From positions 16,483-80,482 of the forward strand of contig CAVVMJ010000004.1 of the NCBI GenBank assembly GCA_963749445.1: a DNA stretch of 64,000 bases, in the 5' to 3' direction. Under the pieces are notes generated by a model that had not been told where the DNA came from, did no database searches, and saw only the letters and a program-made list of their open reading frames with translations. This stretch comes from an uncultured bacterium (lineage in GTDB: Bacteria > Patescibacteriota > Doudnabacteria > UBA920). The translations under genes were made by a program, and so were the position numbers. Below, one piece after another: positions 1 through 64,000 of the stretch (within the stretch, counting starts at the first letter, position 1; each line of letters begins with the position of its first letter).

Positions 1-248
1 CGGTTTGTTGCAGCTGGACAAAATTATTAATTTTGTCACTGTCGGAAAATCGCTCATCCAGCATAGCCACGGTTAAATGGTCGCCAATAGTTTTTGGCGC
101 TAACGTAATCCAGCATTCCCAAAGCCGAACCGGCTGACAACAGCAATAATATCGGCTTTTCAGCGCTGTCGGCAAGCAGTTGGTTTAGGGCTTCCCCGGC
201 TGCCGCGGCCGCTGCCTCCCGGCTTGACTCCCTGATAGTCTTTATCAT
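1..248 (-). CDS. Partial or truncated ORF resembling the N-terminus of NagB/Pgl-type sugar-phosphate isomerases/lactonases
   Basis: 64-aa ORF MIKTIRESS...LLLLSAGSALGMLDY resembles the N-terminus of glucosamine-6-P deaminase / 6-phosphogluconolactonase (LGLATGSTPLGLY motif region). It ends at a stop at 54, near the window edge. Confidence 0.25.
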
Positions 249-345
249 AAGATAATCTTAACTGATTTTTCAGTTTTTTCAAAGCCAAATTTTTTGAAAC
301 CAACCGGCATTTATTTGCGTATAATAAAGTCGGAAAGGATTATAT

Positions 346-1307
346 TTATGAGAAATAAAAGCCTGGCGACAATTGTTATCATTTTAGTAGTGGCCGCAGC
401 CGGCGGTTTTTGGTATACCCAAAAAATTAACCAAAAACAGGCTAAGGATTTTAACAACAAAATCGCCCTGCTGCAAAAGCAGGTCGGCGCCTTGGAATCC
501 GACATCACCAAAATTGCCAGCAGCACCACCGCTTCGGCTTTGTCCGAGCGGGAACTTGCCAACCGCCAGCAGGTCATCCAAAAATCCCAGGATCAGATGC
601 TCACCGACGCCGTGGCCAAAGTCACGCCGAGCGTGGTGTCCATTGTGGCGTCCAAAGACGTGCCCAACTACCAAATCGTTTACGTTAACCCCTTTGGCGA
701 CGATCCGTTTTTTCAGAATTCCGGCATCCAGGTGCCGGAGTACCAGCAAAACGGCACCACTCATCAGCAAGTGAGCGCGGGCACCGGATTTTTAATCACC
801 GCGGACGGCTTTATCTTTACTAACAAGCATGTGGTCGTCGACGACCAAGCCGATTACACGGTGCTGCTTAGCAGCGGCAAACAATTGCCCGGAAAAGTTA
901 TTTATAAAGATCCGACTAACGACTTGGCTGTAGTTAAAATCAGCGGCAGCGGTTACAGGGCGGTTAACCTGGACGATTCGTCCAAGCTTGCGCTCGGCCA
1001 GACTGTATTTGCGGTCGGCAACGCGTTGGGGCAGTACAACAATTCGGTGTCGGTCGGCGTGATTTCCGGGCTTAACCGCTCCATTGAGGCCAGCGGCAGC
1101 CAGCTGGGCACGGAACAATTAAACGGCGTTATCCAGACCGACGCGGCTATTAATCCGGGCAACAGCGGCGGCCCGCTTTCCGATTTAGACGGCAATGTCG
1201 TGGGAGTTAACGTGGCTACGGTCCAGGGTTCCAACAATATTAGTTTTTCCATTCCCATAAACACGGTTAAGCCGATTTTAAAGAGCGTGTTGGGGAAGAA
1301 TTTTTGA
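346..1307 (+). CDS. HtrA/DegP-family trypsin-like serine protease (S1C), N-terminal membrane anchor, no obvious PDZ domain
   Basis: Motifs GTGFLITADGFIFTNKHVV (His region), NDLAVVKI (Asp) and GNSGGPL (catalytic Ser). The ATG at 346 is preceded by GGAAAGGA. An N-terminal TM helix is followed by a coiled-coil. Confidence 0.8.
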
Positions 1308-1331
1308 TTTTTGATTTTTGATCGATCCGAG

Positions 1332-1431
1332 TTTGATGGGCATCTTCGTGGTTCCACAACCGCTGACTAAAAATTATCAAATGACGATTGGTTGAGGTCG
1401 AGGCTTGTGTTGGCAAGAAGATGCCCATCAA
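1332..1431. mobile_element. MITE-like element copy 1 (~100 bp) with terminal inverted repeats TTGATGGGCATCTTC
   Basis: Left end TTGATGGGCATCTTCGTGGTTCCACAACC; right end GGCAAGAAGATGCCCATCAA, the reverse complement of the left. The internal sequence is shared with the copies at 9624 and, inverted, at 10306 and 48885. Confidence 0.7.
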
Positions 1432-1493
1432 CTTTAATCGAAGTACAAAAAAACTCTCCTTGGACGGAGAGTTTTTTGAATATCGCGATAATG

Positions 1494-2174
1494 TCATTCT
1501 TCAATCGCGAACGGATTGAAATCCGTATCCCGGTCGTAGTAGTCTTCGTGCTCTTTGCGTTTTAAAAAGTTGACCACCGCGTAAGTCAGGGGCGTGGCCA
1601 CCACTTCAAACAAAACTTTAAATACGTAAATCGTGGCCATTAAATTAAACATTGCCGGCAGCGGAAGAACGCCGTAAAAGGCAATTAGCGTAAAAGTAAA
1701 CGAGTCCACTGCTTCGCCCGCAATGGTGGACCCAATTGTCCGGCTCCACAAATATTTGCCCGAGGTCCAGATTTTCATTTTGGCCAAAACAAACGAGTTC
1801 AAAAACTCGCCGGCAAAATAAGCGCACAAACTGGCAAACACCAGCCGCGGCACAAAGCCCAGAATTTGTTCGTAAGCGGCCTGTCCGGTCCAATCCTTGG
1901 CCGCCGGCAAATATTGCACGGCCGCCAAAGTCAATGCCATCATAACTAAGCAGCTAAAACCAATCCAAATTATCCGCCGCGATTTGGCGTAGCCGTAGAC
2001 TTCGGTCAAAATGTCGTCAAAAATATAGGAGATGGGAAACAAAATCGTGCCGCCGTCAAAATTGAACGGGCCAATTCTGGCCACTTTGGCCGAGGCAATG
2101 TTGGAAATAATCAAAACGGCCACAAACAGGCCGCAAATAATGTCGTAGTATTTAAAAATTCTGGTTTGCGCCAT
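1494..2174 (-). CDS. YhhQ/DUF165-family queuosine-precursor (preQ0/preQ1) transporter
   Basis: Polytopic membrane protein with the characteristic ILFPISYIFDDILTEVYGY motif of the YhhQ vitamin-uptake-transporter family. Confidence 0.65.
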   Translation of the reverse strand: MAQTRIFKYYDIICGLFVAVLIISNIASAKVARIGPFNFDGGTILFPISYIFDDILTEVYGYAKSRRIIWIGFSCLVMMALTLAAVQYLPAAKDWTGQAAYEQILGFVPRLVFASLCAYFAGEFLNSFVLAKMKIWTSGKYLWSRTIGSTIAGEAVDSFTFTLIAFYGVLPLPAMFNLMATIYVFKVLFEVVATPLTYAVVNFLKRKEHEDYYDRDTDFNPFAIEE

Positions 2175-2422
2175 ATGGCAATTTTTTGTTGATGGACATA
2201 TTTAGGTAACGCCTATGTGTCATTCCGGAATTTTTGTCTGTCTTTTGCACACATCGGTCAGACAAAAATATCCGGCCTGCCCGCCAAAGCTTCAGCGACG
2301 GCGGGAATCCAGAATTAAGCAATTTCTTGTTTCTGGATCCCCGCATATTTTTCAGGACCGATGTAATCTTTGAACCTGAAAAATTGCGGGATGACAGTAA
2401 CAGGATTAAGCGGATTCGCTTA

Positions 2423-3615
2423 TTAAATAACCACCCTGCGCAAATACGACGGAATCCGCACCAAGACTTCATAGGGAATAGTCTGGCAGATTTTGGCAAT
2501 GTTTTCCACGGAGTTTACGTCAGTCGGATTTGGACTTATCAGGTTTACTTTTTGTTCCAAATGAACGTTGGGCACATCACTTACGTCAATGGAAGTAATG
2601 TTCATGCTCACTCGTCCTAAAATCGGGCAAGCGATATTATCCACCGTAAAACTTCCGGTTCCGGACAGCCTTCTGTCAAAGCCCTCGGTGTAGCCTACGG
2701 GCACGGTGGCGACTTTCATATCGTGGCCAGCGGTAAAGGTAATATTATAGCCAACGCCTTCGCCGGGTTTAAGCGTTCTTATGGAGCTGATTATGGAGAC
2801 CATGCCCAAAGCGGGTTTTAAACCAATTTGGATGTGCGGGGAAAACTTAAAGCCGTACAGGCCGATGCCCAAACGCAAAACATCGGCATCAATATTTTGC
2901 GCAAAGGCCGCGCCGGCCGTGTTGGCCAAATGCTTGAATTTTATGGGTCCGAATTGTTTTCCGCTTCGCCGGCCAGTTTATTCCAAAGCGCGATTTGTTT
3001 TTTGGTAAAATCCGTATTTGCGTTGTCCGCGTCGGCCAAATGCGAACAAACGCCCTCGATTTTGATCAGCGGATTGCTTTTGATGATCTTTATCGCTTCG
3101 GGCAATTCATCGGGCGACAATCCCTGCCTACGCATGCCGGTATCAATTTTCAGATGGAAATTTGCCGCCCGTTTTAAATTTTTATCAATCAGTTTAAGCT
3201 GTTCCAAACTGATTATGGCAAAAGCCGTGTTTTTGAGTTTGTGATGGTTAATGTTTTCGGCCGTAGTGTAGCCCAAAATCAACAGCGGAGTTTTAATGCC
3301 TTCGTGCCTCAATGTCCGCGCCTCAAACAAAGAATCCACCATAAAAAACGGCAAACTCATTTGCCCCCTCTCCCTTTGGGAGAGGGTCGGGGTGAGGGTT
3401 TTGCGATTATAATCATCAAGGATTTTTGCCACCTCCACCAACCCGTGCCCATAAGCGTTGCTTTTTAACACCGGCGCGAATTTTACGTTTGGGCAAAGTT
3501 TTTGGTAAGCGCGCAAGTTATGGAGAATGTTGTCGCGATAAATCAGCACCTCAATCAGCGGCCGGTACGGATCCCGGGATTTTTTGAGTTTTTTTAGTGC
3601 TGATAAAAATGTCAT
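2423..3615 (-). CDS. alr: Alanine racemase, read in two frames (frameshift near 2929-2945) and carrying an in-frame palindromic insertion
   Basis: N-terminal part (3615..2941) has the PLP-lysine motif VLKSNAYGHG. C-terminal part (2929..2423) matches the alanine racemase C-terminal domain. Combined length is ~397 aa. The 21-bp palindrome CCCTCTCCCTTTGGGAGAGGG at 3366-3386 encodes extra residues (PTLSQRERG). Confidence 0.75.
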
Positions 3616-3751
3616 ATGGGTATTATACCCGTTGCTTGGTTTATTGACAATTTTTGTTTTCCGTGTTATTTTAGGGCATTGTACCAGTCTTCCGGCTGGG
3701 GCAATACTTCGTCCCGTTTGAGACGAAAATTTCAAAAAAAGGGGGTTCCTC

Positions 3752-4411
3752 ATGGACCCCGCAGTAAAGAGAAATTTGGAAGACCCTCTCGCGATGTTAC
3801 CGCGCTCAAGCATCGTCGAGTTCAAAAAGGGTCAGCTCATCTACAACAATCGCCAGCCAGCCACTAACATTTATCTCGTGATCGAGGGGAAAGTGAAGGT
3901 CTCGCGGATGGGGGGTGACGGCCGCCAGGTGGTGGTGGATATCTACCAGCCCGACGAGTTCTTCGGGGAGTCGGCGTTCCTGAATCTTTCGCACCGGTCC
4001 GAGCAGGCCATCGCTCTGGACAACACCAGGCTGATGGCCTGGACGACCGAGGAAATCGAGGAAATGATCACGAGCCGGCCGCGCTTGGCGGCAGCGCTGC
4101 TGCAAATCCTCACAAAGCGGTCGATGGATTTCACATGGCGCATCCAGAGCCTGTGTATGGACAATATCGCGCAGCGCCTGGCTCGTTCGCTCATCCTGTT
4201 TGCCGACCGTATGGGGACGCGAGAAAAAGGCAGTCTGGTCCGCATGGCGCCGCTCACCCACGAGCTGCTGGCGCAGTACGTCGGCACGTCGCGCGAAATC
4301 GTAACGCATTACATGAACCATTTCCGGAGAGAGGGCTATCTGGAGTACTCGCGGCAGAGCATCATTCTCGACCGCGATGCCCTGAAGGAGTGGCTGGGGT
4401 ATTATAGCTAG
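3752..4411 (+). CDS. Crp/Fnr-family transcriptional regulator (cNMP-binding domain plus C-terminal HTH); GC-rich, probably horizontally acquired
   Basis: cNMP-binding signature IYLVIEGKVKVS...DEFFGESAF; C-terminal HTH TSREIVTHYMNHFRREGYL. GC content (~58%) is well above the flanking genes. Confidence 0.8.
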   Translation: MDPAVKRNLEDPLAMLPRSSIVEFKKGQLIYNNRQPATNIYLVIEGKVKVSRMGGDGRQVVVDIYQPDEFFGESAFLNLSHRSEQAIALDNTRLMAWTTEEIEEMITSRPRLAAALLQILTKRSMDFTWRIQSLCMDNIAQRLARSLILFADRMGTREKGSLVRMAPLTHELLAQYVGTSREIVTHYMNHFRREGYLEYSRQSIILDRDALKEWLGYYS

Positions 4412-4728
4412 GGGGGCAACGCGCCTCGGCATAAAGGAGGCGCGGCAAAAAACAGATGGAGGGGAGTAGGAGATTCGCAGGCGCGCCGTTTTGAGGGGAA
4501 CGGCGCGTTTGATTTTTTAGACTCAATACGTTACGTTTTTTTCTATCTATCTCGAAGAGTGCAGCCGACCCGTTCGGTCAAACTCAGGATCGCCCTGAGC
4601 GAAGCCGAATGGGCGAGGAGAGATCTATTTATATCGTATTTTAACAGATTTTTCCCTCAGATGCATTCGGTCGAAATGGAAATACTTTTTCTATTTTGTC
4701 GCTGGAGTATTTATTTTCATACATCAAA

Positions 4729-4761
4729 CAAAAACCCCGCTCTTTGTTTCCAAAGCGCGGG
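4729..4761 (-). terminator. Rho-independent terminator downstream of the cold-shock gene
   Basis: On the minus strand GCCCCGCGCTTTGGAAACAAAGAGCGGGGTTTTT: a GC-rich stem followed by a T-run, immediately after the csp stop. Confidence 0.6.
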
Positions 4762-4780
4762 GCTAAAGTTGTAACGCAGA

Positions 4781-4978
4781 TTAAGCGCGCTGGACGTTGA
4801 CCGCGTTCATCCCTTTGGGGGAGTCTTCGGTGTCAAACGTAACAGCGTCGCCTTCCTGCAGTTCGTCAAAAGTGACGCCGACTAAGGCCTTGCTGTGGAA
4901 AAAGAGGTCTTTGTCCAAGCCATCGGCTTTAATAAAGCCAAAGCCTCTGTCGGTTTTCTTTTTGATAATACCGTTCAT
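4781..4978 (-). CDS. cspA: Cold-shock protein (CspA family, single cold-shock domain)
   Basis: 65 aa; the RNP1-like motif GFGFI is present (KKKTDRGFGFIKADG...DLFFH), plus a C-terminal beta-strand region. The size is typical for this family. Confidence 0.9.
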   Translation of the reverse strand: MNGIIKKKTDRGFGFIKADGLDKDLFFHSKALVGVTFDELQEGDAVTFDTEDSPKGMNAVNVQRA

Positions 4979-5299
4979 GAAGTTGAAGTTGAATTTAGAT
5001 TGATAAGAAAAATATATTTGTGAAATTCGACGACTTTTCTATAAATATTTTTTGCCCCATGAGTATAACAGATATGGGGTATCCTGTCAACAGCTTGGGG
5101 AATTGACGGGGATTGATGGGCATCTTCGTGGCAAATGGGTGAAATTGCGAGCCCCGATGCAGAGGGGCGCGGCAATCCCGATACTTAACGGGATTGCTTC
5201 GTCCACCTTCGCTAAAGCTTCGGCGGATAAATCGGATGCACTCCTCGCAATTTCATTTGATAATTTGAGATCTATAACGGAATCGCCATTTTTGTCCGG

Positions 5300-6560
5300 C
5301 GATGAAAGAAGTAGGCAACAATTGCCCCAAAAACCAGTACCAATACCAGCCAAAGGTTGGGTACGTACAGGTTCCACAAATCCCACAGGCTTATCCAGGA
5401 AAGCGAGATTGTGCCGCGTACCGTGGCCACAGTGTCCAGAAAGGTCGCCGGTTTGTTTATTCAATTGATCCAGAGTGTTTTGTTGGTCGCTGATTTGCTG
5501 AGTTTAAGTTAGCCGACCGGTTATTGTAGTCCGAATTTTCTTGTGCCAAACGGTTTTGCAGATTTTTGATTTGGCTTTGTAAGGCCTGTTCCTGGGTCTC
5601 TATTTCATAGGCCCTGCCCAGGGTGCTGGGCGGTTCGTTTTGCAAAGTTTTAAGATTATTGGCGGCGGAATTGATTTGTGCCCGCAATGAGGCAACAGTT
5701 TGGTTATGGCTGATGTTTAGCTGGTTCAGGCCGGCATTAAGCTGGTCCAAAGTTTTTTGTGTATCGTTTTGCTGGTTCTCAATTAAAACTTTCTGTGGCA
5801 GTAGGTTTTCGCTGGACAGAGTTTCCGTGTAAAATCTGGCGCCGGACAGGTTTTTAACCTGAGTTTTAAAAGTTTCCAGTTTATCCGCGGGGATAACAAA
5901 GCTTAAGATAGCCTGCTCTTGGAACTGTTGGAAGCATCCACGCGCCCGTCAAAGCCGCGGACAATAGTTTGCAGCTGCCCGGAAAGTTTTGCACGTCGCG
6001 GGTTTGAATATCGGCTGAATAATCAGTTTTTAACAGTTCGCGGTTGTCGCTGCTGGGTACTTCGGCCGGCGAGGGCGGCGTTGGAGGATAATATTGCAGG
6101 CTGTTATCCGATGACAAATTGGAAGCCATATTTTCCCGTTGCGCGGAATTTTGGTTCATCGGTACATCCGTGCTTGGGGCCATAGGCGGAGATCCGGCCG
6201 CGCTTTTTTGATCCAGATGATTGGCGCTGCCTGCTGCGTAACATCGGCACTTTGGTTTTGCGCCACAGAACCGATGGAAAGTGTTTGCGAAAATTCCTGG
6301 TTAGATTTATCTGCCCCGTTGCCGTTAAGCGAGCCAATCAATAAAACCACAATGGCCAATCCGGTAAAGGCTAAAGACAGCCATGGCAGTTTAAGGGTTG
6401 CGCGATATCATCCGGCTTTACATTTGGGGACAGCTTGCCCAATATTTCGCTTTTCATCACCTGATGGTTTTGGGGCAAAATTTGTTTTGCCCGTCCCCAG
6501 TCAGTTAAGGTTTTTTCAATGTTGTTCATATGGTTTAAGAAACTTATTTAAATTTTTTCC
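5300..6560 (-). pseudogene. Degraded anti-sigma / DUF5667-like gene downstream of the ECF sigma factor; paralog of 54205..55377
   Basis: Fragmentary minus-strand ORFs: a TM-like MAIVVLLIGSL and a coiled-coil with Q/N-rich LQNEPPSTLGRAYEIETQEQALQSQIKNLQNRL. These resemble the intact anti-sigma-like protein at 54205..55377. No single long frame exists. Confidence 0.25.
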
Positions 6561-6673
6561 ATTTCCATCCCGACCGACGACGAGTGCATCCGAGGAGGAG
6601 TGGAGGGATCTGTTATATTAGAAATAGATTCCTCGGCTCCGCTAAAGCTCCGCTCGGAATGGCAAGTAGAAAA

Positions 6674-7259
6674 CTAGGAATCACTTTGAAGCAACAGCAG
6701 ACGTGCCCGCGCTAATGCCCGATGCATCCTCACCCTCACGGCCACGGCATTAATGTTTAAAACGCGTGCGACTTCATTCAGCGGCAAATCCGCAATATAG
6801 CGCAGGCGAAAAAGTTCGCGGTCGTCTTCGGAAAGCCTGTTTAAAAGCTGGTCAACTAAAATTTTATTATCCGGTGTATTCCGGCCATCATCAGCAATAT
6901 CATTTTCAGCTAATTGGCCGGTCAGTTTCGTGCCGTGATTTCTGCCAATGCTGCCGGCATTCGTTTTTGGCAATGGCAAATAGCCAGGAACTTACCGGGT
7001 AGCCCCGGGGCTGGAAACGGGGGAGCGCCTGTATGGCCTTAAGCCAGGTGGATTGCAGCAAATCTTCAGCCAAAGTTTTATTGCGCGTAACATTGACCAA
7101 ATAGCCAAACAGCTTGGGGGTTAAGGCGTCCCATAACATCCCCAAAGCTTCTTTGTCGCCATTTTGGGCTTTTTTCACGAGCGTTAGTTCTTGTTGTTGG
7201 TCCATAGGCTGATTGTAGATCAAATTCAATCTTTTCAATAGGATAATACCCCAAAGCAT
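6674..7259 (-). CDS. ECF (sigma-70 family) RNA polymerase sigma factor, read in two frames (frameshift ~6906-6979)
   Basis: Region-2-like sequence (LVKKAQNGDKEALGMLWD...FAIAKNECR) in ORF 6906..7259. Region-4 HTH (LSEDDRELFRLRYIADLPLNEVARVLNINAVAVRVRMHRALARAR) is in ORF 6674..6979. Confidence 0.65.
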
Positions 7260-7339
7260 GAAAATGTTACAGGGCTATTTTGGGCATAAAAAAATTAAGT
7301 AATTGTTTACTTAATTAAAAAGTTCCAACTTTTTTCATA

Positions 7340-7735
7340 TGGTGGAGATGCCGGGAGTTAAACCCGGGTCCAAAACTTTTTTAGCCTTCCAATTATTCAC
7401 AAGATTAGTCAGCTCAATGGCCTTAATGACAGGAGCTGACCAGATATCATCAAGGATGATTTACGTTAGCTTAGGCCTAATCGGTGCAAATCAAACCGAT
7501 TAACGTGCAGCCCCTAATGAAGCCGCTGATCTATGGTTGGGGCGGACTTTGGGGCGGCGCCCTAACTTAGTATTAAGCGAAGGCAAGTGCCGGAGCTGGC
7601 AAAGGCGTTAGCCAATGCGGCCTTCACTTTAGAAAATGCGTTAGCATTTATTTGAGCCTAATGGTTTTACGAGCGCATTCAGCTGCTCGTCTTGTATATT
7701 GAAAGATGTCAAAGTCCTGTCAAAATCCGTCATCC
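7340..7735 (-). ncRNA. ssrA: tmRNA (ssrA), ~396 nt
   Basis: Minus-strand RNA begins GGGGAUGACGGAUUUUGACAGG (compare E. coli GGGGCUGAUUCUGGAUUCGACGGG) and ends ...GGACCCGGGUUUAACUCCCGGCAUCUCCACCA, a T-arm plus acceptor plus CCA. The acceptor pairs GGGGAUG with CAUCUCC and includes a G3.U wobble (alanine identity). A conserved CUCGUAAAA precedes the tag region. smpB lies 2.7 kb away. Confidence 0.75.
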
Positions 7736-8407
7736 CCACGTCGGAATATATATTATCACAGATTTTGTTTTTGACAAGGCTTATTTTTAGCAGCGATTTT
7801 AAATTGGCGATTTTGCCGTCGGTAATATCCCATTCGTAGATGTCCGTGTTGGCGATGTCCTTGGTCGTGTCTTTGCCGCGGTAAATGCGCGGCATATCGG
7901 GAAAGTGAAACAACAAAAGGCGGATAGGCCCGTTGTGACAAATTATCCCGACGTTTTTGCCCGGATTGTTGGTAATAATGTCCAAGACGGCGCTTACCGT
8001 GCGCTGGCGGACATCATCCACGTTTTCCCCGCCGAACGGGCGGTAATCAAATACCTGCAAGCGCTCCATTTCTTCGTGGTTTGGCAGCAGCTTGTCCCAT
8101 TCCGGAAGCGGTTTGCCGGCCAGACTGCCGAAATCCCGTTCATGCAGCCGCCGGTCGTGGATTACCGGGATGGGTTTTTCTAACCTTTTGTTAATCAGCG
8201 CCGCGCTCTCTTCGGCCCGGTGCAGATAAGAGGTATAAAGACGTCAAGTTTTAGCTGCTTGATTATCGGGATAATCCTCTCCACCTGCATTATCCCGTTG
8301 GTATCCAAATAGTCGTCAATAAAAATGCCCTGCCGGATGTGCTCGGCGTTGCTCGGCGTTTCGCCGTGGCGGATAAAGTAGAGCGTGGTTTGGGGATTGT
8401 CGGTCAT
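7641..8407 (-). CDS. Histidine-phosphatase (phosphoglycerate-mutase-like) family protein, frameshifted; the predicted 3' end overlaps the tmRNA 5' end
   Basis: N-terminal fragment (8407..8195) has the RHG motif LYFIRHGETPSN. The downstream fragment (8069..7641) has VGIICHNGPIRLLL, typical of the PGAM/SixA superfamily. The true stop is probably upstream of 7735. Confidence 0.5.
7745..7776 (-). promoter_or_regulatory. Candidate sigma-70-type promoter for ssrA
   Basis: On the minus strand TTGTCA, a ~16-18 nt spacer, then TGATAATAT (extended -10), ending ~10 nt upstream of the tmRNA 5' G. Confidence 0.4.
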
Positions 8408-8414
8408 TAGAGAA

Positions 8415-8795
8415 TTAAGAATTTTGAATATAGAATTTAGTTTTTTTGATTATTCCGTGGAGCAATTTGCTTAGTTCTGTGTAGGAGCTTTCCATGTTTG
8501 ATAAGTCGGTCGCAGTAATATAACCAAGTTTTTCCGAAAATAGAAGTTGGCTTTGGATTTCCGTTAAGGAACCAAGGGCGATCGAGTAAAACTGCAATTT
8601 TTCCTTGTATGACTGTCTGCTGAAACCTTCGGCAATATTTGAGTTTAAAGAAACAGCTGCCCGCCTTAATTGTGAAGTTAAGGCAAACAGCTCTTCTTTG
8701 GGAAACGATTTTGTAAGTTTATATATTTCTAAACCAAGCTTGAAAGCCGACTGCCAGACTTTAAGATCCGTAAATGATTTAATGGTTTTTTCCAT
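8415..8795 (-). CDS. Four-helix-bundle protein of the '23S rRNA-intervening-sequence protein' family
   Basis: FTDLKVWQSAFKL...IY..T..FPKEE.F.LTSQLRRAAVS...NIAEGFSRQS matches the TIGR02436/PF05635 signature. Length 126 aa. Confidence 0.8.
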   Translation of the reverse strand: MEKTIKSFTDLKVWQSAFKLGLEIYKLTKSFPKEELFALTSQLRRAAVSLNSNIAEGFSRQSYKEKLQFYSIALGSLTEIQSQLLFSEKLGYITATDLSNMESSYTELSKLLHGIIKKTKFYIQNS

Positions 8796-8830
8796 TGCAA
8801 TCCAAAATTCTAAATTCCAGATTCTGTATT

Positions 8831-9248
8831 CTATTTTCTGGATTTTTTGCGGGATTTTGCGGCCGGCGCTTTAGGCAAATGCTTGGCAATGTTTTTCCAG
8901 TGGCCGCGCAGTTCCCGCTTCAGAAGTTCCACTTCCTTGGGGCTGGCTTTTTCCAGTTTTTTGTATTTGGCCACGACTTCATCAATGGCTTGCTGATAGG
9001 TTTTTTGGCTCAGGGTCTTCATTTGCTCCAGCTGCTCCATAACTTCGCCTTTGGCTTTAACGGCCCAAGTTTTCATATGTTTTCGGTGCTTTGAGGCTTC
9101 TTTGCTGCCGTAAAAATAATAAGCTGCCGGCCGCGGCGGCCAACGCGGCCAAACCGGTGGCGGTTTTTACGAGCGGATGGGTTTTGTGTGCCGTTATAGT
9201 GCTCCTTTTGTATAATCTACTAAATAGACAAATCCAGAAAATATACAA
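8831..9248 (-). CDS. Hypothetical small protein: N-terminal TM segment plus basic coiled-coil C-terminus; frames joined by an apparent indel
   Basis: ORF 9057..9248 encodes a TM helix (TGLAALAAAAGSLLF). ORF 8831..9076 encodes a Lys-rich coiled-coil ending KSRKKSRK. No recognisable family. Confidence 0.3.
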
Positions 9249-9323
9249 ATTACTAAAAGTCCGAAATACGAAACGGCCGATTTGGATTTGTATATTAGTT
9301 TAATATTTTTATATTTCGAATAG

Positions 9324-9587
9324 TTATTTTTTACTTTTTTTATAAATGTTGCTAAAAAAGCTGCTTAAAAATTTGAATTTCGCGCCCTGTTCTTTGACAT
9401 TTTGCCGCAGTTCCGACAATTCGCCGGAAATAATATCCGCCTCGCTTTTGGCTTTGTGGGAAATGTATTTGATGTCTTTGAGGATTTTGATCAGGTAAAT
9501 TAAAATGACGGCGAAAATCACTGTTAACACCACCACAGCCACGCTGGTAATAAAGAAAAACACATGCATTTGATAAAAATCGGTCAT
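9324..9587 (-). CDS. Small membrane protein (TM helix plus coiled-coil), DUF948-like
   Basis: N-terminal TM FFFITSVAVVVLTVIFAVILIYLI followed by a charged coiled-coil. The architecture resembles DUF948 proteins. Confidence 0.35.
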   Translation of the reverse strand: MTDFYQMHVFFFITSVAVVVLTVIFAVILIYLIKILKDIKYISHKAKSEADIISGELSELRQNVKEQGAKFKFLSSFFSNIYKKSKK

Positions 9588-9623
9588 AGTTTTTGTATTT
9601 TAGTTGAGTGATTGGTTGAGTTT

Positions 9624-9722
9624 TTAATGGGCATCTTCGTGGCACCACAATTACCAACTAATAACTATCAGATAACGTCTGGTTGAGGTCGGAGGTTGTG
9701 TTGGCAAGAAGATGCCCATCAA
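9624..9722. mobile_element. MITE-like element copy 3
   Basis: TTAATGGGCATCTTCGTGGCACCACAA...GGTTGAGGTCGGAGGTTGTGTTGGCAAGAAGATGCCCATCAA, nearly identical to copy 1. Confidence 0.7.
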
Positions 9723-9769
9723 CTTTCATCATTATATCATATTAAGTATGGGCCGGGAAATCCTGGTAT

Positions 9770-10294
9770 TTATTGAACAATTCTTGCAAAATGCTTTGAT
9801 ATTCGTCCGAATGGTCTGGTCGTGCCCGACTTCCAGGATTTCATCGTTAATATTGGTGGCGAGGTGGTCCAGTTGTAGGAGCCGCTGGCGTAAGTTTTGT
9901 CCGTAACCACGGCCTTGGTATGCATAATGCCGTCTTCGTTGCGTTCGTAAACCGGGATGCCGGCGTTTTCCAGCTCTTTGACAATGTCTTTTTGCCCGCT
10001 GGCTTGGTCTATTTGCGTCTTGTCGGTAAGTCCGATGACGGTTAAGCCGCGGTATTTGGCTCCCAAAAGTGCGTCTTTAATGTCCTGCCGGGTAAAAGTG
10101 TAAACCGAAAAATAAACAAATTTGTCCGCGTCTTGGATGACGCTGATGATTTCCTTGTTTAGTTCATGCTCGTGGTTGTAATAGACCGCGATTTGGTGCG
10201 CGGGCAGGTAGCGGCTGGTGTAGTATATTTGTCCAATAAGTCCTATCAGTCCTATTATAATCAGAATGTATATGGCGTCTCTTTTTGTTTTCAT
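9770..10294 (-). CDS. Phospholipase-D-family (HKD) nuclease, Nuc-like, N-terminal membrane anchor; the C-terminus probably continues in another frame
   Basis: HKD motif IMHTKAVVTDKTYASGSYNW (H-x-K-x4-D...GSxN). An alternative frame after NWTTS gives ATNINDEILEV, the NDEN motif of Nuc endonucleases, which implies a 1-nt indel. The gene is bracketed by MITE copies at 9624 and 10306. Confidence 0.65.
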   Translation of the reverse strand: MKTKRDAIYILIIIGLIGLIGQIYYTSRYLPAHQIAVYYNHEHELNKEIISVIQDADKFVYFSVYTFTRQDIKDALLGAKYRGLTVIGLTDKTQIDQASGQKDIVKELENAGIPVYERNEDGIMHTKAVVTDKTYASGSYNWTTSPPILTMKSWKSGTTRPFGRISKHFARIVQ

Positions 10295-10305
10295 ATTTTT
10301 GAGTT

Positions 10306-10404
10306 TTTAATGGGTATCTTCGTGCCAATATAACCTGCGATCTTAACCAAGCGCTACCTGATAATTATCAGTTAGCGATTGTGGAACCACGAAGATGCCC
10401 ATTA
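10306..10404. mobile_element. MITE-like element copy 4 (inverted orientation)
   Basis: TTAATGGGTATCTTCGTGCC...CTGATAATTATCAGTTAGCGATTGTGGAACCACGAAGATGCCCATTAA. Its reverse complement aligns with copy 1. Confidence 0.7.
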
Positions 10405-10414
10405 ACGATATATC

Positions 10415-10849
10415 TTAATTTCCAAATTTCCTAATTTCTTTTTGTGCTTCCCTCTTTTTGATATATTCCCGCCTGTCGGTTTTTTTGCGCGCACGGCCGA
10501 TGCCGATTTTGATTTTTACCAGGCCGCGGCTGCCTTGGAAAATCTCCAGGGGGATTATCACCAGCCCCTTTTCTTTGCCGATGAGTTGGTTGATTTCGTG
10601 TTTGTTCAAAAGCAGTTTGCGGCTGTGGGTTGGATCATATTGTTCATTGGCGGCATATTTATACGGCCCAATGTGGCAGTTGATCAGGCTCGCACCGGTA
10701 GAGGAAACAGTCACGTAACTGCCGGCTAAAGACACGTTGCCGCTTTTTATGGACTTGACTTCCGGGCCAGACAAAACCATACCGGCATGGTAAGCATCTT
10801 TAATGTCGTAATCAAACCTCGCCCGTTTGTTGTCGGCAAAAATTTTCAT
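10415..10849 (-). CDS. smpB: SsrA-binding protein SmpB
   Basis: FDYDIKDAYHAGMVLSGPEVKSIK...LLLNKHEI and a basic C-terminal tail. Canonical SmpB, 144 aa. Confidence 0.9.
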   Translation of the reverse strand: MKIFADNKRARFDYDIKDAYHAGMVLSGPEVKSIKSGNVSLAGSYVTVSSTGASLINCHIGPYKYAANEQYDPTHSRKLLLNKHEINQLIGKEKGLVIIPLEIFQGSRGLVKIKIGIGRARKKTDRREYIKKREAQKEIRKFGN

Positions 10850-10937
10850 GCTTATATTGTAGCATTTTTTGAAATTTATGCCATAATTAAAATAGTAGAT
10901 GAAACATTGGGGTTTATGCTATAATAAAGTCATCTTT

Positions 10938-12749
10938 ATGCCGAGTGAAACATCAAAACTTTACCCCGGTCATTTGCTGGCAACCGCACTTTCTGAGCTG
11001 AAAATGACCTCGCAACTTAGCGGCGAGCCTGAGATTTCAGTGCCGGATGCCAAGTTTGGCGATTACGCCACTAACGTAGCCTTGATTTTGGGCAAAAAGC
11101 TCAAATTGCCGCCGGTTGAGGTGGCCAATAAAATCGCGGACAGGCTAAAACAACTGGACACGGAGCGGGTATTTGCCGATATCAGCGTGGCCGGGGGGTT
11201 CATTAACCTTAATTTGTCGCGGGAATATTTGCTAAAAAACCTTTCGCGGATACTGGAGCAAAAGGACAACTTTGGCTCGCCCTGGAACAATGAAGACAAG
11301 ACCGTCATCGTGGAATATTTCCAGAATAACGTGGCCAAGCCCCCGCACGTCGGGCATTTGCGCAGCGCCGTGGTGGGCGACAGCCTGCTGCGGTTGTTCC
11401 GGTTTTTGGGATACCGGGCGGTATCGGATACCCATATCGGCGACTGGGGCACGCAGTTTGGCATTTTGATTTTGGCGTATAAGACTTTCGGCAAAAAATC
11501 CGTTGTGGAAAAAAATCCCATTGACGAGCTGAATAAGCTTTACGTGGAAATGTCGGCGAAAATAGAAGCGGATCCGGCTTTAAAGGAATCGGCAAAAGCT
11601 GAATTTAAAAAATTGGAAGACAGCGACGCGGAAAACCGCAAGCTTTGGCAATGGTTTGTTATGGAATCCGTGGCGGATTTTGAACGGTACCGGAAGCTGT
11701 TGGGGCTGCTGAGGTTTGACCATAACCTGGGCGAAAGTTTTTACGAAGACAAAATGCCGAGCATTTTATCGGAGCTGCAATCAAAGGGTTTAGTAACCAA
11801 AGGCGAGACTGGGGAATTATATGTTGATCTAGAAAAATATAAATTAGGACGATGCCTTTTGGCGAAGTCCGACGGCGCCACGACTTATCACCTTCGGGAT
11901 TTTGCCACTTATATTTACCGGAAGAAGGAATTTAATTTTTATAAAAATATTTATGTCGTAGACAACCGCCAGTCCCACCATTTTAGGCAGTTGTTCAAGG
12001 TTTTGGAATTGGCCGGGTACCCGGCGGGAAAAGACAGCTTCCACGTGGAGTTGGGATTTATGAGCCTGCCCGAAGGGCCGATTTCCACGCGCAAAGGAAA
12101 TATTATCAGCCTGCAAAATTTAGTTGATGAAGCGGAAAAGCGCGCTCTGGCCATAATTGAAGAAAAAAACCCCGGGCTTAAGAAAAAGAAGGCGGTGGCC
12201 GGCCAGGTCGCGCGCGCCGCCATAAAATATTTTGACCTTTCCCACAATCGCAAAACCGAATTCGTGTTCACTTGGGACAAAGCCTTGTCGTTTGAGGGGA
12301 ACACGGGGCCGTATTTGCAATATACGCACGCACGAATTTTTGGCATTTTAAGGAAGTCGTCTACCACCCCGTCCCGCCAAGGCGGGACACCCCTCCTGTC
12401 CCAGGAGGGGAATACTGCAGCTCCGCGGAGCTCTCCTCCTAAAATAGGAGGAGTACCCGCCGCAGGCGGGGGAGGTGGTATAAATCCGCACGAAATAGCT
12501 GTCCTCCGCAAACTCAACCAATTCCCCGAAGTCCTGGAACAGGTGGCCGTAGATTATATGCCGAATTTGTTATGCAATTATTTGTTTGAACTCGCACAGT
12601 CGTTTAATTCATTTTATCAGGAAATTCCGGTCTTGCAGGAAGAAGACGGCCAATTAAAATCATTCCGACTGCAACTGATTACCGCCACCGCGCAAGTCAT
12701 TAAAAATGGCCTGAATTTATTGGGTATAGAAGCCCCTGAAGAAATGTGA
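10938..12749 (+). CDS. argS: Arginine--tRNA ligase (ArgS), class I, carrying a ~130-bp in-frame palindromic insertion
   Basis: HIGH-type motif PPHVGHLRSAVVGD. Anticodon-binding C-terminus ...YLFELAQSFNSFY. The insert at 12361-12489 encodes TTPSRQGGTPLLSQEGNTAAPRSSPPKIGGVPAAGGGG and is built from nested GC-rich palindromes. Confidence 0.9.
   Translation: MPSETSKLYPGHLLATALSELKMTSQLSGEPEISVPDAKFGDYATNVALILGKKLKLPPVEVANKIADRLKQLDTERVFADISVAGGFINLNLSREYLLKNLSRILEQKDNFGSPWNNEDKTVIVEYFQNNVAKPPHVGHLRSAVVGDSLLRLFRFLGYRAVSDTHIGDWGTQFGILILAYKTFGKKSVVEKNPIDELNKLYVEMSAKIEADPALKESAKAEFKKLEDSDAENRKLWQWFVMESVADFERYRKLLGLLRFDHNLGESFYEDKMPSILSELQSKGLVTKGETGELYVDLEKYKLGRCLLAKSDGATTYHLRDFATYIYRKKEFNFYKNIYVVDNRQSHHFRQLFKVLELAGYPAGKDSFHVELGFMSLPEGPISTRKGNIISLQNLVDEAEKRALAIIEEKNPGLKKKKAVAGQVARAAIKYFDLSHNRKTEFVFTWDKALSFEGNTGPYLQYTHARIFGILRKSSTTPSRQGGTPLLSQEGNTAAPRSSPPKIGGVPAAGGGGGINPHEIAVLRKLNQFPEVLEQVAVDYMPNLLCNYLFELAQSFNSFYQEIPVLQEEDGQLKSFRLQLITATAQVIKNGLNLLGIEAPEEM
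12361..12489. repeat. Family-1 modular palindromic element (units A-B-C-D) inserted in frame in argS
   Basis: TACCACC-[GTCCCGCCAAGGCGGGAC]-[CCTCCTGTCCCAGGAGG]-...-[CTCCTCCTAAAATAGGAGGAG]-[CCCGCCGCAGGCGGG]-GGTGGTA. The same modules recur at 16165, 25381, 50906, 57617, 12841 and 39318. Confidence 0.8.
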
Positions 12750-12750
12750 A

Positions 12751-12900
12751 CCGCTGATTGGTCGCTGACCCATTCGGCAAAGCTCAGGGTCACCCCGAGC
12801 GAAGTCGAGGGGTGATAGGGACGCTGATCAATCGCTGAAGTGCGGAGCTTCCCCTCCTTGCTGAGGAGGGGTGGACGCCGTAGGCGGACGGGGTGGTTGG
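12751..12900. repeat. Intergenic composite repeat: family-2 element (CCCATTCGGCAAAGCTCAGGGTCACCCCGAGCGAAGTCGAGGGGTG) followed by a family-1 module
   Basis: The same family-2 then family-1 arrangement recurs at 39157-39460. The family-2 core also occurs at 4555, 22941, 37871 and 38471. Confidence 0.75.
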
Positions 12901-12940
12901 AGTGTAGTGTGCCGATTCATCGGCTTATTGATGAGAAAAT

Positions 12941-13373
12941 ATGAACGAAACGGACAAAAAATTTATTTACGATTTTATCCATCAGCAAAAGATAGCGGTT
13001 TTGGCCACGGTGAATAAATCCGTCCAGCCGGAAGCGGCGGTCATGGAATTCGGGGAAACCGAAAGTTTGGAAATAATCTTTAATACTTTAGTCGAGCCGC
13101 ATTATCGCAAATACAAAAATCTGCAGAAAAATCAGGCCGTAGCATTGGTTATCGGCTGGGAAGATAATATTACCGTCCAATATGAAGGTCTGTGCCATGG
13201 AGCTTAAAGGCGAGGAACGCGACAAGTACAAAAAGATTTTTTTCCAAAAGAATTTCGAAGCGGCAAAGTGGGACAAAAACCCGGAAATCAGGTATTTTTT
13301 AATCACCCCCAAATGGGTGCGCTACTCCGACTACGACGGCAAGCCTTACAAGATTATTGAATTAAAGTTTTAA
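12941..13373 (+). CDS. Pyridoxamine-5'-phosphate-oxidase-like FMN-binding split-barrel protein (general stress protein 26 family), frameshifted near 13190
   Basis: KIAVLATVNKSVQPEAAVMEF...ALVIGWED plus a C-terminal KWVRYSDYDG. These are typical of the PNPOx-like fold. The two ORFs overlap at 13182-13207. Confidence 0.55.
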
Positions 13374-13398
13374 AGTCTGGGTAACAAATCAAGGTTAT

Positions 13399-14565
13399 AT
13401 GAGACATTCTAGAGAGCGGTCGGAGGAATCAAGGAATGAATACTCTGCTGCAGATTTGTTAAACTTGTTGGAGTTTAAAAAGCCTTTATTATTTCACCCT
13501 AATTGGATTTTGAATAATGTGCCTAATTTGTATTTTCATTTTAGGCGGAATAAAAAGTACCGTTCTTCCGAAGGACAGATTGATTGGGGTAAAATAATAG
13601 CTACATTGCCGCCTGAATGGCAGAAAAGATGGACAATTTTGCAACCAGAGGGCAGAGAAGAAGTTGACGTTGTCATTAATAGTCTTGTAGGCGCGTTAGA
13701 GCGCTTGCGGCCTGCAACTTTTGGGCCAAGCTGGATCGAGTATAACAACAATTCTACATACGAGTATTTTAAGAGACATTTCAGAAATGAAGACGCTAGT
13801 GTAAATTGGCAGATTCTTTTAAACTTTTTGCCTCCTCAGTGGAGAGAAAAGTGGTCATATGTCAAACCAAAAGAAAAAAGTAAGGTGAAATCGGCTGAGT
13901 TACCTGAAATTATTGCTGCTGCGTCACGAGAGAAGGGGCAAGATATAAGCCCGAAAGAACAAGATGTTATTGATAAAATAGTAGCCACTGCTCCTGAGGA
14001 ATTTAATCAACGTGGTTTGACTATTTGGTGTAATCAGCAAGTCAACAAAGTTTTATTAGAGCACCCGGACATAGCTGAAAGAGCAAAAATTATCGTTGCC
14101 GAAGTTCGAAATGAGGTTTTGTTTCGAATTAACAAAAAACGATTTGAAGAATTAAAGCAACAACTTAAGCCTTTTCTGCAGCCATCCGCTAAACTTAGCC
14201 CTCGATTTTTTGACGACAATTTTAATGCTTCCAGCCAATTTTTACAACGGCATTTCAGGAAAGCTGACGGTTCCATAGATTGGGATTTTATTGTTAAAAA
14301 GTTAGGAATAGAAGAGTACTTTCAAATGAAGGAGTTATGGGACGAGAATTCAGCATTCGAAGAATTAAGAGAACTACTGGAACGAGAAAATCCTGAAAAT
14401 TTTAACCCAAAATGGATTGAGGAGCATAACTTAAGACTTTATACTTATTTTAGAACCAATAGAAGTTTTAGAAATTTCAAAGGGGCGGTGGATTGGGATG
14501 GGATAATGAATAAAATACCAAGCAGTTGGAAAAAGAGATTTAGCCTTTTAGTTTGGAATAGATAA
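13399..14565 (+). CDS. Hypothetical protein with four ~70-aa Trp-rich internal repeats
   Basis: Repeats share [NS]W[IL]..N....Y.YF+R+FR...G.[IV][DN]W..I...LPP.W+.+WS, e.g. YFKRHFRNEDASVNWQILLNFLPPQWREKWS and YFRTNRSFRNFKGAVDWDGIMNKIPSSWKKRFS. No known family recognised. Confidence 0.5.
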   Translation: MRHSRERSEESRNEYSAADLLNLLEFKKPLLFHPNWILNNVPNLYFHFRRNKKYRSSEGQIDWGKIIATLPPEWQKRWTILQPEGREEVDVVINSLVGALERLRPATFGPSWIEYNNNSTYEYFKRHFRNEDASVNWQILLNFLPPQWREKWSYVKPKEKSKVKSAELPEIIAAASREKGQDISPKEQDVIDKIVATAPEEFNQRGLTIWCNQQVNKVLLEHPDIAERAKIIVAEVRNEVLFRINKKRFEELKQQLKPFLQPSAKLSPRFFDDNFNASSQFLQRHFRKADGSIDWDFIVKKLGIEEYFQMKELWDENSAFEELRELLERENPENFNPKWIEEHNLRLYTYFRTNRSFRNFKGAVDWDGIMNKIPSSWKKRFSLLVWNR

Positions 14566-14581
14566 ATATTAACTTTTTATT

Positions 14582-17500
14582 ATGCCAGAGGAAAAATCAC
14601 AACAATCACCACAATCTAATGCTCCCGATTTCAACAAACTGGAGCAGGAGATTTTAAAGTTTTGGGAAGAAAATAACATCTTCCAAAAATCCCTGGACCA
14701 GAGTTTGGGCAAGCCGCCTTACATTTTTTACGACGGCCCGCCGTTTGCAACCGGCTTGCCGCATTACGGCAGTATTTTGCCGTCTGTCATCAAAGACGCG
14801 ATCCCGCGCTACCAAACCATGAAGGGCCGTTTTGTGCGTAGGCGCTGGGGCTGGGATTGCCACGGCTTGCCCATTGAAAATATCGTTGAGCAAAATTTAA
14901 AAATCTCCGGCAAAAAACAAATTGAAGAAATCGGGCGTGGAGAATTTTAACAAAGTTTGCCGCGAAAACGTGCTGGGTTTTGCCGCCGAGTGGGGTAAAA
15001 TGGTCAAACGGATCGGCCGCTGGGTGGAGTTTGAAAATTCTTATAAGACCATGGACACGTCTTATATGGAATCCGTGTGGTGGGCCTTAAAGCAGATTTG
15101 GGACAAGAAATTGATTTATGAGGACAGGAAAATTTTGCTTTACTGCTCGCGTTGCGAAACGCCGATATCCAATTTTGAAGTGGCCATGGACAACTGCTAC
15201 CGCGACGTTACCGAAGAATCGGTTTACGCCAAGTTCAAGTTGCTGCCGCGGCAGAGGATCATTAACGACCTGACCAATGACAAAACTTATATGCTGGCCT
15301 GGACCACCACGCCGTGGACTTTGCCGGGCAACACTTCGCTGAACGTCGGCCCGGATATTAAGTATGTGTTGGTGGAGCAGAAACGGCGAGCGTTACATTT
15401 TAGCCAAAGACCGGCTGGATGTTTTGGACGGGGAGTACGAATTAGTTTCAGAATTTCCGGCCCGGTCCTTGGACGGTTTAGAGTATGAACCGCTGTATCC
15501 GGCCATTATTCCCTAAACGCACATAACGGCTTAAAGGTGCCGGATTTAGTTGGCGACCCGGCCCGCGCCCACGCGTGTATCTGGCGGATTTTGTGACCAC
15601 GAAAGACGGCACCGGCATTGTGCACAACGCGGCCATGTACGGCGAGGAAGATTACGAGCTGGCCAAGGAAAAAAATTTGCCGCGGCTGGATATGCTGGAC
15701 CATAAAGGCCAGTATTTGGAACGGACGCGTGCCCAAGCATTTGCAAGGCGTATTCTTTAAGGATGCCGAGCCGGTTGTACTTAAAGATTTAAAGACGCGC
15801 AACCTAGTTTACAAAATTTTAAATTACACCCACAGCTACCCGCACTGCTACCGCTGCGGCACGCCGCTGTTTTATAACGCCCTGCCCGCGTGGTTCATCA
15901 ACATCCAAAAAATCAAACCCCGCTTGCGGCAGCTCAACGCGCAACAAATGCAGTGGTACCCCGAATATTTAAAGGCCGGCCGGTTTGACAAAAGCGTGGA
16001 GAGTGCGCCGGACTGGAATATTTCCCGCAACCGCTATTGGGCCACGGCTTTGCCGTTTTGGAAGTGCCAGAATAAGGAATGCAAACACGTTGCCTGTATT
16101 GGATCAATATCAGAATTGATTGAACGGTCAATAAATTTTAAAGAAGTATACCCAGATTTTACTCCAACCACCCCGTCGGCTGACGCCGCCGCCCCTCCTC
16201 AGCAAGGAGGGCAAGCTTCCGACTACGCCAAGGCTTCGTCGGACGAGCCGCGGCTTCCCGCCGTAGCTTTAGCAAGGCGGGAGCCTCTCCTCCAAATCTT
16301 CGGAGGAGTACCCCGCGATAGCGGGGGAGGTGTATGAATCACTCGATCTTCATCGGCCTTACATTGATCAGGTAATCCTAAAATGCCCGCAAGTGCGGGG
16401 GGCAAATGATGCGCGTGCCCGAAGTCGTGGACTGCTGGGTGGAAAGCGGCTCTATGCCGTTCGCGGAACTGCACTATCCGTTTGAAAACACAGATTTATT
16501 TCAGCAGCGCTTCCCCGCGGATTTCGTGTCCGAGTACATCGGTCAGGTCAGGGCCTGGTATTATGTGATGTTAGTGATGTCCGCGGTTTTGTTCGACAAA
16601 GCACCGTTTAAAAATTTAATGACTACGGGTAACATTTTGGCCGAAGACGGCAGCAAGATGTCCAAGTCCAAGCAAAATTATCCCGACCCGAATTTATTGA
16701 TTGAAAGGTACGGCGCCGACGCGCTTGCGGTTTTATCTTTTGACCTGCCCGGTGGTGGGCGGCGACGACATCAACTTTTCCGAAAAGAGCGTGCAGGAAA
16801 TCAGCCGCAAGGTTAACATGTTAGTTTATAACGTGTGGTCGTTTTATCGGATGTACCAACCGCGGAATGACGCGGAATTTAACGCGGAAAAACGCGGAGA
16901 CGAATCCCAACATATTCTAGACAAATGGATTGTTTCCGGAACTTGCGCATTGGCAGGGAGAGGTCACAAAATATCTGGACGCTTACGATACCGTGCGGGC
17001 CGGCAAAATAATTACTGGTTTTATAAATGACTTGTCAACCTGGTACGTGCGCCGCAGCCGCGAGCGTATTAAGGAAAATTCCGAGGATTCCAAAAAAGCC
17101 CTGCAAACATTGGGCTTTGTATTGGTTGAATTGTCCAAAATGCTTGCGCCGTTTATGCCGTTTTTGGCGGATTTTATCTATAAAGATTTAACCGGGCAGG
17201 AATCGGTGCATTTATCCGAATGGCCAAAGCCGCGTTTGGAGCTGCACGATGAAAAGCTGGAAAGCGTGATGTCAACGGCGCGCCAGATCGTGGAGCAGGG
17301 TTTGTCCCTGCGCAGGGAAAACAGCCTCAAAGTTAGGCAGCCCTTGGCTGAACTGGAATATTTTATTAAGGAGAAAAACCATTTGCTCAGCGCGGAGCTT
17401 GAACAGGTTTTGGCCGATGAACTGAACGTCAAACTGGTGAGCGGCCGGTCGGATTTTGTGCCTAAAGCGGGCTGGGCGTACAGGGAAACGCCGACTTTTA

Positions 17501-17794
17501 AGCTTGCGCTGAATTTGGAATTATCCGAGGAGCTCAAAAAGGAAGGCGCTGGCTCGTGAATTGGAGCGCCTGGTGCAGGATTTGCGCAAAAAAAGCGGCC
17601 TCAAAGTCGGGGAACTGGTTGATGTTTATTACAACACGACTGATGGCGGGGTGGAGGAAGCGCTGCTGAATCTGTTTGACCGCAAAAAAACTTTTGTCAA
17701 CCAAGTGCAAAAAAGTTTGGAAGTGGAAGTGGATTTTGAAATTCAGGGACAGGTAGAAGGCAAGACGGTGTGGGTGGGGATGAATAAAATTTAG
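14582..17794 (+). CDS. ileS: Isoleucine--tRNA ligase (IleS), full length but split into at least 7 ORFs by +/-1 indels, with a family-1 palindromic element inserted (16165-16332)
   Basis: [10 protein letters not shown] (HIGH-like), [21 protein letters not shown], the CP1 editing region, the zinc motif CP(K)CGG and the KMSKS motif. The breaks I traced lie in homopolymer runs, for example GGG near 14928 and CCC near 15506. Confidence 0.85.
16165..16332. repeat. Family-1 modular palindromic element inside ileS (A-B-E-C-D arrangement)
   Basis: CCAACCACCCCGTC...GCCCCTCCTCAGCAAGGAGGGC...CTCTCCTCCAAATCTTCGGAGGAGTACCCCGCGATAGCGGGGGAGGTG. Encodes [15 protein letters not shown].... Confidence 0.75.
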
Positions 17795-17799
17795 CTCCT

Positions 17800-17875
17800 A
17801 CGAACGTACGAACTATGTCGAACTACGAACTTTCCGTAGTTCGTAGTTCGTGCCGTTCGTAAGTTCGTAGGATAT
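17800..17875. repeat. Long imperfect palindrome built from TACGAAC units between ileS and recO
   Basis: CCTACGAACGTACGAACTATGTCGAACTACGAACTT / AAGTTCGTAGTTCGTGCCGTTCGTAAGTTCGTAGG, a ~35-bp stem. It may act as a terminator or processing site. Confidence 0.5.
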
Positions 17876-17877
17876 TT

Positions 17878-18603
17878 ATGCCGCGAGAAAATACATACTT
17901 ATCGATAATCCTCAAAAAGCAGGCCTTTAAAGAAGCGGATGAGTTGATTACGGTTTATACCAAGGAAACGGGCAAGCTGCGCGTTTTGGCCAAGTCGGTG
18001 AAATTTTCCAAAAGCAAGCTGCAGCATGGGCTGCAGGTTTTATTTTTAGTTAAAATCAGCTTGGTCGGTTCTAAACTACCCAGAGTTATAGGTACCCAAG
18101 TCGTGGCTAGCTTTCCCAACATCCGTGAAAATTTGCGCGCGGCCAAAATGGCTTTTTACGCTTTGGAGCTGGCGTTAAAATTTACGGCGGATGAGCATAA
18201 AAACGAAAAACTGTTTGGATTACTGGAAGAGTTTTTAAATTTTTTGGATGCCCACGCCCAGGACTCGCGGCTTTTGGAGTGCGGTTTGGCTAAATTTAAA
18301 ATTGAATTTTTGGATGCCGTGGGGTTTAGGATTTCGGCCGACCGGCCAAAAGATTTTAGCGGCGACATCGGTTTTTCCAACAGCCGGGGAGGGTTTGTGT
18401 TTGGCGGACGGGCGGATGATTATCAAAATTTAACAATTCCGGCATATGAGCAATTTCATGCTCTGCGCGCCGCGGATTTTGAGGGGCTTGCGGCTTTTGG
18501 CCGGCCTATGGGGAATTTGGGCGAACTTCAGGGAATTTTATCCGATTTTTTGCAGTATCATCTGGAACGCGACATTAAATCCGAGCGGTTTTTGGGGCAG
18601 TAA
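17878..18603 (+). CDS. recO: DNA repair protein RecO
   Basis: N-terminal OB-fold region LSIILKKQAFKEADELITVYTKETGKLRVLAKSVKFSKSKL, length 241 aa, and synteny with DNA-repair genes. Confidence 0.75.
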   Translation: MPRENTYLSIILKKQAFKEADELITVYTKETGKLRVLAKSVKFSKSKLQHGLQVLFLVKISLVGSKLPRVIGTQVVASFPNIRENLRAAKMAFYALELALKFTADEHKNEKLFGLLEEFLNFLDAHAQDSRLLECGLAKFKIEFLDAVGFRISADRPKDFSGDIGFSNSRGGFVFGGRADDYQNLTIPAYEQFHALRAADFEGLAAFGRPMGNLGELQGILSDFLQYHLERDIKSERFLGQ

Positions 18604-18656
18604 AAAAAGTGGTATAATATAGTTGCTTTTAGTTTGCATCCGGACGATAAACAAGA

Positions 18657-18757
18657 TTGATGGGCATCTTCGAGATTGTATTTAAGTTAGCGATAATTTT
18701 TTATGTCGGTTAATAAATATCAATTAATTTTGTAATTGCACGAAGATGCCCATCAAC
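18657..18757. mobile_element. MITE-like element copy 5 (divergent interior)
   Basis: GATTGATGGGCATCTTCGAG...GCACGAAGATGCCCATCAA. Sits between recO and the DUF11 surface-protein gene, next to an extended -10 TGGTATAAT at 18609. Confidence 0.65.
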
Positions 18758-18778
18758 TCCGTGTAAAATTCTATAATT

Positions 18779-20623
18779 ATGGACCAACAACCATCCGCCA
18801 ACAATCAAATCCCCAAAACCAGCGAAGCGCCTTTTGTGCAGAAAACTTTGGGTCAGGGCCAGATGCCCGCTGCACCGCAGGCACTTTCAGTTGCTTCGCG
18901 GTCAGGCGGTCTGGGGGGATTTTACCGCGAAAACCGCTGGTACATTTGGGCGATTGTCGTCGGGGTGGTTATTATCGGCGTGCTGTCGTATTTCGCCTTC
19001 CGTAAAACTCCGGCCCTAGCCCCCAAAGATGCCAACGTTAGTATTTCCGTGGATGTGCCCCAAACCGCGCCGGCCGGCGGCCAGGCGATTTATAAAATCA
19101 AAGTGGAAAACGACGACCCCCAGCCATTGATCGGTTTGTCGCTGGAACTCACGTATGCCGACGGCGTAACATTTGTCAGCAGCAGTCCCAATCCGCAAAA
19201 TTTGTCCGGCACGCTGTTTACGGTTCCCGATTTGACGTCCGGGCAAAACGCGGTGGTTATAGTTAAAACCCAGGTGGCCGGCAACGTCAACGATACCAAA
19301 AATCTTTTAATTAAGCTGCATTACAAATACAGCAATTTTAATTCAGAATTCATCAAGCAACAAACGGTAACTATCCGCCTGACCGCTTCGGACGTCACGC
19401 TGGACGTTAACGGGCCAGCCACCACCAATAACGCGCAAATCGCGGTTTATACCGTGAGGTACCAGAACAATTCGCAAAACGCGATTTCCGGCGCGCGCGT
19501 GCAGTTAAACTTTCCGGACGGGTTTTCTTTTGCCACGGCCCAGCCGCCGCCGGACTCCAACAACAACATTTGGAATGTGGACAGCTTGGCCCCCGGGGCA
19601 TCGGGCACTATTTCCATTCAGGGCTCCTTTGCTTCGGCCAATCCGGGTGAAGGCAAAACCGTGTCCGCTGACTTTTTAATCTTGGGGCAAGACGGTCAGT
19701 ACTTTACCCAAAACAGCGGCAGTTTTACCACCACTTTGGCGAGTTTGCCGCTGCTGCGTGAGCCAGGAAATAGCCAACTTAAACGGCAACGATGTGGTTA
19801 ACCCCGGTGATACCCTGAGGTTTAACATCAAATACCAGAATAATTCCAGCGTGGTGGCCAATGGCGTGAATATTCTTTTGACTTTAAATTCCAAAGCCGT
19901 GGATTTCGGCACGGCCCAAGCCGAAGGCGGCCAGGTAAGCAACAATACTATTTTGTGGAACGCTTCCTCCGTGTCCAACTTGGCCAGTTTGAACCCCAGC
20001 GATTCCGGTCAGTTGAATTTTTCCGTCAGGTTGAAAAATCCGGCCACGCGCGATTCATCCAAAAATTTAACCGTGGTCAGCGACATTAAAATTAAATCAA
20101 ACGAGTACGATGCTTATTTTCCGGGCAATGAGCTGACGTTAAAGATTGCCGGGCCGGTGAGTTTGACCTCGGCTTTAAATTACCAAAGCGGCCAGATGCC
20201 GCCCAGGTCGGCAAGCCGACGCTTTATACCGCAATTTTTACTTTAACCAATACTACCGACGATTTTACCGGCGGCACTTTAATGGCGTTTATTCCTCTGG
20301 GCGCCGGCGGTTTTGTGGCCGGCAGCGTCAATTCCGCGGAAGCCGGCCGGGCGCAGTTTGACCCCTCCACCAACAAACTTACCTGGCAGGTCGGGCCGCT
20401 TCCGGCGCACAGCGGCCAGTTTAGCGCGGCAAGGACGCTGCAGTTCGGCATCAGATCGCTTCCTTCGGCCTCGCAGGCCGGAACCAACCCCAGCTTAATT
20501 ACCAACATCCGATTCAGCGCCACCGACACTTTTACCAACCAAACCGTCAGCGCTTCGGCTGACGACCTGACCACTTACAGCGCCTCGGGGCAAGCCGGCC
20601 AAAACGGCACGGTGCAGAATTAA
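18779..20623 (+). CDS. Large cell-surface protein with tandem DUF11-type beta-sandwich repeats, split into 3 ORFs by frameshifts
   Basis: N-terminal TM (WYIWAIVVGVVIIGVLSYFAF). Repeats such as IYKIKVENDD...LELTYADGVTFVSSSP, YTVRYQNNSQNAISGARVQLNFPDGFSF and FNIKYQNNSSVVANGVNILLTL match the DUF11 'conserved repeat domain' pattern. Confidence 0.6.
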
Positions 20624-20723
20624 GTATGTATAATGTATAATGAATAAGGATGAAACCCGGCATATTGTTATCAAGGATTGAAAATAGTTATCTGAACAGA
20701 TCGTCAAAACAGATCGTCAAATT

Positions 20724-20754
20724 TAAAACCTCGGGCTGGCCGAGGTTTTGTTTT
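20724..20754 (+). terminator. Rho-independent terminator after the DUF11 surface-protein gene
   Basis: AAAACCTCGGGCTGGCCGAGGTTTTGTTTTT (stem AACCTCGG/CCGAGGTT plus a T-run). Further hairpins lie at 20766-20790 and 20822-20846. Confidence 0.6.
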
Positions 20755-20862
20755 TAGAATAGCTGATGACTTTCCGGGGAAAGTCATCAACCTCTCCTGC
20801 CCTTCGGATGCACTCGGGCACCCTCCCCATATCTTGGGGAGGGGGATAATGTTGCTGCGCGC

Positions 20863-22065
20863 TTAGGGATAAATATACCCGTGGATGGCCGGGTCGTTGG
20901 CGGAGAGCGTGCGGGTGTCAACGCGGTTATAGTGGTCGTAGTTCATTTCGGAAATAGTGATGGTGCCGTCGCCGTTAACCGACTCCACGTAGCCCACGTG
21001 GCCGTAGCGCCCGTAATATTCTCCCGGCGCGTTGGTAAATACCACCGCGGCGTGCGCGGCCGGCTCCGAGCCGGTAACGTAACCGCTGGCACGGGCATTG
21101 GCCAGCCAGTTTTTGGCGTTGCCGCCGAAAGTAATTTTCATGCGGCTGGCCACGTAATAGGTGCAGTAGCCGATGGGGAAGTAGTGGTTGTCGCCGTCGT
21201 AGCCGCTGCTGATGCTGGTGACAATGTCCGGGCTGCCTCCGGATGCGCCCGATTTGGCTTTGGGCGTTTTGGGCGGCGCGGGCGGGGTCGGCGCCGTGGC
21301 CAGCACGCCGTCGGGGATGAACAAATAGTCGCCGGGGTTGATGTCTTCGGCGCTGTCCAGGCCGTTGTAGGAAATAATCGTTTCCAATAATTGGGCGGCC
21401 GAGGCATCCCGCGCTTTTTTGTCGCTGCTGTATTTTAACGGATTATATTTGGCGGCCAAGTCCGGCAGGGTGGTATTGCTGTCGGCGGTTACCGCGACGC
21501 CGTTGGCCGGCGGAATAATCAAATCCCAGTCCGGCTGTATTGTGTCCGACGTAAGCGCGGGGTTGCTCCAGAGAATGCTGTTGACCGAAATGCCGTTTGC
21601 GGCCGCGATGCTTTTTAGGCTGTCGCCCGGCCGGGTGGTGTAAACTTTTTTGGCGACGTTGGTAACCATGGCCTTGATGCTGTCGGGGCTGGGCGCGGCA
21701 ATGCCGTTGTCGGTAAAGGTCGCGCTAAAGCCGTTTGCGGAAGAATCGGGAACGGCGGACGGGTCCAAACCGGCAAAATCATCGGCCTGGACCCGCTCAA
21801 TCAGGCTGGTGGCCGTGAACATGGTAATCGTGGCGCTGTTCTTGGCGGCAAGTTTACTGTTCAAATATTGGTGTTTGGACAATAAATCTGCGGCAAAGCT
21901 TTGGTCGTTAAAATATTGCGAGCTGCCAAAACCGAAAAAGTGCAGGTTCATAATGGCGACACCCAGAGCCAGGATCAAAATGAGCAGCTCGCCGGAAAAC
22001 TTCATGGCAAAATCAAAAATATCCAGCCGTTTTAAGTGGGTGGCCGGGAAAGCGTTAACATGCAC
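20863..22065 (-). CDS. Peptidoglycan hydrolase: N-terminal TM, LysM domain(s) and a C-terminal CHAP amidase/peptidase domain
   Basis: LysM YTTRPGDSLKSIAAANGISVNSILWSN. CHAP GYCTYYVASRM...GHVGYVESVNGDGTITISEMNY (catalytic Cys and His context). Confidence 0.75.
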   Translation of the reverse strand: MHVNAFPATHLKRLDIFDFAMKFSGELLILILALGVAIMNLHFFGFGSSQYFNDQSFAADLLSKHQYLNSKLAAKNSATITMFTATSLIERVQADDFAGLDPSAVPDSSANGFSATFTDNGIAAPSPDSIKAMVTNVAKKVYTTRPGDSLKSIAAANGISVNSILWSNPALTSDTIQPDWDLIIPPANGVAVTADSNTTLPDLAAKYNPLKYSSDKKARDASAAQLLETIISYNGLDSAEDINPGDYLFIPDGVLATAPTPPAPPKTPKAKSGASGGSPDIVTSISSGYDGDNHYFPIGYCTYYVASRMKITFGGNAKNWLANARASGYVTGSEPAAHAAVVFTNAPGEYYGRYGHVGYVESVNGDGTITISEMNYDHYNRVDTRTLSANDPAIHGYIYP

Positions 22066-22611
22066 GCGCTTAAAATGCGGAGCGCGTCTTTTGAGGAGAT
22101 AGAGATTTTTTTTAACGTAGTACTGGAAGAAAAAGGCAATCCGGAAAGAAAGTTTTTTTAGCCTGGCCCGCCAGGCGGCAATAGTCGGAATGTTAACTCC
22201 TTACTTGGCGCTTTTTGATAGGCAGATATAAATTTTGGCGCAAAGTAATAATATATAGAGGCGTTTGTCGGCAGTAAAACCCGATTTTTCCCAATAAACC
22301 CAGCACCTTCCTGGGGAGAATTACATCCCGCAGGAAAAGTAACTGTCATACCAATCCTTCCCTGTAGTAAGCTGAAATTTCAGGGAAGGTGCTAGGTAAA
22401 TCCGGCCTTTATCGCTATATATTTTAATATTTCTTTGATGTCTCCCATATAGTTTAGTTGATGCAAAATCCATAAGCAAGGGTTTCATCCACAACCGGCC
22501 GATTTTGCCCATAAGTCCAGTAGGTTTTATTTTCTTGGCTTATTTTAAAGCAAATTTAGCAAAACGAGCTTGCAAAATTTTTTAAACCTGGTATGTGCTA
22601 TAATTTTATTG

Positions 22612-22640
22612 TCCACAGATTCACCGATTCCACAGATGCT
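22612..22640 (+). promoter_or_regulatory. Conserved motif TTGTCCACAGATTCAC(C/T)GATTCCAC upstream of uvrD; a second copy lies at 63963-63991
   Basis: Two near-identical ~29-bp copies. The uvrD upstream region also holds the inverted partner ATCTGTGCATCAGTGGACAA at 22677-22696. Confidence 0.3.
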
Positions 22641-22702
22641 GCAGTTTTAAAATTCTATATCTGTGCATTCAGTGTTATCTGTGCATCAGTGGACAAAGTA
22701 AT

Positions 22703-24958
22703 ATGGATTTATCATCTTTAAACGACAGGCAACAACAGGCAGTCACGGCCCCGCTCGGGCCGGTTTTAGTGCTGGCCGGGCCGGGGAGCGGGAAGACAAA
22801 GACTTTGACCCACCGCATTGCGTATATAATAGAGCAAAAGCTGGTGCGGTCGGAAAATATTCTGGCTTTGACTTTTACCAACAAAGCGGCTAAGGAGATG
22901 CGCGAAAGGGTTAGCGTGTTGCTTGCCCGATATAAATCGGCTGCCGACCCATTCGGCAAGCTCAGGGTCGCCCCGAGTGAGTCGAGGGGCGAAAGTTTAA
23001 CCATGGGTACATTCCATTCCGTTTGCGCCAGATTGCTGCGCAAGGAAATTCCGGCTTTGGGTTATGGTTCAGATTTTGTGATTTTTGACACCGAAGACCA
23101 AAGAAAAGTTTTGCGGGAAATTTGTGATGAGTTGCGTTTGGACAAAAAATTGCCCCCGTCTTTGTTTGCCGCTTTGATCTCCCGCGCTAAAAATCTTTTG
23201 CAAACGCCGGCGGAATTGGATTTGGGCCTGGATAATCCTTTTGCGGAAAAACTTCAGGAAGTTTACGCGCGCTACCAGGATTCTTTGTATAAACAAAACG
23301 CTCTGGATTTTGACGACCTGCTTATGTTAATGGTTAAAATTTTGCAGGGTAGCGACAAAGTCCTGCGCAAATACCAAAAACAGTTCAGTTATATTCTGGT
23401 GGATGAGTATCAGGACACCAACCTTGCCCAATACGCGCTTCTTCAGCTGCTTGGCGAGTATCACCAGCTTTTTGTGGTTGGCGATGATGCGCAGAGCATT
23501 TACGGCTTCCGTGGTTCGGACATCCGCAACATTTTAAACTTTGAAAAGGATTTTCCCGAATGCCAAATCATCAAGCTTGAGCAAAACTATCGTTCCTCGC
23601 AAAACATTTTGGCGGCCGCGCAAAAAGTCATTGAGCTAAACAGCGAGCAAAAACCCAAAACTTTGTGGACGAAAAATTCCTCCGGCGAGAAAGTTATTCT
23701 ATACGGCGCGGAGGACGAACGCGCGGAAGCCGAATTTGTGGCAAAACAAATAATCAGGTTATCTGCCGTAGAGGCACGCCGTGGCGTGCCTTCATCCGAT
23801 GAATTAGAATATGAAACCGATGATAGCCAAGCCGAACCAAAACCTTTTTCTATCCTTGATCGATTTATCAAAGCCAGAAAAATGCAGGGGCAGTATTCAA
23901 CATTGGGCCAAAGCCTTTTGCCGCAACTGCCGTCCAAACATGACAGCCTAAAGGAATTTTGCGTGCTTTACCGCACGCACGCCCAGAGCCGCGCTTTGGA
24001 AGAAGTTTTCATTCAAGCGGCGATCCCGTACCAGATTGTCGGCGGCTTAAAATTTTACGAGCGCAAGGAGATTAAGGACGTGTTGGCTTATTTGCGGCTG
24101 CTCCTAAATTTCCGCGATTTTGTGTCTTTAAAACGCGTCATTAACGAGCCGCCGCGGGGAATTGGGGATAAATCGTACTTAACGATTAGAGATTTCATAT
24201 TGGATTTTAATCAGAGGAATGTTAACGGCGCGGCGTCGGAAAATCGGAAAATCGGAAAATCGGATTCCGACATCCGACTTTCCGACTTCCGAATCGCTTT
24301 GGCAGACGTCCAGCTACCCCCCAAACAATGGCAATCTGCCCAGGATTTTTTTGCCACGCTGGAAGATTTATCCGAACTGCCGAAAACCGCGACTTTGCCC
24401 CAACTGATGAAGGCCATAACCAGGCGTTCGGCTTACGAAAAGTTTTTGCGCGACGGTTCGGAGCAGGGCGAGAGCCGCTGGGAAAACGTGGAAGAGCTGT
24501 GGACCGTGGCCGCCAAGTTTGGCAACTTGCCCTGGCGCGAAGGCGCGCAGGCGCTTTTGGAGGAAGTGGCTTTGCTTTCGGAAATTGATTCCAAGGACGA
24601 ACATCAGGACAGCGTAACCTTAATGACGCTTCACAGCGCCAAGGGTTTGGAATTTGACAACGTGTTTTTCGTGGGGCTGGAAGAGGGGATTTTGCCGCAC
24701 TCGCGCAGTTTGCTGGATCCAAAAGAATTGGCCGAAGAGGTGCGCTTGGCTTACGTCGGGCTCACGCGCGCGCGCAAGCGCTTGTTTTTGGTGTACGCGC
24801 AACATCGCAGGATTTTTGGCAATGTGCAGGCCGGCCGCCCTTCCCGCATTTTGCGCGTTTTGCCCAAAGAAAATTTGCAGCTTTTGGGGGCAGCCAAAGA
24901 AATTTATTTAAATGATGCCGTTGACGGCGGGATTACGGTGGAAGAGATGGAGTATTAA
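22703..24958 (+). CDS. uvrD: UvrD/PcrA-type ATP-dependent DNA helicase (SF1) carrying three separate in-frame palindromic insertions
   Basis: Walker A LAGPGSGKTKTLT, motif II LVDEYQDTN, C-terminal VGLTRARKRLFL. Inserts: family-2 at 22941-22990 (ADPFGKLRVAPSESRG), the GTAG-type hairpin GTAGAGGCACGCCGTGGCGTGCCTTC at 23775-23800, and the CGGAAAATCGG/CCGACTTCCGA palindrome at 24230-24300. Confidence 0.85.
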   Translation: MDLSSLNDRQQQAVTAPLGPVLVLAGPGSGKTKTLTHRIAYIIEQKLVRSENILALTFTNKAAKEMRERVSVLLARYKSAADPFGKLRVAPSESRGESLTMGTFHSVCARLLRKEIPALGYGSDFVIFDTEDQRKVLREICDELRLDKKLPPSLFAALISRAKNLLQTPAELDLGLDNPFAEKLQEVYARYQDSLYKQNALDFDDLLMLMVKILQGSDKVLRKYQKQFSYILVDEYQDTNLAQYALLQLLGEYHQLFVVGDDAQSIYGFRGSDIRNILNFEKDFPECQIIKLEQNYRSSQNILAAAQKVIELNSEQKPKTLWTKNSSGEKVILYGAEDERAEAEFVAKQIIRLSAVEARRGVPSSDELEYETDDSQAEPKPFSILDRFIKARKMQGQYSTLGQSLLPQLPSKHDSLKEFCVLYRTHAQSRALEEVFIQAAIPYQIVGGLKFYERKEIKDVLAYLRLLLNFRDFVSLKRVINEPPRGIGDKSYLTIRDFILDFNQRNVNGAASENRKIGKSDSDIRLSDFRIALADVQLPPKQWQSAQDFFATLEDLSELPKTATLPQLMKAITRRSAYEKFLRDGSEQGESRWENVEELWTVAAKFGNLPWREGAQALLEEVALLSEIDSKDEHQDSVTLMTLHSAKGLEFDNVFFVGLEEGILPHSRSLLDPKELAEEVRLAYVGLTRARKRLFLVYAQHRRIFGNVQAGRPSRILRVLPKENLQLLGAAKEIYLNDAVDGGITVEEMEY

Positions 24959-24960
24959 AA

Positions 24961-25044
24961 AAGCATATAGCAGTTAGCATTTAGCAGATAGGGGTTTTGT
25001 ATTCTCGCCTAAATGCTATATGCTAACTACTAAATGCTAAACCA
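24961..25044. repeat. Family-3 intergenic element (TTAGCATTTAGC-rich imperfect hairpin) between uvrD and rsmA
   Basis: AGCATATAGCAGTTAGCATTTAGCAG...CGCCTAAATGCTATATGCTAACTACTAAATGCTAA. Related copies at 40268-40350 and 47407-47480 occupy the same stop-to-start position. Confidence 0.7.
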
Positions 25045-25989
25045 ATGAATATTGATAAGCTCAAAAATTTACTCCAGCGCTATGGTTTAAAACCCAATTT
25101 TACTTATGGGCAGAATTTTTTGGTTGACGATGATGTGTTGGACGAAATTGTTGAGGCGGCGGAAATCACACCGGCTGACAATATTCTGGAAATCGGTCCG
25201 GGCATTGGGAATTTAACGCGGCTGTTATGCGAACGCGCGGGATTTGTGCTATCCGTGGAAAAAGACCCAAAATTTTTGCCGATATTAAAAGCCGTAAAGA
25301 AAGATCATAAAAATTTCCGTTTTGAAATTGCGGACGCTTTAAAATTTGATTTTTTGAAAGAACTAAATCAGCTGCAGTCATCTCCTCCTAATATAGGAGG
25401 AGTATCCCGCGAAGCGGGGAGAGGTGGTATTTCGGGGGCAGCTACCACCCCGTCCCGACAAGTCGGGACACCCCTCCTGTCCCAGGAGGGGAATACTGTG
25501 TCCTATAAGGTCGCCGCCAACATCCCGTACTACATTACCGGAAAAATTTTGCGGATGTTACTGGCCGCGAAAATTAAACCGACCAGCATTACCATTTTGA
25601 CGCAAAAAGAAGTGGCACAGACCTTGGCGGCTAAGGCGGGGGATTTATCCTTGCTCGCGATTTCCGTTCAGCTTTACGGCGAGCCGCGGTTGGTTAAAAT
25701 CGTGCCGGCAAAAAGTTTTTATCCGCAGCCCAAAGTGGATAGCGCGATTGTGCGGATTGATATCCATCCGAAACCAAAATATAATTTTGCCGATGAAAAA
25801 CAATTCTTCCGTGTTTTGCGCGCCTGCTTTGCCGGCAAAAGAAAACAGCTTCACAACACGTTGAAGAATAATTTGGGTTTGGAAAAAGGACGGGTTGATA
25901 AAATTTTATCAGCCGCCAAAATAAATCCCGCGGCCCGGCCGCAGGAGCTGAGTATTGCGCAGTGGATTGATTTGAGTAAAAAAATTTAA
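25045..25989 (+). CDS. rsmA: 16S rRNA (adenine1518/1519-N6)-dimethyltransferase RsmA/KsgA with an in-frame family-1 palindromic insertion
   Basis: GQNFLVDDDVLDEIV...ILEIGPGIGNLT (SAM-binding). The insert at 25381-25497 encodes SSPPNIGGVSREAGRGGISGAATTPSRQVGTPLLSQEGNT between conserved blocks. Confidence 0.85.
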   Translation: MNIDKLKNLLQRYGLKPNFTYGQNFLVDDDVLDEIVEAAEITPADNILEIGPGIGNLTRLLCERAGFVLSVEKDPKFLPILKAVKKDHKNFRFEIADALKFDFLKELNQLQSSPPNIGGVSREAGRGGISGAATTPSRQVGTPLLSQEGNTVSYKVAANIPYYITGKILRMLLAAKIKPTSITILTQKEVAQTLAAKAGDLSLLAISVQLYGEPRLVKIVPAKSFYPQPKVDSAIVRIDIHPKPKYNFADEKQFFRVLRACFAGKRKQLHNTLKNNLGLEKGRVDKILSAAKINPAARPQELSIAQWIDLSKKI

Positions 25990-25994
25990 AGGGA

Positions 25995-26215
25995 TTGTTG
26001 CGGAGCCTTCTCTCCTTTCATAGGCACTCATCGAGAATGAGGGGAGATGTCCCGAATGCATCTGAGGGACAGAGAGGTGGCTCCCGTTCGGGAACCACCT
26101 CTCTGTCACCGAAAGCGATTTTATCCTTTTGACTTTCGGCGACATCTCCCCTCACCCGCAGTATTGCTTATGAAAGGGGAGAAGGCTCCGCAGTCGTCCT
26201 CGTTTACCAATCAAT
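25995..26215. repeat. Three-tier nested palindrome (~220 bp) between the convergent rsmA and DUF192 genes
   Basis: Outer arms GCGGAGCCTTCTCTCCTTTCAT / ATGAAAGGGGAGAAGGCTCCGC. Middle arms GAGGGGAGATGTC / GACATCTCCCCTC. Core GACAGAGAGGTGGCTCCCGTTCGGGAACCACCTCTCTGTC. Confidence 0.7.
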
Positions 26216-26220
26216 CTAAA

Positions 26221-26739
26221 TCAGTTTCCCAACCGGACCTCATCTCCGGTTTTTATTTTATTCGCGTCGCTCCATCCCGCGTTTACTTCCAGAACTTGAT
26301 CAATCATCGCCGGCGGATAGTAGAGGGTCAACTTATCGCTCAGGGATTTTGGCGCCGGCACGTTTGGCGTGATGCCGATGATTTTGCCGTCGTTTATCCA
26401 AATCAAATCCAAATCAAAATGCATGCGCGGCATCCAGAAGGCGGGTTTGATGCCGTTGCCTCCGCCGGAGGCGGATCCGCCTCCGGCGGAAAAATCAAAC
26501 AGCATACCATCATCGTATGCCATTGATTCGCGATCAGACAACCCCTCTGCCATATCAGCGGATGTCGTGGCAATTTGCACGTTTAAAGTTTGATCGGATA
26601 TTTTTATTTGGTGATTGTAAAGCGAAACTGTTTTATCAGGTACAACAACCGGCGGAGCGGGGGATTGCTTGGCGCAGCCAGCGGCTAAAAGCAAAAACAG
26701 CAGCGGCAAACCGATATGTTTATTTAGAATTTTGACCAT
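26221..26739 (-). CDS. DUF192 (COG1430) family secreted protein with a perfect 30-bp palindrome in frame
   Basis: N-terminal signal/lipobox-like MVKILNKHIGLPLLFLLLAAGC. C-terminal LTLYYPPAMIDQVLEVNAGWSDANKIKTGDEV. The palindrome TCCGCCGGAGGCGGATCCGCCTCCGGCGGA at 26461-26490 encodes SAGGGSASGGG. Confidence 0.55.
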   Translation of the reverse strand: MVKILNKHIGLPLLFLLLAAGCAKQSPAPPVVVPDKTVSLYNHQIKISDQTLNVQIATTSADMAEGLSDRESMAYDDGMLFDFSAGGGSASGGGNGIKPAFWMPRMHFDLDLIWINDGKIIGITPNVPAPKSLSDKLTLYYPPAMIDQVLEVNAGWSDANKIKTGDEVRLGN

Positions 26740-26807
26740 GCTACGCGAGATTTAGCAAAAAAATCCGTATAGCCGTATTCTATCCGTAATCCGTAAAGTT
26801 GGCTATT

Positions 26808-26836
26808 GCAAAATTTCGTGGGATGTGCTATAATAT
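26808..26836 (+). promoter_or_regulatory. Sigma-70-like promoter (TTGCAA, 17-nt spacer, TGCTATAAT) upstream of the 27045 gene cluster
   Basis: TTGCAAAATTTCGTGGGATGTGCTATAAT. The extended -10 TGnTATAAT also occurs at 10913, 18609, 22592 and 31204. Confidence 0.5.
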
Positions 26837-27044
26837 ATATAGAAGTTCGGAAAAGATACAGGAAACCAAAATTTACCCGCCTAAATTTAGCTAACAAAAC
26901 AAGCAAAAAGCTAAATTTTGGCGGGGAACAAATGACAATTGGCAGGGTTTGTTTACGGTTTGGCTCTTATGGGCCAGGCTGATATTTTCTTGGAATAATG
27001 CATTTTTTGGTTCCGTGAAACACAAATAAAATCAAGCAAAGCAA

Positions 27045-27521
27045 ATGAAAACTGACTGGCAGCATCATTACAAGTTTTTTCAGGCGATTGCGGCATTTTT
27101 TGCCCCGATTGTTTTGATCGGAGTCGGAGTTGGACTGACTGTTTTAGTAAGCATTATGCCAGTTCACGCGCAAACTTCAGCTTTTATTCCGAGCGGTGTG
27201 GGAGGAATAATTGCTCCCGGAGCTTGCCCGCCCGCCGGATTAGGGGATTGCGATACCTTAACTTTTACGCCTGACTGCGGGGCGGTAATCGGGATTGTCG
27301 GTCCTTACGGCAGTAATTGGGGATTATACCAATGGGATATGCCGCCGACTGAACCTCCTATAGGCCCTCCTTATGACGAATGGGACGCTTCTTACTTAAC
27401 TAATGGTTTTCCGTACACGCACGCCGGGGAATTTATGGTGGGCTATGCCATACCCAGCCTGGATCCGGAAATTTGTCCTTTGCCAATGCTCATAAGTATC
27501 GGTACCAGTTTATTTAAGTAA
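27045..27521 (+). CDS. Hypothetical Cys/Pro/Gly-rich secreted or membrane-anchored protein (first gene of the T4SS-like cluster)
   Basis: N-terminal TM/signal anchor FFAPIVLIGVGVGLTVLVSIMPVHAQT, then a Cys-containing extracellular region. No family match. Confidence 0.4.
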   Translation: MKTDWQHHYKFFQAIAAFFAPIVLIGVGVGLTVLVSIMPVHAQTSAFIPSGVGGIIAPGACPPAGLGDCDTLTFTPDCGAVIGIVGPYGSNWGLYQWDMPPTEPPIGPPYDEWDASYLTNGFPYTHAGEFMVGYAIPSLDPEICPLPMLISIGTSLFK

Positions 27522-27557
27522 GATGATTGTCCCGTAAGAAAAAATAAAAACAAAAGT

Positions 27558-28418
27558 ATGGACAGCGTAAATTTTCAAAATACTCAAACTCAATCGAGTC
27601 TCCATTTAGGCCATTTTAGTTTGGTGCTCTCGGTGGCGGTTTTGCTTTTGGGGATTTCCTGGATGAAGAATCCGCAGTTGTTTGCGGTTTTGCAATTTCA
27701 CCAAAGCGACGCGCAAACGGCGAGCGCGGACGCGCCGCGTTATTACGCTTACGTTACGCCGCCCGAAGACCAGCCCCAGCCCGCGGTGTTAGGCGCGAGC
27801 ACCAACCAGGGGCCGAGCATTATCCAGGACGACGGCACCGTGGTGCCGGTGGATATGGGCCAGGTTTTGGCCGCCAGCACCCAAGGCGTGGCGCTGTCTT
27901 TGGATGACATTAAAGTCAACCAGGTGCCGGATTCGGACGCGGACGCGCAAACATATTTTACGGCCGCGCAAAAGATTGAAAGCGGCTCCATTGGCGACGC
28001 GACGTTCGGCGCGGCTTTGACCTCGGGCGACCAGAACCAGATTAACCAACAGGCGCAAAAAATAATCGCGGTCCGCGACGCTTTGCAGCAGCTTGCCGTG
28101 CCACAAAGTTTGGTTAAACTGCAAAAATTAAAAATCATCCAATATAATTCTTCCATAAGTCTTTTGCAGAATTTTACCCAGGGCGACAAGAATTCGGATT
28201 TGGTTAACGAAGATATGCAGCAATTTTTAAAAAGCCAGCAGGATTTGGAAGCGGAAAGCGCCGTGGTGGCGCAAAAATATCCGACGCTGGATCCTGACGC
28301 GACTTTGTATGTTAATCCGGACGGCACGCCGACAAATATCCAGTCTGCCGAGGTAACGGCAAGCCAGGATAATTCTTTAACCGGTTCATCTTTAGACGAC
28401 GGCAATGCAGGCCAATAA
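27558..28418 (+). CDS. Hypothetical membrane-anchored extracellular protein (Q/A/D-rich)
   Basis: N-terminal TM HFSLVLSVAVLLLGISWM; the rest is low-complexity and coiled-coil. Confidence 0.4.
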   Translation: MDSVNFQNTQTQSSLHLGHFSLVLSVAVLLLGISWMKNPQLFAVLQFHQSDAQTASADAPRYYAYVTPPEDQPQPAVLGASTNQGPSIIQDDGTVVPVDMGQVLAASTQGVALSLDDIKVNQVPDSDADAQTYFTAAQKIESGSIGDATFGAALTSGDQNQINQQAQKIIAVRDALQQLAVPQSLVKLQKLKIIQYNSSISLLQNFTQGDKNSDLVNEDMQQFLKSQQDLEAESAVVAQKYPTLDPDATLYVNPDGTPTNIQSAEVTASQDNSLTGSSLDDGNAGQ

Positions 28419-30327
28419 GTTTCAAAAAATAGTTATCACGTTTTTAATTTTTAGCCAATTAGCATTCTGGCCGGCTTTTGCCTTGGCTTTTGTTAATACC
28501 GCCGCAGGTTCGTTAAACCCGGTGCCAATTAATGACACTGGTTCAATTGCTGCCAATAGCCTTTTTGATGGGGCATTTACTACCATAAAGACTTCTTATA
28601 CGGCTTGTACCGCTGATATAAAGGGTTTTGAGGCTACCGATAACGCCGCCTCGCTTGGTTTTTCGTTTTCTGCAATTATCGGCGGCGGGGGAGCACTAGC
28701 TGCGCAATTGCAACTAGAGGTTACAGCTTATAACAGTTATTTAAATACTCCGCTTTTGCCTCTGTGCCCAGGTATGCTTGCTTTGATGGCAACTTTGGAT
28801 AAGCTAACGGCTCCTAATACTTATACTAGCACGTTAAAACAGCAATTAGTGACTCAGATGAGATCTGACATCCAAACTTATAATGATAAACTCAAAACCG
28901 CCCAAGCTAGATATAACGTTGCCAGCCAAAGTGTTTGGAAGGCGTTGATGATTACCGTGTTAATCAACACCACCAAATCCGTGGCCGATCAGCTGGTGAA
29001 TAAGCTGGTGAATAATTATAAAATCGCCAACATCAAAGCCTACACCGATTCCTTGGCCACGCTGGCGTACGACAACCAATTTATCCGCGATAATTTTCCG
29101 GGTTCGCAGGATCAGCTGATGGCGCGGGCGATTTTGACAAATCCGATATTGCGGTCGCAAATCCAGCCGGGAATTTATACGGAGATAAATCAGAATCTGG
29201 GTTTTCAGCCGATGACCTTAAGCACCAGCGACCCGAATTATTACGCCAAGATGGCTGCCGTTGGAGCGACTAGCAACAATCCTTATTATGTGCAGACCGC
29301 TTTTGTTGTTGGCGTTGACGCGTCCCATGCTAATTCGGTGGCGCATGCCCAATTGCAGATTAGCCAGGGTAACGGTTATAAAGCGCCGGTCAATTGCGCC
29401 GGCAGTTTGTCCCAACAAAAACAGATTGATACGCAGACAAAAGCCGCCTCTGACCAGCTGGCCAACCGCCAGGCTTTATTGACTAATTTGCAGCAGGCCC
29501 AGGCGTTGGGCCAGAATGTTCCGGTCGCCGATTTGGCAAGAGCCCAAGCGGATTATAATTCGGCGCTGGCGGCCTGGAATAACGTGCCTTACACCGTCAG
29601 CGGACAAAATAGCGTCAGTAACGCCGCCGTGGGCGGCGGCAACAACACCGAAGGCACTATGGCCATAGTGATGTGCGAGGCGGTCGCTTCGCCGGCCGTT
29701 CTGGTTAACCAGGGTATTGACGCGATGTTTAAAGCCGTGGGCGCGAATATTTCACAATATAACAGCAATAACCTGCCCGGTTTCTTGAGCGCGATTGGCG
29801 GCATTGCCACGCAAATCGGTTCCAGTATGATTTTGGGCGGGATTACGGGCAATTCTTCCACAGTCAATGAAAAAATGGCCATTGGCCAGGCTATAAGCGC
29901 GACCACGGGGGCCACCGTCCAAACTATCAGCAACGCGGCCATAGCCAGCGCCGAGGGCAGCGGAGTTTTGTTTAACTCCACCCAAGGCGCGGGTAGCAGC
30001 GCGACTTTGAGCTGGCAGATTTTTACTATGAAATTGCCTACGGCCAGCTATGTGATAATTGTGAGCAGCACTAATCCCGTTGGTCCGAACCCGCGGCAGC
30101 CGCTTACCGGCAGTATGACAGTAAGCCCGACCTCCTACACCAATTACGTTTTGACTGTTTACGACGCCACGGGTAAAAGTTTAGGCACGGCCACTACATA
30201 TATCTCACCCGCCGCCACTCAACAGTCTTACAATTCCAATCCTAACGCTCCGGCCGTCGCCGGCGCCTTTACCATGGCCGCGCCTTTGGACATCCGCGGC
30301 CCGGCAGTGGCTTTGCATCCGAGATAG
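28405..30327 (+). CDS. Large hypothetical secreted protein (640 aa), Q/N/A/T-rich
   Basis: N-terminal signal-like FQKIVITFLIFSQLAFWPAFALA. No recognisable domain. Adjacent to the other secreted proteins of the cluster. Confidence 0.4.
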   Translation: MQANKFQKIVITFLIFSQLAFWPAFALAFVNTAAGSLNPVPINDTGSIAANSLFDGAFTTIKTSYTACTADIKGFEATDNAASLGFSFSAIIGGGGALAAQLQLEVTAYNSYLNTPLLPLCPGMLALMATLDKLTAPNTYTSTLKQQLVTQMRSDIQTYNDKLKTAQARYNVASQSVWKALMITVLINTTKSVADQLVNKLVNNYKIANIKAYTDSLATLAYDNQFIRDNFPGSQDQLMARAILTNPILRSQIQPGIYTEINQNLGFQPMTLSTSDPNYYAKMAAVGATSNNPYYVQTAFVVGVDASHANSVAHAQLQISQGNGYKAPVNCAGSLSQQKQIDTQTKAASDQLANRQALLTNLQQAQALGQNVPVADLARAQADYNSALAAWNNVPYTVSGQNSVSNAAVGGGNNTEGTMAIVMCEAVASPAVLVNQGIDAMFKAVGANISQYNSNNLPGFLSAIGGIATQIGSSMILGGITGNSSTVNEKMAIGQAISATTGATVQTISNAAIASAEGSGVLFNSTQGAGSSATLSWQIFTMKLPTASYVIIVSSTNPVGPNPRQPLTGSMTVSPTSYTNYVLTVYDATGKSLGTATTYISPAATQQSYNSNPNAPAVAGAFTMAAPLDIRGPAVALHPR

Positions 30328-30420
30328 TAATCGTAAGCATATTTAAATCGATAAACACTAAACCCAGAGGAAAGCCCCTGGGTTTTGAATTTTGCTTTAA
30401 ATGATGATTGATTATTTGAC

Positions 30421-30458
30421 GGCCGTCTAAAAAGCAGTCATAATGATAATATAAAGCA
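30421..30458. promoter_or_regulatory. Imperfect 38-bp palindrome (core GACGGCCGTC), ~20 bp upstream of the PaaX-like regulator; candidate operator
   Basis: ATGATTGATTATTTGACGGCCGTCTAAAAAGCAGTCAT. Same architecture as the perfect palindrome at 31027-31064. Confidence 0.55.
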
Positions 30459-30480
30459 CTAACATTGATTGAGAACAAAT

Positions 30481-31023
30481 ATGGCAAAAAGGAAATTAAC
30501 GGTAACGGCGCAAATTTTGTTATATCTATTTACCGCGGTGGATATGCTGCCGCGGCCGTTTGAATCCAAAATGGGTTATTATAAAAGATTGTTTTTCGGC
30601 AAAGTCCCTTATCGCACTTTTGCCAGCGCCTTAAACAGTTTGGAGAGGCGGGGTATTATAAAAATTTACAAGGATACATCGGGCGAGAAATTTATAAAAC
30701 TTACTCATAAGGGGCAGTTGGAAACTTTATTGCTAAAAGCCAAACAGGGCGTTAACTGTCACGGGAAGTGGGACGGCAAGTGGAGATTGGTAATATTTGA
30801 TATCCCCGAGGATGCGAGAGAGAAGCGCAATGAATTTAGAATATTGCTCAAGAAAAATAGTTTTAAAGGTTTGCAGGCCAGCGTGTTCATTAGCCCTTAT
30901 CCTTTGAACAGAGAAGCGATAACCTATTTGCGGGAAAGTAAGCTGATCCAATATATTAGGATTTTAAAAGTTGAGGAAATGGATAGTGATAAAGATTTAA
31001 AGCGGCATTTTAATTTGAGGTAA
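30481..31023 (+). CDS. PaaX-like transcriptional regulator (N-terminal winged helix plus C-terminal Cas2-like/PaaX_C fold)
   Basis: wHTH region YRTFASALNSLERRGIIKI. C-terminal W-x-LVIFDIPED...R..FR.LL.K..F..LQ.SVF, a Cas2/PaaX_C-like beta-alpha-beta motif. Confidence 0.45.
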   Translation: MAKRKLTVTAQILLYLFTAVDMLPRPFESKMGYYKRLFFGKVPYRTFASALNSLERRGIIKIYKDTSGEKFIKLTHKGQLETLLLKAKQGVNCHGKWDGKWRLVIFDIPEDAREKRNEFRILLKKNSFKGLQASVFISPYPLNREAITYLRESKLIQYIRILKVEEMDSDKDLKRHFNLR

Positions 31024-31026
31024 TAT

Positions 31027-31064
31027 ATGATTGCATTTTAGACGGCCGTCTAAAATGCAATCAT
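31027..31064. promoter_or_regulatory. Perfect 38-bp palindrome ATGATTGCATTTTAGACGGCCGTCTAAAATGCAATCAT just after the regulator stop; candidate operator/terminator
   Basis: An exact reverse-complement palindrome with the same core and flanks as the site at 30421-30458. It lies upstream of the TGGTATAAT promoter at ~31204 for the VirB6-like gene. Confidence 0.55.
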
Positions 31065-31333
31065 TAAAAATTGAACTTTGCCGGTCTGGCGGCCGAGGAA
31101 GAGCGAAAAGTATCGTAAGTTTGGCAACCTGAGGATAACTCGGGATCTTTTTGTTCGTTAAGGGCGGCCGTTTGGCCGGATTTTGTGTTTTAAATTTATT
31201 TGTGGTATAATTCGGTCATCTGGATAAGTCAAAAGGCCAATATTTGCTGAAGTTTTGGGGATGATATCGGCTTTATGGAAAATTGAGGGAGATAAGCAAA
31301 ATATAGGCGGGATTCTTAACAAATTCCACTCTT

Positions 31334-34300
31334 TTGAAGAAACTAAAATCAAAATTTAGAGCCCTGCCGGCCTATTGCGTTTTGGCAATCCTGCTATTGA
31401 CCCTGGCAGGCGGTTTTTTGCTGCCTTTAGATAATAATGCCCAGGCTCTTAGTATAGGACCGGGCACGGATTGTTCCGGAAGCCGTTCGCCAGATGTTAA
31501 TAGTGGTATGAGAGTATGTAATACGAGCAATGTTAACATATCCGTTGATACTTATGTTCCAGACCCAAACGGAAATCTTCAGAAGGGAAATCTTGTTAAA
31601 ATCACTCCGACCGATACTATAACTTTGAAGGTTGTTATTACTTTGAATAATCCGCCTGACATAAAGGCTAACCCTAATGGGAGCGGCGCGGACGAATTTT
31701 ATTTTCCCGGGGTAGCGAAAAACCCTGATATTTTAGGTTTCGGGGTTACCATAACGCCCCAAGATACGACAAATTTTTGTAAGAATGTGAACATAAGCGT
31801 GATTCTTGGCGGCTCATACCAGCGTTGTCAAAGCAATGTGGGTACTCAAACTTGGCAGCCAAGTTCTTTGACAACTTTTACAGCAGGAAGTCCTGTTTAT
31901 ACAGACACCTTAACTATTAGTCCAGATCAATTCCAATACTTGGGAATTACCAAAAAAAGGGATATTAACAATCCGACCGGTTCCCCTGGCCTAAATCAAA
32001 TTTTTGTCTATCCTGATATGAAGCTTAGCACGACTTTATCATCGGATTGGGCTACAAATTTTGCCGGTGGAGCACCGTTATTTGTTGAGCTTTATGCTAA
32101 CAGCACTGACAAACAGAATGATACATCCAGCAATCCGCCGGCTTGTGTAGGCCAAGTCAATAACGGCACCAGCACGCCGCCAAGTTGTGTTCCTGGCTAT
32201 GGCACCATTACTTCTTCTGGCGGCAGCACTAGTGCCGGCGGTAGCGACTTGATTGGTCTAATCAACAGAATTCTCGGCACTCTTTTGGGGATTATCGGCG
32301 AGTTTATTTATTTTTTGTTTTACAATCTGCTGGCGCCGATGATGCAGGCTATGCTGCAAATCCACACTTATACCGATACATTCGTGGGCGTAATTTACCC
32401 GGCCTGGATTGTGGTGCGCAACGCCTGCAATATTATGTTCATTGTGGCCATTATTGCCATTGCCATGGGCACGCTGTTTCGGGTGGAAAGCTACCAGTAT
32501 AAACATCTTTTAGTGCAATTAATTATTGCGGCACTGCTGGTGAATTTCAGTTTGGTCATTGGCCAGGCGATTTTGGGCGTGGCTGACACGGCGCAAAACC
32601 AATTTTTGCCCAATAACGTGGATGTTATCCGCAGCTTGGGCAAAAATTTAATGGTGCAAAATATGTCCCAAGCCTGGAATTTTAATATTTCCCAGGGATA
32701 TTTTAGCACTACGGTCCAGCAGTTGTTTTTGTTGGCCATGTCCATCGGAAGTTTTTTGGTATTTCTCGCCATTACCGTATTTTTGGTAATCAGGATGGTG
32801 ATGTTATGGATTTTGTTGATGGTTTCGCCGGTTGCTTACGTGGCCGGGATTTTGCCTACGACTACCCAGTACCGGAGTATGTGGTGGAGTAATTTTATCA
32901 AGTACGCTTTCTTTACCCCGATTATGGCGTTCTTGCTGAACATCGCGGCTTACATTGCCAATATGCAAACCAACAACGGCGTGCTGAATTATTTAAAAGT
33001 TGATTCCACCGCTTTGGGAAGCAGCAGCTTTGCGTCTTTCGTGTTTTTGTCGGCGAGCAATATAATTTTGCTGGTATTCCTGTTTGCCGCGCTAATGGTA
33101 GCCGACAAGCTCGGCGTCATCGGCGGCAACGTCGCCGCCACCTGGGGCAAAAAAGGCCTGCTGGCGCCGTTTGCTAGCGCGGGCTGGCTGGGCAAACGTG
33201 GGTTGGGTTGGGTAAACCGAAAAAGGCAGGAAATCGGAGCCGGTCTGTTGGAGCAGGAAGGTTCGCATATGCCGGGTTTTTGGAAAAAAACAGGTTTTTT
33301 ACTTAGTAATCCCGACGCATTTTTTAAAGGCTGGCAGGCTCGTGCGGAAGAATTAAAACATCAAGCGGAAGGCACGGCTACCGCTGGCGGTCGGGAAATG
33401 TCCGAACGGTTTTTAACTACGGAATATCGTCCTTGGAAAGCTGGCTTTGGGCACGCGCACATTAGAATTCCTTACCGGCAGTTTGCGGAAAGAAAGGATG
33501 AAAATGCTTTGGTCCAGGATTATTCAACTATGCGTAAAGAAAGTTTAATGTCTGCGGCAATGGACGCCGAAAAACTTGGTGGGGAAGAGGGCAAAAGAAG
33601 ACGACGCGCCATTGTCTTGGCGGCTGCCAAGCAAGGTTATATGGACGACTTGCTTAGAAAAAATCATTTTGCCAGTCAATATGCCGATAAAGACGGAACT
33701 TTTTATAGTGCGGAAGTTTTAAACCGATTTTTGTATGGTTATTTAGGGGAAGACGAACAAGCTCAACGCTTAATGGCTGAAGATTTGGAGGAATTAGGCA
33801 AGACAACCGGCCATTATGAATATTTAGGGCATGCATATTTTGATAATGATACGGGGAAGTTTAAACGGGGCATGGAGTCAGTTGGCGATGCCGAAGGCGT
33901 CGGCAGCAGAATAATCAAAGGAGGCAAATTAAAAAATACCTGGCAGGTTGGTTATTCCGTGGGTGAGCTGAAAAAAGTTAGCGGTCGTGCGCGTTCGCAG
34001 ATCGCGCCTCACAATATGGTTACTTTGAGGGCGGAATTGGACGGTAGCGGAAATTTTAAGGACAAAAACGAAATTCATGATCAAATGTACGGCAGAGTTA
34101 GTGGTGACCTTGATGAGTACCAGCAGGGCGTTTTGTCAATGTTTGACGGTGCCACACTACAGCAAGCGAGTTTTTCACAGGGAAGGTCTAAGGAATGGAT
34201 TTTGAGCGAGGACATTGATAAAAATACCGGCGCGGTTATTGTCAAAGACGATCTTGACGTAAAGCGCATCCAGAGGTTGTATGAAGAAAATCCGGATTTT

Positions 34301-34987
34301 GTGCGCACCATGTATGCCCAGTTAACCAATATGCAGCCTTCCGAGGTCAAAGGAATTAAAGTAGTAAAATTAGATGCGGCAGGTAAAACAGGTCCTGTTA
34401 CCCACTTGGGTGATACCACAGTTACCGTAACGCCAGTCATTAAGACTGTGTCTACCGAAGTACTTGATAGTAAAACTTTGGGTCTCGTTAAAGACGAAAA
34501 AGAAGCTTTAATACAAGGTAAGGTTATAGATAATGCTATTGAGTCCGCTTATGCAGGCACTATTTCTCCGGCAGCCCTAGAAGCGAATCTTGCTGGCGTT
34601 TTGCCTGCTACACCGCCAGCACGTGTTACTGCAATTAAGGACGAAATATACAAAAAGGTTAAGGATGAATATTCAGAAAAATATGATCCTATGACCGTAA
34701 TTTCTAGAATGGATAAAAAGTATAATTTTACGCCAGCGGAAATATCAGAATTAAGGAAAGAGTTTCAGCCATTGGCAGGACAGGCTTTTGATAGAGCCAC
34801 AACTGCAAATCGGGCAGTAACCAGAGCTGACTTTGACGCAGTAGTAAGGACAAAGATTGCCGCAGTGGCTGGACGTTTAGGCGCAGCTAGTAAATTAGCA
34901 AAAACCTTTACTGATCCACATAACCCAGCAGCAGCTGCTAATTTGGCTGCCGCTGAAAAATTGTTTATTGATCATATGAGTCCATAA
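31334..34987 (+). CDS. Giant polytopic membrane protein, VirB6/TrbL-like: ~300-aa extracellular N-domain, 7-8 TM helices, ~600-aa hydrophilic C-domain; likely TTG start
   Basis: Signal-like N-terminus. The TM cluster (LLGIIGEFIYFLFYNLLAPMM ... FVFLSASNIILLVFLFAALMV) resembles TrbL/VirB6 and TcpH-type conjugation channel proteins. Located in the same cluster as VirB4 and the PrgI-like protein. Confidence 0.4.
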   Translation: MKKLKSKFRALPAYCVLAILLLTLAGGFLLPLDNNAQALSIGPGTDCSGSRSPDVNSGMRVCNTSNVNISVDTYVPDPNGNLQKGNLVKITPTDTITLKVVITLNNPPDIKANPNGSGADEFYFPGVAKNPDILGFGVTITPQDTTNFCKNVNISVILGGSYQRCQSNVGTQTWQPSSLTTFTAGSPVYTDTLTISPDQFQYLGITKKRDINNPTGSPGLNQIFVYPDMKLSTTLSSDWATNFAGGAPLFVELYANSTDKQNDTSSNPPACVGQVNNGTSTPPSCVPGYGTITSSGGSTSAGGSDLIGLINRILGTLLGIIGEFIYFLFYNLLAPMMQAMLQIHTYTDTFVGVIYPAWIVVRNACNIMFIVAIIAIAMGTLFRVESYQYKHLLVQLIIAALLVNFSLVIGQAILGVADTAQNQFLPNNVDVIRSLGKNLMVQNMSQAWNFNISQGYFSTTVQQLFLLAMSIGSFLVFLAITVFLVIRMVMLWILLMVSPVAYVAGILPTTTQYRSMWWSNFIKYAFFTPIMAFLLNIAAYIANMQTNNGVLNYLKVDSTALGSSSFASFVFLSASNIILLVFLFAALMVADKLGVIGGNVAATWGKKGLLAPFASAGWLGKRGLGWVNRKRQEIGAGLLEQEGSHMPGFWKKTGFLLSNPDAFFKGWQARAEELKHQAEGTATAGGREMSERFLTTEYRPWKAGFGHAHIRIPYRQFAERKDENALVQDYSTMRKESLMSAAMDAEKLGGEEGKRRRRAIVLAAAKQGYMDDLLRKNHFASQYADKDGTFYSAEVLNRFLYGYLGEDEQAQRLMAEDLEELGKTTGHYEYLGHAYFDNDTGKFKRGMESVGDAEGVGSRIIKGGKLKNTWQVGYSVGELKKVSGRARSQIAPHNMVTLRAELDGSGNFKDKNEIHDQMYGRVSGDLDEYQQGVLSMFDGATLQQASFSQGRSKEWILSEDIDKNTGAVIVKDDLDVKRIQRLYEENPDFVRTMYAQLTNMQPSEVKGIKVVKLDAAGKTGPVTHLGDTTVTVTPVIKTVSTEVLDSKTLGLVKDEKEALIQGKVIDNAIESAYAGTISPAALEANLAGVLPATPPARVTAIKDEIYKKVKDEYSEKYDPMTVISRMDKKYNFTPAEISELRKEFQPLAGQAFDRATTANRAVTRADFDAVVRTKIAAVAGRLGAASKLAKTFTDPHNPAAAANLAAAEKLFIDHMSP

Positions 34988-35003
34988 ATATAAAGAAGCA
35001 ATC

Positions 35004-36373
35004 ATGTCTAGTTTAGCTTACGTCCTAAATTTCAAAAATCTATTTTTGTTAGATGTAGAAGCTTTGGCTGACCAAAGCGTTTTAGATAAGCTATCCCAAA
35101 TAGCCAATGATACGATGTTTGAATTGGAACCGGGGACCGCGCTGGAATTTTATCAGCAGCTTGACGCAATAATCAAAGAAAATTTGCAGTACTTGCAAGA
35201 GAATCGGGATGCGTATAATCAACTTATGGTAATTTTGTGGCAGTTGTCGTGGAAGGCTTTGCCGGCCATGCCGCTTAAGCAAAGCCAAAATCTTTTGGCG
35301 AGCAGTTTGGTTGGTTCGTTAAAGCTGGGAGTGAACGTTTCGGAACGTTTAAAAAGGATAATTTACCCCCTTGAATTCGGACTGGGTCCGGACAAAGAAT
35401 TACGCCGCAGTTGGTCGTATTCCATGGAACATAACCAGGAAAATATCGGCGAGAGAGATATTTTATTGGAAAAGAAAGCGTTGCGCCAAAGTTAGGCAAC
35501 TGGCTGAAGAGCTATAATAGTGAGCAGAATTTAACAGCCGGACGTTCCAAATTCAACCAAATTAATTTTTTAGACTCCAATAAGGATGCTAATAAGCTTG
35601 ATAAGGAAGATAAAGAAGTATTAAAACAAATTTTGGAAATTTACGATTGGCTGTTATTCCCGCCGCCGGGGCCGGAGATAATTTATGATAATCAGCCGGA
35701 TGAAAGAGGGCAGACCCAAGATATCGGCCCGGCTATGAATGCGACTAGAGCCACGATGCCGAAAGAACTTTACGAGTCCAGTAGTCAGCTGCAGCCTCTA
35801 AAGACCTTAAAGCCAACGCCTCCATCGGTGCCGACGCCGGGGAATCAGCCGGCGGCGAGGAAGGTGGGGATGGAGGAGATTATGGCTGCCGCGGATCAAA
35901 CGCGGATCCCGACTGCAGCCGCGGATATACACGCGGATAGTGGAAGCAAAGAACAGGAAGCAGGAGTCAAAAAGCAGGAGTCAAGAAGTGCTCCATCCTT
36001 GGAAAAGAAGGAAAGTGAAGAGCTCGGGCCCGGGGTAAGTTTGGGTGTTGTGTTGCCTAACTATAAAAAATCGGTTCCTCCGGCGACGATTACCGCGGAA
36101 AGTTTGGCGGCGAAGATGGCAAAGGCGCGGAACGACACGGAATCTAACCCCGATAGCAGAGCCGATAAATCGGCACGCTACGGGGCAGGCGCGGAAGAAC
36201 ACGGAACGCAACCTCCGGCGACAACCGTAAATTACATCCAGCAAAAATCTGAAGCACGGTCCAAAGCCGAACAGTATCTGCAGCAGGAAATTGATCGGAA
36301 GCTGCGGGGGTTGGAGGAGAAGACGAAAAGAAATGACAAAATTGACCCTTCGACAAGCTCAGGGCAGGCATAA
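35004..36373 (+). CDS. Hypothetical protein(s) in two frames (35004..35495 and 35633..36373); possibly one frameshifted gene
   Basis: No family match. The second part is Pro/Ser/Glu-rich and low-complexity. Confidence 0.3.
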
Positions 36374-36420
36374 ATGAGCAAAAATGACAAAATGCTTTTT
36401 AAGCAGAAGTCGAATATTAA

Positions 36421-36834
36421 ATGAAAATTTTTCAATCAAAAGTTAAAAAGTTTGCCGGCACAACTTATGGAGAGCTTTTTCCCCAAGCTTTTGCGGCCTA
36501 TAAAAAATTAAAGAAAAACAGCAAACGAAAACCTTATATCCGTTCGGTTTATTTTGATACCGACAAAATATTTTTGGATTACTTCTGGAATCATCTACAT
36601 AACAAAAATAACATTCGTGATAAAGCAAGGAGGCTAAAGTTTTACGACTGCGCTTTGGATTTAATAGCTAACTCAAGAGTTGAACCTTACTCGTTTCAAA
36701 ATCCTATGACCAATAAAGAGATACTGCATCGTTTTGCCGGTTTAAGTAAGGAAGGGGAAATGTTTTATGTTCAAATTAAAGAAGATAAAAGAACCGATCA
36801 AAAACATTTTATATCGGTATTTCCAGAAACTTAA
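36421..36834 (+). CDS. Hypothetical protein in an AT-rich segment (with 36997..37281)
   Basis: 137-aa ORF with no recognisable domain. The low GC of 36380-37300 suggests foreign origin. Confidence 0.3.
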   Translation: MKIFQSKVKKFAGTTYGELFPQAFAAYKKLKKNSKRKPYIRSVYFDTDKIFLDYFWNHLHNKNNIRDKARRLKFYDCALDLIANSRVEPYSFQNPMTNKEILHRFAGLSKEGEMFYVQIKEDKRTDQKHFISVFPET

Positions 36835-37393
36835 AAGACCTTCCGCCAAGTTGTGGTTGCAGGAACTGCAAGCCACGGCCGAAAGCCTTTTGCCAGATCT
36901 TCCGCAAGTGTGGTATATGAACCACGGGCCGAAGACCTGTATATATACAGTAGCATAAATTATAAAACTGTCAAGTCAAAAATTTAGCTTAAGATTATGA
37001 GAAAAATTATCATTCATAACTGGTTAATTTTCACAGGAAAACGAGGTTTGGATATACTCGCGAATCGGGGGTTGTTTCAGCTTTTATTTTTGACGTTTCC
37101 AAAGGCCTACCTTTGGTCGCGTGGACTGGCGTTCAACCTGCGCCGCTTGTCCGACATGTCCGGCGAAATGTTAGCTTCTGCAGTTGCCTCATTCCGCCTT
37201 GGTGAACATGGGGTGATTCAGTTTATTGCACCCGCGTTTGGAACAATACCTTTTAGTATTCCCGAAAACCATCGTACTTAGCCCTTTTGCCTTTCGGATG
37301 TGCGTTACTTCTTGTTCCAGAAGTTATTGCGCCATTTCCTGCGAAAACTAACCAGTTACAATAAATAAGACGGATTAATTATAATAGTGTTAC

Positions 37394-39154
37394 ATGCAAA
37401 GCGAACATATCCAAACAATCCAAAACCTAATTAAAACTACGGCGGTTTTGACGTCCGCGGAAAAGAGCGAGTGGCTGGAATTGGTGGATTTGATGAACGA
37501 CCGGCAGCTGTTGGAATTGGAGCGGATTTTAGAAGACGCAAACAAGAATCAAGAATCAAGAATCAAGAGTCAAGAAGCAAAACTTACACAGGCGGGCGTG
37601 TCTTTGGCTCAAGTTCGGCCGGCGATTCCATCGGCGATTCCAAAATCAACCGTTCCGACCGCCAAGCCATTGCCGCTTGCCTCGCCCCAATTTTCCCAAA
37701 ATGATATTTTGACGCCGGGAAAGAAAGAACTTTCTAGCACAAGCGCGATTGTAAAATCCTCAAAAATTGGAGCGGGACCGGTTCCGCCCGCGCCAAAAAA
37801 ACTTCCGATTGCCCAGGAGCCGGGGCCCGGACCTTCCTTTAAGCATATTCTCAATTTCCCCAAAGCGGGCGGCCCGTTCGACAAAGCTCAGGGCCGCCTC
37901 GAACGAAGCCGAGATGGCGGCGGCGGTGCGACTTTTCCGCCGTCTGCGGGATCATTGCCGCTTCCGCAAGTCCGTCTGGAAAGCAAAACCATAGAGCCGA
38001 AAAAAGAGTCGCCGTTTTTGAGCAAGCTCAAGGCTATCTTTTCCGAAAAAGAATTGCCGCCCCCGCCGCAAATTCCGCCAGGCGATATTTTGATATCTGG
38101 CAAGAAAGATTTTTCCAAACCAAGCACTGTTGTGGCTTCTTCAAAAATTGGAGCAAGCGCGACTGGGCACACTGATAAATTAGCCGCGTCTAAAACATCC
38201 CCAAAGCCGTTATCGGAATACAAAAAGTCCGAAGCTAGGCCCAAGCCGTCGCCCAAGCTCGAACAACCCGCCAGCACCACCATCAATATTTTCATGAATA
38301 AAGGTGAACCGGCAAAATTTTCCGATTTAGAGCAGGTTGTCAAGGCCATACAGCGACCGTCGGAGTCTTCTCCGATTTTAGGCAAGAGCGAGCCGGCCGA
38401 GGCGGATTTATCAGCGCCAGCTCCAATCGGGGCCTCGCAGCCGCCGCAGCCAAAAATCAGTTATGAGCCCGCGGCCCATTCGGCACAGCTCAGGGCCGCC
38501 CCGAGCATGGCCGAGGGGGCGGCCGCCGCCGTGTCAACCGCGATGTCGGCTGCCAAGGCCGCTTCCGCCGTGGCCCCGAGCGCAGCCGAGGCGGAAGCGG
38601 TTAGCCCGGCTCCCACCCCGTGGAATCAGGAAGAGTCCGGTCTGTACAAGCCGAATAAAAAACCTGATTCGGGAGCCGTGGCGGCGAAAACAACGGCCAC
38701 CCAACAAGGCCTGGCGCCGGGATTAAATTTTTCCGAAGGGCCAAGCGCGGCCGCGCTGAAAAGCAGGCTAATGACCGAGCCGGGCCCGGGACCAAACAAG
38801 CAGGCATCTTCCGCAGTTTCCGCGTCGGGGAGAATTATTTTGCAGGAAAAGCCGGGAGATAATATGAAATTGGAAACCCTGAACGATGTTACGGCCCTTA
38901 AGCCCGATGATTTACAGAAACACGCCACCGGCACCCTGTTCCGCAAATGCCAAAAGCTCATTAGCCAGTACGGGCCGCACGAAGTGGTTTTTCGTTTGGA
39001 GCAAAGTCCTCTATATAAAGCTTACATCAATACCGGCGTGGCTTGGCTGAAAGAAGGGGCCAGAAAAGCCCAAGGCGTCGCCACTTTGCAGCTGCCCGGA
39101 GAAGATTTTGAACGCTTTGTGGATTTTTTGATTATGTTGCGCAGTAGAGCGTAG
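37394..39154 (+). CDS. Pro/Ala/Ser-rich repeat protein with a structured C-terminal domain; contains a tandem 9-mer repeat and two in-frame family-2 palindromic insertions
   Basis: Duplicated block DILTPGKKELSSTSAIVKSSKIGAGP / DILISGKKDFSKPSTVVASSKIGASA. Tandem CAAGAATCA x4 at 37546-37575 (NQESRIKSQE). Family-2 inserts at 37871-37920 and 38471-38520. Confidence 0.4.
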   Translation: MQSEHIQTIQNLIKTTAVLTSAEKSEWLELVDLMNDRQLLELERILEDANKNQESRIKSQEAKLTQAGVSLAQVRPAIPSAIPKSTVPTAKPLPLASPQFSQNDILTPGKKELSSTSAIVKSSKIGAGPVPPAPKKLPIAQEPGPGPSFKHILNFPKAGGPFDKAQGRLERSRDGGGGATFPPSAGSLPLPQVRLESKTIEPKKESPFLSKLKAIFSEKELPPPPQIPPGDILISGKKDFSKPSTVVASSKIGASATGHTDKLAASKTSPKPLSEYKKSEARPKPSPKLEQPASTTINIFMNKGEPAKFSDLEQVVKAIQRPSESSPILGKSEPAEADLSAPAPIGASQPPQPKISYEPAAHSAQLRAAPSMAEGAAAAVSTAMSAAKAASAVAPSAAEAEAVSPAPTPWNQEESGLYKPNKKPDSGAVAAKTTATQQGLAPGLNFSEGPSAAALKSRLMTEPGPGPNKQASSAVSASGRIILQEKPGDNMKLETLNDVTALKPDDLQKHATGTLFRKCQKLISQYGPHEVVFRLEQSPLYKAYINTGVAWLKEGARKAQGVATLQLPGEDFERFVDFLIMLRSRA

Positions 39155-39156
39155 TT

Positions 39157-39460
39157 CCGCTGATTGGTCGCTGGCCCATTCGGCTATGCTCAGGGTCACC
39201 CCGAGCGAAGTCGAGGGGTGATAGGTACGCTGATATGACGCTGAATCCGATAGTTAAAGTTGAACGAAATGTCAAAGATTGTCAAAGATTTTTTGTATGA
39301 GAAGGAATCCTTTGAGATCCGCGGAGTTCTCCTCCTGGAACAGGAGGAGTACCCCGACTTGTCGGGGGGAGGTGGTAGATTTTCCGCAGTTTCATACCGC
39401 CCCGTCCGCTTCGCGGCCACCCCGCCTATCTTAGGCGGGGAGCTCCGCGGTTCAGCGACC
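39157..39460. repeat. Intergenic composite repeat (family-2 element followed by family-1 modules)
   Basis: GATTGGTCGCTGGCCCATTCGGCTATGCTCAGGGTCACCCCGAGCGAAGTCGAGGGGTGATAGG ... TCTCCTCCTGGAACAGGAGGAGTACCCCGACTTGTCGGGGGGAGGTGGTA. The ORF 39260..39505 is only the translation of this repeat. Confidence 0.75.
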
Positions 39461-39667
39461 TATCAGCGTACCAATCCGCCTTCGCATAAAGCTTCGGTGG
39501 ACTAAGTCAGCGTTAATTCAGCGGAGCGTTTCCACTATAATTTGCCTATAAATACCTTAAATTCATACAGTTTGTGTTATAATGAACCTATATGCAACCC
39601 AGTAATACAACCTCCCATAGCGCCACTTTTCTTTGTTTGTCTATAAATTTAAAGGTTTAGTGGAAGT

Positions 39668-40267
39668 TTGCATTTTAATAGCGGTTTCAAAAAAATAAAA
39701 GTGGCGCCGACCAAACGCCTTAAAAGGCCCATAATTTGCGATTATGATGACAAAAATAACATTAACTTACAAAAATTCCTCATGCCTGCAAAAGGCGTTT
39801 GGAATGGGAGGTTGATATACTGGGTGCAATTTCCCGTACCTCAATTTACCGAAGTGGAAGATAAAATTATCGGATCGCTTACCGTTAAGCAGTTCGGGGT
39901 GATTTTTGGCGGCGGCGTGCTGATTTTTTTGGCTTTTACCTTGACCAAAAGCGTTGTTGTGCTGATTTTCGCTGCCGTCATATTCGGCCTGCCGACTTTA
40001 GGTTTGGCTTTTGCCAGGCTTAACGGGCGGCCGATGTACAACATGATCGGGAATTTCGTGGGTTTTTTGACCAGCGCCAAGGTCTTAGTGTTCCATAAGG
40101 AAGGCTCTTTGGTTTCCGATCGGGAGAGAAAAGACAAAACCCCGCCGGTTGCCGCCGCCCCAAACCCGGATGGAACAAAAGCCGTAAGCCCGAAACAAAG
40201 GCTAAGGGAGGTTAATAAGATGCTGGAACAAAACGCGCAGAAGGAAGAGGAGTTGTTCAAGAAATGA
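39668..40267 (+). CDS. PrgI/VirB3-like small two-TM protein immediately upstream of VirB4
   Basis: KIIGSLTVKQFGVIFGGGVLIFLAF matches the PrgI-family 'F.GPLTLRQF.YL..G' segment preceding two TM helices. Gene order PrgI-like then VirB4 is as in monoderm T4SS. Confidence 0.45.
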   Translation: MHFNSGFKKIKVAPTKRLKRPIICDYDDKNNINLQKFLMPAKGVWNGRLIYWVQFPVPQFTEVEDKIIGSLTVKQFGVIFGGGVLIFLAFTLTKSVVVLIFAAVIFGLPTLGLAFARLNGRPMYNMIGNFVGFLTSAKVLVFHKEGSLVSDRERKDKTPPVAAAPNPDGTKAVSPKQRLREVNKMLEQNAQKEEELFKK

Positions 40268-40350
40268 GCATTTAGCATTTAGCATTTAGCGATTAGCCAG
40301 ACATGTTTGGCTAAATGCTAACTGCTAACTGCTAAATGCTAACTGCCAGA
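40268..40350. repeat. Family-3 intergenic element (TTAGCATTTAGC-type)
   Basis: GCATTTAGCATTTAGCATTTAGCGATTAGCCAGACATGTTTGGCTAAATGCTAACTGCTAACTGCTAAATGCTAACTGCC. Confidence 0.7.
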
Positions 40351-43300
40351 ACTATGAAACTGGAAATGCAAAATAAAAATAAAGCCGCAGTCAAATCCAC
40401 GCAAAGTTTTTTGAGAATCAGCGAAATCAAGAACGACGTGGTGGTTTTGGACGACGGCACGCTGCGCGCGATTTTGTCCGTGTCCAGCACCAATTTTGAT
40501 TTAAAAAGCCAGGAAGAACAGAACGCGATTATTTATAATTTCCAACGGTTCGTGAATTCCCTGGAATTTTCCATCCAGATTCTGATGCAAAGCCGCAAAA
40601 TGGAAATCGGCAGCTATTTGGAAAAGCTTAAAAATATCGCGGAAAAGCAAACCAATGAGCTTTTGCGGGTGCAGACGTTGGAATACATAGAGTTCATTAA
40701 CCGGCTGATTGAAAACGCCAGCATTATGAATAAGAATTTTTACGTGATTGTGCCGCTGGATGAAAGCATTTTCCCACCGGCCGGCGGATTCTTTAGCAAA
40801 ATATTCGGCGGCGGCAAGGCCAAGGCGGTAAAACAGCGCATTGAAAATTTTGAGAAGCTTAAGGAAAAATTGGAAAACCGAGTGACGGCGGCTTCGGCCA
40901 ACCTGTCCAGCATCGGCCTGCAGTCCGTGCAGCTGAAAACCGAAGGCCTAATCCAGCTGTATTACAATTCTTACAATTTTGAATCCGCACCCGTGGTGGA
41001 TACCGGCAAGCTGAAGGATATGAATGTTGTTCAATAAGGTGATACCAATATACTAATGCATACGAATGATACTAATAATACGAATCCTGTATCTGATGGC
41101 TTAATTTATAAGGAATTATCGTATTTGATTAACGGAGTTTTGTATTCCACCCACAATGAATTGGGGCCATATGCAAGGGAAAAACAGTATGTTGATGTGG
41201 CGGAGAGAATATTTAAGGAAAAAAGTATTAAATGCATTAAAGGACAACGAATCGGTGATTCAGGCAATATTTTGGATTTGCTGGTGGACGATAAAGTTCT
41301 CTTAGAATTTAAGGCCAAACGGATTTTGACGAAAGAAGATTACTATCAAACCCAAAGATACTTGCAGGAGACAGGTTTAAAATTAGCGATTCTAGTTAAT
41401 TGTAGGGACAAGTATATTAAGCCCAAGCGCATAGTTAGGATTGATAATTGGAAAAATCCGCATTAGTATTATTCGTATTATTCGTATTGATTAGTATATT
41501 AGTATCTTATGAGTTTATTTAAAATCAAAACCGAAAAAGAGCTGGAAGAAAAAAAGTCCATGCTCCAGGAAGCCGAAGCCGAGCACGATTTAAGCAAAAA
41601 ATTGGGCGACGTGGAAAAAATCTACCGCGAAGGCCTGACTACGCTCAAAGGACCTAATCGCTCCGGCCAGCCTGAAATTCCAGAATTCTTATTTTGAACT
41701 CAACGGCAAATTCGCCCGCAGTTTTTTTGTGCTGGCTTATCCGCGGTTTTTATCCAGCAACTGGCTGTCATTCATCATCCAGGCCGAAGGCGCCCTGGAT
41801 TTGTCCATGTTCATTTATCCGATTGATTCGGAGACCATTTTAAAAAAACTTAAATCCAAAGTCGGGGAACTTGGCAGCCAGATGTCCATTAACCAGGAAA
41901 AGGGCATGTGCGCGACCCGATGCTGGAAACGGCCTACAAAGACGTGGAGGGCTTGCGCGACCAGCTGATGCAGGGCACGGAACGGTATTTCCGCTTTGCC
42001 CTTTATTTTACCATTTACGCCGAAGACTTAAAGGAACTGGACAAAGATTCCAGCTACGCTTGGAGAGCGCGTTTGGGGCCAAGTTGATTGTGACCAAGCG
42101 CGCGATAATGCAAACCCAGGACGGCTTTAATTCCACGCTGCCTTTGGGCAAAGACCAGCTGGCTGTGGCAACAACATGAACACCAGCCCGCTGTCCACCT
42201 GTTTTCCGTTTGTGTCCTCGGATTTAACCAGCAATGACGGGATTTTGTACGGCATCAACCGGCATAACAACAGCCTGATTCTGTTTGACAGGTTCGCTTT
42301 GGAAAACGCCAATTCCGTGGTTTTCGCCAAATCCGGCGCGGGCAAATCTTACGCGGTCAAATTGGAAGTTTTGCGCTCATTTGATGATCGGCACGGAAGT
42401 GATTATCGTGGACCCGGAAAACGAATACAAACATTTGGCCGACGCCGTGGGCGGGACTTATTTGAGCGTGAGCTTGAATTCCGACTCGCGCGATCAATCC
42501 GTTTGATTTGCCGCGGCCATTGAAGGCGAGGATAATGCCGACGTACTGCGCTCGGCCGTGGTCAATTTGTTGGGCCTGTTTATCTTTGATGCTCGGCAAA
42601 CTTAACCCGACGGAAGAAGCCTTAATGGACAAGGCCATTTGGCAGACTTACGCCAAAAAGGATATTACGGCCCAGTCGGATTTTACGACCGTGGAGTATC
42701 CGACCATGAACGATTTGGTGGAAATTTTGCACGGCATGGTGGGCGCGGAAAGTCTGGCACAGCGGCTCGAGCAAATTCACGGAAGGCACTTTTGCCGGAC
42801 TGTTTAACCAGCCCACCAACGTGGTGCTCAACAACCAGCTGGTGGTGTTTTCCATCCGCGATTTGGAAGATGAACTGCGGCCCATAGCCATGTACATGAT
42901 TTTAAATTACATTTGGAACGATTGTGCGCAGTGAGCTGAAAAAGCGCATTTTGGTGGTGGACGAAGCCTGGATTATGATGCAGCACGAGGACAGCGCGCG
43001 CTTTTTGTTCGGCATTGCCAAGCGGGCGCGCAAATATTATCTCGGCCTGACCACGATAACCCAGGACGTGGCGGATTTTATGGCGTCGCCATACGGCAAG
43101 CCGATTGTCACCAATTCTTCCATCCAATTGTTGTTAAAACAATCGCCGGCGGCCATTAACATTATCGCGGAAACTTTCTTTTTGACCGAAGGCGAAAAAT
43201 ATCTGCTTTTGGAAAGCGAAGTCGGGGAAGGCATTTTCTTTGCGGGGTTAAAACACGCGGCCATAAAAATTTACGCTTCCTACGTGGAAGACCAGATTAT

Positions 43301-43358
43301 TACCACGGACCCGAAGCAATTATTGGAGATACAAGAGAGCCAGGAAAAGCTTAGCTAA
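40336..43358 (+). CDS. VirB4/TrbE/PrgJ-family type-IV-secretion ATPase, interrupted by a 463-bp mobile cassette (41042-41504) and several +/-1 indels
   Basis: N-domain (40336..41037) with VVVLDDGTLRAILSVSSTNFDLKSQEEQ...LEFSIQILMQSR. After the cassette: FARSFFVLAYPRF, Walker A VVFAKSGAGKSYAVK, TEVIIVDPENEY, Walker B RILVVDEAWIMM, TITQDVADF. Confidence 0.7.
41042..41504. mobile_element. Small mobile cassette: ~45-bp terminal inverted repeats made of ATACTAAT/ATACGAAT units flanking a GxxExxY-family nuclease gene, inserted in virB4
   Basis: Left GATACCAATATACTAATGCATACGAATGATACTAATAATACGAAT. Reverse complement of right GATACTAATATACTAATCAATACGAATAATACGAATAATACTAAT (~40/45 identical). The ORF start codon lies inside the left TIR. 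Confidence 0.6.
41056..41466 (+). CDS. GxxExxY-family protein (PD-(D/E)XK nuclease superfamily)
   Basis: YKELSYLINGVLYSTHNELGPYAREKQYVD...LDLLVDDKVLLEFKAKRILTKEDYYQTQRYLQETGLKLAILVNC matches the GxxExxY / PDDEXK_3 pattern (G..E..Y...A.......G; DLLVE..V.ELKAV......H.AQLL.YL..TGL.LGLL.NF). Confidence 0.6.
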   Translation: MHTNDTNNTNPVSDGLIYKELSYLINGVLYSTHNELGPYAREKQYVDVAERIFKEKSIKCIKGQRIGDSGNILDLLVDDKVLLEFKAKRILTKEDYYQTQRYLQETGLKLAILVNCRDKYIKPKRIVRIDNWKNPH

Positions 43359-43359
43359 T

Positions 43360-43440
43360 AACGATTAACGATTGACGATTAACAATTAACTTCTGATTTT
43401 TGGGGTTAATCGTTAATTGTGAATTGTTAATTGTTTTTTA
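43360..43440 (+). terminator. Family-4 inverted repeat (TAATCGTTAATTG units) followed by a T-run; terminator-like, after virB4
   Basis: AACGATTAACGATTGACGATTAACAATTAAC ... GTTAATCGTTAATTGTGAATTGTTAATTGTTTTTTATTTTT. A half copy lies at 52917-52950 next to tRNA-Arg. Confidence 0.55.
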
Positions 43441-43445
43441 TTTTT

Positions 43446-46038
43446 ATGGCCGACACAGTCACAATTGACGCGGCGGGAACCGCCACCCAGCCGGCGGATT
43501 CCGGCGGAGGCAAGGATCCAAAATTTTGGTCAATCCCCGGCAGTCCCGGGGATTTGCCTGAGGTTACCGTTGGCCGAGTCTATCTTAACCACAATCGTTA
43601 TGTGCCGCCGAGGAGGCAGTTTTTTGGGATAAAAGCCGGGGACACACTTACCTTGACCGGCGATGGCCTGGATGCTTATAACCAGGCGGTGTTTCTTGAT
43701 GACAAGGCAAATGGGCGGAAAAATCAGGAGCCAGTGATAAATCAGTCTTATGGCAATAGGGTGATTGCAACTTTTACAGTGCCGGATTTGGGGGATTTTA
43801 CCGGTTTGCTTCGCTTGCGGCTCACCAGCGAGAATAAGTCGTTTACCAACCGGACGATTGATGAGCCAAAGCTGATGTATTTTGCGGAAACCGAGGAAGA
43901 AAAGAAAAACGGGTTCAATCTAAAGAAGAGGAGGCTCAAAAACAGGCGCGCCAAGCGCAGCAGACGGATATTAAAGGCCAAGAAGCTGAAAAGCCGGCGG
44001 CAGCTAAATCTCCCGCCGCCGCCTCGGCAGCTGATCAGGCAAAAAAACCGGAAGATGAAGGCGCGGATGACGGCGCTGAAGCGGGGGAAACAGAAGAAGC
44101 AGGAACAGAAATACAAGAACAACAGCGGACTATTCTGCCGGAAACTGACAAACAATCCGCGGAACTGGTCGGGGAGTATTTTGACAAGCACCCGGAGGTG
44201 ATAACGGATGCCAAAGTCAGAAGTGAGATTTTAGGAGCGCTTGGCAGCGGCGATTTGACTAAGTTGAGCGAAGAAAGTCGCGCGCAACTGAAACCCGATG
44301 GATCTTTATATCGGCATATCAGCGGCATGGCGCTGATGGGAAATCAGCAGCTGCAATCAATGGGAGTTACTGCCCAACAATCCGTGCAGTTGAGAAGGGC
44401 CATGGAAATCGTCAAAAATCAGACGGTTTCAATGGAAGGGCATGCTGAAGTAGAGGCTACGGTACAAGGCCCGAAGCCGGCGCAAACCGAAGTTAAGCAA
44501 GAAACGGAAGTCCAAGCCAAAACTACGGTCAGCGGCCAGGTTCAGGGCGGAGTCGCGGGGGAGGTAGGTGGGGAAGTTAAGGTTCAAGGCGAAACCTCGC
44601 AACAAATAAAATCTGAAACGTCCGCGCAAGCCGGGACAGAGGCGCAAATTAGCGGACAACCTCAAGTCGGAGCTTCGACATCCGCCACAGCCGAAGGGCA
44701 GGTTTCCGCCCAGGCCGGTCTGACGGCCAAAATTCAGTTGGCGGCAAAGCAGAATATGGGAGAGGTCGGGGAGTATTTGGATAAAAATCGGGACAAAATT
44801 GCCAGTAGCGATTCTGGCACCAGAGACAGAATTTTAGCGGCTTTGGCTAATGGCAGTTCTGATAATTTTAGCGATGCCGATAAAGCTGTTTTAAAGAAGA
44901 CTTTGGAGTTGCTGGGTAAGGATAATTCAGCGCCGGCGCCGGTTAGAGTAGCGGCTGATTCTTTTTTCCAACCCCAATCTGCGCCAGCGGTACCATCACC
45001 CGAATCGCAACCAGCCGCGCAGCAGCCGGCTGAACCATCCGGAAAAAGGAGCCGGAGCCGCAGGCGCCCAAGGAGCCTTTATCGTCTCAAGCAAAACAGC
45101 CTGTCGCTCCCGCGCCTGCTGCGGAACAAGCGTTATCCCAAACAAGTACCCTGGGGCTTGGTACTGTAGATGGAATAAAACCGTCACCTCCGGCTGAAAT
45201 TCCCGAAGCGGCGCGGGAAATTATTGAAAGACTCAAGAAGAAAGGCGAGGAGTTGTCTGGCGCTGCTGGATTATCTAGTGGAGGTGTTGAAGCGGAAGCG
45301 GTTTTATCGGAAGTTCCTTTAAAAACGCAGCTGCCTGGTAAATCCGGAGAACCTGGACAACAGGGGCAGCCGCCTTTGGCCCCTGGAGCCGGCGGAGAAG
45401 GACAAGCGGGCCCGCCTGCTGAAGGAGCGGAAAAAGCGCCGGAACAACCTGCACCGCCAGCGGCTGCCCCCGCGCAGCCACCTTCTCCGGGAGGCGAGGG
45501 TCTTGGCCAACAGCCGACCGCCGTCCCTGCTGCGCCGCCGGAAGCCGAACCTCCTCCGGAAGCGGCAGACGAAGCCGTACCGGAAGCCGAGGCGGCGGTG
45601 GCTGGAGCGGAAGCCGGGACTGCCGCAGGAGCCGCAGCCGCAGCGCCACCCTTGGCAGCAGCTTTGGCAATGGAAGGGATGCTCCCGCCCAGAAAAAAGT
45701 GGTGGCTGGCTTTGTTTGGCGCGTTTGCCGGGCTGATAACATTTTTTGGTTTTTTTGCCGGCTGGGGAGTAATGGTCAGGTATTGGTGGCAGGGCAGGAA
45801 GCTTGCGCCGGAAAAGGCATTATCAAGTTTCCAAAAAATTGCCACGGTAATTTTATTTTTTGTGCCGTTTGTGCTGTTGTTTGGGTTTGTTATTGGGATA
45901 ATTTACATTGGTTGTAATACCCCGATTGTCGGCACCGCGACTAATTTTACCTTAAAATCTTTGGGTTACGGCGATGTATGTAAATCTTTAAATAGCCTGA
46001 CAAGCCCGGGCGTAAATTCCGGCAGCGTCGGGCCGTGA
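43446..46038 (+). CDS. Large low-complexity acidic protein with an N-terminal Ig-like domain and a C-terminal 3-TM anchor, read in three frames (indels near 43905 and 45040)
   Basis: N-terminus MADTVTIDAAG...VTVGRVYLNH...TLTLTGDGLD (beta-sandwich-like). E/Q/A/P-rich middle. C-terminal TM region KKWWLALFGAFAGLITFFGFFAGWGV...FVPFVLLFGFVIGIIYI. Confidence 0.4.
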
Positions 46039-46254
46039 CATTTGCGTGTTTAATTTTTTTGATGGCTTGATGGGAATCTTCTTGCTGATAGTATGGTTTG
46101 CTGTGATTATCGCGCCACCGATAAATATCGGCTGGCGGTAATTCCGCCCCGAAGATTCCCACAAATCCGGAAATCGCAATTTCTTTTGCGTCTTGACAAA
46201 ATTATGATATAATATAAACGAATAAAATTATTATTTATTTTTTGAAACAAAAAT

Positions 46255-47406
46255 ATGAATAAAAAAGCCATTGCCATTTTGGGTGCGATTTTTCTCTTGA
46301 TTGTGGGGACTTTGGGTTTTTTGATTTATGCCAAATACGGCGGTAAAAAAACTACTCCGGCGCCAGTCGCGGTTATTCCGGCTTCAACGTCAACTCCGGC
46401 AACCGCGTCCAGTACCCCGCCGGTTGCCACTCCTCCGCCGAACCAGCAGTTTACTAAGCTTTTGTCCAGCCAGGTGGTTTCCCCGATCCTGTTTTATAAC
46501 GGCCAGGGCGTGTCTTATTTTGATCCCAGCGGGCAGCTTTACCAGGCGGCCTTGCAGTCCGGCGGCGGTGTGTCCGCTCCCCAGTTTGCCAATCCCCAGG
46601 CTTTAAACGTTCAGACAAAATCCGACATCAGCGAAATCCTGTGGCCGCCGGCTGGCGATAATTTTATAGCGGAGTCCGATAGCGGCAGCCAAAGAGTCTG
46701 GAGTTTTTACAACAGCCAAACCCGCAGCTATACCGATTTGCCGCCGCAAGTGGAAGCTTTTGACTGGCTGCCCTCTGGCCAGCAGATTTATTACATTTGG
46801 CTGGACAGCGGTAAGGCCGCGCTCAATATTGGCGACGGCGACACCAACAATTGGAAGTACATTGCCGATATGTGGGAGCAGGATGACGCTTTGAGCGTCT
46901 CTCCGGACGGACGGAATATTTTGTATTACGAACGCAATACCGCCACTTCCACCAACCCGATTAACCTGGTCACCCCCGACGGAAAAATCTGGAAAACATT
47001 GATTTCCACGGGCATAAATTACGGTGTGTTGTGGAGCCCGGACAGCCAAAAGTTTTTGTTCGGCAAAAAAGATTCCACCGGCAGTTTTTACCAGTTGTGG
47101 TATTACAATTTGTTGACCGGGCAGGTCAGCCCGTTGTATCTTAATACCACGGTCAACAAAGTAGTGTGGGGCAAAGACAGCCAAACGATTTACGCGGCCG
47201 TCCCGCTCAGCGGGATTGCCGGCAGCGGAAATTTGACCACGGACAGTTTTTATAAATATAACACCCAAACCGGCGACAAGCAGCAGTACGATCCGGGCAG
47301 CACTGCAATTGACGGGGAAAACCTGTTTTTAAACAGCGACGGATCCGGCCTGTTTTTCAAGAACGCGCAGGATGGGGGGTTGTACGATCTGAATTTGAAC
47401 CAATAA
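46255..47406 (+). CDS. Secreted or membrane-anchored TolB-like beta-propeller (PD40 repeat) protein
   Basis: N-terminal TM AIAILGAIFLLIVGTLGFLIY, a Pro/Thr linker, then PD40-like repeats (SPDGRNILYYERN; LWSPDSQKFLFGKKD; VVWGKDSQTIYAAV). Confidence 0.5.
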   Translation: MNKKAIAILGAIFLLIVGTLGFLIYAKYGGKKTTPAPVAVIPASTSTPATASSTPPVATPPPNQQFTKLLSSQVVSPILFYNGQGVSYFDPSGQLYQAALQSGGGVSAPQFANPQALNVQTKSDISEILWPPAGDNFIAESDSGSQRVWSFYNSQTRSYTDLPPQVEAFDWLPSGQQIYYIWLDSGKAALNIGDGDTNNWKYIADMWEQDDALSVSPDGRNILYYERNTATSTNPINLVTPDGKIWKTLISTGINYGVLWSPDSQKFLFGKKDSTGSFYQLWYYNLLTGQVSPLYLNTTVNKVVWGKDSQTIYAAVPLSGIAGSGNLTTDSFYKYNTQTGDKQQYDPGSTAIDGENLFLNSDGSGLFFKNAQDGGLYDLNLNQ

Positions 47407-47480
47407 AAGCGTTTAGCAGATAGCATTTAGCGTTTAGCCAGACAGTTTTGCGTGGCTAAGTGCTAATTGCTATATGCTAA
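47407..47480. repeat. Family-3 intergenic element
   Basis: AGCGTTTAGCAGATAGCATTTAGCGTTTAGCCAGACAGTTTTGCGTGGCTAAGTGCTAATTGCTATATGCTAACAGC. Confidence 0.7.
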
Positions 47481-47490
47481 CAGCTTTTTT

Positions 47491-48813
47491 ATGGCCAAAT
47501 CATCCGTTGTTTTCATCTGTTCCAACTGCCAATATAAAGCTCCGCGCTGGCAGGGCAAGTGTCCGAGTTGCGGGCAGTGGAATACTTTAGAAGAGAGGCA
47601 AGAGATTAGAGATAAGAGACAAGTGGGAAGAGCGTCCGAGCCTTTGGATTTAGGCTCGGTTGATTTAAGTTTGCAAAAACGCATTGTAACCGGCATTTCG
47701 GAATTTGACAGCGTGGTCGGGGAAGGAATGGTGCCCGGCAGTTTGGTGCTCCTCGGCGGAGATCCGGGCATTGGCAAGTCCACGTTGGCTCTGCAGTTGT
47801 CTATGCGGTTGCCGGATGGCGTACTTTATGTCTCCGGCGAGGAGTCCGCGCATCAAATCAAACTGCGGGCTTCGCGCATAAGCAAAACCCAAAGCCTACA
47901 GGTGTTGGCGGAAACCGATTTAGGTGTCGTTTTGGCCACGGTGGAGGCAAACCATCCTTCCTTGGTCATTATCGATTCCATCCAAACTATGTACAGCGAG
48001 GAAACCAGCGGCGTGGCCGGCGGCGTTGCCCAGGTGACCAACGCGGTGCAGCAGGTGATGCGTCTGGCCAAACAGAACCACATTACTTTTATTATAATCG
48101 GCCATGTTACCAAAGAAGGTTACTTGGCAGGGCCGAAAACTTTGGAGCATATGGTGGACACGGTGCTGTATTTGGAAGGGGAACGGTTCGCGAGTTTCCG
48201 GATTTTGCGGTGCGTCAAAAACCGGTTTGGCACGACCAACGAAGTCGGCGTATTTGAGATGGTCAGGGAAGGATTGGTTGAGGTTAAAAACCCGTCGCAG
48301 TTATTTTTGGGGGAGGAGCAATTGCAGGCCAGCGGCAACGTGATAACTTCGGTGATGGAAGGCAGCCGCGCCCTGCTTTTGGAAATCCAGGCGCTCACAT
48401 CCACCACCAACTTTGGTTACCCCAAGCGTACCACGGCCGGGTTTGATAACAATCGCCTGCAATTATTGACCGCGATTTTGTCCAAGCGCGCGGGACTGAA
48501 TTTGTCCAACCAGGACATTTACATTAACGTGGTCGGCGGCATTAAAATAGACGAGCCGGCCGCGGATTTGGCCGTGGCCTTGGCCATTGTTTCGTCGCTG
48601 AAAGATTCGGTAATGGCCGGCACGGTCGTAATAGGCGAGCTGGGGCTTTCCGGCGAAGTCCGCTTTGTGCCGAACCTGGAAAAGCGCGTCAAAGAAGCCC
48701 AAAAACTGGGTTTTAAGCGCGTAATTTGCCCTCGGGGACGGGAAAAACTGGGCGGCGGTCAAATAGAGGTACTACCGGTAAAAACTTTAACCGAAGCCAT
48801 AAAATTGATATAA
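47491..48813 (+). CDS. radA: DNA repair protein RadA/Sms
   Basis: N-terminal C4 zinc finger CSNCQYKAPRWQGKCPSCGQWN. Walker A GGDPGIGKSTLALQ, the KNRFG motif and a C-terminal Lon-protease-like domain. Confidence 0.9.
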   Translation: MAKSSVVFICSNCQYKAPRWQGKCPSCGQWNTLEERQEIRDKRQVGRASEPLDLGSVDLSLQKRIVTGISEFDSVVGEGMVPGSLVLLGGDPGIGKSTLALQLSMRLPDGVLYVSGEESAHQIKLRASRISKTQSLQVLAETDLGVVLATVEANHPSLVIIDSIQTMYSEETSGVAGGVAQVTNAVQQVMRLAKQNHITFIIIGHVTKEGYLAGPKTLEHMVDTVLYLEGERFASFRILRCVKNRFGTTNEVGVFEMVREGLVEVKNPSQLFLGEEQLQASGNVITSVMEGSRALLLEIQALTSTTNFGYPKRTTAGFDNNRLQLLTAILSKRAGLNLSNQDIYINVVGGIKIDEPAADLAVALAIVSSLKDSVMAGTVVIGELGLSGEVRFVPNLEKRVKEAQKLGFKRVICPRGREKLGGGQIEVLPVKTLTEAIKLI

Positions 48814-48884
48814 ATAGTGTCAAGGGTCACCCTTGACACTATTTGAGGAAATGGTTTAGATTGCCTTGAAATAAGGGTTTTTTG

Positions 48885-48983
48885 TTGATGGGCATCTTTT
48901 TGCCAATACAACCCTCGACCATTGTCTATCGTTGGCCGATAATTACCAGTCAGCGATTGTGGAGCCACGAAGGTGCCCATCAA
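48885..48983. mobile_element. MITE-like element copy 6 (inverted orientation) at the edge of the GC-rich DksA/IS1595 island
   Basis: TTGTTGATGGGCATCTTTTTGCC...CCGATAATTACCAGTCAGCGATTGTGGAGCCACGAAGGTGCCCATCAA. Confidence 0.7.
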
Positions 48984-49144
48984 GCCATAAAAAATAATTT
49001 CGCCGGCCAAACCCTCAGAGGGAATGGCCGGCGCCGTCGTCGGTAGCCGAGCAATTGGGCTCCGACGAGTCCGTAAAATAATACCTGTCAATCCATTGCT
49101 CTGTAGGAAAGGCAGCCATTATCTTGCGGGTGTTGGTTGCGTGG

Positions 49145-49528
49145 TCAGCTGGCTTGCGCCAGTAATTCTCCGACGGGCATCCCGTCGGGTTCGTTGCGGT
49201 CCACTGCCTCCTGACACTTGAGGCAGTATTCGGTCCACGGCACTGCATCCAGCCGTTTGGGTTTGATTTCCCCTTCGCAATGCAGGCAGACTCCGTAGCT
49301 GCCGTCAACAATGCGGGCCAGCGCGTCTCGCACGTTGTGAAGGAGGTTAGACCCGCGGTTCAAATTGTGGATGGAGAGTTCGCATTCTCCAGCAAGCTGG
49401 ATTTCGTCCATGGCGTCGGGTGTTTTCTCAATAACGATGCCTTTCCGGCATCGTGGTACGGCAATGGTTAACTCGGCCTTTATGGCCTCGAGCGCCGTCC
49501 TGTGTTTTTCAATTTCCGTTTTATTCAT
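49145..49528 (-). CDS. DksA/TraR-family C4-type zinc-finger protein; GC-rich, probably horizontally acquired
   Basis: CLHCEGEIKPKRLDAVPWTEYCLKCQ (a CxxC-x17-CxxC finger) and an N-terminal coiled-coil. GC content is above the genome average. Confidence 0.65.
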   Translation of the reverse strand: MNKTEIEKHRTALEAIKAELTIAVPRCRKGIVIEKTPDAMDEIQLAGECELSIHNLNRGSNLLHNVRDALARIVDGSYGVCLHCEGEIKPKRLDAVPWTEYCLKCQEAVDRNEPDGMPVGELLAQAS

Positions 49529-49665
49529 TTTCGTATGGATCCTAGAGTAAGGAAATCAACCCAACAAAAAACAAGATGCGCGTTTACAACCACGCATCCT
49601 CCGTTGAGTTGGAGTGATTATGGCATTTATTGGCATTTTAGTCAAAACCAGCTTATTGGGTATGC

Positions 49666-50460
49666 CTAGTCAAATGGAACAGGCTTTAGCGTTTTAGATA
49701 AGTAATCATTGGGTGAAGTAAAGATTTCCGGTAAGGAAAATCTGAGGCAAAATTCACTCACGTATTCGGGTAGGTATTGTGGGGTGGTGTGGTGGTACAT
49801 CCTGCGGATAAAAGTCCTTAAGTTTCCAAACATTCCTTCAATTTCGGAGGTCAGGCCAAACTCAAATTTCTTGTGTATATCGACCTTGTGCTTAACCTGC
49901 CACCACTGCTCAATTTGTTTGTAAATACCAGCTCCGTCGGTTTGCAGTTTAGTCTTAGGCTCTATGCTCTGAAAAATGAATTGCGCGGCTTCGGTCTTGT
50001 TGACTGAATTTTTAAAAATCACCTGATGGGCTAATTTTTTACTTCCTACCTGTTTGGCTAATAGTAATGAGAGTTGTTTAAAGTAAGCTTCATCCATTTG
50101 GACACAACCAGTTAAAATCGGCTGCAAATCGGGCAAATGCAATCGAAATTCCCTAAACCAACGGTATACGGCTTCTTCCCCCACATGGCAGAGTTTCTGG
50201 GTCTGGAGCACCGGAATCCTTTGGGTCCAGCACCACAGTAAAGCGTAAAAGGTTCTCAAATTTAATTTCATGCCTGAAAGCCAGGTACCGACCAGCAGGC
50301 TAAAAGGTTTCCGGCACTTCCTACAGCGATAACGATTTTCCGATGAATATACCTTACGGCTACGACACCTGGGACAGGCAAGATTCTTCCCAAAGATGAT
50401 TTGCCTTAATTGCTGTCTAATTTTGGCCTCACTGGGTATCTGGTTTAAGAGTGCGATCAT
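49666..50460 (-). CDS. IS1595-family transposase (N-terminal zinc ribbon plus DDE domain)
   Basis: Zn ribbon CPRCRSRKVYSSENRYRCRKCRKPFS. DDE-region motifs GCVQMDEAYF, LQTDGAGIYKQI and SEIEGMFGNLRTFI, typical of IS1595/ISXO2-like transposases. The element ends were not resolved. Confidence 0.7.
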   Translation of the reverse strand: MIALLNQIPSEAKIRQQLRQIIFGKNLACPRCRSRKVYSSENRYRCRKCRKPFSLLVGTWLSGMKLNLRTFYALLWCWTQRIPVLQTQKLCHVGEEAVYRWFREFRLHLPDLQPILTGCVQMDEAYFKQLSLLLAKQVGSKKLAHQVIFKNSVNKTEAAQFIFQSIEPKTKLQTDGAGIYKQIEQWWQVKHKVDIHKKFEFGLTSEIEGMFGNLRTFIRRMYHHTTPQYLPEYVSEFCLRFSLPEIFTSPNDYLSKTLKPVPFD

Positions 50461-50634
50461 GGGACAAGAGAGTTAATTATCGTTAAAGATATATTACTCT
50501 TGTTCCATCTGCCCTAGTATACTCAGCTTATTTATTGAAATTGTGAGGAGTACATCCGACGAGCAATCCTATATTTATTAGTTGACGGGATTGCTTCGGA
50601 TGCACTCGCAATTTCTGGAAAAATTTATGATTGG

Positions 50635-52839
50635 CTATTCAAAATGTACGCTTTTGCCGGCGATTTTTTCTTTCAAAAGCGGATAGTTGTCTAAATTCAA
50701 ATCATCTTTCAAAATCGCCAAAGCTTCCTGGCGGGCGGGTTCGATCAAAGATGTATAGGAGGGGTTAAAGTATTTAAAATTCCAGCCGGATTGCTGGGAG
50801 CCGTAGACTTCGCCAAAGCCGCGGGTTTTTAGGTCCAGTTCGGCGAGTTCAAAGCCGTCCTGGGTTTTAGTGAAAGATTCAAGGCGTGCGATGGTATCAT
50901 TTTTAACATCTGCTCCAACCACCTCCCCCCGCTTCGCGGGGTACTCCTCCTTAGAAAAGAAGGAGAGGCTCCGCGGATTGTTCGAGGTTAACTGCGGAGC
51001 TTCCCCTCCTTGCTGAGGAGGGGTGTCCCGACGAAGTCGGGACGGGGTGGTTGGACTCATAAATAAAAAACAATAGCTTTGATGTTCGGCGCGGCCGACG
51101 CGGCCGCGGAACTGGTGGAGCTGGGCCAGGCCAAATCTTTCCGCGCCTTCAATGACCATTACGCTGGCGTTGGGGATGTCCACGCCGACTTCCACCACGG
51201 ACGTGGAAACCAAAATTTGGATTTTGTTTTCCAAAAAGTCTTTCATTACGCTCTCTTTTTCCGCGCCCTTGAGCCGGCCGTGCATCAGGCCGATGTTAAA
51301 CTTGGGAAAAACTTTTTTTAAATTTTTCAGTTCGGTCTTGGCGGCTTTGACGCCAAGTTTATCACTTTCTTCAATCAGCGGCGTAATTACAAACACCTGA
51401 CGGCCGGTGTTTATCTGGTTTGCGATAAATTCATAAGCCTGCCCGCGGTTTTTGTGTTCAACCAGCTTGGTCACAATCGCTTTGCGCCCCAGGGGCTTCA
51501 TCTTTATTTGGGAAATATCAAGTTCCCCGTAAAAAGCCAGCTGTAGGGTGCGGGGGATGGGAGTTGCGGATAATGATAGCAAATGCGGTACTTTTCCACT
51601 AGTTTTCATCAACTCCGCCCGCTGCTCCACTCCAAACCGGTGTTGCTCGTCAATAATTACCAGAGCCAAGTTTTTGAATTTTACTTTTTTTTGCAGCAAA
51701 GCGTGCGTGCCTATATATAGACCGGGGCGGCCTTCCGCAATTTGTCTGGTTAAATTAGATTTTTGTATTTTTCCCAGTTGGTCCAAAGAGAAAGAATTGG
51801 TCAAAAGCGCAGTTGAACATAACTTCTGGCCAGAAGTTATGTTCAACAAGTATTTTTTTGTTGTTTCAAAATGCTGGCGGGCTAAAATTTCCGTGGGCGC
51901 CAAAAAGACGGCTTGATAATCGTCGGAGATTGCCTGTAAGGCTGCTATCAGCGCCACCAAAGTTTTGCCGCTGCCTACGTCGCCTTCCAAAAGCCGGTTC
52001 ATGGGCCGCGGTTTTTCCAAATCCTGCAGAATTTCCCAGGCGGCTTTTTTTTGCGCCGGTGTGAGTTCAAAAGGCAAAGTTAAGACAAAGTTTTTGATTA
52101 GCGTCTGGTCAAATTTTATCGGGTAAGCCTGTTTTACGGCCAGCTCCAGTTTGTGTTTTTGCGCCAGCAATTGATTGTAAAAAATTTCTTCAAATGCCAG
52201 GCGGGCTTTGGCCTCCGCCAGCTTTTCGGCGTCATCGGGAAAGTGCGAAAACTTGACGGTGTCGGCAATGGGCAAAAGCCGTTGGCGCCGCAAAATGTCG
52301 GCCGGTAAATTGTCGGTTAAACTATCGGCGAGGTTTAAAACTGCGCCTATCGCGCGCCGGAAAGTTTTGGGGTAAACTTTTTCCGGCAAGCGGGGATAGA
52401 GGGGAACCAAGCGGGAAGTGTGTAGGGGGAAATCGGATACTTTTTCGTAGGTTGGGTTAGTGAGTTGGAGGCTGAAATTGTAGATTTCCGGCGCGCCTGC
52501 CAGGAAAACCTCGTCGCCTTTTTGCAGCTGGTCGGCTACGTACCCTTGGTTAAACCACACGACTTTTAAAGAGCCGGTGTCATCGGAAACCACGGCTTCG
52601 GCCAAAGACATCCGGCTGCGGAACGAAAAACGCCTGCTGATTTGTTTAACGGTAACTTTAATGCTGGCATTTTCGCCCGGGGTTAAATCCTTGATTTTTT
52701 TGATTTGGGAAAAATCCAAATACCTTCGCGGGAAATACAGCAGCAAATCCCGAGCCGCGGTGAGGCCGAGCTTTTTTAAAGCCGCAACCTGCGGCTTGGT
52801 AAAGATTTTTATTTGCTCAATGGCGTCGTCAAGTTGCAT
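50635..52839 (-). CDS. recG: ATP-dependent DNA helicase RecG with an in-frame family-1 palindromic insertion
   Basis: N-terminal wedge domain, helicase motifs GDVGSGKTLVA, DEQHRFGV and QLHQFRGRVGR. The insert at 50906-51054 encodes TTPSRLRRDTPPQQGGEAPQLTSNNPRSLSFFSKEEYPAKRGEVVG. Confidence 0.9.
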   Translation of the reverse strand: MQLDDAIEQIKIFTKPQVAALKKLGLTAARDLLLYFPRRYLDFSQIKKIKDLTPGENASIKVTVKQISRRFSFRSRMSLAEAVVSDDTGSLKVVWFNQGYVADQLQKGDEVFLAGAPEIYNFSLQLTNPTYEKVSDFPLHTSRLVPLYPRLPEKVYPKTFRRAIGAVLNLADSLTDNLPADILRRQRLLPIADTVKFSHFPDDAEKLAEAKARLAFEEIFYNQLLAQKHKLELAVKQAYPIKFDQTLIKNFVLTLPFELTPAQKKAAWEILQDLEKPRPMNRLLEGDVGSGKTLVALIAALQAISDDYQAVFLAPTEILARQHFETTKKYLLNITSGQKLCSTALLTNSFSLDQLGKIQKSNLTRQIAEGRPGLYIGTHALLQKKVKFKNLALVIIDEQHRFGVEQRAELMKTSGKVPHLLSLSATPIPRTLQLAFYGELDISQIKMKPLGRKAIVTKLVEHKNRGQAYEFIANQINTGRQVFVITPLIEESDKLGVKAAKTELKNLKKVFPKFNIGLMHGRLKGAEKESVMKDFLENKIQILVSTSVVEVGVDIPNASVMVIEGAERFGLAQLHQFRGRVGRAEHQSYCFLFMSPTTPSRLRRDTPPQQGGEAPQLTSNNPRSLSFFSKEEYPAKRGEVVGADVKNDTIARLESFTKTQDGFELAELDLKTRGFGEVYGSQQSGWNFKYFNPSYTSLIEPARQEALAILKDDLNLDNYPLLKEKIAGKSVHFE

Positions 52840-52842
52840 AGT

Positions 52843-52916
52843 GGTGCTTCCAGCAGGAATCGAACCTGCATCCCAGCCTTCGGAGGGCTATACTCTATCC
52901 GTTGAGCTATGGAAGC
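52843..52916 (-). tRNA. tRNA-Arg (anticodon CCG)
   Basis: Reverse complement GCTTCCATAGCTCAACGGATAGAGTATAGCCCTCCGAAGGCTGGGATGCAGGTTCGATTCCTGCTGGAAGCACCA. Cloverleaf with a 7-bp acceptor, anticodon loop CTCCGAA, T-loop TTCGATT and an encoded CCA. Confidence 0.85.
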
Positions 52917-52947
52917 GGGTTAATCGTTAATCGTGAATTGTTAATTG

Positions 52948-53418
52948 TTAGAATTTGAACCGGTGCATAATTTTTTGCACAGGGGTTTCCTCGGTTTCTT
53001 CATGCTCCGGCAAATGGCTAAGCAAGAACCGCCTTATTGCTTCCGGGTCCTGTTCTTCCAACTCCAGGATCATCAAATTGTTAAGCAGCGCCGTAGTTTG
53101 CAGGTTAAGCGTTTTGTGCCTTTCGTTGTGGACAATCCAAAAATGTTTGATTTGTTTGTAGGGGAACATTAAATTGCCAAATTTTACCCCGCGATGATCC
53201 AGTTCAATAACTACAATTTGCGGCTTTTGGCGCGCAAAGAAAAAAATGAACGCGGCAATAATCGCCAGGCACACGGCGGCAAAAAAATCCCGCTCAATGG
53301 CGAAAAAACCGATAATCAAAATGCTCACCGCCGCCAGGGTAATGAACCAGGCGTGGTTTTTTTCGTAGTGCCGAAACTCCGGCGCCTGCCAGGAGATGAT
53401 GGTTTGGTTTGTAGCCAT
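52948..53418 (-). CDS. Hypothetical membrane protein (two N-terminal TM helices)
   Basis: HAWFITLAAVSILIIGFFAI...AAVCLAIIAAFIFFFA. No family match. Confidence 0.35.
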   Translation of the reverse strand: MATNQTIISWQAPEFRHYEKNHAWFITLAAVSILIIGFFAIERDFFAAVCLAIIAAFIFFFARQKPQIVVIELDHRGVKFGNLMFPYKQIKHFWIVHNERHKTLNLQTTALLNNLMILELEEQDPEAIRRFLLSHLPEHEETEETPVQKIMHRFKF

Positions 53419-53422
53419 AGTT

Positions 53423-53680
53423 TTATTTGGGTGAAAGAACCCAGTAATTAATGACTCCCCAAATGATAATCAAGGTAATGAATATGGTTGTAATGAAGAT
53501 GCCGACTTGATTTGCCTGTTTCCAGGCTTTGTGGGCGCTATAAAGCCAAAAAATTTCTGAAACTAAATTGCTGAGTAAGCCGTACTGCGGGAGCTTAAAC
53601 GAAGTTAGCAAAAAGCCAAGCATGGTAAACCCAATCAACCCTACTTGCATCAGAGAATTTGCAGTCAAAAATTTTTTCAC
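53423..53680 (-). CDS. Hypothetical small membrane protein (3 TM)
   Basis: 85-aa hydrophobic ORF. No family match. Confidence 0.3.
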   Translation of the reverse strand: MKKFLTANSLMQVGLIGFTMLGFLLTSFKLPQYGLLSNLVSEIFWLYSAHKAWKQANQVGIFITTIFITLIIIWGVINYWVLSPK

Positions 53681-53803
53681 AAAAAAAACGGGTTTTATTT
53701 TGCCTTTCGGCTTCGCTCAAGGCACTCGCCTCGTTTTAAGGATCGTCGTTGGTTGAGGCCTCACAAAGGCCGAAACCACGAGCGAGCTTTGACGTAGTCA
53801 AAG

Positions 53804-53894
53804 CGAGTCGAGTGGCGGAAGCGAGAGGATTCGAACCTCTGAGGGACTCATCATCCCTAGCAGTTTTCAAGACTGCCCCGATAGACCGCTCCGG
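53804..53894 (-). tRNA. tRNA-Ser (anticodon TGA) with a long variable arm
   Basis: Reverse complement GGAAGCGTGCCGGAGCGGTCTATCGGGGCAGTCTTGAAAACTGCTAGGGATGATGAGTCCCTCAGAGGTTCGAATCCTCTCGCTTCCGCCA. Anticodon loop CTTGAAA, a type-II variable arm and an encoded CCA. Confidence 0.8.
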
Positions 53895-54204
53895 CACGCT
53901 TCCTGATCTACCTCGATCGTAGAAGCCGATAAATCGGCGCACTACACACGGTGGTTAACTATATTATACCATTTTATATCTTAGTAAGCAACAAGTAGTA
54001 CTATCCGCCTTCGCCAAGGCTTCCGCCTCCGCTAAAGCTACGGCGGACAAGTCGGCGGATTGCCCGCTATGTTTTATATTGATATTGTGGGCAACAAAAA
54101 CAACCCACCTCTAGAATGGGTTGTTTTTATATTTTTCGGTTTTAAAGCTTCCGTGGACTGCCATCCTGAATTGAGGAAATATGCTTATTTCCTCTATCAA
54201 GATA

Positions 54205-55377
54205 TCAGTGGTTATAATCCGTTTGCGGCGCGGGGTCTTCTATAATATAGCTGCCGACGGCGGTGTTGGGGTCGGGGAGAGCGGATTGGCTGCCGGCCGG
54301 GGTAGAGGTGGAAATATTTTTGTCGCTTGGGTCGGTGGAAGTCGCGCTGGCCGGCGTAGTGGTCGCCGTTCCTTTGACTTGTCCGGCCATGTCCACAATA
54401 TTAATTTGCCGGGCGATTAAAACGGTATCCGTTTGGTCACCCAAAATTTGCACGGTTTGGTTGAGTTTTAGATCCTGCGGGGCAATAACGGCTCCTTTGG
54501 AGTCTTTAACAATTGTCGATCCGGTCAAAGTGAATGTTTTATTTTTGACGGATACGGTGTTGTAGCTAAGTTGGCTAATAGTACCCGTGGCGCTGACGGC
54601 ATTGGGGTTGGACTGCAACGTCGCCAAAGCTTGGTCTCCTTCGGCCGCGGTGAGGTATTGCTGAATGGCCGCCACTTTGCCGGCGGTTTTCTGGGCGGCT
54701 GCCAGCACGCTCTTGTTTACGCCCGCGGTTTTTTGGGAGTTTAAATTCTTAAGCAGTGCCTGTTGGTTGTTGGTTATGGTTTGCAGAGATGCGATTAAAG
54801 GATGATTTTGGCTAATCGCGGTTGTACTGGCTTGGTTTAAAGCGTCAATGGTGTTTTGGGTTTCCGCCGCCAATTCGCTTAAAGCTGCAGCCTGCTTTTG
54901 CGGGTCACTGCTGCCGGATCCGTTGAGCGCGAGTTGGGCATCGTCCAGGCGCTGTTGGGCAATGGCCACCTGGAGATTGATTTTTTGCTGCTCATTTAAG
55001 GTAAAGGCCAGTTGCGCGTGTTCGCCGGCTTTTTTAAGTCCAAAAAAAGTATCGCCCGGGCGGCTAACGTAGGTCGCGTAACCGGTGCTGATTCCCAAAG
55101 CGGCCAAGAGCAGTACGGACATGCTGACCGCGGCAAAACGCGACACGTGGAGCCAGCCAAGCCAAAGTTTTCTTGCCGGAGCCAGAATGTATTTGCGCTG
55201 CATGGCTGGTTCGGGCACGGTTTTTTTGGGGAGATTTGATAAAGCCAAAGCCAAATCCAGCATCCCTGCCAGTTCGTCGGTGATTGCCGGATACTTTGAA
55301 AGAATCTCCGCTTTGGTGCGGCCGGCTTTGAGCTCCTCTAGAGCTTTGTCGTAAATTTGTTCTATATCCTGGGGCAT
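54205..55377 (-). CDS. Anti-sigma-factor-like membrane protein (N-terminal cytoplasmic domain, one TM, extracytoplasmic coiled-coil/DUF5667-like domain)
   Basis: Immediately downstream of the ECF sigma gene. TM FAAVSMSVLLLAALGISTGYA. Q/A/N-rich coiled-coil C-domain. Confidence 0.45.
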   Translation of the reverse strand: MPQDIEQIYDKALEELKAGRTKAEILSKYPAITDELAGMLDLALALSNLPKKTVPEPAMQRKYILAPARKLWLGWLHVSRFAAVSMSVLLLAALGISTGYATYVSRPGDTFFGLKKAGEHAQLAFTLNEQQKINLQVAIAQQRLDDAQLALNGSGSSDPQKQAAALSELAAETQNTIDALNQASTTAISQNHPLIASLQTITNNQQALLKNLNSQKTAGVNKSVLAAAQKTAGKVAAIQQYLTAAEGDQALATLQSNPNAVSATGTISQLSYNTVSVKNKTFTLTGSTIVKDSKGAVIAPQDLKLNQTVQILGDQTDTVLIARQINIVDMAGQVKGTATTTPASATSTDPSDKNISTSTPAGSQSALPDPNTAVGSYIIEDPAPQTDYNH

Positions 55378-55597
55378 ATCTGGTTGGGTTATTGTGACGA
55401 CCTGTGTTTGAAACAGTAGTAGGGCATTGGGTATGGCGGCCGGTACGGAGAATGGTAATAGGATATTGGTTTTGGCGGCCGGTATGGTGGTAGGTTTTAA
55501 GGTATTTGTTACCTAAAACCCATTCCTTACAACCACACCGGACGCCACGCCTTATACCTTACTACTTATTTCTGTACTGGCCGCTACACCTTATAAC

Positions 55598-56194
55598 CTA
55601 CAACCGTTTATTTATCCGTTGTCTGATTAATTCCTGCAACTTTACTATCGCTCGGTGCTGAATAACCCTTATGCTGCCTTCGCTTTTGTGGAGCATCTCG
55701 GCAATGGTGGGGTTGTCCAAATCTTCAATAAATTTTAACTTGATGACAATTTGTTGTTCCGCGGGTAATTGTTTAAGCGCGGTCATAAACATCCGCTGGT
55801 CCTGGTTCAGGTTTACCGCGTCCACAATGTTGGCTTCGTATTCCAGCGTGTTTTCAAGTTCGTCCAGCGGCACGTCTGATTTTTTTTCGCGGTAATAATC
55901 AATCACCGCGTTGCGCGCTATCTGGTACAGCCAGCCCTGCAAAGCGTCGCCATCGCGCACCGAGTGGATTTTGCCGAAAGCTTTTAAAAAGATTTCTTCG
56001 GCCAAGTCTTCGGCCACTTCTTTGTGGCTGACGCGGAAGTAAATAAAGCGGTAAATCCTTTTAAAAAACAGGTTGTAAATTTCCCCAAACGCCGCCTGAT
56101 CCCCGTGCTTGGCTTTGCCAAAAACATCGGCGGAAAGGGCTTTTTCCGAGTCGGAATTTAACGAGTTGATTATATAGACGGAACTTGGGTCCAT
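55598..56194 (-). CDS. ECF (sigma-70 family) RNA polymerase sigma factor
   Basis: Region 2 (FGEIYNLFFKRIYRFIYFRV...AEDLAEEIFLKAF...WLYQIARNAVIDYYR) and region 4 (QQIVIKLKFIEDLDNPTIAEMLHKSEGSIRVIQHRAIVKL). Confidence 0.8.
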   Translation of the reverse strand: MDPSSVYIINSLNSDSEKALSADVFGKAKHGDQAAFGEIYNLFFKRIYRFIYFRVSHKEVAEDLAEEIFLKAFGKIHSVRDGDALQGWLYQIARNAVIDYYREKKSDVPLDELENTLEYEANIVDAVNLNQDQRMFMTALKQLPAEQQIVIKLKFIEDLDNPTIAEMLHKSEGSIRVIQHRAIVKLQELIRQRINKRL

Positions 56195-56565
56195 TTGTTA
56201 CAAAGGGGATTTATTAGGCAATGTTTGGGCGATTTTTGCAAAATTTCGTTTTTTCGTTTCTATGGCGCTTACTATTCAAAATGTATTGTAGCATATTTTA
56301 AGGACTTGATGCTTATACGAATCTGCCTGCTGATTGGGTTTGGCAAACAAAAAATCCAAAACAGGTTTGGATTTTTTTGTGGCGGAGAGGGGGGGATTGT
56401 GAGCCCCGAAAGGCTTTGACACCTTTATCCAGCACCTTCTTATAATATCGTGCAATGAGAATGAATAGTTGGGAGAGTTATCTTTTTGCAGGATTTAAAT
56501 ACTTGGTATGAAGGTGCTGGATTTACCGGTTTACCCCGCACCAATTTTTCGTAACATATATTCTG

Positions 56566-56657
56566 GTGGCGGAAAGGGGGGGATTCGAACCCCCGGAAGG
56601 CTTTGATACCTTCACCGGTTTAGCAAACCAGCGCACTAGGCCACTATGCGACCCTTC
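56566..56657 (-). tRNA. tRNA-Ser (anticodon GCT) with a long variable arm
   Basis: Reverse complement GGAAGGGTCGCATAGTGGCCTAGTGCGCTGGTTTGCTAAACCGGTGAAGGTATCAAAGCCTTCCGGGGGTTCGAATCCCCCCCTTTCCGCCA. Anticodon loop TTGCTAA, T-loop TTCGAAT, CCA encoded. Confidence 0.75.
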
Positions 56658-56699
56658 CACCAGCAAAATATATGATTGTAAAAAAGCAAAGAAATTGGT

Positions 56700-56755
56700 G
56701 CGGGGTTTAGCAAACCAGCGCTACTTGGGCCTCTATGCGACCTCTCCATCAATTA
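56700..56755 (-). pseudogene. tRNA-Ser(GCT) 5'-half pseudo-copy (acceptor 5' strand, D-arm and anticodon arm only), 45 nt upstream of the intact gene
   Basis: Reverse complement GGAGAGGTCGCATAGAGGCCCAAGTAGCGCTGGTTTGCTAAACC, then unrelated sequence (CCGCACCAATTT...) where the variable and T arms should be. Confidence 0.45.
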
Positions 56756-56933
56756 AATATATTAAAATTGCCTTATTATTCTAGCAAAAAGTTCAATCTC
56801 TGGCAATTGTAAGGCACCAGACGGAGGAGGCGCCGTTGCGCTTTAAGACTTGGGCGGCTTCAAGGAGGGTGGCGCCGGTAAATCAAAATCAAAATGGGGC
56901 ATGCAAAATTAAAAAATCCCCGCTTGGGAATTT

Positions 56934-57206
56934 TTAAATTCGTTTATAAATTTGGCTGTAGACTACCGAGCGATGCTGGATTATCAGGATTTTAACGTTA
57001 TTTTGCTCAATTTTAAAAATGACGCGGTAGTCGCCGACGCGAAGCTTGCGGTAGCCTTTGAGCGAACGGCGCAGGGGCTTGCCGTAAAAATCGGGATACG
57101 CGGACAACCGCCGCTCTATCGCCGAGCGGATTTTTTGTTTCCATTCTTCCGAAAGTTTGGGAATGTCATCCCTGACGACCAAAGGATGGTAGCTTAGCTT
57201 GAACAT
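56934..57206 (-). CDS. RelE/ParE-family type II toxin
   Basis: MFKLSYHPLVVRDDIPKL...LKGYRKLRVGDYRVIFKIEQNNVKILIIQHR is the canonical RelE/ParE signature. Overlaps the antitoxin stop by ~1 codon. Confidence 0.75.
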   Translation of the reverse strand: MFKLSYHPLVVRDDIPKLSEEWKQKIRSAIERRLSAYPDFYGKPLRRSLKGYRKLRVGDYRVIFKIEQNNVKILIIQHRSVVYSQIYKRI

Positions 57207-57207
57207 A

Positions 57208-57426
57208 TTACCAAGCTTTAGAATGGGGGACAAAGCGCGCTTTTTTACTGTCGCGCGAGCCGGCAATGGCGTCCCAAACCCGGTCTTCCTCCATTTCCAA
57301 AGCCGTTTCCAGCAAATGGGCGGCTTTGGTGGCTTGGGGAACGTCGTCGCGCAGCGCCAGCCTGTTAAGCCCTTGCCTAACGTGGCCGGGGAGGCTAATG
57401 TTGATTCTTGCTTTTGTGGTGGGCAT
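57208..57426 (-). CDS. Ribbon-helix-helix (CopG/RelB-like) antitoxin
   Basis: 72 aa; N-terminal beta-strand (ARINISLPGHVRQGLNRLA) plus two helices. Encoded immediately upstream of the toxin. Confidence 0.6.
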   Translation of the reverse strand: MPTTKARINISLPGHVRQGLNRLALRDDVPQATKAAHLLETALEMEEDRVWDAIAGSRDSKKARFVPHSKAW

Positions 57427-57474
57427 AGCTTTAGTGTATCAAAAGTGTATCAGTTATGTCAAGTCCTAAAATGG

Positions 57475-58251
57475 CTAATCTCGGGCAACAGTTAGGCACC
57501 AGACGGAGGAGGCGCCGTTGCGCTTGAGGACTTGGGCGGCTTCAAGGAGGGTGGCGCCGGTGGTGGTGACATCGTCGATTAATATCAGATTTTTATTTTT
57601 TATCGTCAAGGCATCTCCAACCACCCCGTCCGCCTGCGGCGGCCACCCCTCCTTAAAAAGGAGGGGAGTTGGGGACAGCGCAAAGGCGTCGCGGACGTTT
57701 GTTAGGCGCTGTTCGCGCTTTAGGTCTTTTTGGGTTTTGGTGGATTTGATTCTTATCAGCGCGTCCATAACCGGCAAATTTAATTCTTTGCCCATTGCCC
57801 GGCATAAAATTTCGGATTGGTTAAACCCGCGCCAGCGCAGGCGTCTGGGGTGCAAAGGCAGGGGGACTAGCAGGTAGTTGGTAGTAAGTAGGGGGTAGCC
57901 AACCTTAATTTGATCGGCTAAAAATTTTCCCAGTTCCTCGTAAATGCCCGGCAAAAAACTGTATTTGCCTTTGATTAAAATGTTGGCGACGGATTCGTCG
58001 TGGTAATTTAAAATGGATATTAACCTGTCGGCGCAATGGGGCGTCAGGCATCCCGGATGGGTAAAGCCGCCAAGGGACTGTTTTTGGCAGACAATGCAGT
58101 GCTGGAATTCCAATCTTGATAATTCCGATAAACATCTAGGACACACAAAGTTCCTCTCCGCCCCGCACCGCAGGCATTGGATAGGGAACAGGGTATCCAA
58201 TACAAAAGTTCTGGCGTCAATAAGGAAAGGTTTTATTAAAGTTCGATACAT
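57475..58251 (-). CDS. comFC: ComF/GntX-family protein (N-terminal zinc-finger plus phosphoribosyltransferase domain) with an in-frame family-1 palindromic insertion
   Basis: CLRCGAERNFVCPRCL...CIVCQKQSL...HPGCL zinc motifs. PRTase LILIDDVTTTGATLLEAAQVLKRNGA. The insert at 57617-57674 encodes EGWPPQADGVVGD. Confidence 0.7.
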   Translation of the reverse strand: MYRTLIKPFLIDARTFVLDTLFPIQCLRCGAERNFVCPRCLSELSRLEFQHCIVCQKQSLGGFTHPGCLTPHCADRLISILNYHDESVANILIKGKYSFLPGIYEELGKFLADQIKVGYPLLTTNYLLVPLPLHPRRLRWRGFNQSEILCRAMGKELNLPVMDALIRIKSTKTQKDLKREQRLTNVRDAFALSPTPLLFKEGWPPQADGVVGDALTIKNKNLILIDDVTTTGATLLEAAQVLKRNGASSVWCLTVARD

Positions 58252-58267
58252 ACTTTTGTCAGGGGCT

Positions 58268-59029
58268 TTAAAATCCTAGCTTAGAACGAAATTCTGACCC
58301 TCCGAGTATAAAACCAGCCGCGATATTGACGATCTGAGAGGTTTCATTTGGAGCTTTAGAAATTAAAAAGCAGATAAGCCCCAACGCAAGACAAAATTTT
58401 GTGAGCTCGATGCCTTTATTTATCAGATGTTTTTCAGTATTATGTTCTGCATTTTCGCCGCTTTCTATTACCAAAGAATCCAGTACTGCTTTAATTTTTT
58501 TTGATTCCCCAAAACTAATATCCATAGGAACCTCAAGTATGAATTTAAAGTCCGGCCTAAGAGCCAAAACAAGCCTATGGGCGTTACTGTTATTAGTTGT
58601 ATAAGTTTCAGTCATCTCGTTGCTATTTTGTATATTTTTAGCGGGTTGATTTGAATCGGAATTTTTTTTAGACGAAGCCTTTATTTTTGGAGTCCAATTA
58701 ACCATTTTAGTGGGGTCAACCCCGTATTTTTCGTAATCTTTAATTACTTTTAGGATCCGATTCCTATAAGTAGCCAATGAGGCAACGCTAAAGCGATCAC
58801 TATTTTTTGTACAAACGCTCCTGTAGATTTGTTCAAAGTTAGCTTTGAAGCTTTCTAAAGAATTTCGCTCATCATCATTGATTTCAGTTTCAAATAGCTT
58901 TAAAGCTGACTTTAAAGCTCCTCCCGTATTTTGAGGATATTTTCTACTTCTGATGGCCCTATCTATAAATTGATAAAGGTCAGTAAACTTTTCCATAAAA
59001 CTCCTTTTTATTAATAGTTTTGGTTTCAT
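58268..59029 (-). CDS. Hypothetical protein with a C-terminal TM helix, in an AT-rich (foreign-looking) segment next to the TA pair
   Basis: 253-aa ORF with no family match and GC clearly below the flanks. Confidence 0.35.
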   Translation of the reverse strand: MKPKLLIKRSFMEKFTDLYQFIDRAIRSRKYPQNTGGALKSALKLFETEINDDERNSLESFKANFEQIYRSVCTKNSDRFSVASLATYRNRILKVIKDYEKYGVDPTKMVNWTPKIKASSKKNSDSNQPAKNIQNSNEMTETYTTNNSNAHRLVLALRPDFKFILEVPMDISFGESKKIKAVLDSLVIESGENAEHNTEKHLINKGIELTKFCLALGLICFLISKAPNETSQIVNIAAGFILGGSEFRSKLGF

Positions 59030-59157
59030 TATAGCGCGTTAAAAAACTCTGTCAAGTCTTATTAGGATAAGAAAAGCACTCAATTGAAAATCCCCTTTTA
59101 AACAAAAGGGGATTTTCAATTACTATCTTATCCAATATGAATTTATCTATATAAATT

Positions 59158-61740
59158 TTAAGCCATCACCGGCAACTTTTCCTGCTGGTGAAGGGTGAAG
59201 ACGATTTTGTCGGATTTCGGCTCGGATTTGGAGCGGGACGGGTCTTTTTTGACGTCCGCGCTAATTAGGCCGCCTTGCAAAGATTTGCCGGAGATGATTT
59301 TTTCGGCCAGCGGGTCTTCCAAAAGTTCCTGGATGTTCTTGCGCACAAAGCGCGCGCCCTGGGCCGGGTCAAAACTCTTATCAGAAATAAATTTTATGAC
59401 GGCGGGGCTAATTTTGAGCTGGACGTTTTGTTCCAGCAGGCGGCTTTGCAAATTCGCGACCTGCAGCTGGGTTATTTTTTTTAGCTGGGTAAGACCCAAT
59501 GGCCTAAAAACAATAATTTTGTCTATGCGGTTTAAAAATTCCGGACGGAAATCTTGTTTTAGGTTTTCCATTACCCCGTCTTTAATCCGTTCGTAATTCG
59601 CTTCCAGTTTTTCCTGCTCGGTTTGCGAGCCGTTATCCCGTTCGGCAAAACCGATTTTAACCGCAGCCGAGGTGAGCTCCTGCATCCCAAGATTGGAAGT
59701 CATAATCATCACCGTGTTGCGGAAATTGACTTTTTTACCCTCCGCGTCGGTCAACTGGCCATCTTCCAAAATTTGCAGTAAAATATTGAACACGTCGGGA
59801 TTGGCTTTTTCAATTTCATCAAACAAGACCACGCAGTAAGGTTTGCGTCGTACGGCTTCGGTCAGGCGGCCGCCTTCGCCGTAGCCCACGTAGCCGGCCG
59901 GCGCGCCTATAAGCCGGGAGACGTTGTGGCGCTCCATAAATTCGCTCATATCCACGCGCACCAGCGCTTCCTCGTCCTCAAAAACTTCGCTGGCCAAAAC
60001 TTTGGCGGTTTCGGTTTTGCCCACGCCGGTTGGGCCTAAAAATATAAACGAGCCCAACGGCCGGTTGGGGTTGGCAATGCCGGCGCGCGAGCGCCTTATG
60101 GATTTGGCGATTTCCTTCAACGGCTTCGTCCTGGCCGATAATTTTGGCTTTTAAGATTTTTTCCAAATTGGCCAGGCGCGACATTTCGGTTTTGGCCAGA
60201 CTGGGACAAAGGGATTTTGGTCATCATGGACACGGTGTGGGCAATGTCCTCGCTGCCGATAATGTGTTTGGGGCTTTGTTGTTCCTGCGCTAAGCCTTGC
60301 GACAGCTCGGTTTTTTGCCGCAGCAGTTTTTCTTCCTGGGTGCGCAAATGCAGGGCTGTGGTAAAATCCTGGCCCAGCACGGCTTTGGTTTTTTCCTCTT
60401 CCAGTGCCGCCAAGTCGGCTTCAATTTTTTTGGTGGCGCGCAAGAAGTTTGGAATTGGAATTGATGCTGCGCAAAAACGCGGCGGTTTCGTCAATTAAGT
60501 CCACGGCTTTGTCCGGCAAAAACCGGTCCTGAATGTAGCGGTCGGACAGTTCCACCGCGGCTTTGACGGCTTCGTCGGTAATGGTGACGTTGTGGTGTTT
60601 TTCGTAATTGCTTTTAATTCCGTTTAAAATTTCTATGGATTCTTCCTTGCTGGGTTCGTCCACCAAAATCGGCTGGAAGCGGCGCTCCAATGCCGCGTCT
60701 TTTTCAATGTGCTCTTTGTATTCCTTAAGCGTGGTGGCGCCAATCGCGCGCAGTTCGCCGCGGGCCAGCGCGGGTTTTAAAATATTGGCCGCGTCCAAGG
60801 AGCCCGTGGTGGCGCCGGCGCCGACCATGGTGTGGAGTTCGTCTATGAATAAAATGATGTTTTTGTCGTTTTTAACCTCATCTATAATTTGTTTGAGGCG
60901 GTTTTCAAATTCGCCGCGGAACATTGAGCCGGCTACAATCAAGGCCAAATCCAAATTTAAAATGCGTTTGTCCAGCAAAGAGTCGGGGACTTCGCGTTTG
61001 GCAATGGACAGGGCCAGGCCTTCCACGATGGCGGTTTTGCCTACGCCGGCCTCGCCTATAAGTATGGGATTGTTTTTGGTGCGGCGGTTTAAGATGCTTA
61101 CCAGCCGTTCAATTTCGTGCTTGCGGCCGATTACCGGATCCACCAAACCGTCTTTGGCTTTTTTGGTTAAGTCCGTGGTGAAGTATTCAAGCAGCCCGGC
61201 TTTTTTGCCGTCCAGCCGCGGCATGGCTTGCGGCGGCATGTCGTGCGGCGAAAATCCCGGCTCACCGGCCGGCACTTCGGGGAATTTGGATATATTGTCA
61301 AACACGCCGGACAAATTTTGTTCCAGCTCCTGAATGTCCACGCCGAGTTTGTTTAAAATGACCTTGGCTTTGCTTTGGGGCACCGCCAGAATGCCGTGCA
61401 AAAAATGTTCGGTGCCGATGAATTGGTAGCCGTACTGGCTGGCCACCATGGCCGATTTTTCAATCACGGATTTTAAATTTTCCGAAAGAATGGGTTTCCA
61501 GACCGCCGCGGTGTTGTTGGTGTTGACCAAAATCAACTCCTGTTTTATTATTTCCGGCGTGAGCTTGGTCTTGGTTAAAATTTCCGCCGCAAAAGAGCTC
61601 TTTTCGGAAATGACGCCGTACAAAAGATGCTCGGTGCCAATGTGGTCGTGCTTAAGTTCCTCGCTGACCAATTGCGCCATAATCAGCGCGTTTTTGGCGC
61701 GGCTGGACAGGCGCTCTAAAATGTAAGTAAAATTCGTCAT
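59158..61740 (-). CDS. clpB: ClpB/ClpC-type AAA+ chaperone (Clp_N, D1 and D2 AAA+ modules plus a coiled-coil middle region), read in three frames
   Basis: Clp_N repeats ([13 protein letters not shown] / [12 protein letters not shown]), D1 Walker [17 protein letters not shown]2 Walker [16 protein letters not shown], sensor [15 protein letters not shown]. Frameshifts near 60120 and 60460. Confidence 0.8.
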
Positions 61741-61827
61741 AATCTTGTACTTTATTATACGAGTTCAAAAGATAATTTGTTTCCGGATTTGTGCTAATAT
61801 TATAACAGGAATATCCATTGTAGCATA

Positions 61828-61857
61828 ATTATCACTCTTGTCAAGAGACTGCTAGCT
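61828..61857. promoter_or_regulatory. CIRCE-like inverted repeat in the clpB/recX divergent intergenic region
   Basis: AATTATCACTCTTGTCAAGAGACTGCTAGC versus the CIRCE consensus TTAGCACTC-N9-GAGTGCTAA (about 4 mismatches). Confidence 0.25.
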
Positions 61858-61860
61858 TTA

Positions 61861-61938
61861 CTAACTACTAATCTTTACGAATATACTAATGCGCGGCATC
61901 AGGATTAGTATATTAGTAGCGATTCGTAGTTAGTAAAG
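61861..61938. repeat. Hairpin built from ACTAAT/TACGAAT units upstream of recX, related in composition to the TIRs of the GxxExxY cassette
   Basis: CTAACTACTAATCTTTACGAATATACTAATGCG / GATTAGTATATTAGTAGCGATTCGTAGTTAGTAAAG. Confidence 0.45.
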
Positions 61939-61950
61939 ACAGTAAAATAA

Positions 61951-62478
61951 ATGTTTAAAAAATTTTCTAAAACTAGAGAGCCAGAAAATTTAGAAAAGGC
62001 CTACGAGTACGCCGTGTTTTTGCTGTCTTTGCAATTGCGAACGGCCGGCGAAATCCGCGAAAAAATGCAGCGGCGGGGATATTCATCGGCCGTGATAGAA
62101 AAGACAATTGATCAGTTGCATGACCAAAAATATCTGGATGACGAAAGATATGCGGTGGTTTTTTTAGACAATTTAAAGCAATACAAAAATTTGGGGTATT
62201 ACGGCATAAAGAAAAAATTTATGCTTAAAAAATTGCCGATGTCGCTCATCGAGAAAGTCCTTGATGAAGGCCTGTCCAAAGAAGAAGAATTAAAAATTGC
62301 CAAAAGATTTTTGAAAAAAGAAGGAGTTGCCGTTAAATCTTCATCAGCTGATGAAGAAACGTCGGCCGTCACTTACAGTACATTTGATGAGGCCCAAAGC
62401 AAACAAAAGCAAAAAATATTCGCCAAACTAAAAAGCCGCGGTTTCCGCGGCGAGGTGATCGCGAAAATGATGTTTTGA
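61951..62478 (+). CDS. recX: Regulatory protein RecX
   Basis: Three-helix-repeat architecture: AYEYAVFLLSLQLRTAGEIREKMQRRGYSSAVIEKTIDQL...DDERYAVVFLDNL. Confidence 0.7.
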   Translation: MFKKFSKTREPENLEKAYEYAVFLLSLQLRTAGEIREKMQRRGYSSAVIEKTIDQLHDQKYLDDERYAVVFLDNLKQYKNLGYYGIKKKFMLKKLPMSLIEKVLDEGLSKEEELKIAKRFLKKEGVAVKSSSADEETSAVTYSTFDEAQSKQKQKIFAKLKSRGFRGEVIAKMMF

Positions 62479-62487
62479 TATTCGTTT

Positions 62488-62514
62488 TGTAGGGGAGGAT
62501 ATTATCCTCCCCTA
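62488..62514. repeat. REP-type hairpin with GTAG head, GTAGGGGAGGATATTATCCTCCCCTAC, immediately flanking the RAYT gene
   Basis: A perfect stem with the conserved 5' GTAG tetranucleotide typical of REP sequences. A sister copy GTAGGGGCGGATATTATCCGCCCCTAC lies at 62724-62752, inside the RAYT ORF. Confidence 0.65.
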
Positions 62515-62516
62515 CA

Positions 62517-63008
62517 TCAAGGGAAATTTTTTGGATTTTCCTTATCCAATTCCCATTGTTTCGGGTTGTTGCCGATATATTCACGAATGCGATTTAAATC
62601 GGCATCGTCGCGTATGACGTGGTCGTAAAAAGATTTTTGCCAGGAGAAATTGGGTAGACCGATTAATCTTAAATTTTTCGATGCCGCCTGTTTAAAATAT
62701 CCGATGATTTTGGGCAGGCCTCTGTAGGGGCGGATATTATCCGCCCCTACGGGGACAATAATGATAATTCCATGAACATGGTTGGGCATAATCTGAAAAA
62801 TGTCCAATGATGTATTTTGGTAATGTTCGGGGATTTGCTTCCAAAATTTTTCAATTGTTTTTCCATGCCCATTCAAAACCATTTCTCCGCCCACAATCTC
62901 GCCAAAACAGCAAATCCTATCCTGCACGCAAACCGTCACAAAATAATAACCGGCCCGGGAATAATCAAATTCCTTTAGCCGGTTATGTTTTCTTAACGAA
63001 AACAACAT
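62517..63008 (-). CDS. REP-associated tyrosine transposase (RAYT, IS200/IS605-like HUH Y1 transposase)
   Basis: YYFVTVCVQDR, HUH motif MPNHVHGII, catalytic Tyr context SWQKSFYDHVIRDDADL. The in-frame REP hairpin encodes VPVGADNIRPYRG. Confidence 0.75.
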   Translation of the reverse strand: MLFSLRKHNRLKEFDYSRAGYYFVTVCVQDRICCFGEIVGGEMVLNGHGKTIEKFWKQIPEHYQNTSLDIFQIMPNHVHGIIIIVPVGADNIRPYRGLPKIIGYFKQAASKNLRLIGLPNFSWQKSFYDHVIRDDADLNRIREYIGNNPKQWELDKENPKNFP

Positions 63009-63012
63009 AAAA

Positions 63013-63951
63013 TTACAAGTTCATCGTCCTTAATCGTTTAATCCTATCCCCAATCGGCGGGTGCGTATTAAATAAACCCGCAAACCAGCTGCGGCCGCCG
63101 TGCGGGTTTTCGGGATGGGAGGATGTGGATTCGTCCCTGTCTTCGTGGAACGGGTTGACGATATACAAGTGCGCAGTGGCGTTGTTGGCTTCGACCAGGG
63201 GAGTGGAATCATCCGATATTTTTTCCAAGGCGCTGGCTAGGCCTTCGGGATAGCGGGTCAGCAGCGCGCCGGAGGCATCGGCCAAGTATTCGCGCTGGCG
63301 GGAGACCGCCAGTTTTATCAGGGTGGCGATGAGAGGGGAGAGGATTGCCAATAAAATGCCGATGCAAAATAAAATTAAACCTAAGTTACCATCATTTTTG
63401 TTACTTCTGCGTCCGCCGAAAAAAGAAAAACGCAAAAACCAATTGGACATTAGGGCAATCATTCCCACCAAAACCACAACCAAAGTCATCAACCTAATAT
63501 CATAATTTCCAATGTGCGAAAGCTCGTGCGCGGTAACACCTTCCAGTTCGGTCTTGTTCAGCTTTTGCAAAATGCCCGTGGTAAAGCAAATTACCGCGTG
63601 CTTTGGGTCGCGGCCCGTGGCAAAGGCGTTGGGCGCGTTGTCGTTTATAATATAAATTTTTGGCGTGGGAATGCCCGCGGCAATGCAAAGATTTTCCACT
63701 ATATTATAGAGTTGCTGATTTGTGGCGCGGTCCACGGCTTGGGCTTTGGAAACCGCCAGGGTGATGGAGTCCGCGAAGTAATAAGAGAACAGCGCCGAAC
63801 CTACGCTAAAAATTACGGCGATATATAAAATCGCGTCATTTTGGTAAACTTGGGCGAATACCCAACCCAGCGCCGAAATCACGACCAAAAAGCTGAATAT
63901 CAATATCCAGCTTTCGCGTTTGTTTTTGTTGATGAGGTCATATGTAAGCAT
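63013..63951 (-). CDS. htpX: HtpX-family M48 zinc metalloprotease
   Basis: TM helices, HEXXH motif AHELSHIGNYD and downstream Glu. Probable start at MLTYDL. Confidence 0.8.
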   Translation of the reverse strand: MLTYDLINKNKRESWILIFSFLVVISALGWVFAQVYQNDAILYIAVIFSVGSALFSYYFADSITLAVSKAQAVDRATNQQLYNIVENLCIAAGIPTPKIYIINDNAPNAFATGRDPKHAVICFTTGILQKLNKTELEGVTAHELSHIGNYDIRLMTLVVVLVGMIALMSNWFLRFSFFGGRRSNKNDGNLGLILFCIGILLAILSPLIATLIKLAVSRQREYLADASGALLTRYPEGLASALEKISDDSTPLVEANNATAHLYIVNPFHEDRDESTSSHPENPHGGRSWFAGLFNTHPPIGDRIKRLRTMNL

Positions 63952-64000
63952 ATGAGATTTTCTTGTCCACAGATTCACTGATTCCACTGATACACAGTTT

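Follow-up and report, generated by a model that had tools for sequence, protein, structure and literature searches.

A probable chromosomal Patescibacteria-type type IV secretion locus with a conserved core and lineage-specific partner proteins

What purpose is served by a gene cluster that encodes a VirB4 ATPase and a VirB6/TrbL-like membrane protein among partners of no known family, with no recognisable relaxase, coupling protein or pilin, and is it still intact? The question was raised by a 64,000-nucleotide stretch of DNA from an uncultured bacterium (the window). An earlier note on this DNA had read the cluster as a minimal VirB4/VirB6 system of an ultrasmall bacterium rather than a conjugative element, and its homologues, synteny, base composition and lack of a relaxase support that reading. 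We conclude that the locus is likely a type IV secretion system (T4SS) of the Patescibacteria (Doudnabacteria/ABY1), encoded on the chromosome and inherited vertically, with a conserved core and lineage-specific partners, and presumed intact. Patescibacteria account for much of bacterial diversity, and most of them are uncultured. The ORF calls confirmed the gene order that had been proposed, with all listed cluster genes on one strand (Table 1), and homologues of the cluster proteins belong nearly all to Candidatus Doudnabacteria or Patescibacteria.

Table 1 Features of the locus and its surroundings, in window coordinates
Feature	Position	Strand	Remarks
LysM-CHAP peptidoglycan hydrolase	20863-22065	-	CHAP E 4.6e-19, LysM E 1.8e-12
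Promoter-like site	26806-26834	+	TTGCAA-17-TGnTATAAT; 10/12 matches; divergent spacer ahead of 158-aa gene
Small secreted Cys/Pro-rich protein, 158 aa	27045-27521	+	One N-terminal hydrophobic segment
N-terminally anchored 286-aa protein, no known family	27558-28418	+	One N-terminal hydrophobic segment; no Pfam/NCBIfam match
Secreted 640-aa protein	28405-30327	+	N-terminal hydrophobic segment; no Pfam/NCBIfam match
PaaX-like cassette	30401-31064	+	wHTH/Cas2-like gene 30469-31023 between two ~38-bp palindromes
Promoter-like site before PaaX-like gene	30416-30444
Terminator-like hairpins	31128-31178
Promoter-like site before VirB6	31203-31211		TGGTATAAT
VirB6/TrbL-like extended channel protein, 1217 aa	31334-34987	+	Extracellular N-terminal domain, ~7 TM segments, ~600-aa cytoplasmic C-terminal domain
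Homologue of L001 452-aa protein, cytoplasmic, no known family	35004-36373	+	Split as 163-aa and 246-aa ORFs by frameshift near 35470
137-aa ORF	36421-36834	+	Variable insert
Pro-rich 586-aa protein	37394-39154	+	N- and C-terminal ends conserved with L001 and L002
PrgI/VirB3-like two-TM protein	39668-40267	+	PF12666, 34.6 bits vs cut-off 27; 2 TM segments
TrsD-like protein, 233 aa	40336-41037	+	VirB4 N-terminal domain as separate gene; NCBIfam profile matches under cut-offs
PD-(D/E)XK cassette in TrsD-VirB4 spacer	41041-41506	+	ORF 41056-41466 (PF13366) between inverted repeats
VirB4 ATPase body, 614 aa once repaired	41509-43358	+	Walker A GAGKS, Walker B VVDEAW; 10 indel events as assembled
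~860-aa acidic low-complexity protein, C-terminal 3-TM anchor	43431-46038	+	PrgK position; C-terminus matches L001 888-aa protein
PD40/TolB-like beta-propeller protein, N-terminally anchored, 383 aa	46255-47406	+	PD40 23.8 bits vs cut-off 20.9; TolB E 8e-5
RadA	47467-48813	+	Conserved downstream neighbour; context only, machine membership not implied
recG	50635-52839		Within window
ComF-type gene	57475-58251		Within window

The conserved core consists of the extended VirB6-like channel protein, PrgI/VirB3, TrsD and the VirB4 ATPase, and in the comparison across relatives that the earlier note had suggested, this order is unchanged in 51/51 loci from related species representatives that offered enough DNA. 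The 1217-aa protein is polytopic and carries large extra domains as described, its TM segments all falling within residues 306-581. Its own TrbL score is sub-threshold (17.5 bits against a Pfam cut-off of 25.9; E 0.0036), so its VirB6 identity leans on the family as a whole, in which 17 of 40 members match TrbL at E <= 1e-3 and many homologues are annotated with PF19590 or PF04610, one of them being named 'type IV secretion system protein'. PDB sequences searched with the family profile gave no match. The ~600-aa cytoplasmic domain has a confidently predicted fold, occurs in only 97 cluster representatives and showed no sequence or fold likeness among solved structures. The PrgI-like protein, present in 51/51 loci, was correctly recognised, scoring above the PF12666 cut-off; alignment with its counterpart in the related locus L001 begins at 39824, and the real start is probably near 39782-39824. 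The TrsD-like protein is 74% identical to its L001 and L002 counterparts and adjoins virB4 in 51/51 loci. It matches the N-terminal part of VirB4_plasma (E 4e-8) and TrsD (E 9e-6) in NCBIfam, both under the curated cut-offs, and in its orthologues the precomputed annotation is PF26593 (TraC-like).

The VirB4 ATPase had been taken for one intact ORF; the ATPase is indeed there, but its N-terminal domain forms the separate TrsD-like gene, a PD-(D/E)XK ORF is inserted between the two, and the body is interrupted by indels. The repaired product shares 85-93% identity with hundreds of Patescibacteria VirB4s of 614-615 aa. Its best solved relative is a monoderm VirB4 (4AG5, E 1e-46), its L001 orthologue scores 356.9 bits with the NCBIfam CD1110 model, over the cut-off of 325, and its best plasmid relatives, at 29-37% identity, come from monoderms (Bacillota, Actinomycetota). 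Identity and profile scores place this VirB4 in the Patescibacteria clade and point to its derivation from monoderm MPF-FATA conjugation machinery.

Upstream of the cluster lie KsgA (53/53 loci) and UvrD (49/53), and downstream, in 15 loci, RadA comes next after the 383-aa gene. Genes for recO, recX and a UvrD helicase also lie within the 64 kb, IS1595 and IS200-like transposase genes are present, and the rest of the window consists of housekeeping genes. An integrated conjugative or mobilisable element, with its relaxase and coupling protein beyond the window, would fit the CD1110/MPF-FATA conjugative type of VirB4, the transposase genes and the small mobile-looking ORFs within the cluster. 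We find this hardly credible, as the cluster occupies the identical place between ksgA/uvrD and radA in dozens of species, shows no integrase at its borders, and no relaxase, among the ORFs scanned in the 64 kb, and has the GC content of its flanks (0.477 inside, 0.473 outside). As first reported, relaxase, T4CP/VirD4 and pilin are not recognisable: neither these nor an integrase gave a Pfam match among the ~70 ORFs scanned across the 64 kb, out of 85 non-overlapping ORFs with a length of 70 aa or more. According to one published account, T4CP homologues are usually far from virB4 in these genomes (PMC12102498). For a VirB2-like pilin, there was neither a Pfam match nor a small two-TM ORF in 27-47.4 kb, a search that very divergent pilins could escape. 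No VirB8-like, VirB2-like or VirB1-domain protein and no DNA-binding component was recognised inside the cluster. The LysM-CHAP hydrolase that had been noted upstream was found, on the opposite strand, and has a homologue at the equal relative position in 37 related loci; by its domains and position, it is a candidate VirB1-type wall-opening enzyme.

The frameshifts and the split VirB4, which the earlier note had overlooked, raise the issue of whether the locus is decaying. Alignment of the DNA with L001 and L002 positioned 10 indel events within 1.3 kb of VirB4, and frameshifts also break the ~860-aa gene (two) and the homologue of the 452-aa protein (one). Were these real, the T4SS ATPase and two neighbours would be pseudogenes in a locus being lost. 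Most of these events lie outside homopolymers, and the indels are not simple homopolymer errors. Elsewhere, two independent short contigs from this organism match the window at 100%, which speaks for an assembly that is accurate in general. Even so, we judge decay to be very improbable. The repaired VirB4 contains no in-frame stop, and its ratio of lineage-specific synonymous to nonsynonymous changes (59:10) equals that of its intact relatives (98:17 and 84:14); VirB4 is also present in all relatives and conserved at the level given above. Moreover, the essential IleRS in the same window is broken several times, into fragments that are collinear on the solved IleRS, and ClpB/C and alanine racemase are likewise fragmented. 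Because the repaired VirB4 gives no sign of relaxed selection and the essential IleRS and ClpB/C are broken alike, consensus errors of the assembly are the most likely source of the indels in VirB4 and its neighbours, and the system is therefore presumed intact in the organism. An intact copy of this organism's VirB4 was not found in public data. The case calls for caution: what looks like a VirB4 'pseudogene' is most likely an artefact of assembly, limited to genes of high conservation.

Around the core, the conserved partners are the surface proteins of 286 and 640 aa, the cytoplasmic proteins of 452 and 586 aa, the anchored protein at the PrgK position and the TolB-like propeller. For five of the conserved partner families, Pfam gave no family match at the threshold applied, and a pooled per-member Pfam scan of 68 proteins from the 286-aa, 452-aa and 586-aa families gave no recurrent match. 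The three upstream proteins had been described as secreted or anchored and of no family; their N-terminal hydrophobic segments agree with this, and none matches Pfam or NCBIfam. The 158-aa protein also gave no match in tblastn over 80 loci and resembles a 141-aa protein of L001 at motif level only, of which it appears to be the fast-evolving positional counterpart. The 286-aa protein is 57% identical to its L001 homologue and, as the product of a conserved accessory gene, is present in 24/53 loci with enough upstream DNA. For the 640-aa protein, present in 43/53 loci and with 51 homologues of which none has a Pfam annotation, the AF2 model (mean pLDDT 68.7) predicts an ectodomain made of helices, a Gly-rich/hydrophobic stretch modelled with low confidence and, at the C-terminus, a beta-sandwich of FnIII/Ig-like type; the sandwich alone matches PDB folds, weakly. 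The 158-aa, 286-aa and 640-aa genes may be mere conserved neighbours of the T4SS, UvrD and KsgA being equally syntenic.

Four hypotheticals had been listed after VirB6. The Pro-rich 586-aa ORF among them stands and is present in 45/51 loci, its middle carrying two copies of a GC-rich repeat element (family D1, at 37864 and 38466), but the 163-aa and 246-aa ORFs are one frameshifted gene, as seen from tblastn matches in two frames; homologues of this gene occur in 22 loci. Likewise, the ~860-aa acidic protein is present with its 3-TM anchor, but not as an intact ORF: as assembled, it comprises ORFs 43431-44201, 44198-45169 and 45253-46038, which are joined by frameshifts near 43.88 kb and 45.03 kb. 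This gene after VirB4 belongs to a length-variable family that in some species carries SLT (L046 and L053), SLT_3 (L023), Peptidase_M15_3 or PT-TG pre-toxin domains, the SLT and SLT_3 cases favouring the link to PrgK; profile scans recognised no enzymatic domain in the window's own member. The TolB-like propeller was identified as reported, with an N-terminal anchor. In 20 loci its gene has the T4SS genes on one side and radA on the other, and an independent Logan contig encodes an identical copy of the protein.

Other genes in the cluster are variable inserts. The PaaX-like gene is a genuine match (PaaX_M E 3e-20), but as a dedicated part of the system it was rejected: it is present in only 10/53 loci with enough upstream DNA, is bordered by palindromes (30401-30444 and 31027-31064, core GACGGCCGTC) and in L002 its spot is occupied by an NTase/HEPN pair. 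In L024, L043 and L006 a PaaX-like gene also lies between matching, genome-specific palindrome pairs, and L047 has two palindrome copies downstream. The 137-aa ORF is found in only 2/80 related loci (L013, L024). The ORF in the TrsD-VirB4 spacer matches PDDEXK_3 (E 4e-14), and its family, PF13366, we take to be the GxxExxY type. It is flanked by 45-nt inverted repeats (41041-41085 and 41462-41506; 87% complementary), a homologous ORF occupies the same spot in L030, L041 and L045, and the length of the spacer is bimodal across loci.

A sigma-70 promoter had been placed at the head of the cluster. A good site does exist there, but the region contains 32 promoter-like sites against 26.3 expected in shuffles (sd 4.9), and since this is no excess the site is only suggestive. 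Given the internal promoter-like sites and terminator-like hairpins, the cluster is probably more than one transcription unit.

For the system as we favour it, intact and chromosomal, a working scheme can be proposed. VirB4 hexamers, acting via TrsD and PrgI docked on the VirB6 channel, would energise the passage of a macromolecule through the one membrane and the thin wall where a host cell is touched. The surface proteins could provide contact or build an outer conduit, and the cytoplasmic domain of VirB6, together with the 452-aa and 586-aa proteins, may fill the substrate-docking role of a coupling protein. The lack of a relaxase or T4CP among the ORFs scanned makes classical conjugation unlikely; candidate cargoes are an exported protein, or DNA moved together with RadA, RecG and ComF.

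Export of effectors, toxins or wall-degrading enzymes to the inside or the surface of a host bacterium to gain resources, with the 640-aa, 286-aa, 158-aa and PrgK-position proteins as surface parts or cargo, is possible, if short of probable. Wang et al. favour protein export or another role given the absent relaxase and T4CP (PMC10633639). The hydrolase and pre-toxin domains of the post-VirB4 family in some species, together with the fast evolution of the small secreted protein heading the cluster, are consistent with this, but PT-TG matches occur in only 2/29 positional homologues and the window's own proteins have no recognisable effector or toxin domain. Furthermore, the three upstream proteins have Sec-type N-termini and can therefore exit the cell without the T4SS.

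Import or exchange of DNA in a competence-like or Ced/ComB-like manner, with RadA, RecG, ComF and a UvrD-type helicase, could supply host DNA for recombination or nucleotides. The radA gene follows the cluster directly on the same strand, here and in 15 related loci, recG, the ComF-type gene, recO, recX and the UvrD helicase gene share the window, PMC12102498 notes the radA/recG/comF association for class ABY1, and VirB4 has its ancestry among DNA-conjugation systems. We nevertheless regard this as doubtful. KsgA and UvrD are equally syntenic, so the adjacency of radA and the others may be plain conserved gene order in a small genome; the cluster has no recognised relaxase, T4CP or DNA-binding component; and the CedB model scored 41.4 bits against a cut-off of 700, which does not indicate a Ced/ComB-type ATPase. 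In S. epibionticum, mutation of comEC left viability unaffected (PMC12857230), so ComEC-dependent uptake does not explain why its T4SS is essential. We consider it unlikely that the coupling protein has been replaced by a lineage-specific platform of the ~600-aa VirB6 domain and the 452-aa and 586-aa proteins that, with RadA, RecG and ComF, imports DNA or other macromolecules from the host; if true, this would make the T4SS a host-tapping importer rather than an exporter.

The cluster had also been put forward as an uncharacterised system. This holds for the partner proteins, which lack Pfam families, but the kind of system is already published (PMC12102498, PMC10633639 and PMC12857230), and the window brings none that is new. 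Quinonero-Coronel 2025 (PMC12102498) describes the T4SS clade of the Patescibacteria, its separate TrsD, the absent relaxase and, for ABY1, a T4SS with radA, recG and comF close by. According to Wang 2023 (PMC10633639), the T4SS of Ca. Southlakia epibionticum (SEML1_0006-0019) is essential for epibiotic growth. The Patescibacteria T4SS, through S. epibionticum, is the first whose necessity for the growth of its own bearer has been demonstrated. The window offers a clean Doudnabacteria example in which variable inserts can be told apart from a conserved core, and the unmatched partner families and the structurally unmatched VirB6 domain are concrete targets for further study.

Compared with monoderm conjugative MPF-FATA systems, the locus shares with pCF10 (PrgH-PrgL) the gene set of a VirB6-like protein (PrgH), VirB3 (PrgI) and VirB4 (PrgJ), followed by an anchored protein at the PrgK position, with pGO1 Trs a TrsD-like protein, and with pCF10, the CTn2 CD1110 family and pGO1 Trs a nearby CHAP/LysM hydrolase. 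It differs in that relaxase, T4CP, PrgL/VirB8-like protein and PrgB-type adhesin all went undetected, in lying outside any mobile element, in the very strong conservation of VirB4 across species and, relative to pCF10-type systems, in a PrgK-position protein that in this genome has no hydrolase domain. Rickettsiales VirB6 paralogues likewise join a polytopic core to large extra hydrophilic domains (PMC12857230), whereas here the C-terminal addition has no solved relative, the lineage is monoderm and the gene is single-copy. Archaeal Ced and Helicobacter ComB also combine a VirB4-like ATPase and a VirB6-like protein without relaxase or T4CP and have a genomic link to recombination and competence genes; the present system departs from them in its low CedB score and in that no CedA-like or ComB-like parts were identified. 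In S. epibionticum, VirB2-like pilin arrays are essential, whereas none was recognised near virB4 here. The ~600-aa cytoplasmic VirB6 domain, given its few representatives, sets the locus apart from other Patescibacteria-clade systems, and the accessory proteins of 286, 640, 452, 586, ~860 and 383 aa are lineage-specific, with no description by name found in the available portions of PMC12102498 and PMC10633639. With that clade it shares a chromosomal location, an MPF-FATA-derived VirB4 with a separate, adjoining TrsD, PrgI/VirB3 and a candidate VirB6, the absence of a nearby relaxase or T4CP, and the ABY1-type neighbourhood of radA, recG, comF and ksgA.

All sizeable ORFs of the cluster (27045-47406) lie on the + strand, at a coding density of ~89%. 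An earlier note had read the region, from the sequence alone, as a minimal VirB4/VirB6 T4SS-like system rather than a conjugative element, and this interpretation is supported. What it observed holds in part: the genes it listed are present, although several of them are not intact ORFs. The first three ORFs (158, 286 and 640 aa) have neither a Pfam nor an NCBIfam match, and the predicted structure of the 640-aa protein runs from a long helical ectodomain through a low-confidence Gly-rich stretch to a C-terminal FnIII/Ig-like sandwich. When 68 members of the 452-aa, 586-aa and 286-aa families were scanned one by one and the results pooled, no Pfam match recurred, and an Rfam search found no RNA families within the cluster. 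Its reading as one operon is unsupported, internal promoter-like and terminator-like sites surrounding the PaaX-like gene. Hairpins of short tandem units, of TTAGCA and TAATTG type, recur intergenically where genes end, both within the cluster and near it, and may be terminators or RNA-processing signals.

Features of the cluster and of the rest of the window
Feature	Position	Strand	Remark
Alanine racemase gene	2423-3825		two ORFs
23S-rRNA-intervening-sequence-protein ORF	8415-8795	-	
Isoleucyl-tRNA synthetase gene	14582-17559		five ORFs
LysM-CHAP gene	20863-22065	-	
158-, 286- and 640-aa ORFs	first three, in that order	+	one N-terminal hydrophobic segment each
PaaX_M/Cas2-like ORF, 184 aa	after 640-aa ORF	+	E 3e-20
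Palindromes at PaaX-like gene	30401-30444, 31027-31064		
1217-aa polytopic (VirB6-like) protein	after PaaX-like ORF	+	TrbL match weak, E 0.0036
ORFs of 163, 246, 137 and 586 aa	after 1217-aa protein	+	
PrgI-family two-TM protein	after 586-aa ORF	+	34.6 bits vs cut-off 27
233-aa ORF, then PD-(D/E)XK ORF of 136 aa	after PrgI	+	
VirB4-type ATPase pieces, series of short ORFs	after PD-(D/E)XK ORF	+	
VirB4 indels	41646, 41907, 42054-5, 42168, 42380, 42492, 42512, 42587, 42764, 42921		
ORFs of 256, 323 and 261 aa	after ATPase pieces	+	three TM segments in 261-aa ORF
383-aa protein, N-terminally anchored	last in cluster	+	PD40/TolB-like match
Tandem-unit hairpins	24962-25004, 40260-40346, 47408-47450; 43403-43435, 52917-52949		
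Double-hairpin repeats within genes	ksgA 25381-25498; 586-aa ORF 37864-37924, 38466-38526; ileS 16162-16336; recG 50911-51032; ComF-like gene 57615-57673		
Double-hairpin repeats, further copies	12361-12481, 12850-12899, 39157-39377		
IS1595-family transposase	49666-50460	-	
tRNA	53817-53903	-	
ClpB/C gene	59158-61740		three ORFs
IS200/Y1-transposase-like ORF	62517-63008	-	weak

For the 1217-aa protein there are 139 homologues, about 900-1400 aa long, and those with a name are nearly all from Patescibacteria or Ca. Doudnabacteria. Many carry a PF19590 (TrbL_3) or PF04610 (TrbL) annotation, and of 40 members sampled, 17 have a TrbL match with E <= 1e-3; PDB sequences, searched with the family by sequence and by profile, gave no meaningful match. 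A contig scan with a single VirB6 sequence as query found no relatives; with a profile built from the family alignment, and one genome per species, it yielded 80 loci, mostly titled Ca. Doudnabacteria. The window's proteins were mapped onto these, and order and presence were counted only in loci reaching far enough. The order VirB6-like, PrgI, TrsD-like, VirB4 is kept in every locus of sufficient extent (51/51), with KsgA (53/53), UvrD (49/53) and DUF192 (48/53) upstream of the cluster. Homologues of the 640-aa and 586-aa proteins occur in 43/53 and 45/51 loci, and the 383-aa gene in 20, followed downstream by RadA in 15. GC content is 0.477 within the cluster versus 0.473 outside. The remainder of the window consists of housekeeping genes (tmRNA, SmpB, ArgRS, IleRS, RecO, RadA, RecG, ComF-like, ClpB/C, RecX), and no relaxase, coupling protein or integrase was detected among the ORFs scanned. 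Because order and flanks are conserved, GC is equal, the surroundings are housekeeping and these mobility genes were not found, the locus is a chromosomal system inherited vertically and not a mobile element. One tRNA of the window is called tRNA-Sec by Rfam, barely above threshold (50.3 vs 47 bits), and tRNA-Ser(tga) by ARAGORN; a tRNA-Ser with a long arm is its probable identity.

Two related genomes supplied orthologues for a protein-to-DNA comparison of the ATPase: L001, a 949-kb contig belonging to a Ca. Doudnabacteria MAG, and L002, from GCA_023484515.1. In both, a 233-246-aa protein, annotated as PF26593 (TraC-like) in precomputed data, is a separate gene preceding a 614-617-aa ATPase. 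At 74% identity to these counterparts, the 233-aa ORF of the window also gives weak matches to the TrsD model and to the N-terminal portion of VirB4. In this lineage, VirB4 is encoded as two genes. The L001 ATPase scores above the NCBIfam cut-off for "VirB4-like conjugal transfer ATPase, CD1110 family", and the nearest solved structure to VirB4 is the C-terminal domain of Thermoanaerobacter VirB4 (4AG5, E 1e-46). The nearest plasmid genes, from Streptomyces, Priestia, Pontibacillus, Bacillus and Clostridium, are 29-37% identical. VirB4 is unusually conserved, with 85-93% amino-acid identity among the best 120 matches listed; across the related loci, median best-segment identity is ~77% for VirB4 (L001 orthologue as query), ~43% for VirB6 and ~60% for UvrD.

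The ATPase body of the window (41509-43358) matches the 614-617-aa protein only through alternating frames. DNA alignment with relatives resolved ten indels, seven insertions and three deletions, the majority outside homopolymers. Two neighbours are broken as well: the 163-aa and 246-aa ORFs form a single gene (35004-36373), a homologue of the 452-aa protein, split near 35470, and the 256-, 323- and 261-aa ORFs form a single ~860-aa gene (43431-46038) with splits near 43.88 kb and 45.03 kb. Outside the cluster, essential housekeeping genes are fragmented alike, namely those for ClpB/C, alanine racemase and isoleucyl-tRNA synthetase; the pieces of the last align collinearly with solved IleRS and are separated by out-of-frame gaps. 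The frameshifting indels cluster in the most conserved genes, namely VirB4, IleRS, ClpB/C, alanine racemase and the two T4SS neighbours. Once repaired, VirB4 has no in-frame stops and is 88-89% identical to the L001 and L002 orthologues; its lineage-specific codon changes, 59 synonymous to 10 nonsynonymous, stand in the same ratio as those of the intact relatives (98:17 and 84:14). Coverage by two independent Logan contigs of this organism is limited to 28.05-31.06 kb and about 45.7-49.0 kb; there, L003 is 100% identical to the window across 3005 bases, and the 383-aa protein encoded by L084 is identical as well. Exact look-ups of the VirB6-like protein, TrsD (two alternative starts), the PD-(D/E)XK protein and a VirB4 fragment matched no record, and an intact VirB4 of this organism is absent from the protein collection searched, the best match, from another run, being 93% identical. 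Programmed frameshifting is ruled out by indels of both signs, by their non-slippery contexts and by the hits in IleRS and ClpB, and an alternative genetic code by long intact ORFs elsewhere, which imply the standard code. Since the repaired VirB4 is stop-free with its relatives' substitution ratio, housekeeping genes are broken alike and the Logan contigs are identical elsewhere, the indels are most likely local consensus errors of the assembly, restricted to genes of high conservation, and not biology.

Parts of the cluster vary between genomes. The PaaX-like gene occurs in just 10/53 loci, and its place is taken by an NTase/HEPN pair in L002. Two ~38-bp palindromes with a GACGGCCGTC core bound the gene, the upstream one overlapping a promoter-like site. 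In the loci examined (window, L024, L043, L006, L047, L040, L072) these palindromes are long and perfect, with CGGCCG-type cores; their arms vary between genomes while the upstream and downstream copies agree within each. Possibly they are operator pairs, or else they mark where a small mobile cassette ends. At 41041-41506, in the spacer separating TrsD from VirB4, the PD-(D/E)XK ORF is enclosed by inverted repeats of 45 nt. The length of this spacer among species is bimodal (6-130 nt or about 435-507 nt), and in L030, L041 and L045 it is filled by homologous ORFs. Insertion of a small ORF of ~0.45 kb recurs in this spacer (window, L010, L012, L013, L021, L026, L028, L030, L041, L045, L048), and a hairpin at 61856-61938 is of the same hexamer type as the PD-(D/E)XK inverted repeat but without an ORF. 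Other cluster spacers in relatives hold GIY-YIG, 23S-rRNA-IVP or HEPN/NTase ORFs; in L001 and L002 the interval from prgI to trsD contains GIY-YIG and 23S-rRNA-IVP ORFs. GC-rich double-hairpin repeats, which we take to resemble Rickettsia palindromic elements, are found both between and within ORFs, the latter copies apparently read through in frame. KsgA carries a different insert in the same loop in each of the window, L001 and L002. The IS200/Y1-transposase-like ORF could mobilise the palindromic repeats.

In monoderm T4SSs a VirB4 hexamer docks via VirB3 onto the VirB6 channel, and a wall hydrolase helps assembly. By analogy, the cluster would encode a VirB4-powered, envelope-spanning translocon working where the cell contacts a host cell; of this mechanism, we observe the list of parts and its conservation. 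The gene directly after VirB4, in the position of prgK in pCF10, belongs to a length-variable family (314-1124 aa) that in some Doudnabacteria has lysozyme-like domains, a C-terminal SLT in L046 (17951-19780) and L053 (18318-20552) and SLT_3 in L023 (9039-12413), and Peptidase_M15_3 or PT-TG pre-toxin domains in a few other homologues. No enzymatic domain is recognisable in the window or L001 version, and the conserved upstream LysM-CHAP gene may supply the wall-opening activity in its place. Conjugation would be unlikely because relaxase and T4CP are lacking. For the cargo, export of a protein or effector is a tentative possibility; PT-TG domains, present in 2/29 positional homologues of the gene after virB4, hint at polymorphic-toxin-like cargo or partners. 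Import or exchange of DNA, linked to RadA, RecG and ComF, seems rather unlikely. Speculatively, the missing substrate-docking function could fall to the cytoplasmic domain of VirB6 and to the 452-aa and 586-aa proteins.

The locus belongs to an already published system class, since Quinonero-Coronel et al. (2025, PMC12102498) describe such a system. There, VirB4 occurs in about 80% of Patescibacteria genomes and its clade falls within MPF-FATA. The associated component found most abundantly is TrsD, and PrgI/VirB3 and VirB6 homologues lie near virB4; relaxases are seldom present and T4CPs are mostly encoded far off. For class ABY1, the authors place comF, recG and radA in the T4SS locus, with KsgA a frequent neighbour. 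A 2025 review (PMC12857230) lists these T4SSs and describes "extended VirB6" proteins with large hydrophilic domains as not understood. In S. epibionticum, according to Wang et al. (2023, PMC10633639), the T4SS is without coupling protein and relaxase, and is essential, being required for epibiotic growth.

What the first reader, a model, noticed from the sequence alone, without database searches (positions are those of the whole stretch)
30421..31064. PaaX-like regulator gene bracketed by two 38-bp palindromes with a GACGGCCGTC core
ATGATTGATTATTTGACGGCCGTCTAAAAAGCAGTCAT lies 20 bp upstream of the start, and the perfect palindrome ATGATTGCATTTTAGACGGCCGTCTAAAATGCAATCAT lies just after the stop. 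This is ahead of the extended -10 promoter (TGGTATAAT, ~31204) of the VirB6-like gene. Two long, near-identical dyads around a wHTH regulator strongly suggest autoregulatory and target operators that control the secretion-like cluster.
Basis: seen in the sequence. Interest (0 to 1): 0.55.

Follow-up and report, generated by a model that had tools for sequence, protein, structure and literature searches.

The report
Self-bracketing mini-PaaX repressor with palindromic operators
A small DNA-binding protein gene in an ultrasmall (Patescibacteria/CPR) bacterium has the same 38-bp palindrome on each side of it, and this gene-between-two-palindromes layout recurs across a large, undescribed protein family, most likely as a self-contained autoregulatory unit rather than a switch for the neighbouring secretion genes.

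Summary
There are two 38-bp dyads: 30404-30441 (imperfect) and 31027-31064 (perfect). They are the only GACGGCCGTC sites in the 64 kb. They bracket a 180-aa gene (30481-31023) whose product has a winged-helix domain and a Cas2-like PaaX_M domain but no PaaX effector domain ("mini-PaaX").

The layout is family-wide. Of 76 homologous loci with enough flank on both sides, 44 carry a 28-44-bp zero-loop palindrome next to the gene. The background rate is 0.009 per 160 nt. The centre is mostly CGGCCG. The arms are locus-specific but shared by the two copies of a locus (identity 0.81 within loci against 0.34 between loci), and arm similarity tracks the winged-helix half of the protein.

The upstream copy overlaps the gene's own promoter (TTGACG-17-CATAAT), which suggests autorepression. 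The downstream copy abuts the stop codon whatever gene follows and in whichever orientation. In this clade it lies about 140 bp upstream of an invariant VirB6/TrbL promoter. That promoter persists in a relative that has neither the regulator nor the palindromes.

Best reading: these are cognate operators of a self-insulating autoregulator. The "autoregulatory" part is supported. The "target operator for the secretion cluster" part is not. Binding itself is untested.

The parts
28405..30327 (+). Upstream neighbour: a 640-aa protein with no Pfam family. It is a syntenic partner of the regulator in this clade.
   Evidence: No Pfam hit. Homologues precede the regulator in L093, L020, L036, L094 and L096.
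30360..30395 (+). Terminator-like hairpin of the upstream gene (AAACCCAGAGG...CCCCTGGGTTT, then a T-rich tail). It lies upstream of pal1.
   Evidence: (I6). An equivalent hairpin occupies the same place in L008, L093 and L095. pal1 is therefore not needed as that gene's terminator.
30404..30441 (.). pal1: imperfect 38-bp dyad with centre ACGGCCGT. Proposed autoregulatory operator.
   Evidence: It is 37/38 identical in the 82%-identity relative L008, although the following leader sequence has diverged.
30416..30444 (+). Predicted sigma-70-type promoter of the regulator gene: TTGACG (30416-30421), 17 nt, CATAAT (30439-30444). It lies inside and at the edge of pal1.
   Evidence: 10 of 12 consensus matches. 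The same TTGACG/TTCACG-17-xAxAAT geometry relative to the dyad is seen in L008, L009, L092, L093, L091, L035 and L039.
30481..31023 (+). [quoted passage not shown] There is no PaaX_C domain.
   Evidence: Pfam PF20803 at 3e-20 and PF09827 at 2.3e-5. AF2 model with pLDDT 81. The top Foldseek hit is E. coli PaaX 8a39, followed by Cas2 proteins. The family has 3575 representatives at E<=1e-10.
31027..31064 (.). pal2: perfect 38-bp palindrome starting 3 nt after the stop codon. Proposed high-affinity auxiliary operator, acting by looping or as a roadblock.
   Evidence: I2. L008 has a perfect palindrome at the same place, with four mirrored changes in the inner segment. It has no promoter hexamers and no U-tract.
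31128..31186 (+). Two terminator-like hairpins with T-runs (31128-31144 and 31165-31178). They probably mark the end of the regulator's transcript.
   Evidence: This stretch is not conserved in relatives.
31178..31211 (+). Conserved promoter block of the TrbL/VirB6-like gene, ATTTTGTGTTTTAAATTTATTTGTGGTATAAT, with an extended -10 TGGTATAAT at 31203-31211. It is not part of the palindrome system.
   Evidence: It is almost invariant in window, L008 and L092. It is also present in L094, and in L095, which lacks the regulator.
31334..34987 (+). Downstream neighbour: a 1217-aa TrbL/VirB6-like membrane protein (context only).
   Evidence: Pfam TrbL at 0.0036, below the curated cutoff. Homologues in L092, L094 and L095 carry TrbL_3.

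Best explanation
The two dyads are the cognate binding sites of the protein encoded between them.

The protein is a 'mini-PaaX': a winged-helix DNA-binding domain fused to a Cas2-like dimerisation domain, without the ligand-binding C-terminal domain of true PaaX. A dimer would span one roughly 38-bp dyad. Each winged helix would read a locus-specific outer arm, about 11-19 bp from the dyad axis. The conserved Cas2-like dimer, or the wings, would sit over the conserved CGGCCG centre.

The upstream site covers the -35 and abuts the -10 of the gene's own promoter, so occupancy shuts the gene off (negative autoregulation). The downstream site, normally the better palindrome and placed right at the stop codon, would be an auxiliary operator. 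It could cooperate with the upstream site by looping out the ~600-bp gene. It could also act as a protein roadblock that insulates the gene from its neighbours.

Shown here:
- The sites exist and are gene-specific.
- They are conserved family-wide.
- The two copies of a locus share their arms, and arm similarity tracks the wHTH half of the protein.
- The sites are absent where the gene is absent.
- The upstream site overlaps a promoter-like element.

Inferred: binding, repression, and looping or roadblock.
For: Specificity. There are only 2 copies in 64 kb. In 267 kb of flanking DNA from related loci, only one further palindrome of this class was found.

Family-wide architecture. A palindrome scoring >=12 lies within 160 nt upstream in 23/79 loci, within 130 nt downstream in 41/77, and on at least one side in 44/76. 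The background is 0.009 per 160 nt. The centre hexamer is CGGCCG in 41 of 64 sites.

Same arms at both ends of a locus. Median identity is 0.81 within loci against 0.34 between loci, p=8e-21.

Arms track the DNA-binding half of the protein. Mantel r=0.20, p=5e-4. The partial correlation given the C-terminal half is r=0.15, p=5e-4. The C-terminal half given the N-terminal half is not significant. Paralogues within one genome each have their own arms.

Double-stranded, two-fold symmetric reading. The dyads are almost always zero-loop. Variant centres are mostly double, mirrored changes (CGATCG 6, CGTACG 4). Mismatches show no G-U bias: A.C 19 against G.T 18.

Promoter overlap. TTGACG-17-CATAAT lies inside pal1 and recurs in relatives. 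pal1 plus the -10 is 37/38 conserved against L008, while the leader sequence diverges.

Co-absence. L095 keeps the flanking genes and the TrbL promoter but has no regulator and no palindrome.

Precedent. E. coli PaaX binds TGATTC(N27)GAATCA and represses its own promoter (PMC9493321). A 1-mismatch site lies upstream of paaA in K-12. Here the site reads TGATTG(N24)CAATCA. The fold is PaaX-like.
Against: No binding or expression data exist.

The role of the downstream site is not explained by any standard autoregulation model.

In some loci the two palindromes have unrelated arms (L025), and some loci carry extra palindromes with other arms (L096). About 40% of loci show no palindrome at my threshold.

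Perfect symmetry at positions that differ between close relatives is more than a typical operator needs. It could reflect hairpin or cruciform selection, or quasi-palindrome correction.

The Mantel signal is modest and confounded by phylogeny.

The enrichment of -10-like hexamers in upstream over downstream copies is only marginal (19/42 against 13/51, p=0.05).
Confidence: 0.55

Rival explanations
1. One reading: pal1 is the autoregulatory operator, and pal2 is the target operator through which the regulator directly controls the promoter of the VirB6/TrbL-like gene and the secretion-like cluster.
For: The order [640-aa protein]-[regulator]-[TrbL-like] is conserved across this orthologous group, down to about 42-58% identity of the neighbour. 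L092 has two tandem palindromes between the regulator and the TrbL gene. The window also holds a PrgI/VirB3-like gene.
Against: The centre of pal2 lies about 170 bp upstream of the expected start site. Non-conserved DNA and two terminator-like hairpins lie in between.

The TrbL promoter block is invariant, while the arms differ between window and L092.

L095 keeps the promoter without the regulator or the palindromes.

Downstream palindromes are a family-wide feature, found next to CysS, ArgS, ComEC and other genes. In 10 of 34 cases the neighbour is convergent.

There are no other sites in the 64 kb.
Confidence: 0.15
2. Mobile or recombination cassette. The two palindromes would be recombination or cleavage sites (lox/dif-like arms around a 6-bp core, or IS-like ends). 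The Cas2-like protein, or a host recombinase, would act on them, so the gene could be excised, inverted or moved.
For: The layout resembles an IS element: one end overlaps the gene's promoter and the other abuts the stop codon. Neighbourhoods across the family are very diverse, with 88 singleton neighbour clusters. The whole unit is present or absent between syntenic genomes. There is a solo palindrome at L025:508-541. The Cas2-type Asp (D107) is invariant.
Against: Regulator and neighbours diverge together within synteny groups, which indicates vertical inheritance. Similarity does not extend beyond the palindromes, and there are no target-site duplications. No near-identical copies turn up in different contexts. 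There are no hits in phage, plasmid or viral-contig collections. No recombinase lies nearby.
Confidence: 0.08
3. RNA-level element. The palindromes would act as transcript hairpins: mRNA 3'-end stabiliser, U-tract-less terminator, or a hairpin bound by the RRM-like Cas2 domain for post-transcriptional autoregulation.
For: As RNA, pal2 folds at -22.9 kcal/mol, z=-8. It sits in the 3' UTR, before the terminator-like hairpins. Variable stems around a conserved centre resemble a protein-recognised hairpin.
Against: The centre is self-complementary in about 85% of sites, which a hairpin loop does not require. There is no G-U bias in mismatches. pal1 overlaps the promoter, so it would not be fully transcribed, and it folds weakly at -9.3, z=-1.5. 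pal2 has no U-tract. There is no Rfam family.
Confidence: 0.07
4. Generic genome repeat (REP-like) or ordinary bidirectional terminator, unrelated to the regulator.
For: Both dyads lie at gene ends. In some loci (for example L024) a T-run follows the downstream dyad.
Against: There are only two copies in 64 kb. The class is essentially confined to the flanks of this gene family. The upstream gene has its own canonical terminator. The arms are shared by the two sites of a locus but differ between loci. The sites are absent when the regulator is absent.
Confidence: 0.04

Closest known systems
PaaX, phenylacetyl-CoA-responsive repressor of the paa genes (E. coli, Pseudomonas)
   Same: It shares the wHTH plus Cas2-like middle domain. 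8a39 is the best fold match, over 139 columns. The WDGKW motif is shared. PaaX binds a long, widely spaced inverted repeat of about 39 bp, TGATTC-N27-GAATCA, and represses its own promoter (PMC9493321; site upstream of paaA). Here the site is 38 bp, with TGATTG-N24-CAATCA at its ends.
   Different: The window protein has 180 aa against 316. It has no PaaX_C effector domain. TIGR02277 scores 31.8 against a cutoff of 264.55. There are no paa genes nearby. It keeps the Cas2-type FDIPE motif where E. coli PaaX reads SEGLD. Its operators are perfect full-length palindromes with a conserved CGGCCG centre, and they sit on both sides of the gene.
Cas2 (CRISPR adaptation protein) and VapD
   Same: The C-terminal half has the Cas2 ferredoxin-like fold and the Asp at the end of strand 1. 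Many database entries for the family are named 'Cas2'.
   Different: It is fused to a wHTH. There is no cas1, and no cas gene was called around the gene in any locus read. The Cas2 annotation is a misnomer.
Lambdoid immunity regions and other looped repressor systems (CI with OL/OR; lac O1/O3; gal OE/OI). This comparison rests on my own knowledge.
   Same: A repressor gene lies between two operators bound by the same protein. The looping and autoregulation logic would be the same.
   Different: This is an analogy in function only. The protein fold is different. Each side has a single long dyad. The neighbours are housekeeping genes, and the family is absent from the phage collections searched.
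Insertion-sequence ends, and RAYT genes flanked by REPs (own knowledge)
   Same: The gene is bracketed by matching inverted sequences. One end overlaps the gene's promoter and the other abuts the stop codon.
   Different: There are no dispersed copies, no target duplications, no transposase or tyrosine-HUH fold, and synteny points to vertical inheritance.

Membership tests
PaaX family (TIGR02277; Pfam PaaX N-terminal, PaaX_M and PaaX_C domains) | Central Cas2-like PaaX_M domain | tested here: met
   PF20803 scores 3e-20, 72.6 bits against a cutoff of 24, over residues 96-170.
PaaX family (TIGR02277; Pfam PaaX N-terminal, PaaX_M and PaaX_C domains) | [quoted passage not shown] | tested here: met
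   The AF2 model shows H8-21, H30-39, H44-57 and a wing at E60-64/E70-74. Foldseek and BLASTP align this region to E. coli PaaX. No Pfam N-terminal PaaX model was hit.
PaaX family (TIGR02277; Pfam PaaX N-terminal, PaaX_M and PaaX_C domains) | C-terminal helical effector (phenylacetyl-CoA) domain, and a full-length equivalog score | tested here: not met
   The protein ends at residue 180. There is no PaaX_C hit. TIGR02277 scores 31.8 bits against a cutoff of 264.55.
PaaX family (TIGR02277; Pfam PaaX N-terminal, PaaX_M and PaaX_C domains) | Linkage to paa catabolic genes | tested here: not met
   The neighbours are a UvrD-like helicase, KsgA, unknown proteins and a TrbL-like protein in the window. 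They are diverse housekeeping genes elsewhere.
PaaX family (TIGR02277; Pfam PaaX N-terminal, PaaX_M and PaaX_C domains) | Operator made of 6-bp inverted half-sites about 27 bp apart, overlapping the promoter | tested here: inconclusive
   The geometry is similar: TGATTG-N24-CAATCA, 38 bp, overlapping the -35 and -10. However, that degenerate pattern alone is not rarer than chance (3 found against 2.97 expected), the arms differ across the family, and binding was not tested.
Cas2 | Cas2 fold and HMM | tested here: met
   PF09827 scores 24.9 against 23.8, and TIGR01573 scores 26.6 against 24.5. Both are marginal and cover only about 40-50 residues. Cas2 structures rank 2nd and below in the fold search.
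Cas2 | Stand-alone protein of about 90-110 aa, encoded next to cas1 and a CRISPR array | tested here: not met
   This is a 180-aa fusion with a wHTH. No cas1 was found among the nearest genes I scanned in the window, or among the genes called in six annotated loci. I did not run a CRISPR-array search on the window.
REP / dispersed palindromic repeat | Many near-identical copies scattered in intergenic regions | tested here: not met
   There are 2 copies in 64 kb. One extra palindrome of this class was found in 267 kb of related flanks. No complete genome was available.
Intrinsic terminator | GC-rich stem, 3-8-nt loop, and a U-tract directly after the stem | tested here: not met
   pal2 has no loop and is followed by TAAAAATTG. 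It was not listed by the terminator scan. pal1 overlaps a promoter.
Insertion sequence / MITE | Terminal inverted repeats with target-site duplication, multiple copies, and a transposase | tested here: not met
   There is no similarity or duplication beyond the palindrome ends. There is one copy in the window. The locus is syntenic and vertically inherited.

The most novel reading that the evidence does not exclude
The palindrome-gene-palindrome unit is not only an autoregulatory circuit. On this reading it is a self-contained DNA-processing element.

The invariant Cas2-type acidic motif (FDIPE, with D107) of the dimer would sit over the conserved CGGCCG dyad. It would nick, cleave or synapse the two palindromes. 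That would make this a new class of sequence-programmed Cas2-like DNA enzyme, or a 'floxed' gene switch. Its variable winged helices and arms would form many orthogonal protein-site pairs.
Probability: 0.08. Interest if true: 0.85.

Novelty: new variant of a known kind. Interest (0 to 1): 0.6.

Why it matters
Patescibacteria (CPR) make up a large share of bacterial diversity. They have tiny genomes, and almost nothing is known about their gene regulation.

This family has thousands of diverged members: 3575 cluster representatives at E<=1e-10. Several paralogues can occur in one genome. Sources that name it mostly call it Cas2, and my literature searches found no description of it. It may therefore be one of the main transcription-factor families of the group.

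Each member comes with a computationally readable, locus-specific operator of about 38 bp at both ends of its gene. That gives three things:
- a direct handle for predicting regulons in uncultivated organisms;
- a natural library of orthogonal repressor-operator pairs;
- an unexplained architecture (a perfect dyad at the stop codon) that can be tested in E. coli with simple reporters.

It also corrects the tempting assumption that this regulator directly switches the conserved T4SS-like cluster.

Tried and rejected
- I scanned genome contigs for GACGGCCGTCTAAAANGCA. It gave 6 single hits, about what chance predicts. I read only L002, the one Patescibacteria hit, and it lies inside a coding sequence. 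The source genome is apparently not in that collection, so a genome-wide copy count was impossible.
- The degenerate pattern TGATTG-N24-CAATCA with up to 2 mismatches has no power on its own: 3 hits against 2.97 expected.
- There is no Rfam match.
- PADLOC and PHROGs gave only weak Cas2 or generic regulator hits.
- There are no homologues in the phage, plasmid or IMG/VR collections.
- There is no paralogue in the window.
- Extension of similarity beyond the palindrome ends (TIR, TSD or direct-repeat tests) is at background, 0.32-0.36.
- Literature searches for PaaX together with Cas2-like, Patescibacteria or Saccharibacteria found nothing. The Patescibacteria T4SS paper does not mention such a regulator.
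- The PaaX structure paper is not in the library, so I could not compare the dimer geometry.
- The intergenic DNA of L095 is too diverged to map the exact indel boundaries, so insertion and deletion could not be told apart directly. Parsimony favours loss.
Full report
**1. The observation**

Reading 30200-31400 shows both dyads. pal1 is ATGATTGATTATTTGACGGCCGTCTAAAAAGCAGTCAT at 30404-30441. pal2 is ATGATTGCATTTTAGACGGCCGTCTAAAATGCAATCAT at 31027-31064.

The repeat finder reports pal2 as 19+19 nt, 100% complementary, with no nucleotide between the arms. It reports pal1 as an overlapping palindrome with 24-nt arms that are 79% complementary. The two dyads differ at 6 of 38 positions.

GACGGCCGTC occurs twice in 64 kb against 0.05 expected. 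The 18-nt core and the 19-nt half-site, each with up to 3 mismatches, find nothing else. ACGGCCGT itself occurs only at these two places.

The ORF between the dyads is 30469/30481-31023. The homologue alignment favours the ATG at 30481. pal1 therefore ends 39 nt before the start codon, not 20, and pal2 begins 3 nt after the stop codon. TGGTATAAT is at 31203-31211.

**2. The protein**

Pfam gives PaaX_M ('PaaX central Cas2-like domain') at 3e-20, and a marginal Cas2 hit. The PaaX equivalog model TIGR02277 scores 31.8 bits against a cutoff of 264.55.

An AlphaFold2 model built on 108 homologues (pLDDT 81) shows a three-helix winged-helix domain with a beta wing, a linker helix, and a ferredoxin-like domain. 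Its best PDB match is E. coli PaaX (8a39), over 139 columns. Cas2 proteins and Rv0674 follow.

BLASTP against K-12 PaaX gives 25% identity over residues 37-155. The WDGKW motif is shared. The FDIPE motif reads SEGLD in E. coli.

The protein stops where the PaaX effector domain would begin. I call it a mini-PaaX. It is not a Cas2, although sources that name it mostly call it that. Among the loci whose called genes carry Pfam annotation, none has cas1 nearby.

The family is large. A profile search finds 3575 cluster representatives at E<=1e-10. Every source name that gives an organism says Patescibacteria.

**3. The decisive result: the layout is a property of the family**

The 82%-identical relative L008 has pal1 with one substitution. 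At the position of pal2 it has a different, but again perfect, palindrome: ATGATTGTTTTTTTCACGGCCGTGAAAAAAACAATCAT. The 77% relative L009 has a near-perfect dyad upstream.

I then fetched 80 metagenomic loci and scanned the flanks of each homologue.

- **Enrichment.** A zero- or two-loop palindrome scoring >=12 lies within 160 nt upstream in 23/79 loci, within 130 nt downstream in 41/77, and on at least one side in 44/76. In 267 kb of the same loci away from the gene, the rate is 0.009 per 160 nt.
- **Centre.** The central hexamer is CGGCCG in 41 of 64 sites. The other centres are CGATCG, CGTACG, CGGTCG, CGACCG and a few singletons.
- **Information content.** It is high at the central CCGT, moderate in an A/T-rich inner segment, and low in the outer 9 nt.
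- **Same arms within a locus.** The two copies of one locus share their arms: median identity 0.81 against 0.34 between loci, p=8e-21. They are identical in L023 and L037.
- **Paralogues.** One genome (GCA_013387205.1) has at least three paralogues, each with its own arms.
- **Link to the DNA-binding half.** Arm similarity correlates with identity of the N-terminal (wHTH) half, also after regressing out the C-terminal half. The reverse partial correlation is not significant.

**4. What the dyads are not**

*Not generic repeats or terminators.*
- The class is confined to this gene's flanks.
- The upstream gene has its own canonical terminator ahead of pal1, here and in relatives.
- pal2 has no loop and no U-tract.

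*Not obviously RNA hairpins.*
- The very centre is self-complementary in about 85% of sites. Variant centres are mostly mirrored double changes.
- Mismatches show no G-U bias, 18 G.T against 19 A.C.
- pal1 overlaps the promoter and would fold weakly as RNA.
- No Rfam family matches.

*Not an evident mobile element.*
- Similarity stops exactly at the palindrome ends.
- There are no hits in phage, plasmid or viral collections.
- Within synteny groups, the regulator and its neighbours diverge together.

**5. The upstream copy and the promoter**

pal1 contains TTGACG (30416-30421), formed by the left side of the dyad centre. CATAAT (30439-30444) straddles its right end at a 17-nt spacing, giving 10 of 12 consensus matches.

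The same geometry, with the -35 immediately left of the dyad axis and the -10 starting 17 nt to its right, appears in L008, L009, L092, L093, L091, L035 and L039. Many other upstream copies run into TGnTAnnnT extended -10 motifs.

Downstream copies with the same arms lack these hexamers. Statistically, though, the enrichment is only marginal: 19/42 against 13/51.

Between the window and L008, pal1 plus the -10 is 37/38 conserved, while the leader after it has diverged. A dimer bound across roughly -48 to -11 would exclude RNA polymerase.

This matches what is reported for PaaX. PaaX binds TGATTC(N27)GAATCA and represses its own Px promoter by steric hindrance (review PMC9493321). I confirmed a 1-mismatch site directly upstream of paaA in K-12.

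**6. The downstream copy**

It is the more constant and usually the more perfect of the two. It typically starts within a few nucleotides of the stop codon, or overlaps it.

It occurs whatever gene follows: CysS, ArgS, RpoB, IF-2, ComEC, glycosyltransferases and others. Neighbour clustering gave 88 singleton clusters. It also occurs when the next gene is convergent, in 10 of 34 cases.

In the window's own orthologous group, the order [640-aa protein]-[regulator]-[TrbL/VirB6-like] is conserved (L093, L092, L020, L094, L096). This is real support for an association with the T4SS-like cluster. The window also has a PrgI/VirB3-like gene.

Even so, the palindrome lies 140-150 bp upstream of a promoter block, ATTTTGTGTTTTAAAnnTATTTnTGGTATAAT. 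That block is nearly invariant in window, L008, L092 and L094, although their palindrome arms differ. The DNA in between is not conserved and carries terminator-like hairpins.

L095, from an 868-kb contig, keeps the full synteny and this promoter, but has neither the regulator nor any palindrome. The palindromes therefore travel with the regulator gene, not with the TrbL promoter.

**7. Mechanism proposed**

The mini-PaaX dimer binds both dyads. The upstream site mediates negative autoregulation. The downstream site is a high-affinity auxiliary operator. It would act by looping out the ~600-bp gene, by blocking transcription into or out of the gene, or both.

The pairing of conserved protein half with conserved dyad centre, and of variable wHTH with variable arms, suggests a bipartite contact. 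That is an inference, and none of the binding steps has been tested.

Fast, concerted divergence of arms and wHTH, with little sign of other sites, fits a regulator whose main target is itself and that must stay orthogonal to its paralogues.

**8. Loose ends**

- L025 has three CGGCCG-centred perfect palindromes with unrelated arms. One is a solo site between ruvA and a femAB-like gene.
- L096 has two further perfect palindromes of 42-46 bp, with other centres, downstream of its paralogue.
- Perfect symmetry is kept even at positions that change between close relatives. This may reflect template-switch correction rather than protein contacts (own knowledge).
- The Cas2-type Asp is invariant.

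These keep a more exotic reading alive, in which the protein processes DNA at the dyads, but at low probability.

**9. Verdict**

The finding is best classed as a new variant of the PaaX-type repressor-operator system. It is a truncated, Patescibacteria-wide family with an undescribed gene-bracketing pair of long palindromic operators.

Noticed in passing
window 51812-51847: A perfect 36-bp palindrome, GTTGAACATAACTTCTGGCCAGAAGTTATGTTCAAC (centre TGGCCA), lies inside the recG coding sequence (ORF 50635-52839, minus strand). It encodes roughly LLNITSGQKLCST, just after helicase motif Ia. It is far too long to arise by chance, and its half-site occurs nowhere else in the window.
   Followed up: partly
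window 40267-40340 and 47405-47488: Two long inverted arrays built from heptamer repeats (TTAGCAT / ATGCTAA, for example AGCATTTAGCATTTAGCATTTAGC...GCTAAATGCTAACTGCTAACTGCTAAATGCT) sit in intergenic gaps. One is right after the PrgI/VirB3-like gene, and the other is between a beta-propeller gene and radA. They may be a dispersed repeat family of this genome.
   Followed up: no
window 31178-31211; L008 901-934; L092 ~917-950; L094 ~8768-8801; L095 ~8146-8180: A 33-nt promoter block of the TrbL/VirB6-like gene, ATTTTGTGTTTTAAAnnTATTTnTGGTATAAT, is almost invariant among genomes whose proteins are only 40-60% identical. This is much more conserved than a bare promoter needs to be, which suggests a conserved factor binds there.
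   Followed up: partly
L025 508-541: A solo CGGCCG-centred perfect 34-bp palindrome, ACTTGTATAGTAAGCGGCCGCTTACTATACAAGT, lies in the 5-nt-tight gap between ruvA and a femAB-like gene. Its arms are unrelated to the two palindromes flanking the mini-PaaX gene 3.4 kb away.
   Followed up: partly
L096 9192-9237 and 9259-9300: Two different perfect palindromes of 46 and 42 bp (centres GATATC and TAATTA) lie in tandem in an ~800-nt non-coding stretch downstream of a 225-aa paralogue. That paralogue's own upstream dyad is a third perfect palindrome, 42 bp, with centre CAATTG.
   Followed up: no
window 49666-50460 (minus strand): An IS1595/ISXO2-type transposase gene lies next to recG.
   Followed up: no
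window 26461-26490 and L071 256-285: A nearly identical 30-bp GC-rich palindrome, TCCGCCGGAGGCGGATCCGCCTCCGGCGGA, is found in two unrelated loci. It may be coding (in the window it lies within ORF 26047-26526), but I did not examine it.
   Followed up: no
L029 1358-1407: A 50-bp perfect palindrome (centre ACGCGT) lies 2.6 kb from the mini-PaaX gene of that locus. Its class is unknown.
   Followed up: no

Follow-up and report, generated by a model that had tools for sequence, protein, structure and literature searches.

The window, that is, the whole 64,000-nt stretch of DNA analyzed here, contains at positions 41041-41506 of the plus strand a cassette of 466 bp that consists of a left inverted-repeat arm, a single ORF for a protein with a PD-(D/E)XK nuclease fold and a right inverted-repeat arm. 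The cassette occupies the spacer between two naturally separate genes of a T4SS-like operon, and no gene is interrupted by it. On balance, it is probably a small selfish element with hairpin-forming ends that resides in a spacer of a few nucleotides between a TraC-like gene and an ATPase gene, moving by a mechanism that we infer from its architecture, and the nuclease encoded by the cassette probably reads the repeats that surround its own gene.

Architecture of the cassette and its nuclease gene

The extent of the cassette is given by the coordinates of its two arms (41041-41085 and 41462-41506), each of 45 nt, which are 87% complementary to each other, are separated by 376 nt and align with a score of 60, whereas shuffled sequences score 16.4 on average and 22 at most. 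A preliminary description of this DNA had placed the unit at 41042-41504; its delimitation by terminal inverted repeats stands, whereas the limits themselves have shifted slightly. The left arm is composed of five units of about 9 nt, GATACCAAT ATACTAAT GCATACGAAT GATACTAAT AATACGAAT, and the right arm, which starts at the stop codon of the ORF, contains the left-arm units in reverse complement. That the arms are built of octamers, as proposed previously, is borne out by the distribution of ATACGAATNATACTAAT which, with up to three mismatches allowed, occurs four times in the window (0.46 expected), in every case within the two arms. In RNA, the arms are predicted to close into a stem, with an energy z of -3.9 relative to shuffled sequences. 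The base composition of the cassette is foreign: its GC content is 33.7%, against 47.4% for the window, and its GC3 is 0.38, against 0.60 in the neighboring gene. A scan of positions 40200-43500 for promoters and terminators yielded counts not above those in shuffled sequences; one promoter-like match, TTGATA-17-TAGTAT, is found at 41441-41469 and is directed toward the ATPase gene. Comparison of the 64-kb window with Rfam detected nothing in or near the cassette and no rRNA; one tmRNA, two tRNAs and one tRNA-Sec were matched elsewhere in the window.

The ORF (41056-41466, plus strand) encodes a protein of 136 amino acids that matches the profiles PF13366 (PDDEXK_3; E = 4e-14, 53.3 bits, curated cut-off 22) and TIGR04256 (GxxExxY; E = 2e-12, 47.5 bits, curated cut-off 35). 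Its ATG begins at base 16 of the left arm, and its TAG stop codon (41464-41466) lies within the first bases of the right arm. Thus, the arm alignment and the profiles together confirm the discrete repeat-bounded unit with a GxxExxY gene whose start codon is inside the left arm, as first described. The residues E42, D74, E84 and K86 are invariant in an alignment of 27 sequences, so that the E...D...ExK catalytic pattern is kept, and the AF2 model of the protein contains the PD-(D/E)XK core, a predicted restriction-endonuclease-like fold of the alpha-beta-beta-beta-alpha-beta type. Residues 1-13, which are encoded by the arm (HTNDTNNTN), are predicted to be disordered. The literal motif in the subfamily of the cassette protein is YxxExxY (Y39-A-R-E42-K-Q-Y45), not GxxExxY: in the subfamily alignment, the E and the Y are invariant and the G position is occupied by Y or F. 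The second GxxExxY cassette of the related locus L071 has the motif GLKEDYY. The HUH motif and the catalytic tyrosine of IS200/IS605-type transposases are absent, and the Pfam, NCBIfam and fold results all indicate PD-(D/E)XK only; a sequence search against solved structures returned only a spurious match, and neither of the two cassette proteins considered here (GxxExxY and 23S_rRNA_IVP) matched the PADLOC models of defense systems. Nuclease-driven movement of the cassette is plausible.

The junction of the TraC-like and ATPase genes

Upstream of the cassette lies a stand-alone TraC-like gene (PF26593; 40354-41037, plus strand), previously taken for the N-terminal domain of VirB4, and downstream lies a gene for a VirB4-like ATPase (DUF87/AAA_10/P-loop_TraG; 41509-43358, plus strand; 614 amino acids in relatives). 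The TraC-like ORF is open from 40336, with homologs beginning at M7 (40354). Its TAA stop (41037) is located 3 nt ahead of the left arm, and the ATG of the ATPase gene (41509) is 2 nt past the right arm, both positions being those originally given.

The preliminary description held that the insertion had broken a single intact virB4 gene in two. Weak matches of the upstream ORF to VirB4 N-terminal models (NF045975, E = 4e-8; PRK13853, E = 0.004) speak in favor of such a split, as does the fact that VirB4 is a single polypeptide in many other bacteria. However, the same ORF also matches a model of the TrsD/TraD family, a separate small conjugation protein, and the 120 homologs of this 233-aa ORF among the matches listed are all stand-alone proteins of 216-286 amino acids, most of them of about 227. 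Moreover, two genes are present even in relatives without any insertion: in L001, the TraC-like gene is followed 6 nt downstream by a separate 614-aa ATPase gene (the L001-type empty junction reads TAATAATTTATG / CAGTAATAATTTATG), and in L004 the TraC-like stop and the ATPase start overlap by 4 nt (ATGA). In two further relatives, the spacer between the two genes is filled with unrelated sequences, namely a 23S_rRNA_IVP cassette encoding a PF05635 protein in L006 and a hairpin of TTAGC units in L005. Separate genes with an unrelated spacer in related genomes were what the preliminary description itself had named as refuting evidence. By these comparisons, the split of virB4 is already contradicted, and we give it next to no probability; because the TraC-like and ATPase genes are naturally separate, the cassette splits no gene.

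In the assembly studied, 10 indel events in the interval 41646-42920 shift the reading frame of the ATPase gene and interrupt it. Decay of this gene as a consequence of the insertion was considered and rejected as the main reading: the frame-corrected protein contains no in-frame stops and is 88-100% identical to the L001 protein in each 50-aa block, and in L007 the cassette coexists with an intact 614-aa ATPase.

At this junction, L007 contains the same cassette with the same ends (GATACCAATAT...ATATTAGTATC/TTATG), and the cassette protein and the flanks have diverged in step (83% and 82% amino acid identity, respectively). The same cassette is also present in L043; L071 has a different GxxExxY cassette, with arms of GCGAAT units, and the junction is empty in L001 and L004. 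The mobility suggested in the preliminary description is supported by this presence and absence at an orthologous junction, together with the foreign composition of the cassette and, as detailed below, the multiple gene contexts and ORF-less derivatives of its relatives.

Related cassettes and solo hairpins in Patescibacteria

Significant flanking inverted repeats with arms made of the ~9-nt unit ATACNAAT were detected at 64 of the 82 scanned GxxExxY loci of Patescibacteria (CPR), and the ATAC and AAT positions of this unit hardly vary, even where the cassette proteins share as little as 48% identity. The 54 cassettes that could be anchored are found in 45 distinct gene contexts, such as eno/gpmI, def/fmt and pilT/pilC, as read from the flanking sequences, and are oriented in the sense direction relative to the neighboring genes. 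A co-oriented stop codon precedes 50 of them (median distance 4 nt), a start codon follows 46 (median distance 7.5 nt), and 26 share one offset of the cassette-side ATG. Given that intergenic spacers in CPR are short, this tight stop/start geometry could mean the survival of harmless insertions, not target choice. A search for target-site duplications in the 54 cassettes was negative, the longest string shared by the two flanks averaging 2.94 nt, compared with 2.94 nt in permuted pairs; the flanks extend the palindrome of the arms by 1 nt and weakly by up to 6 nt (ATAA ... TTAT). Paralogous cassettes inside one genome are 60-84% identical (six genomes), so there is no sign of recent transposition bursts. 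The type of the unit follows the ORF family within one genome, with TACNAAT units in GxxExxY cassettes and GAAT heptads in IVP cassettes. In one related clade, all of the approximately 10 units have changed from AAT to GAT together, a concerted switch for which slippage of the tandem units, or gene conversion between them, is another possible cause; the homolog in L009 is of the GAT type. Literature searches for GxxExxY, PDDEXK_3, TIGR04256 and CPR hairpin/nuclease elements retrieved no description of such cassettes, and this large family in Patescibacteria is apparently undescribed so far.

Elsewhere in the window, an ORF-less hairpin of TACNAAT-type units (61856-61938; 35-nt arms, 89% complementary, 13-nt loop) ends 12 nt before the ATG of recX. 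This hairpin has AATATACTAATGC and GATTAGTATATTAGTA in common with the cassette arms and constitutes the only further cluster of ACTAAT/ACGAAT hexamers in the window. The common strings and hexamers uphold the relationship with the cassette that had been noticed earlier and mark the hairpin as a non-autonomous relative. Roughly a dozen hairpins that lack the ORF but retain both arms were identified in 0.5 Mb of related loci, including two in L026 (3673-3772 and 4350-4444) that are nearly identical to the arms of the full cassette of L026, and further ones in L033 and other loci; the cassette repeats are thus dispersed as ORF-less hairpin copies in the same genomes.

A sister cassette on the minus strand of the window (8411-8839) has 41-nt arms of (A)GAAT units and a 126-aa ORF (8415-8795) encoding a four-helix-bundle protein of the 23S_rRNA_IVP family; the stop of the upstream gene and the ATG of the downstream gene both adjoin the arms. 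Because sister cassettes of the same architecture carry this four-helix-bundle protein and no nuclease fold, the cargo may not be the mobilizing enzyme. Two additional solo hairpins are located close to the cassette. One, of GCATTTAGC units (40255-40352), is at the junction of the PrgI-like and TraC-like genes of the same operon and has a similar counterpart at the orthologous junction of L001. The other, of ACGATTA units (43356-43446), lies directly after the ATPase stop, is followed by a T-run and also has an ortholog in L001; hairpins of other sequence types occupy the post-ATPase junction in L004, L007 and L043, and in all five genomes compared a T-run follows the hairpin there. Such solo hairpins at orthologous junctions, some with T-runs, suggest that at least some of these hairpins serve the host at the RNA level.

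Movement, alternatives and known systems

We propose that the cassette is a DNA element with defined ends that moves slowly. Its iterated units would be the binding sites of a sequence-specific reader, most likely the nuclease of the cassette itself, which would cut the cassette ends or the target junctions; solo hairpins might be mobilized in trans or be products of deletion, as in the REPIN/RAYT systems. Read-through of the cassette from the operon promoter would make the insertion tolerable, and pairing of the arms in the mRNA would restore the upstream stop and the downstream start to a distance of about 11 nt. Instead of such re-approximation, the arms might be cut by RNase III, as in the IVS elements of rRNA.

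The arms are 84% complementary family-wide but the free N position of the unit pairs at the chance rate (23 observed versus 18.2 expected; 17 versus 17.4), and G.U pairs are not in excess over C.A pairs between the arms of either GxxExxY cassettes (78 versus 86) or IVP cassettes (41 versus 45), so that an RNA-type strand bias is lacking. The units are therefore conserved by sequence, not by pairing alone. An IVS-type element acting purely at the level of RNA, the arms of which form a dsRNA stem cut from the operon transcript by RNase III, with the ORF as a passenger and the DNA spreading independently of the nuclease, would agree with the complementarity of the arms and their predicted closure of the element, with the sense orientation of every cassette inside its operon, with a size and layout like those of ORF-bearing 23S IVS, for which excision by RNase III is shown, and with the presence of a 23S_rRNA_IVP cassette at the same junction in L006. 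We nevertheless consider it rather unlikely: besides the lack of a G.U excess in the sense strand and the random pairing of the N position, the fixed positions of the unit are conserved in sequence in very distant members, within one genome the unit type depends on the ORF family, a specificity that RNase III does not have, and an RNA-level element has no route to 45 different contexts.

Other observations could be reconciled with a free-standing homing endonuclease gene, similar to seg and mob of phage T4, the nuclease of which would cut the junction that lacks the cassette in incoming or sister DNA such that recombinational repair copies the cassette in, whereas the arms would only regulate or insulate the gene. 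The intergenic position between conserved genes, the presence or absence at an orthologous site, the divergence in step with the flanks in L007 and the failure to find a target-site duplication are all compatible with homing, and weakly palindromic flanks are expected of the site of a dimeric nuclease. Still, homing is an unlikely explanation because it does not account for the sharply defined, conserved ends that accompany the ORF to 45 unrelated contexts, for ORF-less hairpins with both complete arms, or for cassettes of the same architecture that encode no nuclease. Finally, the several unit types found at many junctions of the operon and at orthologous junctions in relatives, along with the recurrence of a hairpin and T-run after the ATPase gene despite differing sequences, might be taken to mean that the cassette is an immobile host intercistronic hairpin, a signal for mRNA processing, stability or attenuation, that captured a small ORF. 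This appears highly improbable considering that TACNAAT arms and the GxxExxY ORF occur together at most of the scanned loci and at many unrelated junctions, that the composition of the cassette is foreign, that the TraC-like/ATPase junction is empty in L001 and L004, and that different cassettes replace each other at this one site.

GxxExxY and 23S-IVS proteins are among the commonest uncharacterized small proteins of bacterial genomes. At the locus described here and in its relatives, both families are the cargo of one stereotyped architecture, in which the inverted arms consist of 7-9-nt unit arrays particular to each family, the insertion lies in the sense direction exactly between a stop and a start codon, and ORF-less derivatives occur. 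It is conceivable, and we raise this only tentatively, that both kinds of proteins are readers of their own repeats and that the Patescibacteria hairpins and the rRNA IVS belong to one operon-compatible superfamily of hairpin transposons, not recognized before, in which a 136-aa PD-(D/E)XK protein mobilizes DNA without a DDE, HUH, serine or tyrosine recombinase. If the nuclease acts on its own repeats, the cassette would represent a mobile element that is very small, self-contained and mechanistically new, and such elements would account for a large part of the intercistronic repeats in CPR genomes; the units, ends and empty sites now define testable substrates. With regard to annotation, ORFs starting with MHTNDTNNTN and repeat-encoded tails resulting from read-through of the right arm should be viewed as arm products, and such cassettes should not be taken for gene disruptions.

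Among known systems, MITEs and DDE-type IS (e.g., Correia elements) share with the cassette terminal inverted repeats, small size, intergenic location, co-transcription with neighbors and formation of RNA hairpins. Unlike these elements, the cassette has neither a DDE transposase nor a target-site duplication, and its arms are arrays of short units, in contrast to a single transposase-binding end. The seg and mob genes of phage T4 are small nuclease genes located between conserved neighbors in the same orientation and present in some relatives only, and the cassette gene is likewise a co-oriented, intergenic nuclease gene with a presence/absence pattern among relatives; the T4 genes, however, have GIY-YIG or HNH folds and lack conserved terminal inverted repeats and ORF-less derivatives, whereas the ends of the cassette are sharply defined and accompany the ORF. 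In REPtrons and TIRtrons, a low-copy gene lies between inverted repeats that are also dispersed as intergenic ORF-less hairpins (PMC3733652). The cassette resembles these systems (RAYT/TIRYT; REPINs) in both respects and in the specificity of unit types for the associated protein family, but differs in encoding a PD-(D/E)XK protein (a four-helix bundle in the sister cassette) instead of an HUH/Y1 transposase of the IS200/IS605 type, in having arms that are mutually pairing arrays of 7-9-nt units instead of individually palindromic REPs with a GTAG tag, and in its stereotyped stop/start junction and sense orientation.

The intervening sequence of Coxiella 23S rRNA, which RNase III excises, is 428-444 nt long, with a 28-bp terminal stem and tandem heptamers (GACAGAT) ahead of the ORF; questions as to where rRNA intervening sequences come from and how they move date back to about 1990 (PMC4990558). 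Like the ORF-bearing 23S IVS of Leptospira and Coxiella burnetii, the cassette is an element of about 430-470 nt in which terminal inverted repeats close a long stem around a single small ORF of approximately 100-140 amino acids, with short tandem units of the 5' arm before or around the ORF start, and both are regarded as selfish. The likeness extends to the IVS-type protein (PF05635) encoded by the cassettes at the L006 junction and at 8411-8839 of the window. No PDDEXK ORF is present among the CPR rRNA gene insertions of a survey in the literature. The cassette differs from the 23S IVS in its location, an operon of protein-coding genes instead of an rRNA helix, and in encoding a PD-(D/E)XK nuclease, whereas the ORF of the 23S IVS encodes the four-helix-bundle S23p/IVP protein.

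The cassette and its place between two genes

The cassette (window 41041-41506, forward strand, 466 bp) ends in inverted repeats of 45 nt each, the left arm at 41041-41085 and the right arm at 41462-41506, which are 87% complementary and align with a score of 60 (shuffles: mean 16.4, maximum 22). Each arm consists of five units of about 9 nt (GATACCAAT, ATACTAAT, GCATACGAAT, GATACTAAT, AATACGAAT), and a two-unit pattern has four matches in the window (0.46 expected), every one inside the arms. The sole long ORF (41056-41466, forward strand) encodes 136 aa, passes the curated profile cut-offs of PF13366 PDDEXK_3 and TIGR04256 GxxExxY, and extends from base 16 of the left arm to a TAG stop at the very beginning of the right arm; the preliminary description of a repeat-bounded unit carrying a 136-aa GxxExxY gene that starts in the left repeat was accurate almost to the base. 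The nuclease is apparently intact and under purifying selection. Residues E42, D74, E84 and K86 are invariant in an alignment of 27 relatives. The first 13 residues, encoded by the arm (HTNDTNNTNPVS), are predicted to be disordered. The GC content of the cassette is 33.7% vs 47.4% for the window, and its GC3 is 0.38 vs 0.60 for the upstream gene. A promoter-like match directed toward the downstream ATPase gene (TTGATA, 17 nt, TAGTAT; 41441-41469) extends from the last part of the nuclease ORF into the beginning of the right arm, with TTGATA coming from the conserved I-D-N codons; promoter-like matches in the region around the cassette are no more numerous than in shuffles.

The preliminary description had the insertion splitting virB4, a claim contradicted by the comparison with related genomes. 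The upstream ORF (40336/40354-41037, forward strand) shows weak similarity to VirB4 N-terminal models and also matches the model of TrsD/TraD, a separate small conjugation protein. Among the matches listed, 120/120 of its homologs stand alone (216-286 aa, most about 227; PF26593 TraC-like). In two related loci without an insertion, the TraC-like gene is followed by a separate gene for a 614-aa ATPase (DUF87/AAA_10/P-loop_TraG): a gap of 6 nt (CAGTAATAATTTATG) separates the pair in L001 (GCA_964474825.1; protein 80% identical), and in L004 (81%) they share an ATGA overlap. Because these are separate adjacent genes in insertion-free relatives, the cassette sits in a tiny intercistronic spacer, which in the window reads TAA-GGT-cassette-TT-ATG.

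Compared with L001, L004 and the related locus L007, the ATPase gene of the window carries 10 frameshifting indel events (41646-42920), mostly outside homopolymers. Long-standing decay is unlikely because the frame-corrected protein is conserved throughout, each 50-aa block being 88-100% identical to L001, and lacks in-frame stops; the frameshifts are either consensus errors or very recent inactivation. The cassette can coexist with an intact ATPase, given that L007 has both. The histidine-phosphatase gene (7641-8407) downstream of the IVP cassette, a sister element described below, likewise looks broken, and both interrupted genes adjoin a cassette directly on its downstream side; assembly errors, recent decay and coincidence are the alternatives here. 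A tmRNA gene (Rfam, 113 bits; 7340-7737, reverse strand) overlaps a listed ORF at 7641-8069, and tRNA-type matches lie at 52845-52916, 53817-53903 (scored tRNA-Sec) and 56570-56658.

The cassette family and turnover at one junction

A scan of a genome collection yielded 80 loci from many lineages of Patescibacteria, including Doudna-, Woese-, Nomura-, Magasanik- and Wolfebacteria; with L007 and the window, these make up 82 loci, in 64 of which the ORF lies between significant inverted repeats built from the same kind of unit. The cassette is a discrete unit with defined ends: in an anchored alignment of 54 cassettes, the ATAC and AAT positions are near-invariant with free N between them, and information content falls to zero 1-2 nt beyond GATAC. 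The first ATG has an identical offset in 26 of the 54 and lies within the left arm in 44, which is why many homologs start with MHTNDTNNTN or MHTDDTDNTD; some terminate in right-arm read-through. Family-wide, the position is a stereotyped one, in sense orientation at stop/start junctions. A co-oriented upstream ORF (50/54) stops a median of 4 nt before the arm, a co-oriented downstream ORF (46/54) starts a median of 7.5 nt past it, and 43 cassettes have both. The flanking contexts, 45 of them different, include enolase/phosphoglycerate mutase, def/fmt and pilT/pilC (assigned by reading flanking sequences) as well as three junctions of T4SS-like operons. The further copies without the ORF that the preliminary description had proposed to seek also exist: about a dozen ORF-less hairpins with both arms complete were found in 0.5 Mb of related loci. 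In the related locus L026, two of these again lie between stop and start codon, and their arms are near-copies of the arms of the full cassette 2-3 kb away; the hairpin reported at 61861-61938 in the window is such a derivative (61856-61938). A possible target-site duplication had also been raised; none was found around the cassettes, where the arms show only a weak palindromic extension.

At the TraC-like/ATPase junction itself, the content turns over. The same cassette is present in L007 (TraC-like 82%, nuclease 83% identical, ATPase 614 aa), with the same ends GATACCAATAT...ATATTAGTATC/TTATG, and in a Doudnabacteria MAG (L043; TraC-like 75%). L071 has a different GxxExxY cassette with GCGAAT-unit arms, and a TACNAAT-type cassette one junction further upstream; L006 (TraC-like 85%) has a 127-aa 23S_rRNA_IVP (four-helix-bundle) ORF with AAGAAT-unit arms; the closest relative, L005 (TraC-like 95%), has an ORF-less hairpin of TTAGC units; and the junction is empty in L001 and L004 (TraC-like 80-81%). 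These differences indicate that the junction was repeatedly colonized by various members of one element class. The two L071 cassettes (2964-3442 and 4088-4563), both of the GxxExxY kind, differ in unit type and occupy consecutive junctions of the T4SS-like operon, PrgI/TraC-like and TraC-like/ATPase.

Constraint on the arms and related elements

Selection on an RNA helix is usually marked by an excess of G.U over C.A mismatches, and no such bias was found on the sense strand of the arms (78 vs 86). Complementarity between the arms at N positions is at the chance rate (23 observed vs 18.2 expected; 17 vs 17.4), whereas the fixed unit positions retain their sequence even where the proteins share only 48% identity. 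In one Doudnabacteria clade, all of the approximately 10 units, in both arms, have ATACNGAT in place of ATACNAAT; among elements with at least 4 units, 52 are all-AAT, 4 all-GAT and 5 mixed. Tandem-unit slippage and gene conversion could contribute to this concerted change. The IVP cassette of the window (8411-8839, reverse strand) has the same architecture, its inverted arms, 41 nt long and made of (A)GAAT units, adjoining the TAG of the upstream gene and the ATG of the downstream gene; its ORF (8415-8795, reverse strand; 126 aa) is a 23S_rRNA_IVP four-helix-bundle protein (PF05635, E 4e-39). Of 77 metagenomic loci with a gene for a relative of this protein, 57 have arms of 7-nt GAAT-containing units, with GTAT in one variant clade. 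The two cassette types are both present in the window and keep distinct units. These sequence patterns lead us to infer that a sequence-specific factor recognizes the units, and the most economical candidate would be the protein of the cassette itself; a shared host factor is disfavored because one factor common to all cassettes leaves family-specific units unexplained.

Other hairpins were observed in the window and its relatives. Three ORF-less ones (40255-40352, 43356-43446 and 24962-25038; units GCATTTAGC, ACGATTA and TTAGC) are placed precisely at stop/start junctions; the T4SS-like operon that holds the cassette has two of them at its other junctions, and L001 has orthologous hairpins. 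The junction between the ATPase and the next gene has a hairpin of a differing sequence type in each of five genomes, followed by a T-run. At 30404-31064, 39-nt inverted arms, each with the palindrome GACGGCCGTC, surround a 184-aa ORF (30469-31023) with a PaaX-middle/Cas2-like domain, a homolog of which has arms of the same type, 97% complementary, in the related locus L010 (821-1517). A 99-nt hairpin element (TTGATGGGCATCTTCGTGG...CCACAA, 45-nt loop) is present in four copies (1333-1431, 9624-9722, 10307-10405 and 48885-48983), two of which, inverted, flank a PLD-like nuclease ORF (9770-10294, reverse strand). Further small ORFs lie between inverted arms in related loci: a GIY-YIG ORF of 96 aa in L035 (1099-1580), where the 67-nt arms contain GTCATTCCCGCGCAGGCGGGAATC, a DUF559 ORF of 117 aa in L124 (124-575), a member of a second 23S_rRNA_IVP subfamily of 122 aa in L043 (1254-1678), and an ORF of 139 aa in L138 (430-917). 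They suggest that Patescibacteria have a broader range of cassettes in which hairpin arms flank a small gene.

Possible mechanism and known systems

The cassette would most likely be mobile DNA of the REPtron/TIRtron type, in which a gene lies within hairpin-type repeats and solo hairpins are dispersed (PMC3733652). The PD-(D/E)XK protein might bind the unit arrays and cut at the ends or at targets, and the host might tolerate the insertion by transcribing it along with the operon. Pairing of the arms is predicted in the mRNA (energy z = -3.9) and would place the upstream stop no more than about 11 nt from the downstream ATG; alternatively, the arms could be cut by RNase III, as demonstrated for the intervening sequence (IVS) of the Coxiella 23S rRNA gene, which is of the same size, closes with a 28-bp terminal stem and has its ORF preceded by tandem GACAGAT heptamers (PMC4990558). 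An IVS acting only as RNA is the most credible of the rivals, and still an improbable one; a homing endonuclease appears slightly less probable again. The main weakness of the mobile-DNA reading is that IVP cassettes share the architecture without a nuclease, so that the cargo may be a repeat-binding protein rather than a catalyst. A hairpin belonging to the host seems quite improbable, and a true gene split can be virtually dismissed. Family-wide, the neighbors of the cassettes are ordinary gene pairs and not the halves of one gene.

The literature searched contained no description of these cassettes and mentions GxxExxY only in passing; a survey that catalogued the insertions of CPR rRNA genes reported 23S_rRNA_IVP and GIY-YIG ORFs and no PDDEXK ORF. 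The cassette is best filed beside the ORF-bearing IVS elements and the REPtron/TIRtron-like systems, from which it differs in its enzyme, its mRNA-operon setting and its stereotyped junction position.
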